From assembly GCA_964019335.1 (NCBI GenBank), contig OZ025658.1, forward strand, positions 744,001 through 808,000: a stretch of DNA of 64,000 bases, written 5' to 3'. The notes under the pieces are model-generated. The model saw only the letters and a program-made list of their open reading frames with translations, did no database searches and was not told the origin of the DNA. Both the position numbers and the translations under genes were made by a program. This DNA comes from Diplonema japonicum (lineage: Eukaryota > Protista > Euglenozoa: Diplonemea). Below, one piece after another: positions 1 through 64,000 of the stretch; the first letter of the stretch is position 1, and each line of letters starts with the position of its first letter.

Positions 1-1986
1 TACGACTCCAGTGATCTGGAGCTGACCAAGGAGGGCGGCTACGAGCAGCACGTCGGGATCAGGTGGCAGAAGGTCTACATCCCCAAGGGCGCTACTATTG
101 TCAGCGCAGTGATTGAGTTCAAGGCCGATGAATCCGACTCCGGAACCGCTGCCATGGAGCTTGCGTTCGTGAAGTCGAGCTCTGCGTCAGGGTGGGGGGC
201 GAACTCGAAGAAGCCGTCGAGGAGGACGCTTACCAACAACAAGGTCACTTGGACCATCTCGGAGACCTGGTACACGGGCAACAAGTACCAGTCGCCCAAC
301 CTGAAGGACGTGGTTCAGGAGATCGTGGACCGCTCAGGGTGGAACAGCGGGAACGCCATGTCTGTGGTCATCAAGAAGGGAAACACCCACAAGAACGGTG
401 TCCGAGTTGCGGAATCGAGGGAAGGCGATGGCAAGGGTGCCTGCCTCAAGCTGGTTTGGACCACGCCCGACACCGACGTGCCGCCTCCCCCTCCTCCCCC
501 GACCCCTCCCCCGCAGCCCACCACTTGCCCCTCGGACAGGGTGCGCAAGGCTTACAGCTCGCTGTCCTGCCAGGAGAGGGAACACTACGTCGCTGCCGTG
601 AAGGCGCTCAAGCAACAAAAGGGCAGCTGGTACGAGAACTTCGTGAGAGTCCACTACCAGCAGAAGACGTACGCCCACGGCACCTCGGCCTTCCTTTCTT
701 GGCACAGGTGGTACCTTCTGCAGTACGAGAACGAGCTGAGGTCCATCAGCGGCTTCGAGTGCGTGACCGTTCCTTACTGGGACGCCGAGAGGGACTGCTC
801 GAACGAGGAGGAGTCCGCCCCGTTGAAGGACTCTACTTTCGGTGACCCGCGCAAGCACTCCCGCAGAGACGACTGCTTGACATCTGGTCTTGCAAAGATG
901 GGCTCGTGGGACGTGTCGGGCAGTGGAACATGCCTCAAGAGGAGCTACTCGAGCAACTTCGGGTTCGCATCTGAGACCACCGTCATCAGGATGATCGAGA
1001 GCAACAACAACCGCCACATCTACTACTTCAGCTCATCCCTCGAGGGTAGTCCCCACAGCGGGCCGCACAACTACCTCGGCGGCCACATGGGGGGCATGAC
1101 CTCGCCCGACGATCCGTTGTTCTTCCTGGTGCACGCCAACGTGGACAGGCTGTGGGCCATCTGGCAGGACTACTGGGGCTACGACAAGGTCTCCAAGAAC
1201 CACCTCAACGACCAGTCCCAGTACTACTACATCCGAGGAAAGAGCGGTGTCTCGACAAACAGCTTGAAGCTTGACGCTGTGCTTCCCTACTCGCACGGTG
1301 CGTCCAGCAAGCTGCACAACTTCGCCGAAGACGTGACCATCCGTGACATGTGGGACATCGAGGACCTTCCGCAGGGCTTCAAGTACACCTACGGGACGGA
1401 CAACATTGCCATGCAGCTGGGGAAATGCTCGTCGGGCACGTGGCACTGGGTGGTCCCGGGACGCACGGACAGGCTGACATGCTGCGGTGACGGTACCAAG
1501 GACTACAACGAGGAGTGCGACGGTGGGTCTGGCTGCACTGAGAACTGCCAGTACAGCTGGTCCAACGAAAGGAAGGCCGGAGCGCTTTCCACCGAGACAC
1601 GCGGGTGCAGCGACCCCACTCCGCACATGGTTGCGACGCAGGGGGGCTCCGACGGGGAGGACGAGACTGCAGGCCTTGCCTTCGACACGTGTTGCTTCAC
1701 CGACGAAAAGGTCGAGAAGGCCTACAACGATGTTGTGAAGCACCTGACCCACACGGCCATCAACGACGACAAGGACGACATGAACGATGACCTGGTCACT
1801 CCCAGCAACAGCGATCTGGACAAGCTGTGCTGTGAGGACCTTAAGCGTTCTGGCAAGGCATCCTGCGACGACTCTTGGTGCCAAATGCAGGGGAAGACAG
1901 GCAGCAACCTGGACAGCTGCATCGAGGATTGCACTGCCAATCACATCATCAAGCTTCTGGGACACAACCCGTGCGATACGAATTAG
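1..1986 (+). CDS. Secreted multidomain tyrosinase (type-3 copper protein), copy 1, 5' part outside the window
   Basis: Frame is open from base 1 to TAG at 1984-1986. CuA motif H-x7-H-x8-H ([18 protein letters not shown]) and CuB motif PHSGPH...[18 protein letters not shown]. Matches 14457-16442. Confidence 0.9.
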   Translation, partial: YDSSDLELTKEGGYEQHVGIRWQKVYIPKGATIVSAVIEFKADESDSGTAAMELAFVKSSSASGWGANSKKPSRRTLTNNKVTWTISETWYTGNKYQSPNLKDVVQEIVDRSGWNSGNAMSVVIKKGNTHKNGVRVAESREGDGKGACLKLVWTTPDTDVPPPPPPPTPPPQPTTCPSDRVRKAYSSLSCQEREHYVAAVKALKQQKGSWYENFVRVHYQQKTYAHGTSAFLSWHRWYLLQYENELRSISGFECVTVPYWDAERDCSNEEESAPLKDSTFGDPRKHSRRDDCLTSGLAKMGSWDVSGSGTCLKRSYSSNFGFASETTVIRMIESNNNRHIYYFSSSLEGSPHSGPHNYLGGHMGGMTSPDDPLFFLVHANVDRLWAIWQDYWGYDKVSKNHLNDQSQYYYIRGKSGVSTNSLKLDAVLPYSHGASSKLHNFAEDVTIRDMWDIEDLPQGFKYTYGTDNIAMQLGKCSSGTWHWVVPGRTDRLTCCGDGTKDYNEECDGGSGCTENCQYSWSNERKAGALSTETRGCSDPTPHMVATQGGSDGEDETAGLAFDTCCFTDEKVEKAYNDVVKHLTHTAINDDKDDMNDDLVTPSNSDLDKLCCEDLKRSGKASCDDSWCQMQGKTGSNLDSCIEDCTANHIIKLLGHNPCDTN

Positions 1987-1993
1987 GCTTTGT

Positions 1994-2037
<44 letters not shown>

Positions 2038-3436
2038 CTTTACAGATATGGATCTTTTTTTTTTTATGTTTTAGTTGAGTACATTTTTGCCCCTGTAATT
2101 ATCACAGTATTTTCTTTTATTTTAACCCCCCTTTTTTTTTTGCGCACAAAGAGAAAAAAAAAAAAGTTTGTTTCCTTCTTATAATACCCTACCACCCAAC
2201 CCACCTTTTGACTCCTTGAAATTATTTTTCTTTCTCCTCTCTTTATTGTTCCCCTATTACATTATGTCGGCACGCAAGAAAGTACTGTGTCTGTAGAAAA
2301 AAAAAAAAAAAAAAAAAAAAAGAAAACACAAAAAAAAAAAAAAAATGTAAGTATAATGAGCTGATTTCCTTTTTGTAGAGGATGGGAGTGGTACTCTTGG
2401 CGTTTGCTCATGAAACGAAAAGAAGAAAAGAAAAAAAAAAAAAAAAAAAAACATAAAGACACAGCAGACTTATCTATGTGCTGCGTTATGGGGGGGGGAG
2501 AGGGAGAGGGGCTGTAAGGTGAGCGCAGCGTGAGGGATAACATTTTTATTATAAAAAAAAAAAGTCCCCTTTTTTTTTCCTTTTTTATCTGGAAAGAAGA
2601 AAAAAAAAAAGTGAAAAAGGGGAGAGGGGAAAAAGGAAAAAAAAGAAATACCTGTTTTTTTATTGCAGCTTTGTGTGAATGTGCATCTTTTTTTTTTTCA
2701 CTTTTTTTTCCCGGGGTACTACTACTGCACACGGAAAATAGAGACAGAGTGCTTGATTCAAGAAGAAGGAAAATAAAGTAGAAAGTCTTCTTCTTCTCTG
2801 CATCTAAGGTTTCTGATGCCTGCAGTAGATGGGAACCAAGGGGGCGTCCTGCAGGACCTCCGTATTTTTTTCTTTTTTTTTTTCTTCTCCTTCTTCCCCC
2901 TTTTATATCGAAACGACGGGGAAAAAAAAAATAAAAGAGGGGGGGGTAGGAAGAAAGAAAGAATAAAAAATGAAAGGAAAAAAAAAAGAAATTTAAGAAA
3001 ACCATTTAATCCTCCCCCTCCCCACCATCTTTTTAACAAATATTCCCCCGTTTAGAGAAATAATTCGGGGATTAACAAACATTATCACTAATTTCTTTTA
3101 TTTTTTTTTCCAAGAGAAAGAGGGGAAATTAATTAGAAATTAAAAATAAAAAAACGAAAAACATTTATATAAAAAAAGAAAAAAAAAAGAAAGAAGGGAG
3201 GGGAAACAGAGTGAGGGAATGTATTGACGAAAAGAATAAAAGATTTAACAAAAGAAAAAAATTTTTTTTGGTATCTTTTTTTTCTTTTTGCGCTTCCCCC
3301 CTCTTTTCTTCCCTTCTTTTTTTTTTTTTTTTTAAAGAATTTTCTCCGCTTTTCCCTTACTTTGCTCTTATTTTTGTTTTTTTTTTTTCCCGATTTTCTC
3401 AGACACACCTGTTTTCTTTCCCACGGTACAGACAAT

Positions 3437-3470
<34 letters not shown>

Positions 3471-3688
3471 CCGGCCCCGCCCAGAAATCCACTTTTAACT
3501 TTTTTTTTTCGAAGTTTTCAAGATTTATTGTATACATCCAAAACAGTCCCTTAAGAATGAGGTGCACTGAGACGTGATTTCTTTCTTTCTTTTTTTTTCC
3601 AAGGTAGGAAAAGTAAGAAAAGAAAACTAATCGAGTCTTGATGTGCCCTTTTTCTGTTTTGTTCTCCACTAAAAAGAAAAGAGTTTAG

Positions 3689-3723
<35 letters not shown>

Positions 3724-4800
3724 AAAAAAAAAGTTTTTCAGTTTTTTTATTAAAACACTGAAAACTCCACCCTTTTTTTTTTTTTTTTTTTTTTTCTTTT
3801 ACCTGTTCCCTTCATTTCTTTTCCTTGTTCCCTTCTCCATTTCTAATTGCCACATTGTTTCTCCCCCCTTCACCTGTTTTGTTGTTTTTTTTTCTTTTTT
3901 TTTTTTCTCTTGAGAAGAAGAACAAGAACAATAGAAAAAAAAAATAGAAAAAAGAAAAAGACGACGAACTTTGGTAGAAAACAAAAAAGGGGTGAAAAAA
4001 AAAATTGGTTCGGGCTATGTTGGCCATATTCTTTTTTTAAAAAAGAAAAAACAAACAAAAAATAAAACAAAAACAAAAAAACAATGACTTTTATGAAATG
4101 TTATTTCTTTTTTCCCCCTCTCCCAGTGAACCTAAGTGAGAACAGAAAGCCCATGGGCGTATCTATCGGAGTTTGCACACAAGAAATGTATGATATGTTC
4201 TTCACTTCCTTGGTGGGAGCAGTGCACGCACTTCCCCACTCAGAATGATGAATTTTATTATACTTCTTTTTCCTACTCCCTCTCCCTCCTCACTTTACTT
4301 TGTTTCCCTCTCTTCCCGTCCCCCCCCCCCTTTATTTCTCGTTCTCTCAGCAGAAATATTATTTTGAAGCCAAAAAAAATGAGGAGAAAAAGAAATCTTC
4401 ATAAAGAAAGAGGAAACCGAATGAAAAGAATAAATTGTTACTACTTGCAAAACGATGAAACAAGAATGGGGAAAGGAGGGGGAGTGGATGGGATGAGGAA
4501 ATAAAAAAAAAGATTTTTTTTTAAAAGGAAAAAGAAGGGTTGGGAAGAAAAAGGAAAAGACAATTTTTATTTATCTCCCTCGTTTTTTAAGCCCTCTTTA
4601 AAAAAAAAAAACTTTTTTTTCTTTTTTCCCGCCATCCCCTTGCGATTTCTTATTCTTTTTGAACGAACATTTTTCTTTTTCTTTCACAGGTTCCTCTCGT
4701 GCCTCTGTATGGGGATCAATACCTTGTTTATTTGGTTTTTTCTCTCCCCCTTTCATTCACTCCCTTCTGCTGTGTCTCCATCTTTCTTAGTAGAGATGAC
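1..4800 (+). repeat. Segmental duplication, copy 1 (partner 14457-19342)
   Basis: ORF-track translations in all frames over 75-2184 equal those over 14531-16640 (offset 14456). The non-coding flank aligns, with indels, until ...ctgtgtctccatctttctt..gtagaRRtgac at ~4800/19342. Confidence 0.93.
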
Positions 4801-4838
4801 AAAGATTTGTTTGCCGGTATGGCTGAGTAAAACTACTT

Positions 4839-4892
4839 CTATTATGTACTCCTTATCTTTTTTAGGCATCCTGTCACATACTGCAGGTTCCC
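4839..4892. other. Conserved non-coding motif, copy A (CTATT-Y-rich-AG-stem-CACATACY-stem)
   Basis: TTTAG GCAT CCTGT-CACATACT-GCAGG TTCCC; related copies at 6932-6980 and 61551-61636. Confidence 0.55.
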
Positions 4893-5009
4893 ATCAAAGA
4901 CACTTTTTTTTTCTTCTTCCTTGTTTTTTACACGCCTTATTGTAACACATCACAACAGGTTACACACATAAAAGCCGACAAATAAATTAAAAAGAGGAGA
5001 AGTATTAAA

Positions 5010-6413
5010 ATGAGAGCAATGCTGTTTCTTGCGACGGTGTCTGTGCAGCCGCCACGCACGATGAGATCAAGTTGCTGGCCTCCCTCGCTGCCCCTGGGAA
5101 CGCGTACGACCTGGTGAAGGAAGGGTACCACACGTACCTCCTGAAGGACAAGGACGGGGGCAGGATTCACATCCACTATGTGAAAGACAAGGCAAACCCG
5201 AAGGAAGTGGGGACGATAAACCTGAAGGGGAAGAGCCTTCTGACCGACGGGAGGGGATGTTGTACGTAGCCTTCCGAACCGTGATGAAGTCCTACGACAT
5301 CGGCAGAGACCCGAAGGCACCTGTTCTCGTGAAAACTTACACCTACCCCAGGGGCTGCACGAAGACCCGCGGGGGAGGTTCCTGGAGCAGTCACCCGACT
5401 ACATCTACCTGACCTGCTACGAGAAGGACAGGCACCCCGACCCCGTGACCTGGTTCATCGTGTTGAGGACGCTGAGGGAAGCGGGGCACCTGAAGATCCC
5501 CGGGATGGACACGCACACGAGCTCTGTGTGGTTCAACGGGAAGGTGTACGCCACGATGTCCTCGAGCAGCATCCTTGTGATGGACGTGCCGAGGAACGCA
5601 GCTTCCCTCACTTCGACATCGGGAGCTTCACCGTGTTCCTGTCCTTGTTGCAGAGGGGCACTACGTCTTCGGGAGCGGGGACACCCCAAACGGGCTGAAC
5701 ATCTATGACGTTCCAGACGAGACTGACCCGCAGAACAAGGGTACGGTGGAGCTGGTCGGGGGAGCCCATCCTGTGGTGGTGAAGGAAGTGGGGAAGGAAG
5801 GCGGCGAGGGCCCCCTCGGGGTGCGGGTAGGGGATGATGTGAGCGGGCAGCAATGGGTGCGGATCCCGGAGTGGCTGGAGGGCTCGACTGCTCACATGGG
5901 GGCGTTTGGGAAGGAGGGGATGGACGTGAAGCTGGAGTGCCCGTCCCCTCAAGAAGGAAGCAGCTCGCACCACAGAGACCCGTGCACCTTCTACGTGACT
6001 ATGTTCAACTGCCTCCCGTGCAGTTCGGCGGTGAACGGAGGCCTCCCGAAGGGGCTGCTTGATGCTGGATTCGAAGCGGCGGGGTGTGGGCCCAGGTATC
6101 TCCCCACCTTCACAGGGGCCCTACAGACGTTCCGCACCACCCGACTGTGATCTTCAAGCTGCAGGTGGAAGCAGGCTCGGCCCCCATCGTGATCCCCGTC
6201 ACCAGGAAGCTCCTCCACTTCGCTGTCTTCATCCACTCGGCCGGACAGCAGTGCTCTCTGAAGGACAGGGAAAGCTGTGCGATGGCAGAGCGCTGGTGCG
6301 ACTACTACGACTCCAAGTGCGTGGACAAGCAGATGTGCTTGGGGAGAACAGGCCCCGTCCACCCTGGGCCCCAGGGACGCAGATGCACTTGCTTCCCCAT
6401 TCTGAGTTTCTAA
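5010..6413 (+). pseudogene. Frameshifted secreted protein: LVIVD-like beta-propeller plus C-terminal unnamed Cys-rich domain
   Basis: ATG at 5010 gives MRAMLFLATV. Protein-like segments then alternate frames (CAAATHDEIKLLASL..., GMLYVAFRTVMKSYDI..., PDYIYLTCY..., EGHYVFGSG...GLNIYDV, ...NCLPCSSAVNGGLP..., ...RRCTCFPILSF*). At least 5 frameshifts, near 5040, 5250, 5375, 5610-5640 and 6115. Confidence 0.75.
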
Positions 6414-6931
6414 TCATATAACTGTTTCCATTTTTTCCCCTCTTCTTTCTTGTTTTCTTTTTTTAAGTCTCTTCCGTTTTTCTATTGAGAAGAGAAAATT
6501 TTGTTCTTTCCTTCCTTCCTTCTTGTGCATCGCACAAAGAAGAAGAGAGAGAAAGAGTTCAAGCCGAAAACGTTTAGTTCGTAAGCATTGCAGCCCTCTC
6601 CGGTGGAGCGGCAGTGTCAACGGGAACAGTAAACGATTTAGGACGTTCTTTTATATTTAAAAATAGCTTTTTCTTAATATTCCTACCTCTACAAGGGGGT
6701 GAGCGATCACAATCCCTCAGCAACTATTCATATATCGACTCCCTTTCCCTTAGCGAACTCTTTTTGCTAGTCCTCTTTTTCTTTTTGTTGCTTTTTCTTG
6801 CTTTTCCTCTTTTCTTCTTCTTCTCTTTCTCTTTTGGTTCCAACAGGTGCACAGTTCGAGCATTCGAATGGACAAAAGAGTGGAGGAGGAGGAGGAGGAA
6901 GGGTGGCAAAGAGAAGGAGGAAGCAGAAGGC

Positions 6932-6980
6932 CTATTGTTCTTTTTTTTCTCAGGCGTCCTGCCACATACCGCAGGTACCC
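6932..6980. other. Conserved non-coding motif, copy B
   Basis: CTATT...TTCTCAG GCGT CCTGC-CACATACC-GCAGG TACCC; perfect 5-bp stem around the 8-nt loop. Confidence 0.55.
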
Positions 6981-7115
6981 TTAAATGTCTCTTTTTTTTT
7001 TTTTTTTCTTTTTCTTTTTTTTCTTTTTTTTTTTTTATCTTCTTCCTTACACCATTATTCCCTTTCGTTTTCCTCTTTTCTTCCTTCCCTTATTCACCCA
7101 TAGTTAGGTCTGAGT

Positions 7116-9401
7116 ATGTTGGCACTGACCGTTCTAGCGGCCATGGCATCCCAGTGCCTTAACATCACTCGGCGTGTGGACTGCGGCTACTCTGGCATAA
7201 CGCCTGCGAACTGCGTGTCACGGGGTTGTTGTTACGACAAGGCACAAGACGAACCCAGCTGCTTCTACAACTCCGATGGCCTACTCATCAAGAAGGTACA
7301 CGTTTTGCAGAGCAACCACTTCGATGCGGGGTACACTGCAGGTACCACAGAGGTTATCAACAAGTACTTCACCGAGTACTTCCTGATGGCTGGTGTCGTG
7401 GGAAACAAGCTTGACGAGGCAGGCAGTGCCCCCAGGTTACGATGGATGACCCAAGGATACCTAGTGTGGCTCTACTTAAACTGTCCCTCTGGGCTTGGCC
7501 TCATATGCCCCACGGAGGAGGAGATCGCTGCCTTCAAGAAGTCCGTCTCCAAGGGCTACATCACATGGCACGCCTTTACCCACAATGCGGAGCTGGCATC
7601 CATACACCCCTCGATGCTGAGCCTTGGTGTCAAGGGCACCCACGAGCTTGACGACCTGCTCAACGTGAGCAGGAAAGCAGTGCTGTCCCAGCGAGATGTG
7701 CCTGGGGTGCCCCGGTCCTCGCTGCCCATTTTGGCCTCGCAGGGCGTGAAGGGGATCTCTGTCGGTGGGAACGGGAGGGTGAACCCCCCCAACGTGCCGC
7801 AAGCATTCATCTGGAAGGACGCCAGCTCAACACCACCGATCCCACTTTCTGGTGTGAAGGACGTGAACCCGCCCTCCAATGCGGAGTTGTTCACCCTGTG
7901 GCACGGGTATGGGTACGGTCAGCTGAGCGAGGCTGGGCTGTGGGCGACTGAATTCGGGGGCGCTGAAAGCCCGCGTGTAGAGCTGCCAAACTTTGCAGAG
8001 GCGGCTGTGTACGCATGGAGAGGTGACAACGCAGGCCCGCCTACGTCTGCGAGCTCCGTAGAAGCAACATGGAAACAGATACAGAGTTGGTACCCTGAGG
8101 CCGAGATCGTAGCCTCTGACTTGGATACTTACGTGGCTGCAGTTTTAGAGGCAGGAGACACAGTGCTGAGCAAGTTGCCCACCGTAACGGAAGACCTGTC
8201 CGACACGTGGATCATGGGAGTCCAGGCCGATCCTTGGAAGGCCAGCATGGCCCGTGCTTACGGGAGGTCGTTCGCAAAGACGAGTGATCCTGACAACAGC
8301 ACTTTGACGTCGGCAAAGCTAGCTCTCAAGAACGGCGAGCACACGTGGGGGTTGCATGTCTCAACGTATGGTCCTTTGCAGACCACGCATTGGGACAACA
8401 CGGCCTTCCACCAGGACCTGCGTGACAAGAACATACACCTGGAAACTCTCGTAGCGTCGTGGGTGGAACAAAGGGACTATGGCATCAGAAAGCCCATGGA
8501 GCTGCTGCCGCAGGGGTCGCAGATGCAGCAGATGATGGCTGCAGAGACTGCCCGGTTGGCTCCCGCGAAGTTCTTCAACACGAGCGGGACACCTGTCTCT
8601 GCGGAGAAGCCGCTGACACTGGGGTGGTGCACAGTTACTCCCATGAAAACAGGCGGGCTACGCGACATCATAGGGAGCAAGATTCTTGAGGGCACTTTCG
8701 GTGAGTTCATCTACCAGACTCTGAACGACGATGTGTTCTCCGCATGGCGTGCGCAGTACCTGCTCCCTGGGTCGGGCGGCGCCAACGAGTACGGGAAGCC
8801 TGGTGTCACACCCAACATATCGGCAAACGCCACGTACACAGGACAGGCATCATGGCACACAGACGGGAAGCAAACCTTAAAGGCCAGACTTACCATGGAC
8901 AGCGACCTGGTGACGAACTACGGTGCGCCTGCCGAGGTGTGGGTGACATACGATTTCAGTACTGTGGATGTGGTGGAGATTAGTGTGCAGTTTGAAAACA
9001 AGACAGCAACGAGGCTTCCCGAAGCGAGCTATTTGAAATTCACACCGACGCTCAAAAGCGGCGAGTACTGGCTCATGGACAAGCTGGGAGAGTGGACTGA
9101 CCCCTTGCAGGTGTTGAACGGGTCCAGCAAGGGGCTGCACGCTGTCACCTCAGGTGTTGCCTTTGGAGGGCCTCAAGGAGGGAGCTTCATAGCATCACTA
9201 GACACATCGCTCACAAGATGGGGCCCCGGCCTATATCCCTTTTGTGCACCCATGGTGGGTGACATAGCCCCCTCGGATGGTGTTGCCTTCGTGATGCACG
9301 ACAATTCATGGAACACGAACTACCCGTTCTGGTATCCTTTCTCTGATACCCCGGATGGGACGGAAGCAAGCATCAAATGGGACTTCAGTATCCTGTTGTG
9401 A
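7116..9401 (+). CDS. Secreted trefoil (P-type) domain + GH38-like/DUF5054 putative glycoside hydrolase, 761 aa
   Basis: Signal peptide. Trefoil consensus C...RVDCGYSGIT...C.SRGCCYD...PSCFY at ~7155-7270. KVHVLQSNHFDAGY (HxD-G metal motif), EHTWG, and C-terminal KTATRLPEA...MDKLG...LHAV...NSWNTNYPFW recalled from DUF5054 proteins. Confidence 0.75.
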   Translation: MLALTVLAAMASQCLNITRRVDCGYSGITPANCVSRGCCYDKAQDEPSCFYNSDGLLIKKVHVLQSNHFDAGYTAGTTEVINKYFTEYFLMAGVVGNKLDEAGSAPRLRWMTQGYLVWLYLNCPSGLGLICPTEEEIAAFKKSVSKGYITWHAFTHNAELASIHPSMLSLGVKGTHELDDLLNVSRKAVLSQRDVPGVPRSSLPILASQGVKGISVGGNGRVNPPNVPQAFIWKDASSTPPIPLSGVKDVNPPSNAELFTLWHGYGYGQLSEAGLWATEFGGAESPRVELPNFAEAAVYAWRGDNAGPPTSASSVEATWKQIQSWYPEAEIVASDLDTYVAAVLEAGDTVLSKLPTVTEDLSDTWIMGVQADPWKASMARAYGRSFAKTSDPDNSTLTSAKLALKNGEHTWGLHVSTYGPLQTTHWDNTAFHQDLRDKNIHLETLVASWVEQRDYGIRKPMELLPQGSQMQQMMAAETARLAPAKFFNTSGTPVSAEKPLTLGWCTVTPMKTGGLRDIIGSKILEGTFGEFIYQTLNDDVFSAWRAQYLLPGSGGANEYGKPGVTPNISANATYTGQASWHTDGKQTLKARLTMDSDLVTNYGAPAEVWVTYDFSTVDVVEISVQFENKTATRLPEASYLKFTPTLKSGEYWLMDKLGEWTDPLQVLNGSSKGLHAVTSGVAFGGPQGGSFIASLDTSLTRWGPGLYPFCAPMVGDIAPSDGVAFVMHDNSWNTNYPFWYPFSDTPDGTEASIKWDFSILL

Positions 9402-9593
9402 AATGCAAGTATCTGTCAAACTAACGTTTAAACCCTCCCCCCCTCCCCCCCTGAGCTTTTTCTTTTTGCGTACTGAAGTGCTGTCAGCATGACCCCTGTA
9501 GCTCGCGCTGAATATTTGATACCGCTCGACAATTTCTTTTTCTTTCTTCTTTTTTCCTGTTAAAGTAGCATATATCAACAGGTTGGGGAGGGC

Positions 9594-12500
9594 ATGCGGT
9601 GGAAGGGCAACCAAGATGGTGGACGAGAAATATCTTTCACAAAACTTGTGACCCATGGCACGGAGGCCGACGAAGAGAGGGCTGGTGGTGACCTGTTCAA
9701 AGTGAAGGTTGGGATACGGATCCGACCGTTTTTGCAAGGCGAGGAGAAGCGGTCGATATTGCACCATAAAGGAGGGGCGCTGAAGCTGCAGCATCCGTAT
9801 CTGAATGAAGAGAGGGTGTGGCATGGGATGGACCACATTTTAAACAGCTGCAAGGAGGCAGAGGAGGAGGGCGGCACACTGTGCGACCAAGCCAGCCTGC
9901 ATTCGGTACTGGGATCCAAAATCCTCAAAAGAACCTTCGATGGGATCAACAACTGCGTCTTCACATACGGGGCATGCAGCAGCGGAAAGACATACACACT
10001 GCTGGGCACCAAGAAAGAAGAAGGGCTGGCCACGAGGTTGCTGCGTGACCTAATCTCATATGAAGGAATCTCATTGAGCCAGCAGTGTGTCATTGAAGCT
10101 AGCGTTTATGAGCTGCTCAATGAAAAAGCTTATGACCTGCTGTCTGAATTGAGCCCCAAAACCAATACACGGACTGAATTGCGTGTCCGAGAGCACCCCA
10201 GCAGCGGCCCGTACATCCCTGGGCTGACAGCCATCACCATCACGTCCAGTGCTCATGTTGATGTTCTCATTGAGCTTGCCAAAAGCAAGTCTAGTTACTC
10301 CCATCTTGTCATCGAGCTCACTGTGCGCATGATGTACAGCCCGCCATCCTGTGCCTCGCCGGAGCCGCTTTCCGCCGTGCCCCCCTTGACACACGCCCCT
10401 TCCTCTTCTATCATGTCCGTTAAGTCAGCTTACCATGTAGCTAAACCTCGATCCCTCTCGCAGGTGCAACGCCAGCGGCTAGCGACCGAACTATATAAAG
10501 TGAAGACAAGGAGGGTGTGTCCTGAGGGCAATATCGCTCGCGATAAAAACTGCCACAAGAAGTCAACGCTCACTTTGTGCGACTTGGCGGGGATGCAGCA
10601 GCTCGGGAAGGCCATGCGCGGGGGTCAGAAAGAGGTGCACCCTCTTGGCGATGTGCAGAAAGCGTCGAAGGTGAACCAGTCGCTGTCGACGTTGTCGCGG
10701 GTGATGGGGATGCTCTCAACAAACGGGGAGACTAGGCTTCTACCGCATCGAGATTCACTGCTAACATGGCTGCTGAAGGAGCATCTGTCGGGCAACTGCT
10801 GCACGCAGATCATCGTCACCGTCTCGAGCAAGGCCGCCGACTATGACAGCATCCTCTCGTCGTTGCTATTCGCAGAGCGTGCTAGAAAGATCGTGGCGAA
10901 GCCTGTCATGAACATCTTCCCTTGCAACAAACCGCGTGTGAACAGGCCCCTATGTACAGACGTGCTGCAGAGCCTGAAAGAGGTTCTCGATGCAACGGAA
11001 GGGATACGGCAACAGCAAGACGTTCTACAGGCACAGCTGACGAAACTGCAGCACACCAAGCGTAAAGGGGGCCGGTTGGAAACTCCGTCCAGCGCCCTTC
11101 CCGATCTTGACGGTGCGAACAAAAGGGTGGCCGTAAGCATCAGTGGCCAGCTGCAGCAGATGGAACAGGAGCTGGCGGCGAATCGTGCATTGCTGGCATC
11201 CAAACTCCGTCCGTCGCTTCAGGCCAGCAACTTCAAGACAGAAGCCTTCGAGTGTGTGTGCCCCGAGGATAAGGCAACCCTTGTGTCGCACCTGGGGCCC
11301 CTTAGGGTCACGAAGCTCTTCAAGGAGATTTCTTTGCTTCCTGAATTCTCCCTGCTCACTGCTCCGGTGCAGTCTAGAAAGATACAACAGTTTGCCCACC
11401 AGCCCTTGGTGAGGCTCAACCCTAACCTCTCTACTGAAAAAAACCTCGCGCCCAATGCCGTGCAGGCCTGCTTGGCCTTAGATTCATTTGTACTTAAAAT
11501 AGGCCAGCAGGAGAAGGAAGCGGAGAGGGAAAAGGAATGGGAGCACATCGACGCAGCAAGCGATTCGTCATCAGACTGGGAGACGAAGCTAAGCGGGCAG
11601 GAAAAGGAGATCTACAAGATATTAGGAAACGGCGACAAGGGGAACCCCGAGGAGGAGAGGAGGAAGGTGTTGTTTGAGTACAATAAGAAAATGGTTTTCG
11701 GGGGCCTGCGTACCCTTCACAGGGTGTGCCTGGGGTTCTCCACCGAAGGGGTCGACGAGACGGTAGATGACGTGGACGAAAACTGGTTGGAACGAAAATG
11801 GCCGTCACTTGCTGAAGCTTGCAAAGCAGCAACAGATGGCGATGTGGTAGTAGTGTACCCGGGACTGCATAAGGGTAAGGTCGTCATCTCGAAAAACATC
11901 AAGGTCATCGGCGCTAAGGGATGTCACCCCGAGAAAGTCCAACTAGAACACAAGGGAACCGACCCCGTGGTGGTGTTCCGCGCCACGTCAGCATCGCTAT
12001 CTGGTGTCACGATCAAGAAAGCAGGGACAGGAGGCGATTGTGCCCTTCACGTTTCCACGGGATCAGGGAGCATCACCAAATGTGTTGTATTGTCATCAGG
12101 TCAATGCGGGGTCCTCTGCACGGGCGGAAGCGTTCTTCTTGACGCATGCGAGGTGAAGGCAACTAGAATAGGAATCTGGGTAAAGGAACGGGGCAGACCC
12201 ATCATACGCCACTGCAGCATCCTACGATGCGGGGACTGCGCTGTGGTCGTCGAAGGCCCGTCCGCAAGACCCTTGATCGAGAAGAACACCATCACCCGCG
12301 GACGAGGCGGCGGTGTTTCCATTTCCCACAAAGGCCGTGGGAAGCTGCGAAACAACTTAATAACGGATAATGAGTGCGCAGGTGTGCTCGTCGAACAGGG
12401 TGGGAACCCCACCGTTGAGGGGAACACCGTAGTGAGGAACAAGGGCGGTGGGATAACCATCAGTGGGAAAGGAACCCGTGGGCATTTCAAATCAAACAAG

Positions 12501-12941
12501 GTGCATGACAACTCAGAACGGGACCTCATCGTAACGGAAGAGGCTCGGCCAAAGATAGAGCTCAACAGTTTCGCAGGCGGACCGCCCTTTGGTTGTGTCT
12601 TCTGCTACGGGGGCGGTGGGCTGTTCATGCACAATAAGCTAGAAGGGTACCAGGGCTATGCTCTGCTAATACGAAATGGAGGAAAGGGTCTTATTTACAA
12701 CAATGATGTCTCCTTCCATGACAGCGCTGATGGTGGGTGTCTCCTTGCAGGGACAGGTTCCGCCTTGGTCGTCAATAATACTTTTTGGAGTTCGCGAGAG
12801 GAACGTGCCCTCACAGTCGACGCTAGGCAGCCTTCCCACCACCACGCTTCAGTCAACATCAAATGGAACTCGGTCAATAAGTCGTGTGCACGGCACCTCA
12901 CTGTGTCTGATCTTCTTGCTTTAGTTAAAGAGTTTAGCTGA
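9594..12941 (+). CDS. Divergent kinesin motor + coiled coil + right-handed parallel beta-helix, 1115 aa
   Basis: VKVGIRIRP, FTYGACSSGKTYT, LRVREHP..GPYIPGL, DLAG, VNQSLSTLSRV, PHRDSLLTWLLKEHLSGN. C-terminal VVVYPG...KNIKVIG followed by G-V-x-V / P-x-I-x-x-N-x-I beta-helix repeats. Confidence 0.85.
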   Translation: MRWKGNQDGGREISFTKLVTHGTEADEERAGGDLFKVKVGIRIRPFLQGEEKRSILHHKGGALKLQHPYLNEERVWHGMDHILNSCKEAEEEGGTLCDQASLHSVLGSKILKRTFDGINNCVFTYGACSSGKTYTLLGTKKEEGLATRLLRDLISYEGISLSQQCVIEASVYELLNEKAYDLLSELSPKTNTRTELRVREHPSSGPYIPGLTAITITSSAHVDVLIELAKSKSSYSHLVIELTVRMMYSPPSCASPEPLSAVPPLTHAPSSSIMSVKSAYHVAKPRSLSQVQRQRLATELYKVKTRRVCPEGNIARDKNCHKKSTLTLCDLAGMQQLGKAMRGGQKEVHPLGDVQKASKVNQSLSTLSRVMGMLSTNGETRLLPHRDSLLTWLLKEHLSGNCCTQIIVTVSSKAADYDSILSSLLFAERARKIVAKPVMNIFPCNKPRVNRPLCTDVLQSLKEVLDATEGIRQQQDVLQAQLTKLQHTKRKGGRLETPSSALPDLDGANKRVAVSISGQLQQMEQELAANRALLASKLRPSLQASNFKTEAFECVCPEDKATLVSHLGPLRVTKLFKEISLLPEFSLLTAPVQSRKIQQFAHQPLVRLNPNLSTEKNLAPNAVQACLALDSFVLKIGQQEKEAEREKEWEHIDAASDSSSDWETKLSGQEKEIYKILGNGDKGNPEEERRKVLFEYNKKMVFGGLRTLHRVCLGFSTEGVDETVDDVDENWLERKWPSLAEACKAATDGDVVVVYPGLHKGKVVISKNIKVIGAKGCHPEKVQLEHKGTDPVVVFRATSASLSGVTIKKAGTGGDCALHVSTGSGSITKCVVLSSGQCGVLCTGGSVLLDACEVKATRIGIWVKERGRPIIRHCSILRCGDCAVVVEGPSARPLIEKNTITRGRGGGVSISHKGRGKLRNNLITDNECAGVLVEQGGNPTVEGNTVVRNKGGGITISGKGTRGHFKSNKVHDNSERDLIVTEEARPKIELNSFAGGPPFGCVFCYGGGGLFMHNKLEGYQGYALLIRNGGKGLIYNNDVSFHDSADGGCLLAGTGSALVVNNTFWSSREERALTVDARQPSHHHASVNIKWNSVNKSCARHLTVSDLLALVKEFS

Positions 12942-13090
12942 CTAAAACACAAGATTTCTTTCTTTTTTTTTCCTTTTTTTTATATTATTACTCTTTGTTT
13001 TATTTTCCCTGTCCTGCTTTTTATTTTTTATTTAGTTTCTGTAAAATGGATTAGCTTTTGTCAGAAAAAAAAAGTATTCGTTGTTTCTTA

Positions 13091-13219
13091 TCCCTTCCCT
13101 TCCCTTCCCTTCCCTTCCCTTCCCTTCCCTTCCCTTCCCTTCCCTTCCCTTCCCTTCCCTTCCCTTCCCTTCCCTTCCCTTCCCTTCCCTTCCCTTCCCT
13201 TCCCTTCCCTTCCCTTCCC
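13091..13219. repeat. Pentanucleotide microsatellite (TCCCT)n, ~26 units
   Basis: Uninterrupted repeat read directly. Confidence 0.97.
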
Positions 13220-13421
13220 CACACTTGTCACATTTTCTTGACGGAAGTTCTTTTCCTTTTACAGTGTGTAAAGATGAAAGAAAAAAGAAAGAGAGCGAAA
13301 AAAAAGAAGATAAAAGAAAAAGAAAAAACCATTACCCTGCACTTCTTTTGATCGGTTTCATTTATTTATCTGTCCCTTCGTTAAGCTCACGATCACCACA
13401 GGCCCATCACAAGTCAACATC

Positions 13422-16400
13422 ATGCTGCGTTCTGTTATGCTGCTCTCAGCAGCAACCACGGCCATGGCAGCATGGCCGACATTTGATATGTCTCCTGCCC
13501 CGTCGAACGCTCCAGACCTTGTTGAGATGACGGAGGGGATGCTTGCGTGGGGCGACCTGCCTTTGTCTAGGTTGGTAGACGTCCCGCACTACTTGCTGAC
13601 AGGAAATGTCAAGATGTGGAGGCTCAACGAAGAGCCTCCCGTGGGTACCACCTTCACGCTGACCTGCCCTCAAGAGAACTCCGGTCACGGTAAGCAGGTG
13701 TGCGAGTTCTACATCTTCGTGTACCACTGCCCTCCGTGTGCGTACAACGGTGGCTTCCCTGGTGCCCTTCTCGCGGATGACTGGCACGCTGGGTCCTGCG
13801 CGCCGCGTTTCACTGTGGCCACCGATGAGAGGCACAAGATGACCGCCTTCAGGAGGCAGCTGCAGCCTGGTCAGTCTGCCACCTTCACCTCGACTGAGTC
13901 CGCAAGGTTCGTCGCATTTGCCGCCACCGAGTTCGGTGTGGAGTGCTCCCAGAGCAACGAACGCATCGAGTGCGGCGGTCTTCCGTACTGCGCCTGGAAG
14001 GACGGTGAGTGCACTGATTATTGGTGCCCCCGCCGTTTCATCACTGGTGGAGGCCAGGTCGAGAAGTGTATGACATGCGCCACCGAGGAGATCGAGCCCA
14101 CTCCCCCTCCTCCGCCCACGAAGACCCCCGACCAGACCCCGGCTCCCACTCCGGTCCCTACCCCGGTCCCAACACCCGTTCCTACCCCGGTGCCAACACC
14201 TGTTCCTACCCCCATGCCAACGCCCGTGCCTACCCCTGGTCCTACTCCTCAGCCCACCCCCATGCCTACGCCCGTGCCCACACCCGTTCCTACCCCCGTA
14301 CCCACACCCGTTCCTACGCCCGTGCCCACACCCGTTCCTACACCCGTGCCTACACCTGTCCCCACCGAGACTCCTACCCAGACCTACGAGTGCACTGCGT
14401 GCGTCACGCACTGCAACGATGATGTTGAGGAGAAGCCTGACAAGAACTGCATCAAGTACGACTCCAGTGATCTGGAGCTGACCAAGGAGGGCGGCTACGA
14501 GCAGCACGTCGGGATCAGGTGGCAGAAGGTCTACATCCCCAAGGGCGCTACTATTGTCAGCGCAGTGATTGAGTTCAAGGCCGATGAATCCGACTCCGGA
14601 ACCGCTGCCATGGAGCTTGCGTTCGTGAAGTCGAGCTCTGCGTCAGGGTGGGGGGCGAACTCGAAGAAGCCGTCGAGGAGGACGCTTACCAACAACAAGG
14701 TCACTTGGACCATCTCGGAGACCTGGTACACGGGCAACAAGTACCAGTCGCCCAACCTGAAGGACGTGGTTCAGGAGATCGTGGACCGCTCAGGGTGGAA
14801 CAGCGGGAACGCCATGTCTGTGGTCATCAAGAAGGGAAACACCCACAAGAACGGTGTCCGAGTTGCGGAATCGAGGGAAGGCGATGGCAAGGGTGCCTGC
14901 CTCAAGCTGGTTTGGACCACGCCCGACACCGACGTGCCGCCTCCCCCTCCTCCCCCGACCCCTCCCCCGCAGCCCACCACTTGCCCCTCGGACAGGGTGC
15001 GCAAGGCTTACAGCTCGCTGTCCTGCCAGGAGAGGGAACACTACGTCGCTGCCGTGAAGGCGCTCAAGCAACAAAAGGGCAGCTGGTACGAGAACTTCGT
15101 GAGAGTCCACTACCAGCAGAAGACGTACGCCCACGGCACCTCGGCCTTCCTTTCTTGGCACAGGTGGTACCTTCTGCAGTACGAGAACGAGCTGAGGTCC
15201 ATCAGCGGCTTCGAGTGCGTGACCGTTCCTTACTGGGACGCCGAGAGGGACTGCTCGAACGAGGAGGAGTCCGCCCCGTTGAAGGACTCTACTTTCGGTG
15301 ACCCGCGCAAGCACTCCCGCAGAGACGACTGCTTGACATCTGGTCTTGCAAAGATGGGCTCGTGGGACGTGTCGGGCAGTGGAACATGCCTCAAGAGGAG
15401 CTACTCGAGCAACTTCGGGTTCGCATCTGAGACCACCGTCATCAGGATGATCGAGAGCAACAACAACCGCCACATCTACTACTTCAGCTCATCCCTCGAG
15501 GGTAGTCCCCACAGCGGGCCGCACAACTACCTCGGCGGCCACATGGGGGGCATGACCTCGCCCGACGATCCGTTGTTCTTCCTGGTGCACGCCAACGTGG
15601 ACAGGCTGTGGGCCATCTGGCAGGACTACTGGGGCTACGACAAGGTCTCCAAGAACCACCTCAACGACCAGTCCCAGTACTACTACATCCGAGGAAAGAG
15701 CGGTGTCTCGACAAACAGCTTGAAGCTTGACGCTGTGCTTCCCTACTCGCACGGTGCGTCCAGCAAGCTGCACAACTTCGCCGAAGACGTGACCATCCGT
15801 GACATGTGGGACATCGAGGACCTTCCGCAGGGCTTCAAGTACACCTACGGGACGGACAACATTGCCATGCAGCTGGGGAAATGCTCGTCGGGCACGTGGC
15901 ACTGGGTGGTCCCGGGACGCACGGACAGGCTGACATGCTGCGGTGACGGTACCAAGGACTACAACGAGGAGTGCGACGGTGGGTCTGGCTGCACTGAGAA
16001 CTGCCAGTACAGCTGGTCCAACGAAAGGAAGGCCGGAGCGCTTTCCACCGAGACACGCGGGTGCAGCGACCCCACTCCGCACATGGTTGCGACGCAGGGG
16101 GGCTCCGACGGGGAGGACGAGACTGCAGGCCTTGCCTTCGACACGTGTTGCTTCACCGACGAAAAGGTCGAGAAGGCCTACAACGATGTTGTGAAGCACC
16201 TGACCCACACGGCCATCAACGACGACAAGGACGACATGAACGATGACCTGGTCACTCCCAGCAACAGCGATCTGGACAAGCTGTGCTGTGAGGACCTTAA
16301 GCGTTCTGGCAAGGCATCCTGCGACGACTCTTGGTGCCAAATGCAGGGGAAGACAGGCAGCAACCTGGACAGCTGCATCGAGGATTGCACTGCCAATCAC

Positions 16401-16442
16401 ATCATCAAGCTTCTGGGACACAACCCGTGCGATACGAATTAG
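13422..16442 (+). CDS. Secreted multidomain tyrosinase, copy 2 (complete, 1006 aa)
   Basis: Signal peptide; Cys-rich domain ~13510-14080; PT/PV linker; bacterial-type beta domain ~14385-14920; poly-Pro; six Cu-ligand His codons at 15108, 15132, 15159, 15510, 15522, 15588; CGDG...EECDGG.GC...C repeat ~15938-16008. Confidence 0.92.
14097..14384 (+). repeat. Coding 12-bp minisatellite encoding a (PTPV)n mucin-like linker
   Basis: Translation [12 protein letters not shown]... with synonymous variation between units. Confidence 0.9.
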
Positions 16443-16449
16443 GCTTTGT

Positions 16450-16493
<44 letters not shown>

Positions 16494-18370
16494 CTTTACA
16501 GATATGGATCTTTTTTTTTTTATGTTTTAGTTGAGTACATTTTTGCCCCTGTAATTATCACAGTATTTTCTTTTATTTTAACCCCCCTTTTTTTTTTGCG
16601 CACAAAGAGAAAAAAAAAAAAGTTTGTTTCCTTCTTATAATACCCTACCACCCAACCCACCTTTTGACTCCTTGAAATTATTTTTCTTTCTCCTCTCTTT
16701 ATTGTTCCCCTATTACATTATGTCGGCACGCAAGAAAGTACTGTGTCTGTAGAAAAAAAAAAAAAAAAAAAAAAAAAGAAAACACAAAAAAAAAAAAAAA
16801 ATGTAAGTATAATGAGCTGATTTCCTTTTTGTAGAGGATGGGAGTGGTACTCTTGGCGTTTGCTCATGAAACGAAAAGAAGAAAAGAAAAAAAAAAAAAA
16901 AAAAAAAAACATAAAGACACAGCAGACTTATCTATGTGCTGCGTTATGGGGGGGGGAGAGGGAGAGGGGCTGTAAGGTGAGCGCAGCGTGAGGGATAACA
17001 TTTTTATTATAAAAAAAAAAAGTCCCCTTTTTTTTTCCTTTTTTATCTGGAAAGAAGAAAAAAAAAAAGTGAAAAAGGGGAGAGGGGAAAAAGGAAAAAA
17101 AAGAAATACCTGTTTTTTTCTTCTTCTTTTTTTTTTTCTCTTATTATTATTCAGGGGTTTTGCAGCTTTGTGTGAATGTGCATCTTTTCTTTTCTTTTTT
17201 TTCTTTTTTTTTTCCTCGGGGTACTACTACTGCACACGGAAAATAGAGACAGAGTGCTTGATTCAAGAAGAAGGTCCTCTCCTCTGCATCTAAGGTTTCT
17301 GATGCCTGCAGTAGATGGGAACCAAGGGGGCGTCCTGCAGGACCTCCTTCCTCAAATGTATTTTTTCTGCTTCTTTTTTTTTTCTTCTCCTTCTTCCCCC
17401 TTTTATATCGAAACGACGAGGGAAAAAAAAATAATAAAGTGGGGGTAGGAAGAAAGAAGAATAAAAAAATGAAAGAGAAAAAAAAAAGAAATTAAAAGAA
17501 AACCATTTAATCCTCCCCCTCCCCACCATCTTTTTAACAAATATTCCCCCGTTTAGAAAAATAATTCGGGGATTAACAAACATTATCACTAATTCTTTTT
17601 TATTTTTTTTTTCCAAGAGAAAGAGGGGAAATTAATTAGAAATTAAAAAACGAAAAACGAAAAACATTTATATAAAAGAAGGAAAAAAAAAAAGAAAGAA
17701 GGGAGGGGAAACAGAGTGAGGGAATGTATTGACGAAAAGAATAAAAGATTTAACAAAAGAAAATCTTTTTTGGTATCTTTTTTTTCTTTTTTTTTTTTTG
17801 CGCTTCCCCCCTCTTTTCCTCCCTTCTTTTTTTTTTTTTTTTAATAAGAATTTTTTTTTTCTCCGCTTTTCCCTTACTTTGCTCTTATTTTTGTTTTGTT
17901 TTTTTTTTTTTTTCCGATTTTCTCACACACACCTGTTTTCTTTCCCACGGTACAGACAATAGTTTTTTTTTTTTTAAGCCGGCCCCGCCCAGAAATCCAC
18001 TTTTAACTTTTTTTTTTTCGAAGTTTTCAAGATTTATTGTATACATCCAAAACAGTCCCTTAAGAATGAGGTGCACTGAGACGTGATTTCTTTCTTTCTT
18101 TTTTTTTCCAAGGTAGGAAAAGTAAGAAAAAAAAACAAGAAACTAATCGAGTCTTGATGTGCCCTTTTTCTGTTTTGTTCTCCACTAAAAAGAAAAGAGT
18201 TTAGGGTTTTTTTTTTTTTTGAAAAAAAAAAGTTTTTCAGTTTTTTTATTAAAACACTGAAAACTCCACCCTTTTTTTTTTTTTGTTTTACCTGTTCCCT
18301 TCATTTCTTTTTTCTTGTTCCCTTCTCCATTTCTAATTGCCACAGTTGTTTGTCCCCCCTTCCCCTGTTT

Positions 18371-18401
<31 letters not shown>

Positions 18402-19342
18402 CTCTTGAGAAGAAGAACAAGAACAATAGAAAAAAAAAAATAGAAGAAAAAAAAAGATGACGAACTTTTGGTAGAAAACAAAAAGGGGGTGAAAAAAAAA
18501 AGTTGGTTCGGGCTATGTTGGCCATAATTTTTTTTTTTTAATTTTATTTTTTGCGAAATGAAAAGAAAAACAAACAAAAAATAAAACAAAAACAAAAAAA
18601 CAATGACTTTTATGAAATGTTATTTCTTTTTTCCCCCTCCCCCAGTGAACCTAAGTGAGAACAGAAAGCCCATGGGCGTATCTATCGGAGTTTGCACACA
18701 AGAAATGTATGATATGTTCTTCACTTCCTTGGTGGGAGCAGTGCACGCACTTCCCCACTCAGAATGATGAATTTTATTATACTTCTTTTTCCTACTCCCT
18801 CTCCCTCCTCACTTTACTTTGTTTCCCTCTCTTCCCGTCCCCCCCTTTATTTCCCGTTATTTCACAGCAGAAATAATATTTGAAGGGAGCTAAAAAAAAA
18901 AAAAAAAAGAATAGAAAAATGAGGAGGAAAAAAAAATCTTCATAAAGAAAGAGGAAACCGAATGAAAAGAATAAATTGTTACTACTTGCAAAACGATGAA
19001 ACAAGAATGGGGAAAGGAGGGGGAGTGGATGGGATGAGGAAAATAAAATAAAATAAAAACTTTTTTTTGAAAAAGGAAAAAGAAGGGCTGGGAAGAAAAA
19101 AGAAAAGACAATTTTTTTTTATCTCCCTCGTTTTTTAAGCCCTCTTCATTTAAAAAAAAAAGTCTTTTTTTTTCCCGCCACCCCCTTGCGATTTCTTGTT
19201 CATTTTTGAACGAACATTTTTCTTCTTCTTTTCACAGGTCCTCTCGTCTCTGTATGGGGATCAATACCTTGTTTTATTTGGTTCTCTCCCCCTTTCATTT
19301 CCTCTCTTCTGCTGTGTCTCCATCTTTCTTCGTAGAGGTGAC
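14457..19342 (+). repeat. Segmental duplication, copy 2 (partner 1-4800)
   Basis: See copy 1. The left limit is set by the window edge of the partner. Confidence 0.93.
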
Positions 19343-19572
19343 GATTTCTTACTTATTATTTTTTTTTATATTTTTTATTTATCCCTTCCTTCCTCTCTAC
19401 CTCTCAATTTCTCATTCCCCCCCCCCTTTTTTTTACCCCTTCTTTTTTTTTTCTTATTTTTTCTTCTTTCCCCTTTCTTACCTTTCTTGTTTTATGGTTT
19501 TTCCTTTAAAAAAAAAAATATAATATAAAAAGGAAAACCGTTAGGGGGAGGGGATCAAAAGGGGAAGAAGCA

Positions 19573-20147
19573 ATGGCGTCTGCAACTGCAGCTGCAGGGA
19601 AATCTGCATCAAGCAAGGTGACGTTGAATTCGTACGTCCCTCAAATGAACCTGTGGAGGTCGTTTATAAAAACGATTACTATCCGGCCAAGCCCGACGAG
19701 ATGGGGCGGGCCAAGCAGGAACGGCCGAATGTTTGTGAAATCTGCGTGCTGGCTGATGGCGTTTTCCTTCCCAAACTGGCTTTTAAACAAGTACGGCTTG
19801 CCAGAGTTGTACGCTGTATGTCCTCACACGCACCATCACCTTATCCACAGAGACATTTCGGGAACGGCGACCCCCGCTGGTTACATGCCACCTCCACAGG
19901 TGTCGCGAATATCAGCCAACGTGCCCTGCCATGGGACCCCCACGGCCTTGTGACGCCAGACCCTTGGACCACCTTCGTGCCGCGTATGAATGAAATCTAC
20001 GCCGAGCCTTGGGAGCAGCTGTCGAGACAGGACCATGTTGAGGAGTCGGAGGCGTGGTCGAAGTTCGGCGAACCCGCAAATAGAACACAAGGCGCCTTCG
20101 GGTCCACGTCGCAGAAGCAGTCGCTGCAGTTCAGTATGTGGTGGTAA
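19573..20147 (+). CDS. Two-exon hypothetical protein, 179 aa (exons 19573-19815, 19851-20147); possibly mitochondrial
   Basis: Removing a 35-nt GTATGT...CCACAG intron (19816-19850) joins ORFs 19573 and 19653 in frame: ...GLPELYA/RHFGNGDPRW...FSMWW*. Ala/Ser/Lys-rich N-terminus with no acidic residues and one hydrophobic stretch. Confidence 0.8.
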
Positions 20148-20169
20148 TATGAATACTGTAAAACGAAAA

Positions 20170-20794
20170 TCCGGAAAGAGGAAAATATCCGGGAGTTTGC
20201 CACTCCGGCATTTTTCTCCCCCGGAATCTTTTTTAGCTAAGGGACTTATGGGGACGCTATCTCCAGAAGGGAAGAAGGGGTCCGTTATGCAGTTAAGGTC
20301 ATCAACCATCAGCAGGATGGGGTCATCAGGCTCAAGACCTTGGGCATCAATTATGTCCTTGCAGAAAGGGAGGAATACTTCTTGTACCCAGATCTTGAGA
20401 GATTCAGTGTTTGGGGGAAGCCGTAAGGCTCTGGTCTGCAGGGGGTGTGCCACCCTTGGGACAGCACGTGGGCACTGTTGTCCAGATGGGGGGCTCAGTC
20501 CTACTTTTGTATATCAGCTGCGGAGGCGAGCTTTGTCCCAAGAAGGGACAGCAAACCAGCCGGTTATGGCTTTTTTGTCCAAAGGCCACGGAATTTCACA
20601 ACCTTGGCCCCCCGCTTGGTCTTGGTGCCTAATGGCATCATTGGGAGGGCTGCCCAGTCCACGTTCCAAGGAGCTGGGCCTAGTCCCCCCTCCCAAGCCG
20701 AAAGTGCCGGCTGGAGAAAAATATCCGGGCTTTTATCGCTTCCGGGGTTTGTCACTCCGGTAATTTTCCCTTCCGGCATTTTTCTCTCTGGAAT
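20170..20794 (-). mobile_element. Decayed pogo/Tc2-like (DDE_1) DNA transposon fragment between two CCGG-array repeats
   Basis: Minus-strand pieces across frameshifts (~20285-20680): WNVD..LPMMPLGTKTKRGAKVV, DKKAITGWFAV, G...PPQLIYKS.T, NTESLKIWVQEVFLPF, DPILLMVD. These are collinear with DDE_1 transposase motifs. Related arrays at 20170-20228 and 20707-20794. Confidence 0.75.
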
Positions 20795-20987
20795 TGGCAA
20801 GCATCGCAATTGAAAGAACGGCAACACCATGTTGTGTCATCTTCCTATGGTTGCATGCTGCCCTTTTTTTGCTCAAATAATATCAAAATAAAAAAAAATT
20901 CGAACTGCCAAAAAAAAGTGTTGACATATTTTTTCTGGACGAGCTCATATTTTTATTTTTTTTTTTAAACTTCCCCCAACAGTCTTC

Positions 20988-21361
20988 ATGTCGCTCGATG
21001 AGGAAACATCGTTCGCAAAGTTCTACGCAAAAACCTTCTTAACATCGTATGTGGGTGGGCAGAGAACAAAAAAAAAAAAAAAAAAAAAAATGATACAGGC
21101 TTAAAATGTGGGGTAGTGATGTGTACTACTCGTACTGGGGTTGCTTCTTTGATGTGCCTCTTGATGAGCGGTACGAGTCGCTTGGGCAGAGTTATGGGAG
21201 GCGGATTGTGAAGAGGTGGTACGCGGGTCAAGGGCTGTATGTTGAGGGGGGTGAGGGAGGGAAGGGAAGAAAAAAAAAAAAAATACAGATCCGGGTACAA
21301 AAACATAAAATGGTATGATGGTGGGTTGATCCTTCCGACATCCGACAACACGCAATGGTAG
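20988..21361 (+). CDS. Three-exon small protein, 89 aa (exons 20988-21046, 21099-21236, 21289-21361)
   Basis: Two 52-nt GTATGT...TACAG phase-2 introns. The spliced 270 nt give MSLDEETSFAKFYAKTFLTSLKMWGSDVYYSYWGCFFDVPLDERYESLGQSYGRRIVKRWYAGQGLSGYKNIKWYDGGLILPTSDNTQW*. Preceded by a T-rich tract and AACAG ending at 20982. Confidence 0.8.
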
Positions 21362-21501
21362 CAAAAAAAAAAAAAAAATGTGTACTTTCTCTTGTCCCCC
21401 CTCCATTTTTTTTATCAACGGAACAAAAAAAAAAACAAAAAAAAGTGTTTTTACTAAGGTGGGGAGGGGGTATTCCGTTTATATGTAAAATATGTTCTTT
21501 T

Positions 21502-21552
<51 letters not shown>

Positions 21553-21794
21553 TTGAGTGTTTTTCTGTTCTCTCCCCCCCCCCCCCCCCACCATTTTTTG
21601 TTCTTTTTGGTAGAGTGTTTTTTTCTTTTTTGGTATCTTTTCTTCCCATCTACAACCACGATTATCTATTTTTTTTTTAAAAGCCGCGTCCTGTGTCAAA
21701 ATCTACAATTTCCACAAACAGATTCAAAAAAAAAAAAGAAAAGAAAAAAAAAAGGACACGTGCCCAGCTAAGGAGTACGCACTGCTCCTGAGAA

Positions 21795-24700
21795 ATGCAT
21801 CGCACGATGATGTTGCTGTCGCTAGCGGCATCGTGCCACGGCACCTTCTATAACCAAGGGGTACCAGTGACGCCCTTCCCCAACGTGAGGTGTTCTGACA
21901 TCAGCTTCGCAGGGTGCAGCTGCAGCACCAAGATCAGCGGCTCTGTGGTGGACGTGGAAGACGGATTCGACCGTGCCACTGACACGCTCACCTGCGGCGC
22001 GTGTGCTGGGCTGGGGATCACCTCCAACTTCGACACCACAACAGGCATCTTGCAGATGTCAGGTGACAACACCATCGACGAGTACGCACAGGCCATCGCC
22101 AGCGTCACCTTCACGTCAACATCGCGAGCTGGAACCTCGCGACGCCTGACGTACAACTACGGCCATGCCATGTACTCCACACACACGGGGCACTTCTACG
22201 AGTACTACCCGAAAAACAACGTGAACTGCAACACGGGGGGCTTCTGCCACTGGGACGACGCGCAGTCTGAGTGCGCCGACAGATCAAGGGACATCCTCGG
22301 CCTTGCTGGCTACCTTGTCACCATCACCTCGCAGGACGAACAGGACGTCACCTCGGCGAAGCTGCACGGGGAGGGTTGGATCGGTTCTGCCGACATCGCG
22401 ATGGAGGGTGAGTGGCGCTGGTTAACGGGCCCCGAAGGATGCCCCCCCTACAACCTCGCGCTGTCAGGGGCTGCAAGGACCGCATGCGACATGGGCTACC
22501 CCCTTCCTGAGAACAAGAACCCGTGCACGGGCCCCGACTGCGGACGGGGACAACTCATTGGGACCGGAAGAGGATCAAGCTTCACGACGGCCTCGGGTGC
22601 CTACGAGAACTGGGAGTCTGGTGAACCGAACGAGTACTCGAACGACTGCTCACCCGCAACATGCCAGACGACAGGTGAAGACTACGGGCACTACTATGGG
22701 AACGGAAAGTGGAACGACTACCCGAACGGGCACAACCGCATCGAGGGCTACGTGTGCGAGTGGGGCGGTGTGGGGGATCTCTGCATGGACAAAGACGACG
22801 TGTTTGGGTCGCAACTTCTAGTGGCTGGGTGCAGTTCCTACACGAACCAGGGTGCGTGCGAGTCTCGTCTCCCTGACGGCTCTTGCAAGTGGGACACGAC
22901 GCAGAGGCCCGCAAAGTGCGTGGAGACCGGGTGCCACAGGTACGGCGATGAGGCGGCTTGCGAGGGTGACGTGACGTGCGATTGGGACACGACGATGAGC
23001 CCGCCCGAGTGTGTGGACAACTACTGCGCGGTGACGCACCTTACAACGCAAGACTGCAACGCAGACAACACTGCGGAAGGCCCGTGCTACTGGAACACGA
23101 ACCTTGTGGGCGACAAGAAGTGCCAGACCCTCGTGTGTGCTGACGTGTCTGATAAGTGCAAGTGCATCCAGTCGTCGCCACAGTGCCAGTGGGACGCATC
23201 CGGTGGGGGCAGCTGCTACAACCCTGCGCTCACAACGAAAACCGCCGTCGTCTGCAGGGATGTGACCACGGAAGCCGAATGCATGGCTGACACCACCTGT
23301 ATCTGGGACTCCTCGAAAACGCCGTTGTGCCAACTTTCCGTGTGCTACTCTCTTTGCACTCAGCGGACCTGTGTCGCGAGGGCTGGGTGCACTTGGGATG
23401 GAACTGACTGTCGCCGGGAGCCTCCTGGCTGTGCTGCACACACAGACGCCGTTTCGTGCAAGCAAGACGAGAAGTGCCTGTGGAACGTGATATGGAGCAG
23501 TGCCAACACGTGCGTGGAGAACCCATGCAGGACCCACACCGACCAGCAGTCGTGCACCTCCGTCGTAGAAGAGATGCCCTCCCCATGCACGCCACGCGCT
23601 GTGAACCCCGACTACTGTTCCCTCAACGTGTGCGACTTCGACCCCTTGGGTACGCCCATCTGCTTCCCAAAGAAATGCTTGCAGACCTCCCAGGGGAACT
23701 GTGTGGCTGAGTCAGGGTGCCAGTGGGTACCCATACAAACCCCTCCCCCTGCAGGCCCTCCGTCAACTCTCGTTGCATACTGTACGACCGAGAAGTGCAA
23801 GCACTCCACATTGCAACTCTGCAACAACGATCCGTACTGTCTGTGGGACGACCAGAAGACCACCTGCGTGGAGACACCCTGTGCCAAACACCCCGACGAA
23901 CTCACGTGCAACCACGACAAAGTGTGCCACTGGGATGCTTCACGCAGCTCTGCGGTCTGCTCACCTACGGAGTGCGGTGTGTACGCGACAAAGGGGAAGT
24001 GCAAGGCGGACACGAAATGCACGTGGGACGACTCGAACCCCGCTTATTGCACAGCCGTCACCTGCGAGGGGTACAACGTGCCAAGCCCGAAGGACAAGTG
24101 CGGGTGCGTGGCGAACCCCGAGTGCTCGTGGGTTGTGGACACGACTGGCTCCGGCACCATCAACAACCACTGTGCAAAGACCTCGTACTCCACGTGCCCC
24201 GACCTGGACGTTGCCTTTGTGATCGACGGGTCGGGCTCCATGTCGGGGAACTTTCAAACTAACCACCCGCACGGCTTCAACGCGTTGATGGAGACCCTGA
24301 GGGACTGGGTGAAGACGCTCCCCCTCACAGGGGAGGACCATACTGTTGGTGGCGCGTCGACCGTGAGGGGCGGTGGTTTCCGTGTCACCTTCATCCAGTT
24401 CTCGAGGGCTGAGGCTACACCTGCGATGGACCACCCCACGAACTGCGCAGTGGGCCAGTGCACGAACGGTCTCCTTTCCGGAAACCTGAACGAGCTGATG
24501 GGCGACGTCGACTGGCATGAGGCAAACTACCAGGCGGAGTGGACGTACCTCCACGACGCCCTTCTGGACGTGGCGGATTACACCTTCCTCCCGAGTCAGT
24601 CCCCCTCTCACAGGAAGCATGTGGTGGTGATCATCGCCGACAGCGGCCTCACCGACTACGACGGCGACGCGTGCACAAGCACCTCCTGCGGGCAGTGCCC

Positions 24701-27700
24701 CTCAGGCTGCGACCCCAGGTGGAAGCGCACCTACCCTGGAATGCTGGATGACGCGCAGCAAAAGCTTCGCGATGAGGACGTGGTGGTGTTCGGGATCGTA
24801 ATGAGGAAAAAAGCCCAGAAAAGCTTTCAGGACGACAACGCGGGGGCAAAGCTGAAGCCGCTAGTGACGGACCCTAAAGACAGCCACTTCATGAACCTCG
24901 TGCTGGACGACATTCCTGGGGTGTTGGAACACTTCTGCGACCCCACCTCAACGTTCGGAAGGGCCCTGATCCCTCCTACGGACGTGACCCACTACCAGTG
25001 CGCGACTTGGGGTTTCAAGGACGAGTGCAACGCTGACTCCCTATGCGAGTGGAAGATCCCTAAGCTGGTGACCTGTGCTTCTGCGACTGGGTGCCCCGAG
25101 CTGAACTGCCAGGGGATCCCTCAGCAGTACAAGAGTCTTTACGGATGTAGCAAGTGCAAGTTGCAGAGAGCAACGATCGTCTGCGGTGCTTCAGTGCGAC
25201 CGTCGATCGACGGGACGTGCGGGGAGACTCACTGCGCGAAGTGCTGCGACAAGGCGTGTTGTGACGCAGACTCTGGATGCAGCTGGAAGACCCCGGACGA
25301 CACATGTGAGAGGAAGGTTTGCGAGCACGGCGACCAGAACACATGCGAGAACGATCCTGACCTGCTGTGCAAGTGGGACGGCAGCAAGTGCGACTTGAAG
25401 CCCTGCGGCTCTATTTACGTGAAAGAGAAGTGTCTAAATAGCACAAACAACTGCCAGTGGGACACTTCTTTCGATCCCCCCATCTGCAAACAACTCCCCA
25501 CCTGTGGAACGAAAACCAACCCCGATGTGTGCAACAACGATGCAAACTGCGAGTGGGACTGCACTGCCACCACCTGCAGAGACACGAGGTGTGCGTATCC
25601 GGACCTTGGAACCTGTTCCGTGGACTCCGATTGTGAGTGGCTGGGGACCATGTGCAAAGAGAAGAAGTGCACGCTAGCGAAGACACAGGCGGACTGCAAG
25701 GACTGCGACAACTGTATCTGGGATGGCGCAACGTCGACCTGCTCCGAGGACAAGTGTGACCCCCTGAACCAAGCTGACTGTGGGACCAGCGATGTGTGCC
25801 ACTGGGATGGCAACAAGTGTGAGACAGATTATTGCCCGCAATACAAGGACAACGAAGCAAAATGCAACCACAATCCAAGGTGCCACTGGGACTCGCTTCT
25901 TCTATCCTGCCAGCCCACTAGTTGCACAAAGAACCACAACACACAGTTCCCTGGCCTCGGGGATGCACCGACGAAGAAGGGGACCATCAATGATGTTGAG
26001 TGCGCGAGCGACCCTGTCTGCAAGACAGGGACGGACTCTATGGGCCGGTACTGCGCACCTGTGACTTGCTCCGACCATACGAGGAACTGCGACTGTATTG
26101 CGGATCCAAGCTGTTACTGGGACCCCACTGTGACACCTCCCGCGCAAAAGTGCAAAGACAACAAAGTGTCAAACTGCCCCGACCTCGATGTAGTTTTCGT
26201 GCTAGATGGCTCTGGATCCATGTCATGGCCGTTCGGGACGCACCCCCACGGCTACGAAGCGATGCTCGAGATGCTGAGGGATTGGGTGAGGACGCTGCCC
26301 CTCACCGGTGAGGACAACACAGTCGGGATTAACTCGATGGTGAAGGGAGGGACCTTCCGTGTCGCCTTTGTACAGTTCTCGTTCGTGGACGAGTACTGGG
26401 TGTGCAAGAACGGAGCAGACGGTTGCGACAGCCAGAAACACTCAGAGTGCACCATGCCCAGGCTCCCTGCGGGGAAGACCTGTTCGAACGGGCAACTCAC
26501 CGGTGACTTGACTGAGCTGGAGAACGACCTTGACTGGCATGAGGCCAACTATATGGGCTCCGTCACCTACATGGCGGCAGCCCTCGAGGATGCAGTCGAT
26601 ATATTCCACGGCTCGCCTGCGCACCGTGCGCACGTCCTCGTCATCATCACGGACGGGCAGATGAACCCCTTGGAGCCGCAGAGGAGCACAGAGATCCCTC
26701 CGATCAAGCAAAAGCTAAACGCTGAGGGTGTCGTGACCTTCGGTGTGGTTGTGAGGAAGGGTAAGGACCCATCGGGAGACGACGCCAAGGCTGAGCAGAC
26801 ATTGAGGCCGGTGACCTCCGACTCGCACGATGACCACTTCGTGAACGTGCAGCTGGAGAACATGCTTGAAGAAGTGTTCAACGACTTCTGCGACCCTGCA
26901 GGGAGGTTTGGAAAGGCCATTCAGCAGGTTCTGAACCAGAATAGTGCGAACAACACAGCACCCCCTTCTCAGTCCGGTGCCGTCCCTTGCTCGAAGTGGG
27001 GTGTGAAGCTTGAGTGCAGGTCCGACCAGGCGTGTGACTGGAAGGCCCCTCCTCCCACCTCGTGCCCCGGCAAGGGGTGCACGAACCTGAACTGTCTTGA
27101 ACTTCCTGCTGCGCAAACTTCTGTAGGGATGACTTGCACGAACTGCAAGCTGTCTGAAGGTGCGATCTCTTGCACTGTTGGGTCAAGCAACCCCGTGGGG
27201 AGTGGCTACTGCGGTGCTACTGTTTGTGAAGAACACTGTGAGGAGGTTCCTTGCGAGCAGGACACGGCGAATGACTGTTTCTGGGACACCGACAAGTGCC
27301 AGAGGAAGGTGTGCAGCTATGTTGACAAGACTCTGTGTGAAGGGGACCCTGACAACATGTGCATGTGGGACACGGCCGCTTCCCCAGCAACCTGTGTCCC
27401 CAAGAAGTGCCTGCACTTTACATGGGGCACCTGTGACGCAGACAGCGGCTGCCAGTGGGACGCCTCCACACAGACTTGCAAAGAGAAAGACCCCGATTGC
27501 AGCACAATCGGCGACAAACTCGACTGCTTGAACCACGTGAGCAGAGCCTGCGACTGGAAGTGTGACGACGGCTGTGTTCAAAAGGTGTGCGACCAGACTA
27601 CCCGAGCCACCTGTGAAGGCAGTACTGACGCCTGCGAATGGAGTGCAGGGGCGATGAAGTGCCGCAGACAGCGCTGCAGAGTTTCCACGGAGAATGCGTG

Positions 27701-30700
27701 CATCTCCGATAGCGCCTGCAAGTGGACTGCTGCGACCTCTAGCTGCGCTGAGTCGAAGTGCTATCGGTACGCCACAGAGGCAACCTGCGACCACGACACG
27801 GACTGCCACTGGGACATCACAGGATGCGATGGTTGCAAAGAGAAGTACTGTTTTAAGTCCTTCATCGACGCTACGAGCTGCAACGCCGATCCCAAGGGAA
27901 TGTGCATGTGGGACCCCGCAACGAACGGCAATAAGTGCGTGGACAAGACCTGCGACTCGTACAACGATCCCGCGATGGGACCCGACAGGATGTGCGACTG
28001 CCAGGCAGACTCCAGGTGCGTGGCAGACCGCTCCGTGCCCACAGCGCCCATGTGCAGGGACCAGCATTTCACACAGTGCCCCGACCTGGATGTGGTGGTG
28101 GCGCTTGACGGGTCGACCTCGATGAACAGACAGTTCGGGACGCACCCGAACGGCTTCGAAGGGCTTGTAGAAGCCCTCAGGGATTGGGTACAGGCGCTCC
28201 CCCTAACTGGGGAAGCTGCCGGCGTGACCTCGACTGACAAAAACGGTAGGGTGAGAGTTGCATTCAGCGAGTGGGACAAGGGGGTAAGGTTGGCCGAGTG
28301 CCCGACGTGCGCGTGCAGCCCTGTCGTCGTCTCGCCTGGCGATGGTACCCCGACCATGAGCAGCATGAACACACGGGGAGCGAATCGTTTTGCTGACAAC
28401 TGTGGGAAGCTAAGCGGCGACAAGACACAGCTCCTCGCGGACCTGGACTGGCACGAGGGTGTGAACCGCAGGCCACAGACCTTAGTGAAAGAGGCGGAAG
28501 AGTTCGCGGGAGAGACTTTCAGAGAGTCCCCCGTTTACAGGAAGAAGATTCTCCTGATCTTCACAGATGGTCGGATTCAGGACACGAGTTCGCTGGGACC
28601 CGCTGGTGCTGTGCTCGCAGCGGAGGGCGTACAGACTTTTGGGATCGTTCTGACGAAGGGACTACCTAGACGCACGGACCAGCAGAACCTTGACACCCTG
28701 AAGAAGATTGTGACCGACCCGAAAGACAGCCACGCCCTGATGATGCAGATCGATGATGCACACCAGGTGCTCAACGACTTCTGCAACCCAAACAGCGTGT
28801 TTGGCGCCCTCATCACCAGCGGCTCAAGCGGGAACTCCAACACGGAACCCCCTTGCGATACCATCCAGAGCTTCCCGGACTGCACGGCACGCGCGACCTG
28901 CCAGTGGAACTCTTTCACGGGGGCATGTGAGGACCACTCCTGCTTCAGGCACTGCGGGGAGACAGACTGTGTTGCCGATACGACAAACCAATGCAAATTT
29001 AACGTCGGGGCCCTGCAGTGCACGAAGACCGTGTGCAAGGACCGCGCTGTCCAGCAGGACTGCCTCGACAGCGGCTGCCAATGGAATGCTGCTCAGGACC
29101 CAAAGTGTCAGGAGGGACCTTGCCTGGCTGTTGACCAAGCAGCATGCAGCATCCACGGGAGGCAGTGCACCTGGGATACAACAATCCAGCCCAACGCGAA
29201 GTGCGTAGAGACCCCCTGCTACTATGGCAACCAGACGACGTGCGAGACCGACAGCGACTGCGAGTGGGACGGCGCGTGTGCGGACTCTACTGACCAGAAG
29301 TGCATGCCGAAGAGGTGTTCTCTGCCCGACCACCAGACTCAGGCAGGGTGTGTAGGGGACACTTGGTGCGTATGGACGAGCTCTCTCACCTGTGAGCTCG
29401 GAAAGTGTGCAAAGTATCCGACTGAAAAGTGCTGCAACCACGATGATGGTTGCCACTGGGACAACGCTGACCCCCCGGTGTGTGGAGAGAAGTACTGCCC
29501 CAAGACGTACCCGATACTGGCCGGGAAGGACCAGTGTGACGCGGACAGCAAGTGCATGTGGGACTCCGGGAAATTGGCGTGTGTGGAAGAGGACTGCAGC
29601 AAGCTGGACAAGTGCCCGTGCAGGGCGCACCCTGATTGCTTCTGGGATGCCGCTCATAACAAGTGCACAGATACAAAGTACGGGGAGTGCCCCACGATGG
29701 ACGTGATAATGCTGATGGACGGGTCTGGGTCCATGAGCCGCGAATTCGATACGAACCACCCACACGGCTTCTATGGGTTGGTCGAAATCCTGAGGGACTG
29801 GGCAAAGACTCTCCCCCTCACAGGAGAGAAGGCCGGGACGAACACAGGTCAGGGCCCAGCAGCTGGCGGCCTCAGACTTGGCTTTGTGCAGTTCTCAGGG
29901 AGAAACCCCTCGTGGAGCAGAACGAGATCTGAGGCCATCAAGACTCCTGCGGGTGTTGGGGCGAGCGGGCACCTGTCCGGTGACCTTGCTGAGATCAGCG
30001 CCGACCTTGACTGGCACGAGCACAACTACATGGGGGATGGCACGATGATCGAGAAGGGGTTGACAATGGTGGGTGACATGTTCGACGTCGCGCACCAGCA
30101 CGCTGTCCGTCCCAGGATCCTCATCATCTTCACGGATGGAGAAATCTTCGACCCGGGTTCCCTAGGTAATGCAAGGAGGGTGCTAGACAACGAGGACGTG
30201 CAGACCTTCGGTGTCGTCATCAGAAAGAGGCCAGGATGGTCAAAGAATGATCCCGCTGAGGCGACCTTGAAGCCCATCACCTCCGACCCGCACGTCGACC
30301 ACTTCCAGAACCTCATGCTGGACGACATCTCGAATGTGTTGGGTGACATCTGCGACCCGAAAGGGAAGTTCGGGAAGTTCATTGTGAATCCCACCTCGGC
30401 TCAGGCTGGGGTTCACGCCCCGTGCCCCAATCACGCTGACTCGCACCTCTGTAACGCCGACCCCGGGTGCGAGTGGCACGCTGCTGGAAACGAGTGCCAA
30501 GATTCTCCATGCATTGCACACTGCGACGAGCAGTCGTGCGTGCAGGACGTCGCAAACCTGTGTACGTGGAACGGTACGGAGTGCTGGAAGGAGACGAAGT
30601 GCGCGTACACGGACCGTACAGAGTGTGTGAGCTCCCCGGACCTCTGCGCGTGGGTGAACGGGGGGTGCGTGTTGCCTCCGTGCACCCCTAACAAGAACCA

Positions 30701-33700
30701 AGCAGACTGCAACGCTGATAGAGATGGCTGTGCCTGGGTGAAGCAGAACGGGCAGGACGTTTGCATCGTGGAGCCCTGTTCCTCTTCCCACAGATCGGTT
30801 TGTCTTGCTGACCCGTCTTGCAAGTGGGACTACCCTCTTTGTGGAAACACAACGCAGCTGCAGTGCATGCCCAAAGGGTGTGACTACTTCGCTGTGAAGG
30901 GAGACTGTGATGCCGACGTGCACTGCGTGTGGGACACCGCGGCCTCTACCTGCAAGGACAGGGTATGCGCGCAGCTCAGGGACGAAAGGTGCTGCGACAA
31001 GGACCCGATGTGCAAGTGGGACGTGACCACGGACCCTTCGGTCTGCGCGCAGAAGAAGTGCCCGGCGATCCAGGCGCAGCAGAAGTGCAACGAGCAGAGC
31101 GACTGCATGTGGAACTCGACGGCAAACCCCCCTACGGGGGCTTGCATAGACCTTGACTGCAGCACGTTCCCCGCCATGTGCCCGTGCAACGAACACGACA
31201 AGTGCTACTGGAAACCCGGTGCAGGTTTCGCTGGCACCGGTGCCTGTGTAGCGGTTGAGTTCGGTGAGTGCCCCACTCTTGACATCGTCCTGGTGCTGGA
31301 TGGGTCGGGCTCCATGTCCTGGAACTTCAGGCCTCGCCACGGCTTCACCGCTCTGATGGAGATGATGAGGGACTGGATCGAGACCCTGCCTTTGAACGGA
31401 GAAGCCGCCTCCGTCGGAATCAACTCGCAGAAAGACAATGGCGGTGTGCGGGTAGGAATGGTCCAGTTCTCCGGTTACAACAGTCAGACGAATACGGCAC
31501 GGAAGACTCCTGGAGGGGTAGGGACAGGGGGAAGGATCTCCGGCGCCCTACAAGAATTGGAGAACGACGTGGACTGGCACGAGGACAACTACATGGGTCA
31601 GGGAACTATGCTCGAGCAGGGTTTAACGATGGCGGCTGACATGTTCCACGCTTCTCCGGTAGACGGGAGACAGAGAGTGCTTTTCATCTTCACAGATGGG
31701 CAAATTTCCGACCCGAATTCCCTCTCCAGAGCAAGGGCAGAGCTCAACAGGGAGGGCGTGCAAGTGTTTGGTATCGTGTTGTCGACAGGACAAACCGCGA
31801 AGGCAGAGGCGACTCTGAAGCCCATCACCTCCTTGAAGCACGAGGACCACCTGAAGACCGTCGAGATCGACGAGGTGCCTGACCTCATGAGCGGGATCTG
31901 CAACCCCCATGGCCTTTGGGGTCACCTGATCGTGAAGGACCCCCCGCAGGCGTCCTCGGGTGTGCACCTCCCGTGCCCGGACTACCAGACCCACGGTACC
32001 TGCAAGAAGGACCCCGGCTGCATCTGGTCTGACGTCGGTTCCGCGTGCCTGAACTCTCCTTGTTTGTTGCACTGCAATGATTCCGCGTGTCAAGGCGACC
32101 CAACCAACAACTGCACTTGGGTAAACGGCAGCATCTGCACGAACGCTCCCGACCTGACCTGTGACTGTGCCTACACCACCGGTGACCCCATTTACAACGA
32201 GGAGAAGTGCAAGGCCGATACCATGTGCGTGTGGGATGCTGTGAACGGCGTGTGCCAGCACGACGAGTGTGCGTCGGGTCAACCGGGCAACCTCACTTGC
32301 GGTGCAGTAAACCAGATCTGCGTGGACCCCACACCTGCACCATGTACGGACGACTGGTACTGCGCCTGTGCGCCACCCGCGACACGGGACCCGGGGACAC
32401 ATGCGGGACAGGCAGCAGCTGTGTGCGTTCTTGATGAGTGCGCTGTTGACTGCCCCACCTGTGCCGGGGCAACCTGCAGTGACAAAGGTCAAGACTGTGT
32501 CGACCGGACCCCCACCGTCCCCGGAATGGGGGACTGGGTGTGCAAGTGCAAGCCTCCCTACGGTAATGAAGCGCGGGGAAACGCTGCTGTTTGCCAGATC
32601 GACGAGTGCGTGGACCAGACTTGTGCTACTTGTGCTAAGAGCACTTGCAGCGACAAGAACCAGACTTGCCACGACCCGGACACTACAGTGTTGAGCAACT
32701 GGAGGTGCCACTGCCCCTCGCCCTCGAACAGTAGCACTAAGACCGACGCAGTGTTCAGCTGCGATTTCGATGAGTGTACCGTCCACAAAGAAACCTGCGA
32801 AAACGCGGATCAGACCTGCCGCGACCCTGACCAGGCTGTGAGTGGGGACTGGATGTGTGACTGCAAGCTGCCTTCTAACGGCACGGCCAATGCACAGGTT
32901 GCTTGGTGTGAGCTCGACGAATGTGCGATGACCTGTCCCACCTGCGCGAATACTACTTGCACGGACGAGAACCAACTTTGTAGTGACACAAACAAAGCGG
33001 CTCACTCGACAGGAAACTGGATTTGCATCTGTCGGGACCCATTCAGTGGTCATGCAGATGTCGCTGCGGCGGTTTGCGAACTGGATGAGTGCTCGGCCCT
33101 GTGCACTGGGGCCACTTGTGCCAACACAACCTGCTCGGATGCGAACCAGACCTGCCATGATCCCCACTTCACGATACTGGGCGACTGGGCATGCAACTGC
33201 CCACGACCCTCGAAGCAGCAGCCCTCGAAGCTGAAGCCGGCGACGGGGTGTGAAGTGGACGAGTGCGACCTCCACAAGGCCGTGTGCGAGAACCAGGGCC
33301 AGAGCTGCGAAGACCTCGACCAGCTGGTCGCAGACAACTGGATCTGCAAGTGTGTTTCCCCCATGAACGGGACTGCCGAAGCACGGGCCGCGGACTGCAC
33401 GATCGACGAGTGTGTGGCAAGCTGTCTCACTTGTGCGAACGACACCTGCAGTAGCAAGGGCCAGACCTGCAAGGATGACCATATCTCGATACACTCCACC
33501 GCCGACTGGGAATGCAGGTGTCCATCCCCTTACTCTGGGAAGGGTCATGCAAACTCTGCCACCTGCCTTCTCGACGAATGCTCTGTGAACTGCACTGGTC
33601 CAACGTGTGCGGGTACTACTTGCAGCGACAGTAACCAGACCTGTCACGACCCGGAAACGTCGATACTGAGAAATTGGCAATGCAGCTGCCTGTCTCCGTC

Positions 33701-36700
33701 TAAGAAGCTGCCTGTAACGGGGGCACCAGTGGTGGGCTGCGAGGTGGACGAGTGCGAGCAAATGAAGCAAATCTGCGAGAACGTCGACCAGACCTGCTAC
33801 GACCCTGACCAGCTGGTGCCCAATAATTGGGAGTGCAACTGCGCGCTGCCAATGAACGGAACGAAGGTGGCAAAGCCTGCTGAGTGCACCCTTGACAAGT
33901 GCGCTGCAGACTGCGTGGGCCCAACCTGCGCAAACACCACGTGCTCGGATGCCAACCAGATCTGCCACGATCCCTCCACCGCCGCCCATTCCAAGGGGAG
34001 TCGGACCTGGACTTGCACGTGCCTTCCCCCATACACAGGTAATGCTCATGGGAGCGCTGCCATCTGCCGCATCGACGAGTGTGTGGAGGCCTGTCCGACA
34101 TGCGCGGACAACGCTTGCTCTAACGTCTCGCAGATCTGCAACGACCCCGACACGAGTATTCTGGGTGACTGGACTTGTTCGTGTCCCTCCCCCGCACAAA
34201 AGCCTTCCCAGAAGATAGGTCCCGTGACCCCATCGTGTGACGTCGACGAGTGTACCATCCACAGGAAGACCTGTGAGGCCGTTCAACAGGACTGCTTCGA
34301 CCCCGACCAGAGCAAAGTGGGGGATTGGCAATGCAAGTGCAAGCTCCCCATGAATGGGAACAGCACAGCGATGCCTGCGGAGTGCACGATCGACGAGTGT
34401 GTGATGAGCTGTCCCACTTGCGCGAACGATACCTGCAGTAGCAGGGGCCAGATTTGCGAAGACCCCGACACCTCGAAATACAACGACTGGACTTGCACCT
34501 GTCCCTTGCCTAGCACCAGTTATGCCGTGAACAATTACGCTGAGTGCGTCGTTGACGAGTGTGTGGCAAACTGCTCCACGTGCTCCCTCGGAGTCTGCAC
34601 CTCGGAAGGCCAGCACTGTCACGACCCCGATGTATCAGCGAACAGCACGGGCAACTGGATCTGCACGTGCCCGTCTCCGTCGGAAAGCTTCGCCAAGGGG
34701 ATGGTTGCGACGCCTTGTGTTGTTGATGAATGCAAAACCCCCGACAATGAGAAGATGTGTGCAGATGCCGGCCAGGAGTGTGTGGACCCGAACCCCTCGC
34801 TGAGCGGCCGCAACGACTGGGAGTGCCACTGCATTGTGCCGCCTGCTGTGAGGAACGGGTCTGCGGTGATGCGCCCTGCTGACTGCGAGTACCCAGGTGA
34901 ATGCATGACAGACCCTGAGGCGAGGAAATGTGCCGCTACCGGCCACATCTGCGATGACCTCAACACCGACCCCACTTCCACAGGCGACTGGGTGTGTATG
35001 TGTGCACCGCCTTCAAGTGGGCGGAACGTGACCGCCACCACACCTGGCGGGGTCGCAGGGATGGTGTGCGAGACGAACGAGTGTGAAGTTGTGTGTCCAA
35101 CCTGCGCGCAGACCGTGACTAGCCCTATCAATCTGTGCACTGTGGAGGGCCAAAGGTGTACCGACCCCGACACGAAGAAGTACGGTGACTGGCAGTGCGA
35201 GTGCCCCACCCCATGGGCCGGGATCCCCGCTACTACTGCTATCGCGAGCTGTTCGCTCGATGAGTGCGTTGCAGACTGCCCAACTTGCTCGAAGGGGACC
35301 TGCGCCAACGCAGGGCAGACTTGCGAAGACAGACGGACTGGGGTGCATGACCTTAGAGACTGGATGTGCGTGTGTGCGCTCCCTGCCGTGGGGAACGCTA
35401 CTGCGAAAGTGGCTGACTGCATCTGCGACGAGTGCCAGGAGGCCACTCAAAAATGCGCCTGCGGGGCAGTTCTGCTTCGACCAAGACACCAGCTGCAACA
35501 GCAAGAACGACTACATATGCGAGTGTAAGGCGCCCTTCGACGGGACGAATGACGCTCTACCGGCCTTGTGCACGGTCGACGAGTGCATTGAAAACAACGC
35601 TACCTGCACCGCCGTGGGCCAGACCTGCATCGACCACAACCGGACCCAGCTTGACGACTGGAAATGCTTGTGTCCGAGCCCCAGTCACGGGGATGAAGTG
35701 GTCGGTCAGGCGGCACGGAACTGCAAGATCGATGAGTGCGTTGACACATGCCCCACATGCGCGGGTACCACCTGCTCGGACGCGGGCCAGACCTGCAAGG
35801 ACGACGACACGGATGCCTCCAGCACGGGGGACTGGATCTGCATCTGCAAGCCTCCTGCGGCAAACAACTCCGCGACGGGGAAGCCCGCCACCTGCATCTG
35901 TGACGAGTGCGTGGACGACACCGTCTGTGCAGGTACAAACCAGTCTTGCTACGATGTGAACACCGTGTGCAACACGCCGTCTGACTTTGTTTGCGAGTGT
36001 GAGCCCCCGATGATCGGAAACGCCACAGGGGCCCCTGCCACGTGCTCCTTCGACGAGTGCGAGATCAACAGCGCCACGTGTGTTGCGCAGGGACAGGAGT
36101 GCTACGACCCCGACCTCACAAAAGTCAGCGACTGGGAATGCAGGTGCAAGCTTCCCAGCGTCGGAAATGCCACAGCTCAGGCCGCAGAGTGTGTGTACGA
36201 CGAGTGCAGGATTCAGGATTGCGCAACGTGTGCCAACGATACCTGCAGCGCTGCGGGGCAGGAGTGCGAAGACTTGGACACGAGCCCATTGGAAACGGGT
36301 ACCTGGGTGTGCAAGTGCCCATCACCATCAAACCATGCTGCAACGAGGAAGGTTGCCGAGTGTGACCTCGATGAGTGCAAGGACCCGACCAAGGCCGGAA
36401 AGTGCACAGAGATGTGCGAGCCAGGAACCCTGGATTGCGGGCAGACCTGCTACGACCCGTTTCCGACAACTGCGAGCACCGATGACTGGAAGTGCCTGTG
36501 CCCGTCTCCTGCTACGGGAAATATGACTGCTGGTCCTGTGTTGCACTGTATCTACAATGAGTGCGAAGAGATGGAGACGGTCTGCGCGGCAGAAGGACAG
36601 AAGTGTAAGGACACGAATCTCCAGACGCTGAACGACTGGACTTGCGAATGCGCATCTCCTGCTACTGGGAATGCTACGGCGAGACCGGCTCGGTGCTTGC

Positions 36701-39700
36701 TTGACGAGTGCAGTGTCCAGAACTGCCCCACATGCGCAAACGACACCTGCACATCCGCTAACCAGTTGTGCGAAGACGATCCAACAAGAACTGGTGACTG
36801 GGTCTGCAAGTGCCTGTCCCCCTCCAACCACAAGGCAACAGGAAAGCCTGCGGTTTGCGACATCGACGAGTGTGAGTTGCCGCAGAACAACTGCACTGCG
36901 AACTGTGTTGCGCCAAACACCCCCAACTGCGAGCAGACTTGCTTCGACGAGAATACATCCCCCGACAGCCTTGGAGATTGGTACTGCAACTGCCCCCAAC
37001 CCACGAGCGGGACAGGCAAGGCACGTGCCGCCATGTGCACCGTAGACGAATGTGTGGATCACGGGGCCACCTGCGATGCTGAGGGCCAGACCTGCAGAGA
37101 TATGAACACCAGCAAGCTTAACGACTGGGAGTGCGTGTGCGACCCCCCATCTGTGGGTTCGGCAGAGATGGAACCCGCCACCTGTGTGCTCGACGAGTGC
37201 GTAGAGACCTGCGATACTTGCTCGAATAACACCTGCAAGGACGCCGGTCAGACGTGCGAGGACCTTGATACTTCGCCCTCGCAGAAGGGCACTTGGACAT
37301 GTAAGTGCCAGTCTTCGAGCAGTTATGCAACAGGGACAGCTGCGATCTGTGAGGTGGATGAGTGCGAGGCGAACGGGTGGAAGTGCACCGCCGACTGCTT
37401 CGGTGCCTTGAACTGCGCTCAACGGTGCTTCGACCCCAACGTTAGTTCCAGCAGCTTGGGCAACTGGAGGTGTGTGTGCCAGCTCCCCTCAACTGACTCC
37501 GCTGAGGCGAAGCCTGCCGTTTGCACTGTGGAGCCATGCCTTCATGACAACGAAGCGGCGTGCGAACAAGACCCCGATGGCTGTGAGTGGTCACTGCTCC
37601 CCACACCCGTCTGCAAGCCGGTCCCCTGTAAGCACACTAAAGAAGTGGATTGCACAGCTGAAACAGGTTGCGAGTGGCTTGTCTACTCTGGCCCTTCCGC
37701 GAATGCAGGGACAGGTGCCGTCTCCTACGAGGCGCTGGTGCCTGTAAAGCCGTTTCCCGCAGCCACATGCAACGCCAGTTGTTCGTGCGCCACACAGAAT
37801 GCGGTTTTCGTCCGCATCGGCGACGGCTATGTGAACGGGAAGGACTCTCTCACCTGTGGTGCTTGCACCACCACGGGGGTAACCGCAAATTGGCAAGCTG
37901 CGCATGGCTCTCTGACAGTGGTCAGCAGCGGACAAGGGGTGAGCGGAGACAGACTTGCTGAGATTGTGTCCAGCATTGAGTTCACGACCTCGTCAAGGGA
38001 AGGTGGAAAGAAGACCCTCACATGGGACTTCGGGACCGCTCTGCAGGCTGACTCAACCGCCTGCAGCGGAGTTGTGAATCTTGTTGGCGGTGTGTGTGTG
38101 ACTGAGAAGTGCGACTACAACACGGCAGCAACATGTGAGGCTGACCCGTACTGCGACTGGGTTGGTGGCACGTCCGACCCTTGTGTGATCGCTCCCTGTG
38201 TGCTATACCCCAACGAGAAGGAGTGTTCGAGGGATCCTGACTGCCGTTTCGACGTGAGCAGCTCACCTGCCACGTGCAAGGAGAAGCCTTGCAGAGTCTT
38301 CAGTGGTCCTGTGGAATGCAATGCGGAGGATGAATGCATGTGGGATGCAACGCAGACAAAGTGCGTGGAGAAGGAGTGCAGCACGTTCAGCGATGACCGC
38401 TGCAGGTGCCACACGGAGGACAGGTGCTACTGGGATGTGCGTGCCACGGTCCCGAAGTGCGTGGAAAGCAAGTTTGGGCAGTGCCCTGTGCTGGACGTGG
38501 TGTTGTTGCTGGATGGCTCGGGTTCGATGAACGATCCTTTCAGCCCCCACCCGCACGGCTTCAACGCCATGATGGAGATGATTAGGGACTGGGTGAAGAC
38601 CCTGCCCCTCACGGGCGAAGACCACACTGTTGGAAAGGCATCGACAGCCCTCAACGGCGGGCTTAGGATGGGGATTATCCAGTTCTCTGGTCCTATCCCG
38701 GAGGCAGTGAAAACACCCATTGGCATAGGCTCCTCGGGTTCCCTAACCGGTGACCTCGCTGAGCTGCAGGGGGACATAAATTGGCATGAGGCAAACTACA
38801 TTCAGGGGAGCACCTTTATCGCGACTGGGCTTAACTGGGCTGGGGCCATGTTCCAGTTTTCCCCGTCCACAAGGCAGAAGGTGCTCATTATCGTGACGGA
38901 CGGAGCCATCAAGGACACGGCTTCCCTCGCCCCTGCGAAAGCAGTCCTCGCCGCTGAAGGGGTGAAGATATTCGGTGTGGTTCTGAAGAACAAGGCGAAC
39001 CTGAACAACGCAGCCAATGCCGAAGCCACATTGAAGCCCATCACCTCCGACCCGCACAAAGACCACTTCAAAAACTTGTGGATCGACGAGATGCCTGACC
39101 AGGTCCTGAATGGGATCTGCGATCCAAACAGCAAGTGGGGTCAACTTCTCATGACGAATGATAACCAAGTCGGGATGCACAAGCCGTGCCCACAGCACGG
39201 CCTCCAACCGGAGTGCACCGCCGACCCTGGCTGTGTGTGGAGCGGTGTAGGTCTGTCATGTGTGGATTCCCCTTGTGTAGCCCACTGCGACGAGCCGAAG
39301 TGTACCGCAGACGCCGTGAACCACTGTCAGTGGAAGATCGTGAATGGAACCACCGAACCCTCTTGCTGGGTGGAAACGACTTGCGCGTACAGCGACGAAG
39401 CCTCGTGCGAGGCGGACCCGCAGTGCAGCTGGGATGTCTTTAAGCCTGACTGTGTGGAACGCCCCTGCAACCAGCCCACAGAAAACGAGTGCGAGGTAGA
39501 CCCCGTTGGTTGTGAGTGGTTCGCTGGAACGAGCACCTGCGTAGAGAAACCTTGCAAGCACGCCATGCAGGCTGATTGCACTGCTGACACTCTCTGCGAG
39601 TGGGATGCCTGTGCAGGTGTCGTTGGTGGCGGTGCCTGTCAAAAGAAGAGTTGTGACCCAAGTGTCTTCACAGACGAGGTATCGTGCACAGAGGACACTC

Positions 39701-42700
39701 GCTGCCAGTGGGTCAGCAGCAGCAGCAGCAGCGTGTCAGGCTTCACTTGTGCTCAGGAGCCTTGTGCCATCCACTCTGGGGAGAGGTGCTGCAACGCCGA
39801 GGCAGACTGCCACTGGGACACTTCAGTGGCACCCGCGCAGTGCAGTGTGACGTATTGCGCGACAATGAATACCGAACAACCAAAGTGCGACAGCGACAGT
39901 CAATGCGTGTACGAGGGAACGAAGTGCGTGGAGAAGGAATGTGGGAAGCTTACAGAGTGCAACTGCAGGAAAGACATCGACTGCTACTGGAACGGAGACA
40001 AGAGATTCTGCACCCCTTTCCAGTACGGGCAGTGCCCCACGCTGGATCTCATCCTTTTGCTCAGCGGTTCGGGTTCGATGAAGGGAGACTTCTCGCGCCA
40101 CCCGAATGGGTTCGAGGCACTGATGGAGATGATCAGGGACTGGGTGAAGATTCTACCTTTGAACGGGGAGAAGGGGAGCGTTGGCATCAATTCGCAGCCC
40201 AACAGTGGGATGGTGCGTGTGGGTGTTGTGCAATTCTCTGGGGTAGACGCAAAGGGTGCGGACCCCGGTAGAGCGGATGCTCAGGCAACCCCTGCCGGTA
40301 TCGGCTCCTCGGGTAGTCTCACTGGTGATTTCGCGGAGCTGAACGCTGACATCAACTGGCAGGAGGACAACTACTACGGCGGCGGGACGATGATCGCGAA
40401 GGGGTTGAACGATGTGGCAGAAATGTTCCATGCCTCGCCGAATGACGGGAGGCGGAAGGCTCTCATCATCATAACGGATGGACAGATATTCGACCCGAAC
40501 TTCTTGTCGCAGGCGCGTGCTGAGCTCGATAGAGAGAAGGTGCAGGTGTTTGGTGTGGTTGTAAGGACAGGGAGTGCTTACACTACGACCGACGACCTCG
40601 CGAAGCAGACCTTGAAGCCCATTGTATCTGTGCCGCAAGACAGCCACTTCCAGAACCTTATGATTGACGAAGTGCCCACCATGGTGCTTGGCAACCTTTG
40701 TGACCCGATTGGCGAGTTTGGCAGTTTTATTGTCGGGGGCAACGGGAGTACTAGTGTACACACCCCGTGCAAGCAACACACTTTGATAACGTGCAACGCC
40801 GATCGTGGCTGCGTGTGGTACGACGCGACCCTCTCCTGCGCGGACACTCCGTGCATGCAGCACTGCGAGGAGATCTCTTGCAGGAATGACACGACAAACA
40901 AATGTGCCTGGGATTCATTCAAGAACCTGTGCCAAAAGGAGCCTCAGGTGGAGTGCGACTCGCTCTCCGTGAGTGAGTGCCCAGGCAATAATGCATGCGA
41001 GGTTTCCAAGGACAAGGTTCCAACATGTGTAGACAAGAAGTGCGTGCACGACACAGAGCAGGGCTGTGTGGCGGATCCCGACAAGTGTGTGTGGAACAAC
41101 ATCGATTTGACTTGCGTGCAGCAGCCGTGCAGCTACCCTGACGAGACGGCTTGCGAGGGTGACGTGCTGTGCAGCTGGAACGACGGGAACAACCCCTTGT
41201 CTTACAGCAAAGGTGTGAGTATGTACCCATTCAACCTCTCCTGCGACGCTACCGCTACCTCCGCCACGTGTGAAGGTGGCTGTGCTGGGCAGGTGAACGG
41301 TGCTGCCGTGAGCATCGACAACGCTGACTATGTGAAGGGGAAAGACACGCTGGAGTGCGCTGAGTGCCCCGCTCTCGGGATCAAAACGGAGTGGTCGGCT
41401 AAGACGGGTGCACTCGTTTTGATCTCTGTTGACGGGCAGGACAAGTCCCTGACGACGTTCACCGAGGCCATCAACAAGGTGACTTTCGTGACCACGTCCG
41501 CTGCGGGGAACCCTAGGGGTATCACTTGGAACTATGGCCAGGGAGTGTACGACGCCAGAACGGGCCACTACTACCGCTACTACGCCTCGAACACAGTGTG
41601 CCAGACCACTGGTGGTGTTACAACAGCAGGCTGCACGTGGGAGGATGCGAAGCAGGCCTGTGCTGCTAAGTCCTTCCTCGGGGTTGATGGTTACCTGATG
41701 ACGGTGACCTCGGACACAGAGACGGAGGTTGCCAGGGGAAGGATCGCTGCCGAGGGTTGGATGGGTGCTTCTGCAACGAACGGTGCGTGGACGTGGAGCA
41801 CTGGCCCTGAAGATGGGACAGCCATCAGCAGCTACGAGAACTGGATGTCTGGGGAACCGTCATCTTCCACCGACGGGAACGGCTACTTCTTCCCCAACGG
41901 GGAATGGGGCAGTGTAGCCAAAACCAGCAACAAGGCAGTGCTCGGGTATGCCTGCGAGTGGGGCAGCACGAAGGGTCCGGCCTGTACTGGCTCTGTTGAG
42001 AAAGTGGTGGTGAATGCGGGTGCCTGTGTGGAGAGGAAGTGCACTGAAATCAGCAGGACCGGGTGTGTGGCTGATCCTTACTGTGACTGGATAGTAAACA
42101 CCACGACGTGCGTGCAGAAGCCCTGCACGGACGCTATGGCAGAGCTCCCATGCAACAGGAGGGAGGGATGTCATTGGAGCCCATCCATCTCTCCTGCGAT
42201 GTGCGTAGAGGAGCCTTGCGCCGAGCTGAAGGACAGCCCTACCTGCAACGCTGACAGTGACTGCATGTGGGAGGACGGGAAGAACAGGTGTGTTAAGAAG
42301 AATTGCAACGACCTCGTGAAATGTCCGTGCATGGAGGACCCGAAGTGCTTCTGGAAGTTGAGAGCTGCCGGTGGCGGTGGGTCGTGCGTGAAGGATGCCT
42401 ACGGCCAATGCCCTACTATGGACATTGTGGTACTCGTGGACGGTTCGCGGTCCATGAAGGAGTACTTTGGGCACCACTTGCATGGTTTCTTCGCCCTGAT
42501 GGAAATGCTTGGTGACTGGATGCAGAGCCTGCCATTGAACGGTGAGGCAGCCACCGTAGGGGCAGCTTCCCAAGCAAACACCGGGAAGGCGCGTGTTGCC
42601 GTGGTGCAGTTCTCTGGCCATCCACAGTTCTTCAGCCCCCCAAACACCTGGAGCGGCCCTGTGGTGGAGTCGGTTGCAGTGAGCCCCGTTGGGGTGGGTA

Positions 42701-45700
42701 CCGCCGGCCGCCTTTCAGGTGCGTCTTCAGAGCTAAAGTCGGATGTGTACTGGCACGAGAGCAACAACCTTGGGGCAGGGTCCTACATCGCAAAGGGCTT
42801 GAAGAGGGCTGCCACTATTTTCGCGAGCTCTTCGCCGACCGACGGGAGACAGCGTATCCTCCTCATCCTCGCTGGCGGAAAAATAGAGGATACAGGTGCG
42901 GACAAGGACATCATGGTTCAGGCAAAGCAAGAGCTTGACGGGCTTTCTGTGCAGACCTTCGGCATTGTGGTGAAGAAGTCTGCCCCGCACACGCAAACCG
43001 ACGTGGAGGCTACCCTGAAACCCATCGTGTCCGTGCCGCAAGAGAAGCATTTCATGAGATTGCAGATCGACGAAATCCCTGAACAGGCACTGCACGGGCT
43101 GTGCAACCCCAACGGCCCGTGGGGACAGCTCATCGTCACCCCGCAGACCGCGCAGGTACACCAGCCCTGCCAGAACTACATTGCGAAGGCGACTTGTGTT
43201 ATCGACAAGGGCTGCTCCTGGTCGGACGTCCTCACCTCGTGCCTGGACTCTGTGTGTATGGCCCACTGCAATCAGTGGACCTGCGAGAGCGAAACCTCGA
43301 CAAGGTGCTTGTGGGACGCAACTGTTGAGGAGTGCTTCAAGAAGCCGGTCTGCCAGTACACTTCGGAGGTGAGCTGCAACGACGACCAGGAGTGCAAGTG
43401 GGACCGGGAGTGCATTAAGAAGCCATGCGACTACCCCGAGGAAAACAGCTGCATCACTGACAGCACCTACGACTGCGTGTGGTCGACGGTGACAAAGGAA
43501 TGCAGCGAAAGGCCTTGTAACTACAACAACACTGCTGACTGTACCGCTGATACAGGGTGCCAGTGGGAAACCTCGTGCGGGGGGCACAAGGACCAGATGT
43601 GCATCGTGAAGCCGTGTTTGCACAACAACGAAACCGGGTGCAAAGAGGACGTGATGTGCAGCTGGGAGAGTTCTTCGTGTGTTGTTGCAACCTGCGCACA
43701 CTACCCAGATGAGAAGTGCTGCAACCGGAACGATGGCTGCCACTGGAACGTGCAGCAGGCCCCTGCTGTCTGTTCGCAGCTGCCGTGCCGTTTGCTCGGT
43801 TCAGAGGGCACTTGCAACGCGGACAGAAACTGCATGTGGGAGGGCAGCGGCAATACTTGTCTGGAAAAGATTTGCGGGAGGTACACCACAAGATGCCCTT
43901 GCGAGGCGGACCCTGACTGTTTCTTCGTTGTTGGCCCGAATCACTGCACCTTCCAGCGCTACGGGATGTGCCCCACGCTCGACGTGGTGGTGCTTCTGGA
44001 CGGTGGGGTGTCGATGGGCGAGAAGTTCGGGCGGCATCCCCAAGGTTACTACGCCCTTGTGGAGGTTATGAGGGACTGGGCAAAGACCCTTCCTCTTTCG
44101 GGGAGTGCGGCAGGTGCGTTTGCGCCGGCCAACAACAACGCTGTGCGTCTTGGATTCGTACAGTTTGCGGGCAGCAGTCTGTGGCCGGCTGGCGATGCAA
44201 AACAGGCCCTTACCGCTACCGGTGCTGGGACCAGCGAAGGGCGCCTCACCGGGGTGCTCTCCGAGATAGAGAGGGACTTGGAATTCCAGGAGGACAACTT
44301 CATGGGCGGGAATGCTGCACGTCAACCCGGTCCTGCCACCACCTACCTCCTTGCAGGTTTGGAGAAGGCCATGAGTCTTTTCAGGACCAGCCCTGTGGAC
44401 GGGAGGAAACGTGTGCTTATCGTTGTGGCCGACAGCCCTCTTGATGACAAGGACAAGTACCAGACCGTAATGGCGGGCCTTGCAGCCTTGCAGGTGCACG
44501 TGTTTGGTGCCACGGTGCGCCCATCAGTGCAGTCCGCAGAAAGCTTGCAGGCCGCCGCTGATGTGAGGGAAGTAGTGTCTGACCCGAAGGATGGCCACTT
44601 CGTCAGTGTGGAGATCGACCAGCTCGCGACCTCGTTGAATGGCCTGTGCAACCCCAACACCCACTTCTGGGGACAGTTCCTTGCGGCTACTGCAGTCCAC
44701 GAGCCGTGCAACCTCAGGGTCGAGATGACGGAGTGCGACGAGGATGTTAGCTGCGTGTGGTTCGACACCACCCAGTCGTGCGGGGACTCTCCGTGCCTCA
44801 CCCACTGCGAACAGCCTTCCTGCGTGGGGGACATGTCCAACAAGTGTGTGTGGAACGGGGATTCGTGCGAGAGGGAGAAGATCTGCGACTACCCCGACGT
44901 TGCTGCTTGTGAGGCAAACTCCGGCTGTGAGGTAGACGAGAAGGGTGCTTGTATTAAGAAGAAGTGCACGCACGACACGGAGTGGGGCTGCGTGGCGGAC
45001 CCTGACACATGCGTGTGGAACAATCTCGACCAGATCTGCGGGCGGAAACCGTGCAACTACGACAATTTGGACCAATGTGTGCTGGACCTGAAGTGCGATT
45101 GGAAGCAGCTGGTGCCGGAGTGCGTGCCCAAGCTCTGCACATACAGCAACCAGACCGCTTGCGAAACGACCGAACCTGGGAAGTGCGTGTGGGAGGGCAA
45201 TAAGTGCGTGGCCGCTCCCTGCAAGCAGTACCAGAGCGAGATCGAGTGCAAACTGGATGACAGCTGCGACTGGACCACCGAGTGCGAGCGCGCCTACTGC
45301 GAGCGGTACGCCGGGGACGCCAACGCGTGCGACAGCGATGGTCTCTGCATGTGGGACCGGGCGAGGAATAGGTGTGTGAACAAGGAGTGCGGTGCCTTCC
45401 AGAACGATACGTGCCGCTGCCACAAGGACGCGGACTGCTTCTGGGATGCTGGTGTGTGCAAGACCGCGAGATTCGGCGAGTGTCCTACCCTTGACATTGT
45501 GCTCGCAGTGGATGGCTCTGCAACGATGACTCAAACCTTCTGGGAGAACCACCCACATGGCTTTTATGGGCTGATGGAACTGCTGAAGACGTGGACCGGG
45601 AAGCTCACCCTGAGCGGGGAAAAAGCCGGTTCCGCGACCACCTTGACCGGGATGACCAGGATTGGTGTTGTGCAGTTCAGCGGGAAGCCGGCCATCAAGA

Positions 45701-48700
45701 TTCCAGGCACTGATCTCGTGGACGGAGCCCAGAAGACCCCGACAGGGACAGGAAGCGGTGGCAGGCTCTCTGGGGACAGGGCGGAGGTGAACACGGACCT
45801 CGTTTGGCAGGAGATGAACTTCATGGAGGGCGGAACTTACATCGCTGCGGCGCTTGATGTTGCCGCCGACATGTTCCAAGCCTCGCCGAAGGATGGGAGG
45901 AAAAGGGTGCTCTTGATCTTCACCGACGGGCAGATCCAAGATGCGGACAAGCTGGTGGAGGCCAGAAAGCGACTGGAACAAGAGGAAGTAATCACCTACG
46001 GTATAGTGATGAGGATTAAAAAAGACTACGCGATCACCGACACTGATGCAGAGGCTACCCTGAAACCCATCACATCAGAGCCGCATAGCGAGCACTATTA
46101 TAACCTCCTCTTGGACGAGATCCCCGAAACCCTCGACGGGCTGTGCGATCCCAAGTCCACGTGGAGCAAATCCATCGTGGACACCGCGCAGGCAGGTTTG
46201 CACAGGCCCTGTGGGAACTACAACAAGAAAGAGACCTGTAACAGAGACCCCGGGTGTGTGTTCCGCGACGTACTTGCCGCTTGCGTGGACACCCCCTGCA
46301 TGAAGCACTGCTCAGAAGGCCTCTGCAGAAACGACACTGCGAACAAATGCTACTGGAAGGTGGACGAAAGCGTGTGCTACAAGGAGGTAGGGTGCACAGG
46401 GCACCAGAACCAGCGAAACTGCGCTGCTGATGACACGTGTGCCTGGAGGGACAACAAGTGCGTCGACAAGCCTTGCGAGTACCCCGAAGAGAACAGCTGC
46501 ATCGCTGACTCAACCTACGACTGTGAGTGGTCTTCGAAGGATGGTACATGCGGGGAAAAGCCTTGTCAGCACACGGAGGCAGCAGCCTGTGTGGCGGACT
46601 CGAAGTGCCTGTGGGACACTGCGTGCGTCGGAACAGGGTTCCCCGCAATGTGTGTACGCAAGCTTTGCGACTACTCAACCGCTGCAGAGTGCACCACTGA
46701 CACACAGTGCAGCTGGAGCGCCTCAACTTGTACCATGAAGACATGTGCACCATATGCTGATGAGAGGTGCTGCAATGCGAACGAGGATGGCGAGGGCTGC
46801 CACTGGGACGTGAAACAATCACCCGCAATCTGCAGCGTAGGCCCTTGCAGATCGTACAACGAGAATATTTGCAACAGTGAGAGGGGGTGCATGTGGGAGG
46901 GGATTAGGTGCGCGGAGAAGGACTGCAACAAAATGGCTGACAGGTGTGCCTGCGAAGCAGACCCCGACTGCTTCTATAGCCCCGCTCCTGGGAAGCCGCA
47001 CTGCACCTTCCAGCGCTACGGGACGTGCCCCACGCTCGACGTGGTGGTGCTTCTGGACGGTGGGGTGTCGATGGGCGAGAAGTTCGGGCGGCATCCCCAA
47101 GGTTACTACGCCCTTGTGGAGGTTATGAGGGACTGGGCTCAGACCCTGCCCCTGAGCGGGGAGGCTGCTGACACCCCCACTGTGGCGAACTCGCAGGCCG
47201 TGCGTCTTGCATTTGTGCAGTTTGCGGGTAGCGAGAGTTGGGCTCCATCAGACCCCAGGCAGGCCCTCACCGCTACCGGTGCTGGGACTAGCGAAGGACG
47301 CCTCACCGGTTCCTTGTCTGAGGTGGAGGCCGACCTCACCTTCCAAGAGGCTAACTTCATGGGCAAGAGCCTTGTGACGCAGCCGACGGTGCAGGCCACT
47401 TACCTCCTGGCTGGTTTGCAGAAAGCGGTCAGCCTGTTCCGCACCTCGCCCGTGGACGGGAGGAAGCGGGTGCTGATCATCGTGATTGACGGTGAGCTCG
47501 ACGACGCTGACAAATACCAGACCACGAGGGCGGAGCTGGATCAGGCACAGGTGCAAATTTTCGGCGTTGTGGTGCGTCCTCGCGACATGCACACTACCCT
47601 TGACGAGAGGGCGCAGCAGACACTGCATCCCCTGGTGTCCAACCCTAAGGTTGACCACATCGTGAACGTGCAGGTGGACGAGATCGCTGCTTCGCTGAAC
47701 GGTCTGTGTGACCCTGGTCGCCCGTCTTGGGGCGAGTACGTCGGTGTGGTTGCAGAGGGGAGGCAGCCTTGCCAGCTCTACTCTGCCAAGGACTCCTGCA
47801 ACAAGGACGCTGGCTGCGTGTGGTTCGACGAGACCCTGGCTTGTGCAGACTCGCCGTGCTTGGAGCACTGTGACAGGGCGAACTGCACCGCCGACAACCT
47901 GAACCTGTGCAAGTGGAACGAGACGACGAACTCCTGTGGAAAGAAGGAAGTGTGCAGCTACCCTGCACAAACACAGTGCGTCGCTGATGCAGAGTGCGAG
48001 TGGAAGGACGATGTGTGCATCGGGAAGGAGTGCGAGCACGACAACGAGCAGGGCTGTCTTGCAGACCCCGCCGTGTGTGTCTGGGACAACGTGAGGCAGG
48101 ACTGCAAGAAGAAGCGGTGCGTGTATGACAACATGGACAGCTGCAGCTTGGACCTGGATTGCACATGGAACGTGGGGTGCGAGGTGAAGCGGTGCAACTA
48201 CTTGAATCAGACCGCATGCGAGTCAACAGAGCCAGGAATGTGCGTGTGGGACAGCAACAGAAAGTGCGTGCCCGCTCCTTGTAAACAGTACGTGAGCGAG
48301 AGGCTCTGCGCGGCAGACAACAACTGCGAGTGGAGCACTGCTATCTCCCCCGGACTTTGTGAGGTGAAGCACTGCAGAAGATACTGCGACTTACAGACGA
48401 GCATCTGCAACGCGGACGAGTGCAACCAGGACCCAACATGCTTGACCGACCCCGCCACCAGCATTTGTGAGAACAGGGTGTGCGGGATGCTGGGAGACCA
48501 GTGCGCGTGCCACAGGGAACCCGATTGCTTCTGGCTCTCAGGTGACAGGACCTGCGTGGACCAGAAGTACGGTACGTGCCCTACGCTCGACCTTGTCATA
48601 GTGTTCGGTGGGTCTGTTTCCATGAAGGAGATCTTCTGGCGACACCCACACGGTTTCGACGGGGTGGTAGAAATGCTGAGGATGTGGTTGAGCGGGTTGC

Positions 48701-51700
48701 CTCTGAGCGGCGAGAAGGCTGGGGACCCGGTCACGACGACTCCGGACTCCAGGAAGATCCGTGTAGCCTTTGTGCAATTCAGCGGTGTGGCCACAGGGCC
48801 CCTTACGAAGACCCCTATTGCCGGATCTGCGATCAAGACCCCTGCCGGTATTGGTACCGCAGGGAGGCTGTCGGGTGCTTACACGGAGCTTTCCGCAGAC
48901 CTCAGTTGGCACGAGGCAAACTTCATGGGGAACGGGATTTACGTTAACCTCGGCCTACAGATGGCAGCCAGCATTCTGCAAAACTCGCCCACTGACGGGA
49001 GGAGGAGGGCAGTGTACGTCATCACTGACGGACAGTTCCAGGACCAGGCGTACCTCGAGGACGCGAAGGCGAAGCTTGACTCTGTCGGTGCAGAGGTGTT
49101 CGGTATCGTGGTGAGGAGGTTCCCGTCGTCAAAGAACGTCGACGCCGACGCTGAGCAGTCGCTTATGTCAATCACCTCCGGTGCGCACGTTATGAACGTA
49201 GACATGGAGGAGTTTGCCTCGGAGAACGGTCCACTGGCGCAGCTGTGTAACCCTGCTACGGACTTGGGGTCCTCGATCGCAATGGGCGTGGCTAGCGACA
49301 GGCACCAGCCGTGCAATGCGTACTCCACGCAGAAGGATTGCGTGAGTGACGTGGGCTGCACGTGGAACCAACTGTCATGCAGGACGTCGCCTTGCATTAT
49401 GCACTGCAACGAAACCACCTGCAACCGGGACGGTGCGAACGACTGTGTGAACGGGTGGAACTCCGCCGAGGTGACTTGCTACCGCAAGAAGGTGTGTGCT
49501 GGAGATGTCCCGACCAGGTGCGAGGCTGAGGGTGGATGCCGGTGGAACTCATCTGCGGCTGCCTGTGAGGTGAAACCCTGCTACCACGCGCTGGAGGACA
49601 CGTGCATTGCGGATACGGACCATGCGTGCGAGTGGAAGAACTCTGAATGCACAGTGAAGCCGTGTGTGATGTATGCGACAGCGTCTGAGTGCACGGGGGA
49701 CTGCGAATGGAATTCTTCGTCTTTGAAGTGTGCCCCTGTGAAGTGTACGCCGTATACAGACAGGGACGAGTGCAAATCCGACGTTCTATGCCAATGGGAG
49801 GAAGTTTCATCCCGGTGTGCAGTGAGGCCCTGCGTGGAATACCCTGACGACCGTTGGTGCAATGCCGACAGAAAGTGCCACTGGGACACCACAGAGGCAC
49901 CTGGTAGCTGCCAACTGCTACCGTGCGCCAGGTTCGAGAACGAGACGACCTGCAGCCTCGACACGGGCTGCAAATGGGACTCCGCAGCGCAGGTGTGCGT
50001 GGAGATGACCTGCCACTCGATCCCCATGAAGTGCGAGTGTCAACAGGACTCCAGCTGCTTCTGGTCCACAGCCGGCGGCCGCGCACGCTGCGAGGAGCAG
50101 GTGTTTGGGAAATGTCCGACTCTGGATGCAGTCTTGTTACTTGACGGTTCCGCCACGATGGGCCAGAGGTTTTGGCGCCACCCACAGGGCTTCAACGCCA
50201 TGATGGAGATGATCCGTGACTGGGTAAGAATGCTGCCCTTGAGTGGAGAGCTTTCGTCGGTGGGGTCGAGCTCTGCCTCTTCCACTGGCGGTGTGAGGCT
50301 TGGACTGGTGCAGTTCAGCGGCGATCCGAACTCCGTGAACCCGGCGACCGGTGGTGTTGTGAACTCGGCTCTGAGGACGCCACCTACGGTAGGCAGTGGT
50401 GGTAGACTCAGCGGGGACCTTGCGCAGCTCGAGTCGGACGTCACATGGCACGAGGACAACTACATGGGGCAATTCAGGTTCATCGAGGAGGGGCTGAAGA
50501 TGGCTGCCGACATGCTGACAAACGACTCGCCTCTGGACGGGCGCCGTAGGATCGTCATAGTCATTACGGATGGCCTGCTGCTGGACGGTAACCGCCTCAC
50601 ATCTGTACGGGCGAAACTGCAGCAACTGCAGGTGATTACCTTCGGTATCTCTGTAAGGAAGCTCGCCCCACACAGCCCCGAGGACGACGCGGCTGACGCC
50701 GCATTGAAGCCTGTTGTCTCTGAGAACGCGGATGACCACTTCATGAGCCTCACGATGGATGAGATCCCGGAAGAGGTGTTGACTGGGCTGTGCGACCCCA
50801 ACAAAAAATGGGGAGAGTTCGTGTCGGCTGTTGGTGGTGGTTCTGCTGGAACTGGCAACGGCACAATCCCCTGCGTGCAGCTAGACGGGAAAATCACGTG
50901 CAACCGCAACATTGGCTGCATGTGGTCCGACACCACTCTGAGCTGCGGGGCAACACCTTGCCACGACCACTGCGACCAGGCAAACTGCGAGGATGACCTG
51001 GGGAACCACTGCATGTTCGACGCAGCCACCCAGAGCTGTACGAAGAAACGGCCGTGCGGTCACACCGCTGCCCCCGATTGCTGGAGGGACGCCGAGTGCA
51101 TGTGGGAGAACAGCACGTGTGTGGAGAAGCCGTGCCAACATGAAGATGAGGAACCGTGTCTGCTGGACGCTGACGGCTGCGTGTGGGACTCGGTGGAGAA
51201 GACATGTACCCCCGAACTATGCCAAAAGCTGACCAGCAAGGTTGGCTGTGACGACCTTGCTGACGTTTGTATCTGGGATACAACTGGGAACGTCTGCAAG
51301 CCGAAGAGGTGCTTGTCGTGCCCTGCTGGTAACAAGACTTGCTGTGAATCTCCGGACAACCAGCTCTGGTGCGATTACACCACTAGTAACACCTGCGTGG
51401 AGAAACGGTGCGTGGGTTACGTTGATGAGCTCTTGTGCTCGTCGGCGACGGAGAGTCAGTGTAAGTGGGACCCGACTACTTCTCCCGGGACGTGTAGGGA
51501 GAAGTACTGCGCAAAGTTCAACGAGACCACTTGCGAACTGGAGCCTGTTTGCGTCTGGGACTTCGGGGTGTGTGACACCAAGAGGTGTGAGGACGTTCAC
51601 GAGCATTGCGCATGCACGACCGACCCGAGCTGCTTCTGGCATGATGGGACGTGCGTGGACGTGCACTACGGCGCGTGCCCTACCATGGACATCGTCATAC

Positions 51701-54700
51701 TGCTGGACGGGTCATCACTGATGAAGCAGCCCTTTGGACGCTACCGAAACGGCTACTTCGCCCTTGTCGAGATGCTGAAGGACTGGACGTACCTCCTGCC
51801 CCTCCCTGGTGACATTGGTGCCGCTGGTAAAGACCCCAGCCTATACCCCGCAGGCTCCGCAAGGATTGCCCTCATACAGTTCAGCGGTGACAAGAATCTG
51901 GCCGGTGCAAACTCTGCTTTGGTGTCGACCGTCGGCGCGAAGGGTAGGCTTTCAGGCTACGTCCCCGAGCTGAGGCAGGACCTGTCCTATCAGGAGCACA
52001 AACAGATGGCAAAGGATACATTCCTGAAAGAGGCCCTTGACATGGCTGCCGGGCAGCTTTCTGGTCCCCTCTACCCCGCGGACGGGAGGAAGAAGATTGT
52101 GTTGGTTCTCCTAGGGAGCTCGGTAATGGACGAAGGCATGCTGTCTGGTCCTCTCGGGAAGATCCAAGCTGCCGGCGCGCACCTAGTCGGGATCGTGGTG
52201 AGGAGAAGTGATTCGCATAGAACGCAGGACAACGATGCGGAGGCCTCCTTGAAGCCAATTGTGACGGAGCCGAAGAGAGCGCACTTCCAGAACATCGCCA
52301 TCAACAACCTAAAGGAAGAAGTGCTCGACAAGTGGTGCGACCCGAGCACGGCTTGGGGAAGCTGGTTGGTGGACGTGAAGACTACCGATTCCCACCTCCC
52401 CTGTTCTTTCCACAGTGGCTCTTCGGAGTGCAACCGCGACTCTGGGTGCACGTGGGACGACGGGTTAGTAGCCTGCACGGTCACCCCGTGCTTGCAATAC
52501 TGCTCAAAAGCACTGTGCGAACTCTCAGATCCTGCGTACCGTTGCGAGTTCAACGTAAGCGGTGACTCAACTTGCACGAAGGAGAAGATCTGTGCCTACG
52601 CGGATGAACAGCCGTGCATGGCGAACTACGAGTGCACGTGGATGGACAACATATGCGAGCCAATCCCATGCCAACACCACACCGAGCCGGCGTGCGTGTC
52701 TGACCTTGTGGGCTGTGAGTGGGTCGGTTTGGTGGATGGCGAGTGTTTAGTGAAAACTTGTTCGCACAAGACGACCGCGAATTGCACCGACGCGGGGTGC
52801 GAATGGGACCAGGCCGCATCGGTGTGCGGGCCCAAAGTGTGCACGTACACAACAGAGAGGGAGTGCAAGGATGATGAAAGGTGCGATTGGAAGAATGCGG
52901 CGTGTGAAAAGAAGAGATGTGTCGAGCACCTGAGCGAGGGTTCTTGCATCTCGGAGGCCGGGTGTGAGTGGGAGGTGAGTTCTTCACCAGCTTACTGCAG
53001 GGAAACTTACTGCTCGATGTGGACCGCGGAGGTTGACTGCAACCTCGACGCAGCGTGTGCTTGGGACGGCTCGATCTGCGTGCCCTCTACCTGCATGAGG
53101 AACAATGGAAAGTCATGCGAATGCGCAGCCGACCCGAGCTGCTTCTGGGTGGAGTCTAGGCAGTCGTGTGTGGAGGCGGCCTTCGGGGCTTGTCCACCGC
53201 TTGATATCATGGTCGTGTTCGATGGCACCGATCCCATGCAGTGGGCATTTGGGCACCACCCTAACGGCTTTGACGCGTTGATTGAGATGCTGAAGGACTG
53301 GGTAAAGAGTCTACCTTTGAATGGGGACTCGTACATTGTGCCGAAGGCCTTGACAAAAGCTGCAGGGACCAGAGTGGCCTTCGTGCAGATCGGCACCAGC
53401 GTACAGCCTATGTTAGTGACGAGCCCCTCGAACCCATCGACACCCTCTGCTGCTGGTCTGTTGTCCGGTGACCTGAATCAGCTTCTTGGAGACCTTGTCT
53501 TCCACTCAGCCAACATGCTCGGTGGGAGCGGTGGTCGCTACATGGAGAAAGCTGTGATGCATGCGGAGACAGTTTTTTCGAGCCAAAGCCCCACGACAAA
53601 AAAACAGGTGGTGTTGATGTTGTCCAGCGGTACGGTGGCTGACGAGGACAAGATGAAACTTGCGATGGCGACTTTAGATTCGACTGTGCAGGTGTTTGGC
53701 GTGACCCTGCGCCGCTTGAAAGGCACGAGGACTCCGGAGGACAACGCCGCGGCAAGTCAGATGGAGACTTTGGTCTCGGTCACCCACGCGGAGCACTTCC
53801 TGGACCTGGAGATCGACGAGCTCAACGAGAAGGTGTTTTCCGCCCTGTGCGACAGAGCGAAAAGGTTTGGCAAGGCCATGTTGAAGGACCAAGGTGCCCC
53901 TGCTGCTGGTGTGAACCAGCCATGTGTCACTTACACTGTTGCAGCGGACTGCAGTGTAGACACCGGCTGCATGTGGTCTGAGTCCCTGTTGCAGTGCACG
54001 ACGCATCTGTGCAGATCGTATGGTTGCAACCAGGCTGCCTGCACCACAGATGTCGAGTGTGAGTGGACTCCTGAGGCTTCCTGCAGCACGAAGCCACCAG
54101 TCTGCCCCAGCAAGATCACTGAACAGGCCTGCGAAGCTGCTGTGACGCCGAATGGCGGTTGCGCATGGGTGATGGTGGACCTAAACATGTACCGCTGTGT
54201 GGAGAAGCCCTGCGTAGGCCATCGTTCGGAGGACAGCTGTATCACCGATCCGAATGTGTGTGAATGGAACTCGAAGGCCTCTGAGTGCACTAAGAAAAGG
54301 TGCACGTACCCCACGGAGCAGGAATGCGTAGCATCTCATGAGGTCTGCGAGTGGTCAGTCGACCACTGCAGGAACAAGAGATGCGTTTCTACCGACGAAG
54401 CAACATGTTCAGCTGACAACGCGTGCGAGTGGACTACTGTCTGTGAGTTCAAGAAATGCAGGAACTATGATGACGAGCCGACTTGTGACCACGACAACGA
54501 ATGCCACTGGGACGTGAGCGAGTCCCCCCCCAAGTGCGACGTGAAGTTGTGCTTGAAGTACACCTCTGAAGGTTCGTGTGAAACCGACCCTAAGCTCCGC
54601 TGCAGCTGGGACACTACGAGCAACAGGTGTGCGAATAAGGACTGCTCCAAGGTGACGGCCCCGTGCCCCTGCAACAAAGACCTGGGCTGCTACTGGGACA

Positions 54701-57700
54701 CTAGCTTCGGTACGGATGGTGCTTGCGTGTCTGGCTTGTTTGGTGGCTGTCCCTTGATGGATGTGGTGGTGTTGGTGGATGGGACGACGTCCATGAAGAG
54801 TGCGTTCGGTCGCCACGGCAATGGCTACCAGGCGGTGATGGAGCTCCTGCGGGACTGGGCCAGGAAGCTCCCACTGTCTGGGGATTCTGGGGATATAGCA
54901 GCGTCCTTGAAGGTCGACGACGGTGTCCGAGTAGGTATTGTTCAGTTCGCTGCCCAGGGCCGTGCTGCAAAAACCGGCCCCACAGTGGGAAGCGGCGGTC
55001 ACGTCACCGGCATGCTATCTGAGCTTGAGGCGGACCTGGACCACCACGAGTCGAAGATGATCGACACCGACGACGCATACATAGCGGACGCCCTGCACCT
55101 GGCGCAGGCCATGTTCACAAGACCCGAGAGGAAGAAGGTACTGATCATGATCTCTGACAGCGTCATCATTGACGCTGGGAGGGCTGAAGTGAACTCTGCT
55201 GTGAGCGCTTTGTTCGGTGCTGGGGTGAAGGCGTTTGGCGTGCTGCTGCGCCCTGCTGAAGCCTTCCCGTCGACGGCGGGGGACGCGAGGGATGCGATGC
55301 TGAACGTACTGAGTGATGTGAGGGAGGAGCACTTCTTGAATGCCCAAATTGAAGATTTGAAGACCATCCTTGATACTTTGTGCGACCCCTCACAGCAGTT
55401 CGGGCGCTTGATCGCATCTGCTGAGGGTGGTGCCGGTGTTTTGAAACGCAAGAAGCCCTGTCCCAATTACATTGAGAAGCACGACTGCAACAAGGATGCA
55501 GCTTGCAGGTGGAGCGCTTCCCTTCTGTTGTGCTCCGATTCTGCGTGCCTGCGCCACTGTGACGAAGACGTTTGCAGGGCTGACACTTCGAACCTGTGCG
55601 AGTGGGATGCAACCAAGGCCATCTGCTTCAAGAAACCCATCTGCGACCATCCGATTTCGGAATGTGCGGCTGACCCTGGTTGCGAATGGAAGGCTGCAGA
55701 CTCTGTTTGTGTGGAGAAGAAGTGCCAGCATCAAGCTGCGTCTGGCTGTCAAAGCGACCCCGTGGGCTGTATCTGGTACAGCCATACGGATCGCTGCTTG
55801 CCGCGCCCGTGTACGTACACCACCGAAACATCTTGCAACCTTGATGCTGTGTGCACGTGGGACGTCACAGTTGTCGGGACACAAGCGTGGGCCCCCTGCA
55901 TCGAGAAGCCTTGTACTACGACCGATTCCACCGAATGCTTGAGGGACGAGAGGAGATGTCAGTGGGAGTCGAACAGGTGCGTGACGAAGCCGTGCGTGCA
56001 ACACTTGAACGAGAAGACCTGCAACCATGATGAGGGCTGCCACTGGGACGTGAGCGAGTCGCCGACGACCTGCACTGAGAAGCACTGCAGGAGGTTCAAG
56101 TCCGTGGGCACGTGCAACAACGACACGAAGTGTGCTTGGAGCGGTGCCGACGATCTCTGCAAGGAGGTGGTGTGTTCAGGCCTCAGGGACCAGTGTGCGT
56201 GCAACGATAGGGAATTCTGCACGTGGGACAAGGGGAGCGCGGTGTGCAAGCACGTAGACTTCGGGGCCTGCCCGTCGATGGACGTGGCCATTCTGCTCGA
56301 CGGTTCGAAATCGATGAGCGAGTATTTCAGGCACCACTCGCAAGGCTTCGACGCCATGATTGAGGCGCTGAGGGATTGGTTCGAGTCCCTGCCCCTGACG
56401 AACCAGCCCGCGGGGGCTGCGGCAACGCTGGCCTCTGGTACGAGGATCGGCCTCATCCAATTTTCCGTTCCCAACAGCGCCCTAAAGACGCCACCTGGGA
56501 CAGGTACAGGTGGACGCTTTTCTGGGAGTCTCGCAGAGCTGCAAGCGGACCTGGACTGGCACGAGGACAACTATGCCATGCAGCCACAGAGTTACATCTC
56601 GGAGGCCTTGAACTACGCGGGCTTGATGTTCCAATCGGCTGCTGCCAGCGGAAGGGCAAAAATCCTGCTCATCCTGATAAACGAAAAAATCGACGATGCC
56701 TCGCAGCTGAATGCTGCAAGGGCCGTCTTGGAAGGACAGGGCGTAGTGACCCTTGGTGTGGTGCTGAGGAGGTTCCCTGAGCACACGCAATCAGACATAG
56801 ATGCAGGACAAGTGCTCTCGACCATCGTGTCCGAGCCGGGGGACGACCACTACATGAACATTCCGCTGGACAAGTTCTCAGACAATGTGCTGAAGGACTT
56901 TTGCAACCCGAACAGCGAGTTCGGAAGGGTGGTCCTGGCCTACCAGGGGGCAACAGGGGCTGGGCATGTGCCGTGTGGCTCTTACAGAGAAGCAGCCACC
57001 TGCTGGAAGGACGGGTTGTGCTTCTGGAATGACTTTGACGTTGCATGCCAGTGGAGCTCGTGCCACAAGCACTGCTCGCAGGCGACCTGCGAGGCGCACA
57101 GGGACGAGCAGGACAAGGCTTGTTCGTGGACTAGCGGGAGCTGCGGTAGGGTGGTGGAGTGTACGGAAACAACGGAGGCTGAGTGCAGGGCTGCAGAGTG
57201 CTACTGGGACACGACAGTGGAACCCACTTGCATTGTGATGCCGTGCACAGCGATCTCAGAGGACGGTTGCGTGGCGGACGGGTGCGAGTGGGACGACGTG
57301 GTCACTGTTTGCAAAGCAAAGGAGTGCAACGAGAAGAAGCAGATGCCATGCGACGCCAAGGAGAACTGTAAGTGGGACGGCGCAATCGATCAATGCGTGG
57401 AGAGGCCGTGTGTGCCGTACAAAACGCAGGCAAACTGCGAGAAGCACTCCTTCGACTGCAAATGGGAGGGTGGGCTTTGTACTGTGGTGAATGGGTGCGT
57501 TGTTCACACAAACGAGAAAGAGTGCAACACGGACGGTGACTGTGAGTGGAAGACCGCGCACTCGCCCGCTCACTGTGGTGTGCAGGTGTGCAGGAAGTAC
57601 GGAACGGAAACGGATTGCGAAGCGACAGATAAGGGCGCCCTGGACGGTTGCGCCTGGGACAGCACCGAAATGAAGTGTGACGAGGGTGTGATCCTTTGCA

Positions 57701-60693
57701 AAGACGAGACCACGCCGTGTTCATGCGGCCAGACGCCCGGTTGCATGTGGAACGCAGAGGCTTCGAGGTGCGGGGCGTCGATGTTCGCGAACTGCCCCGC
57801 CGTGGACTTTGTGGTCGCGATCGATGGTTCCCTCAGCATGGGCGATCGCTTCGGGCGCCACCCGCATGGCTTCTTCGCGGTGACGGAGATGGTGTTGAAC
57901 CTTGCGGAAAGGCTGCCCCTGACGGGGGAGGCTGCGAGTGTGGCCAGCAACGCGTCCCTTGCTTCTGGTTTCCGTGTCGGTATGGTGCAGTTCTCAGCAC
58001 AGGCGGTGAAAACCCCTACCGGGACTGGAACTGGGGGCAGACTGTCCGGTGTTCTTGCTGAGATTGACGACGATGTGCACTGGCACGAGGGCCAATTCAC
58101 CACACACGCGACGGACGCCTCGTACCTCACCCAAGCGATGGAGATGGCAGCGAAAATGTTTGACAGCTCGCCTGCAGACAGGAAGAAAGTGCTGCTGGTA
58201 GTCGCCGACGGAGACATCCCTGACGCGGAGGCTAGCTCGATGGTGACGGTGCAGGGGCTTCTGGAGCAGCAGAGAGTGCAGGTGTTTGCCGTTCACGTCA
58301 GGCAGTTTGATACCCCCAGCCCGCAGGATGAGAAAGCCGCCACACAGATGGAGGCTTTTGTGACAAACCCGTCAACCAGCCACGCACAGGGTGTGACAAT
58401 GAGAGAGCTGGAAGATGTGTTCACGAACCTTTGCAATGAGAGCAGCACCTTCGGTTACTTCCTCTCCAAGCACGGGGAGTCCGTGCATAAGAGCCATTGT
58501 TCGGAGTGGACAGTGCTATCAGGCTGTGAGACTGACAGCTCCTGCGCCTGGAACATGGTGAAGGAGTCATGTGTAGCGAGCTCTTGTGTGCAGCACTGCA
58601 CCCAGGAGTCGTGTGCGGCCGACGTTGGAAACATGTGCGGCTGGGATAGTGCCTCGTGCTCGAGGAAGGTGTGTGCCCACCCCGTGAGGGACACGTGCAA
58701 CGCGGTGCAGGGCTGCAGGTGGATCACTGGTGTGACCGGTGTTGAAGAGTGCGCGCCTGATGTGGGCTGCCCCGCCAGGTACACAGAAAACCTGTGCGTT
58801 GCCGACGTGAACTGCAAGTGGGACGCCGTGGGCAGCCTATGCAAGGAGAGGCACGGTTGTGTGGTATACACTTCCCTCCCGAAGTGCAACGCCGACGGGG
58901 AGTGCGCTTGGAACACCGCCACCGCGCAGTGCGAGGACAAAACTGGATGCGCTGTGCACACAGCCGAGCAGACCTGTACCCCCGATGCTTTGTGCAACTG
59001 GGACGCGGTGAACAGCGTGTGCGTGGAAAAGAACTGTGCGTACTACAAAGACGTGACAGCGTGCGAAGCACCGGAAGTGGGGGGTGCCTGCAAGTGGAAC
59101 ACCACGGATGGAAAATGCATAGAAGTGGCCGGCTGCGCATCGTACAACGCTGATGCGGGATCGGCACATGCCAACTGCAACAACGACATCGCGTGTGAGT
59201 GGAAGGAGAATACTTGTGTGGATAAGTATGGATGTGCGAAATACCTTGCGGAGGTGATCTGCGACAGGAGCAGGGACGAGAATGGCGTGCAGTGCGCATG
59301 GAACGGCACCGTGTGCGAGCAGGCAAAGGGGTGCGCCCGCCACACCGACAGCACAACATGCTTTGGCAGCCCTGCCGGGAACTGCGACTGGTTCACCGGT
59401 GACGACATGGGGACAGCCAGTGGCGAAGCGGTGTGCGCCGAAGAGTGTGCGGCGAGGACCTCCGAGCCTGTGTGCACAGAACAAGCAGGCTGCGGTTGGG
59501 TCGACGGCAGCAAGTGCGTGAAGTTAGGCTGCGCGGTGCACACGATGAAGCAGCCCTGTGACGACGACAGCAGAATCGGCGGGTGCGAGTGGCTGCCCGA
59601 CGAGGCAAAGTGCATGCCCAGGAGCCCTGGTGCGTGCTTTATGCGGGACACGAAGGAGTCCTGCACCGCGGGCACCAGTTCTGAGCTGAACAAATGCAAG
59701 TGGGTAGAGGCGAACGACAAGGATGCGGCACCTGAGCAACTTGACGGGGCGTGTATTGTTAACCCCAACCATGGAAAGTGCGGTTTAAGTAACGCAGAAT
59801 GCTGCAAGTGTAAGCCCGGGTGGTCAGGCCCTGAGTGCAACGTGTGCGGCTTCGACGAGTCGAGCGACAGGGAGGTGTGCACGTTGTGCAGCAGGGAAGG
59901 CACCTGCTCGGGGCACGGGAAGTGTGGGGAAGACAACCTGTGCGTGTGCGACGGCGGGTGGACCGGGGCGGACTGCAGCCTCCGAGGGTGTGCAGACACG
60001 GCCCCCTACTGGTACACGGCGTACCCGAACCAGCCACTGAGGGGTGAGACTTTCAGCTTAATCATCCATGGGTGCTTCAACGCAAGCAGCACGAAGGACC
60101 GCGTCGTGCGTGTAGTGAACGCGACGACAGGGGACCCTGTCGAGGACTGCAAGCAGACAGCCTCGCAGTGCACGGAAACAGAGGTCAACAATGGGCTGAA
60201 GATTGGTGCAGGGGACTGCATGAAGGCGGTACAACAGAACACGTCGTTGGTGGAGCCCGTGGCGGAGATGGAGCTGCTGGTGGACGTGACAGCGACCTTC
60301 GAGGCGACAAGGAACGAGTACACAGTGTGCTGGTTTGATGGGACCGGCTTCAAGCCGCTTGTGACGCACGACCGCGATGGGGACAGGAAGGACACAATCA
60401 AGGTCACTGCCGAGCGGGATGCTGATACCGGTCTCGCAACCGAGAGGGCCACACCTGCAAGTGAGGAGTGCTGCGAGGGGCTGAAGCTGGGTGAGCTGTG
60501 CCTCCCTGCTGCCCTGGTACTTGTGCTGTGGATTGTGCTCGTTGCCCTCATCGTCTACCTTGCCTTCTTCCTGGTCAAGAGCCAGAAGGAAAAGGCCGAA
60601 CTGGACGGTGGGTCCAACAAGAAGTTCGACGACTTCGAAATGGAGGACGGCAACCGCACCATGCTCAGGGACGAAGACAAGGTGGTCAACTAG
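21795..60693 (+). CDS. Giant type-I membrane protein (~12,970 aa): C-type lectin / vWA / EGF-like / CxW-repeat adhesin-like; one frameshift at ~35457
   Basis: Signal peptide at 21795; single TM at 60508-60576; short tail to TAG at 60691-60693. The Cys repeat pattern runs continuously from the 4577-aa ORF into the 8502-aa ORF at AAATGCGCCTGCGGGGCAG. Confidence 0.88.
21849..22775 (+). other. Cadherin-like beta domain + C-type lectin 1 (EPN/WND intact)
   Basis: GILQMSG...EYAQAIASVTF; TGHFYEY...WDDAQ..C...GYLVTITSQDEQ...WIG.AD...EGEWRW.TGPE...WESGEPN...EDYG...WND...GYVCEW. Confidence 0.85.
24195..31910 (+). repeat. vWA domains 1-5 separated by CxW Cys-rich repeats
   Basis: CPxxD-hhhhh-DGSxS starts at 24195, 26175, 28077, 29688, 31269. 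Confidence 0.9.
32262..37527 (+). repeat. 32 tandem EGF-like repeats (DEC...C-x3-GQ-x-C-x-D...DW-x-C-x-C..P..G...C)
   Basis: Counted from the translation; 6-Cys and 8-Cys variants mostly in a period-3 order. Confidence 0.8.
38482..58440 (+). repeat. vWA domains 6-18 in ~1.5-kb units with CxW linkers
   Basis: Starts at 38482, 40033, 42409, 43969, 45481, 47026, 48577, 50113, 51676, 53191, 54748, 56269, 57793. Spacing is 1512-1563 nt except across the lectin-2 insert. Confidence 0.9.
41200..41970 (+). other. Cadherin-like beta domain + C-type lectin 2 (degenerate sugar site)
   Basis: TGHYYRYY...WEDAKQAC...GYLMTVTSDTE...WMG...WTW.TGPE...WMSGEPS...EWGS...GYACEW. Confidence 0.8.
59770..60576 (+). 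other. Membrane-proximal EGF domains, stalk and transmembrane helix
   Basis: CKCKPGWSGPEC; CSGHGKC...CVCDGGWTGADC; AALVLVLWIVLVALIVYLAFFLV followed by K. Confidence 0.85.
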
Positions 60694-61395
60694 TAGAAGT
60701 TACTAGAAAAAGTGAGCTGAAGCCGGTGAAAAGCCGGGAGGGTCTTAAATCAGCTCTTAAATCACCCTTTTGTATGTTTTGTGTTTTTTTTTCTCCTTCA
60801 AAAACCTTTTACTTCTAATTCATATTTCCTCTCTTCCCTCCCTCCTCCACCGCTCTTTGATCAGATGCCGGGGATCCAAAAGACTTACCCAAGTTAAAGC
60901 TGAAGTAGCTTTCTGGGCAACAATCTCGTGGCCTTGGTCGCCAGAGCAGGTGTTTAGAGAACGGGATCTTGACTTCTTGGTCCTAGTTCTTGTTCAACGT
61001 AACGTTCCTTTTAATTCGCGAGATGGAAAGTTGTGCAATCCTATTGCCTCTCGCTGCTCTCTCTCCTAGCCATCGTTTGCCGCACAACGGGGTCTCGGTC
61101 CTAGTTAAATGGTGGCGCATGCACACAATACCACAACAAGCCGAGCAGGTGCCCAAAGATCATGGGCACCATTGTGGCTTTTAGGTGTTTAGCATCTTAC
61201 AGAATTTAGAAAAAAGAAGAAGAATAAAAAAAAAAGAATCCATTTTTTTTTGTTGCCAACATGTAAAGGGCGAACAAGACGGACGCCCTCCACTCAGAAT
61301 CACATATCTATCTATCTCCCAATTTTTATTTTACTTTCTTTTAACACTGTTAACACTTTGAACCAAGGTGCTTTTTTTTTTTTGTCCCTCTCTTC

Positions 61396-61442
<47 letters not shown>

Positions 61443-61471
61443 GACCCCTTCCCTGCTGAGAAGTTTAATGG

Positions 61472-61506
<35 letters not shown>

Positions 61507-61550
61507 AAGACATATTTGGAAAGTCTTTTTTTTACTTAACTTGGGGTTCC

Positions 61551-61636
61551 CTATTTGTTTCTTCTTCCTCTTCTTTTGCCCTTCTTCCCCTCTCTTTCTT
61601 TTAGGGTGGCCGCTGTGTCACATACCGCATGGCACC
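61551..61636. other. Conserved non-coding motif, copy C
   Basis: CTATT...TTTTAG GGTGGCC GCTGTGT-CACATACC-GCATGGC ACC; a different stem sequence around the same loop. Confidence 0.45.
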
Positions 61637-61711
61637 ACTAAAATCGAGACTACCTTTTGTTTCCTCTAAATCTATTTGCATCACATTCTCCGTGACGCGA
61701 TGGGTTTCGTC

Positions 61712-61745
<34 letters not shown>

Positions 61746-62323
61746 AATGCTTTGAACCGCGGTGCTTCTTTTTTTCCTTCTATCTCTCTCCGTCACTTTA
61801 CAACACAACAACAAACACAATCAAAAACTTGATTTTCACCAAATGCTTTGAACCAAAGCACTTTTTCCCTTTTTATTTTCGCTGCAACGCCAAATAGTGT
61901 TGCAACGCCCAGCACTCGTTCTTGTTTCACTTTTAATTTTGCACCCTAGGAATACAGAGACCCTGCCAATTTCTTTTTTTTTAAAAAAGAACAAAAGGAA
62001 ACAAATCCATCTAAGAGAAAAGGTTAAAGAACAACAAAAAGCGAGTGTTCCAGGCTCTCTTCGTTGTACCGCCTTTTCTGTGGATGATTTCCTTTTCTTT
62101 TTAAAAATTGTATCCTGGGGGGGGGGGGGGGGGGGGGGCTTGCCTTTCTTCTTGTCACAAAAGAGGAACTGACCGGGTCTCCTCCCCCTCCCATTATGTT
62201 CCCTTCCTTACTTTCTCTTTTTCATTTTATTATTTTGTTTCATTGCGTCAAAATTGCATCAGCCAAAGGTGTAAAAAAATAAAATAAAAGAAATGAAGGC
62301 CTTCAAAAGCAACGACGGTTCAA

Positions 62324-62386
62324 GCAGCACAGTCCGGCCACTTCGAGACAGTTAAATAACTCGTCGAAAGGGCGAACAGTGACTGA
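62324..62386 (+). pseudogene. Ankyrin-repeat remnant
   Basis: AAQSGHFETVK*LVERAN resembles the ankyrin consensus AAxxGHxExVKYLxExGA, with TAA (62357) where a Tyr codon is expected. Confidence 0.4.
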
Positions 62387-62777
62387 GAGGTGCGACTCAC
62401 TCCGCCATGGGACTCATCGGCAGCCAAGTCGCACGTGACTAGTAAAGGGACAAGCGGAAGGAGAAGGAACAGAAGGAAGCGTTGAAGAAGACCGATACGC
62501 AGGGTGACACCTGGCAAGAGAGTTCACGAACTACAAGGGTTTGCACTAAAATATTAGAAAGAGCACAGATAGGGAGACACAAATCCACACAGTACACAGA
62601 AGCTGTGGCTGACACCAGCTGTCCTGCTAGCTTGCTCCTCTTCGTCACACACACACCAAGATCAAGTGTATTTTCTCTTCTTGTTCTTCGAATTGTTCAT
62701 TGGCCTTCGTGACCCACTCCTCAGCGACTTTGTTCGCCCCAACTATGGAAAAATAAAATTCAAGGTATTGGGGATGG

Positions 62778-63172
62778 TTGGTCTTTTACGCCTTTGATGT
62801 GAGTAACCCGCAGCAGCCGAGGCTTCTGGGAACGTACGAATTCAGAAACAAAAGGGGAACTGTCCGTTGCGCCCTCTCTCTACACGTGATCGGGACAGTC
62901 GCCTACGTGGGATCGGATTTGAATGGGTTCATGGTGCTCGATGTGAGCGAGCCTTCTGCGATCACGCTCATCGGCACCTTCGAGATCTCTCTAAGATCGA
63001 AGGGGTGTTCGTGTCTGGAACGACGGCATATATTGCAAGCCTCTCAAGGGGATTAGTCCTGTTCGATGTGGGGACACCTTCTTCCCCCACCCCTATTGGT
63101 AACCTGAGGACCTTCCGCGATGCGACTGCGGTGGCTGTGAGGGGTGCCACTGCCTACGCTTGGAGTACATAA
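62778..63172 (+). pseudogene. LVIVD-repeat protein fragment with a frameshift
   Basis: AFDVSNPQQPRLLGTY; GTVAYVG...GFMVLDVSEPSAITLIGTF; frame change near 62985; GTTAYIA...GLVLFDVGTPSSPTPIG; RGATAYA*. No signal peptide or intact start seen. Confidence 0.75.
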
Positions 63173-63892
63173 ACATGGCATGTTCCTTCCCTTTGGCTCT
63201 TCCTTTGTAGAAGTACTCGAATCCTTGATGCTCCGTGGCTGGGAGCTTTCTTTTCTGTTATTTCCCTCCTTCTTTTCTTCTGTCTCTCCTTTTGCAGATA
63301 TTGAAAACGAAAAGGAACAGAGACATGAAAAAAGAAGGCGATAGAAGAAATTTGTTTGGGGCATATGATAGAACGGGAAAATAATTTTCCTCTTCTGTAT
63401 TGCCCTTCCTCCTCTCTTTATTTTGTTTTTCTCTCTCTTTTACAAAGAAGTGAACGAGGGTACGCAATCCCGCTTCGTTACCTTCATTTACCTTGTATTT
63501 TGGTCTTTTTTATAAATTTGTTTCAATACGCGATTGTCCTGCACCTTTCCTCCGTGGAACCTGATGTGAACGAATAAAGATAGGAAGGACAAAGAAAAAT
63601 GAAAGAGTATTCTGGTCTCAACTCTTTTTTTTTTTCTTTCCACCTTTCTTTTTGTCTTTTTCTATTCAGTCTTCTTGGCTGTTTCTCAGCTTCTCGGCAC
63701 CCGGCATGACATCGAAAGGTTGCTTTTGATTGTTGGAAAGGAAGGAACACGAGGCACCCGCGTGCCAGTTTTTTTTTTTCTCCCATTTCCCTTTTTTACC
63801 TGTCTCCTTCTTCCTTCCTTTCCCCCCAATCATCCCAAAAAAAAAAACATTTTGAACACGCCGACAGCTTGAAAAGAAAAAAGAGGAAAAAA

Positions 63893-64000
63893 ATGCTGGC
63901 CCGAATCCTGTTGTTGTGGTTGTTCGCTGTTGTGGTTGTTGGTGCGACCGTCGAGGAGCTAGCACGGATCGGCGGGGCGGGCCCGCTGGCGGGGGAGACC
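63893..64000 (+). CDS. N-terminus of a secreted protein, running off the window
   Basis: MLARILLLWLFAVVVVGATVEELARIGGAGPLAGET...; signal-peptide-like, and composition switches to GC-rich. Confidence 0.65.
   Translation, partial: MLARILLLWLFAVVVVGATVEELARIGGAGPLAGET

Follow-up and report, generated by a model that had tools for sequence, protein, structure and literature searches.

Does the 38.9-kb coding block of this locus encode one continuous giant surface protein, or is the gene interrupted? The window, which is the whole stretch of 64,000 nucleotides of Diplonema japonicum DNA analysed here, corresponds to C11:744001-808000 of a 62.5-Mb assembly in 132 contigs. In a preliminary description of this DNA, the block had been read as a single intronless frame encoding a single-pass surface protein of ~13,000 residues. 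A kinesin gene adjoins the locus, and the context is eukaryotic.

Reading frames and the 2-nt deletion

The ORF listing with translations bore out a coding block on the + strand from 21795 to 60693. Its length, 38,899 nt, is not divisible by 3, and the notion of one reading frame had to be abandoned: the block is read in two frames, 0 and then +1 (21795 = 0 mod 3; 35185 = 1 mod 3). The two listed ORFs overlap by 344 nt (Table 1). Three-frame translation of positions 34995-35700 followed the repeat pattern as ...CDECQEATQKCA in frame 0 and picked it up again as APAGQFCFDQD...DYICEC in frame +1. ORF callers had been said to split the locus into two ORFs, and they do so because the reading frame is truly split, at the frameshift.

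ORF A ends with 24 out-of-frame residues and a stop codon, and the frame +1 continuation is colinear with the paralogs up to the transmembrane (TM) helix and the tail. When the break was read through with an X, the computed mass was 1,400 kDa, in agreement with the earlier figure of ~1.4 MDa, and the protein contained 1,140 cysteines in total. The predicted product of the window copy as it stands would be ORF A, a secreted N-terminal fragment of 4,577 aa (494 kDa) without an anchor.

Table 1. Features of the coding block and their positions in the window.
Feature	Position	Strand	Remarks
ORF A	21795..35528	+	Frame 0, ATG start; signal peptide, K1, lectin 1, VWA 1-5 with CxW spacers, ~19 EGF-like units
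Second ORF as listed	35185..60693	+	Frame +1, 8,502 aa
2-nt deletion	~35458..35459	+	TGCGC--CTGCGGGG; alignment with six paralogs
Frame +1 continuation	35464..60693	+	8,409 codons and stop; no further stop or shift
Signal-peptide-like N-terminus	21795..21842	+	MHRTMMLLSLAASCHG; kept in paralogs
Module K1	21855..22169	+	"Cadherin-like" in the preliminary description; ~105-aa beta-sandwich, one helix
C-type lectin 1	22212..22784	+	Pfam Lectin_C 28.1 bits; EPN and WND motifs
First CxW four-Cys array	22830..24140	+	13 units
VWA 1-5	24195..31907	+	CxW spacer after each; DxSxS intact in 5/5
EGF-like units	32256..37509	+	32 units, spanning the frameshift; xDEC...Q.C.D...DW.C.C..P..G...C
Module K2	37726..38031	+	
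VWA 6 and VWA 7 with spacer	38482..40707	+	
Module K3 and C-type lectin 2	41203..41985	+	Pfam Lectin_C 29.4 bits; EPS, without WND
Supra-repeats (VWA 8-18)	42409..59613	+	Eleven of ~515 aa, each one VWA and ~9 CxW; 33-47% identity among copies
Classical EGF pair	59773..59985	+	C.C..GW.G..C; EGF_Teneurin 25.4 vs 24.3 bits, EGF_2 21.0 vs 22.1
Juxtamembrane region	59986..60480	+	~165 aa
Transmembrane helix	60496..60576	+	LCLPAALVLVLWIVLVALIVYLAFFLV
Cytoplasmic tail and stop codon	60577..60693	+	38 aa, invariant KKFDDFEMEDGNRTMLRDED

Paralogous stretches for alignment were retrieved by searching the same genome at the DNA level. The change from frame 0 to frame +1 was traced to a deletion of 2 nt within an EGF-like unit; the two missing bases were present in 6/6 aligned paralogs, all of which are in frame there (69-73% nucleotide identity). 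An intron does not explain the shift from one frame to the other and was rejected: base by base, the alignment with the paralogs shows a single gap, that of 2 nt.

Contigs of public runs were compared with the window over positions 32500-38499. The site was crossed with 0 differences and 0 gaps by a contig of run X1 (study P1; 34052-37599, depth 17.6), a contig of run X4 (study P2; 34364-35733, depth ~785) and a short contig of run X7 (35335-35512). Depth in X4 was 785 across the site versus 798 and 812 in the neighbouring contigs. No insertion or deletion variants were listed in the four runs compared, whose contigs drop minor variants and of which none is on record as RNA. Because independent contigs of two studies show no difference from the window across the site, the 2-nt deletion belongs to the organism's DNA and did not arise in assembly or polishing.

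A family of paralogs and the age of the break

A search with one VWA unit returned 150 matches in the genome. Those of the window copy lay in two open frames (4,578 and 8,524 aa), and some matches were also found in shorter frames. At least eight other loci had uninterrupted frames of 12,987-13,165 aa, and one more had a frame of 12,056 aa. These open frames were located on C63 (13,017 and 13,035 aa), C64 (13,001 aa), C61 (13,026 aa), C5 (12,987 aa), C111 (13,159 aa, twice), C14 (13,165 aa) and C99 (12,056 aa). This genome has about ten members of the family, each a single exon of ~39 kb.

Four paralogs were taken whole (C63a, C64a, C61 and C63b; 12,990-13,023 aa). All four have the start MHR..M..SL.ASC..T.Y.QGVP, the module order, the TM helix and the tail of the window copy, with which they are colinear end to end at 75-80% amino acid identity over ~12,900 aligned residues. 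Identity among the four was 82-93%; of the five genes, the window copy stood furthest from the others. According to pairwise identities, the distances among the five are not tree-like. C63a and C63b share tracts of up to 99% nucleotide identity; no tract of recent gene conversion was detected between the window copy and the four paralogs, the top identity over 300 nt being 92%.

More distant relatives, at 35-43% identity, were identified in the EukProt transcriptomes of Rhynchopus euleeides, Namystynia karyoxenos and Hemistasia phaeocysticola, and a further one on a 2-Mb ENA contig. In these diplonemid relatives, the family is transcribed. Their modules include K, CxW runs of ~8 units, VWA domains, EGF-like arrays of 15-20 units and a TM helix; the N-terminal position is occupied by classical signal peptides, and the tail reads ...FEMEDG or a close variant. 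The search of other euglenozoans that had been proposed earlier yielded relatives with a common module grammar in three diplonemid genera. No described protein of this architecture was found in the literature searched, in line with the preliminary description. Nothing relevant on giant surface, VWA or lectin proteins of diplonemids turned up there, and the paper on the D. papillatum genome is silent on these domains.

Selection was examined on both sides of the break. Relative to C61, dN/dS was 0.124 upstream and 0.115 downstream (pairwise Nei-Gojobori, dS ~1), with similar values for the other gene pairs. Window-specific changes affected 11.4% of the sites invariant in the four paralogs upstream and 10.7% downstream. 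Invariant cysteines were kept in 439/439 cases upstream and 701/701 downstream, and the 38.9 kb contained no other stops or shifts. The break looks very recent because the downstream dN/dS is this low, the invariant cysteines are kept and no other lesion is present. The window copy is an old, distinct family member (dS ~1 to its sisters), and until very recently purifying selection acted along all of it. If the deletion is not very young, then the sequence downstream of it is still being expressed somehow.

Domain composition of the read-through protein

The module map drawn up earlier (5+2+11 VWA domains, 32 EGF-like units, lectins, TM helix and tail) was recovered throughout; only its single frame was lost. 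A signal-peptide-like N-terminus was present, as had been noted, and the C-terminal part has one strongly hydrophobic TM helix followed by a tail of 38 aa, where ~39 aa had been given.

Our own HMM recovered the 18 VWA domains in the 5+2+11 order. Matches to Pfam VWA (PF00092) had E values of 1e-47 to 1e-57 and scores of 161-194 bits, against a cut-off of 23.8. Structure prediction, also suggested earlier, was carried out with AlphaFold2 (AF2) for VWA 10 and its nine CxW units, using 62 in-register copies (pLDDT 84.5). In Foldseek, the VWA fold of the model was of the integrin I-domain type (1mhp_A, E 6e-9, TMt 0.78; 8fz4_A, TMt 0.83), and it also matched the anthrax toxin receptors CMG2/TEM8, vWF A3 and Toxoplasma MIC2 (E ~1e-8, TMt up to 0.83). 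Querying with the complete 515-aa model brought up VWA matches only.

The metal sites differed along the protein. According to the sequence motif table, DxSxS is intact in V1-V6, V8, V17 and V18 and altered in V7 and V9-V16, several of the altered motifs being in membrane-proximal domains. In VWA 1-6 it is intact in 5/5 genes (the window copy and the four paralogs), and all three MIDAS elements (DxSxS, Thr, Asp) are present by motif in V2-V6. Changes of DxSxS private to the window copy were found in V7 (SGSGS instead of DGSGS), V10, V12, V13 and V14, all downstream of the break. These five changes, which count against the preferred reading, indicate that the lineage of the window copy had, by its motifs, already diverged in function.

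Both C-type lectin domains named earlier scored above the Pfam cut-off of 22.6 bits (PF00059). The EPN and WND sugar/Ca motifs of lectin 1 are kept in 5/5 genes; in lectin 2, EPS is present and WND is missing. Where cadherin-like domains had been reported, the three copies of a ~105-aa module, here called K, are real, but the cadherin label gained no support from Pfam, PDB profile, Foldseek and VIA-align comparisons. Module K had no Pfam cadherin match at E<=1 and no PDB profile match at E<=10, and the cadherin Ca motifs (DxD, DxNDN, LDRE) were absent from its 15-sequence consensus. Relatives of K were picked up by its profile in 1,636 large proteins, which hold as many as 42 copies in tandem. 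In six of these, scanned with Pfam, the repeat period was ~133 aa; DUF4347 occurred in one of the six and Cadherin_3/Cadherin_4 in two. The ESM Atlas offered for module K only a lead (0.91) to a bacterial DUF5416 cluster. Module K is a real, widespread adhesin module, for which the cadherin label is not established.

The count of 32 EGF-like units was upheld (30 with [DN]EC, 2 variants), with the EGF label founded on the Cys/DxDEC pattern. In a consensus of 26 units, the six-Cys pattern of calcium-binding EGF, D-x-D/N-E-C plus C-x-D/N-...-aromatic-x-C-x-C was recognised by eye. Pfam EGF families gave no match to the 32-unit array at E<=1, and the PDB profile matches of the array were insignificant (fibrillin-1, E 0.11; protein S, E 3.6). 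The separate C-terminal EGF was the only one above a Pfam EGF cut-off (EGF_Teneurin).

For the CxW units, an estimate of ~200 was lowered to ~175 by counting (178 matches, 171 near full length). The unit follows the pattern C-x8-C-x5-C-x-W-x6-7-C and forms a short helix and then a beta hairpin in the AF2 model. Scores against known families were all marginal. Pfam PSI (PF01437) matched 18/83 units weakly (best E 6.8e-4) and found nothing in the first CxW array (22830-24194) taken as a single sequence; the eight-Cys plexin-repeat pattern of PSI was not found, the CxW unit having four Cys. Paramecium_SA (PF01508), the surface-antigen family, matched 11/83 units (best E 7.4e-5, 23.6 bits against a cut-off of 21.2). 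The best PDB profile matches of the 83 units were T. brucei VSG C-terminal domains, with the four Cys aligned (8q0p, E 0.018; 8q0e, E 0.36; 5m4t, E 1.2), and Pfam Trypan_glycop_C matched 1/83 units (E 0.22). VSG C-terminal domains are small modules classed by cysteine positions (PMC9956791). The possible kinship of CxW with them is a lead, not a result. An ESM Atlas search with a CxW spacer gave nothing usable.

Interpretation of the locus and comparison with known systems

Taken together, the locus is probably a member of a diplonemid family of ~13,000-residue type I adhesins, its frame broken by a very recent 2-bp deletion. The giant disulfide-rich single-pass surface adhesin proposed earlier is a sound description of the family, with its intact paralogs and common module order, and fails for the window copy. 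The intact binding motifs are concentrated at the N-terminal end, which is membrane-distal by the type I topology signals in the sequence. In the intact protein, this distal N-terminus would carry a Ca-dependent lectin of the mannose/glucose type (EPN/WND), which together with six VWA domains with complete DxSxS is the presumed ligand-binding head. The 32-unit EGF-like rod and the eleven supra-repeats, each a VWA plus nine CxW units, would form a disulfide-stiffened stalk, which by typical module sizes may be a few hundred nanometres long. The single TM helix and the conserved acidic tail would hold the protein to the cell, and the tail may couple it to cytoplasmic partners. A tip with a lectin and metal-dependent VWA sites could serve attachment to prey, hosts, particles or the cell coat. 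In the window copy, translation from the conserved start would stop 24 codons past the deletion, which would leave either a secreted fragment of 494 kDa, comprising head and rod but neither stalk nor anchor, or nothing stable.

That the full-length 1.4-MDa protein is still made seems unlikely. It would require the deletion to be confined to one allele or part of the culture, or a +1 ribosomal shift within the 70 nt from the deletion to the frame-0 stop. The 25 kb downstream without any decay would fit such a product, as would a minor allele invisible in contigs; against it stand the absence of indel variants from the four runs, the X4 depth at the site, which resembles that of its neighbours, and the paralogs, which need no frameshift at that position. 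An assembly or polishing error in an intact gene is very improbable. Indels near short C/G runs are common in long-read assemblies and the sister genes are all intact, but the separately assembled contigs of two studies, one of them at depth ~785, equal the window exactly across the site.

Equally hard to credit is a pair of separate genes, in which the 4,577-aa secreted protein and a membrane protein of ~8,400 aa would be translated independently. The two ORFs with their 344-nt overlap could be read in this way. However, the two halves are each colinear with paralogs that consist of a single ORF, the break interrupts an EGF-like unit, and no intergenic spacer is available for a trans-splice acceptor; a signal peptide is missing from the downstream frame, whose first ATG past the break does not come until 182 codons further on, at 36010. 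An old, decaying pseudogene is the least plausible of all: the window copy has diverged furthest among the five genes and has private DxSxS losses in five VWA domains, but it has a single lesion in 38.9 kb, a dN/dS of 0.12 on either side and 0/1,140 conserved cysteines lost. The very recent break of a long-conserved family member is the preferred reading.

Compared with its paralogs in the same genome, which have uninterrupted frames, the window copy is distinguished by the 2-nt deletion and the five private DxSxS changes. Apicomplexan TRAP/MIC2-type adhesins, integrin I-domain proteins and ANTXR (CMG2, TEM8) are type I membrane proteins with a short acidic tail whose ligands are bound through a MIDAS-bearing VWA, and the family would resemble them in this. 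In contrast to the family, they have one VWA and 50-1,200 aa, without a CxW stalk or lectin head. Solved VWA structures matching the family (1mhp, 1sht, 3n2n, 4okr; E ~1e-8) have 13-19% sequence identity to it. The cbEGF rods of fibrillin and Notch likewise consist of tandem six-Cys units with a D-x-D/N-E-C start and C-x-D...aromatic-x-C-x-C, whereas the EGF-like units of the family have a longer C3-C4 loop, W in place of Y/F and, in many cases, two extra Cys (CPTC). The integrin-beta-like Sib proteins of Dictyostelium have NPxY talin-binding motifs in their tails; NPxY is absent from the tail KSQKEKAELDGGSNKKFDDFEMEDGNRTMLRDEDKVVN.

Giant bacterial repeat adhesins are represented by the LapA, SiiE and ice-binding adhesin type. 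By analogy, they would share with the family a long extender of small repeats and distal ligand-binding modules. Module K is homologous to a repeat with a period of ~133 aa that occurs in 5-40 copies per large protein. The bacterial adhesins are stabilised by Ca-bound Ig-like repeats; the family, by contrast, consists of eukaryotic type I membrane proteins with disulfides and without a type I secretion signal.

The modular adhesin is a known kind of protein; new with respect to the literature searched are its size and architecture, the CxW module and a tenfold family in diplonemids. At 1.4 MDa, its proteins would, to our knowledge, rank among the largest predicted for any eukaryote. The family is common to four diplonemid genera and is a candidate for the prey- or host-contact machinery. 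The window copy, the first documented broken member, offers a truncation allele of natural origin and a caution for annotators.

Should the weak link between CxW and the VSG C-terminal domain be confirmed, it would have implications for how trypanosome coat proteins arose. A bolder reading, speculative and in our judgement improbable, is that these are undescribed euglenozoan surface megaproteins whose CxW unit (~29 aa) is kin to the VSG C-terminal domain, that their genes exchange sequence near chromosome ends, and that broken copies belong to a system of turnover and variation and do not reflect mere decay. The 8-mer CCCGCAAA was found at the ends of contigs C1, C3, C4 and C5.

Private motif changes and possible sequence exchange among paralogs

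The adhesin gene of the window, which is split by a 2-nt deletion, differs from the four compared paralogs (C63a, C64a, C61 and C63b) in five of its VWA domains, numbered from the N-terminus. In VWA 7, 10, 12, 13 and 14, the metal-site motif DxSxS is conserved in all four paralogs and altered in the window copy alone. Despite these five private changes, overall constraint on the window copy was unchanged.

Pairwise distances among the five genes were not tree-like. Moreover, C63a and C63b, which lie on one contig, are 98–99% identical at the nucleotide level in the TM/tail region at the gene 3′ end, compared with approximately 82% overall. Together, these two patterns in the sequences suggest gene conversion within the family.

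Partial and possibly duplicated copies, and contig-end arrays

Genome search matches revealed a mirror-image partial copy of a family gene on contig C64, at 151192-165726 (+) and 194905-209481 (-), with paired match coordinates summing to 360,673; the (+) copy retains an open frame of 6,565 aa. The pair reflects either duplication of a family gene's 5′ half in inverted orientation or an assembly palindrome. Contig C111 carries two family copies, with matches at ~73.9-106.7 kb and 119-152 kb, identical scores and a spacing of exactly 45,382 bp; they reflect tandem duplication or else an artefact of assembly.

The 8-mer CCCGCAAA forms arrays at four contig ends (C1:4-379, C3:999811-999962, C4:4-323 and C5:3-79), and its pattern has 5,552 matches genome-wide. 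As estimated from VWA matches, the end of the C5 paralog lies only ~7 kb from a contig end of this kind, and the location of the adhesin family may be subtelomeric.

Read coverage of the window copy

In X6 and X7, two public sequencing runs, the window copy at positions 32500-38499 was covered only by short pieces at a low depth of 2–6. The longer contigs of these runs, with a depth of 10–35, contacted the window copy only through ~24-nt matches; they probably originate elsewhere, perhaps from the paralogs. If these are RNA runs, expression of the window copy would be weak relative to its sister genes.

Neighbouring genes

Several ORFs precede the adhesin gene on the same strand. One of them joins a kinesin motor to a beta-helix region, an unusual pairing.

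Features of the window copy and of the region upstream of it (window coordinates)
Feature	Detail	Position	Strand
Tyrosinase-domain ORF		109-1986	+
Trefoil + DUF5054 ORF		7116-9401	+
Kinesin motor domain + right-handed beta-helix/NosD-like region	Single ORF, 1,115 aa	9594-12941	+
Tyrosinase-domain ORF		13422-16442	+
Altered DxSxS motifs	VWA 7 SGSGS; VWA 10 DGSAT; VWA 12 GGSVS; VWA 13 DGSAT; VWA 14 DGSSL	39658-55000
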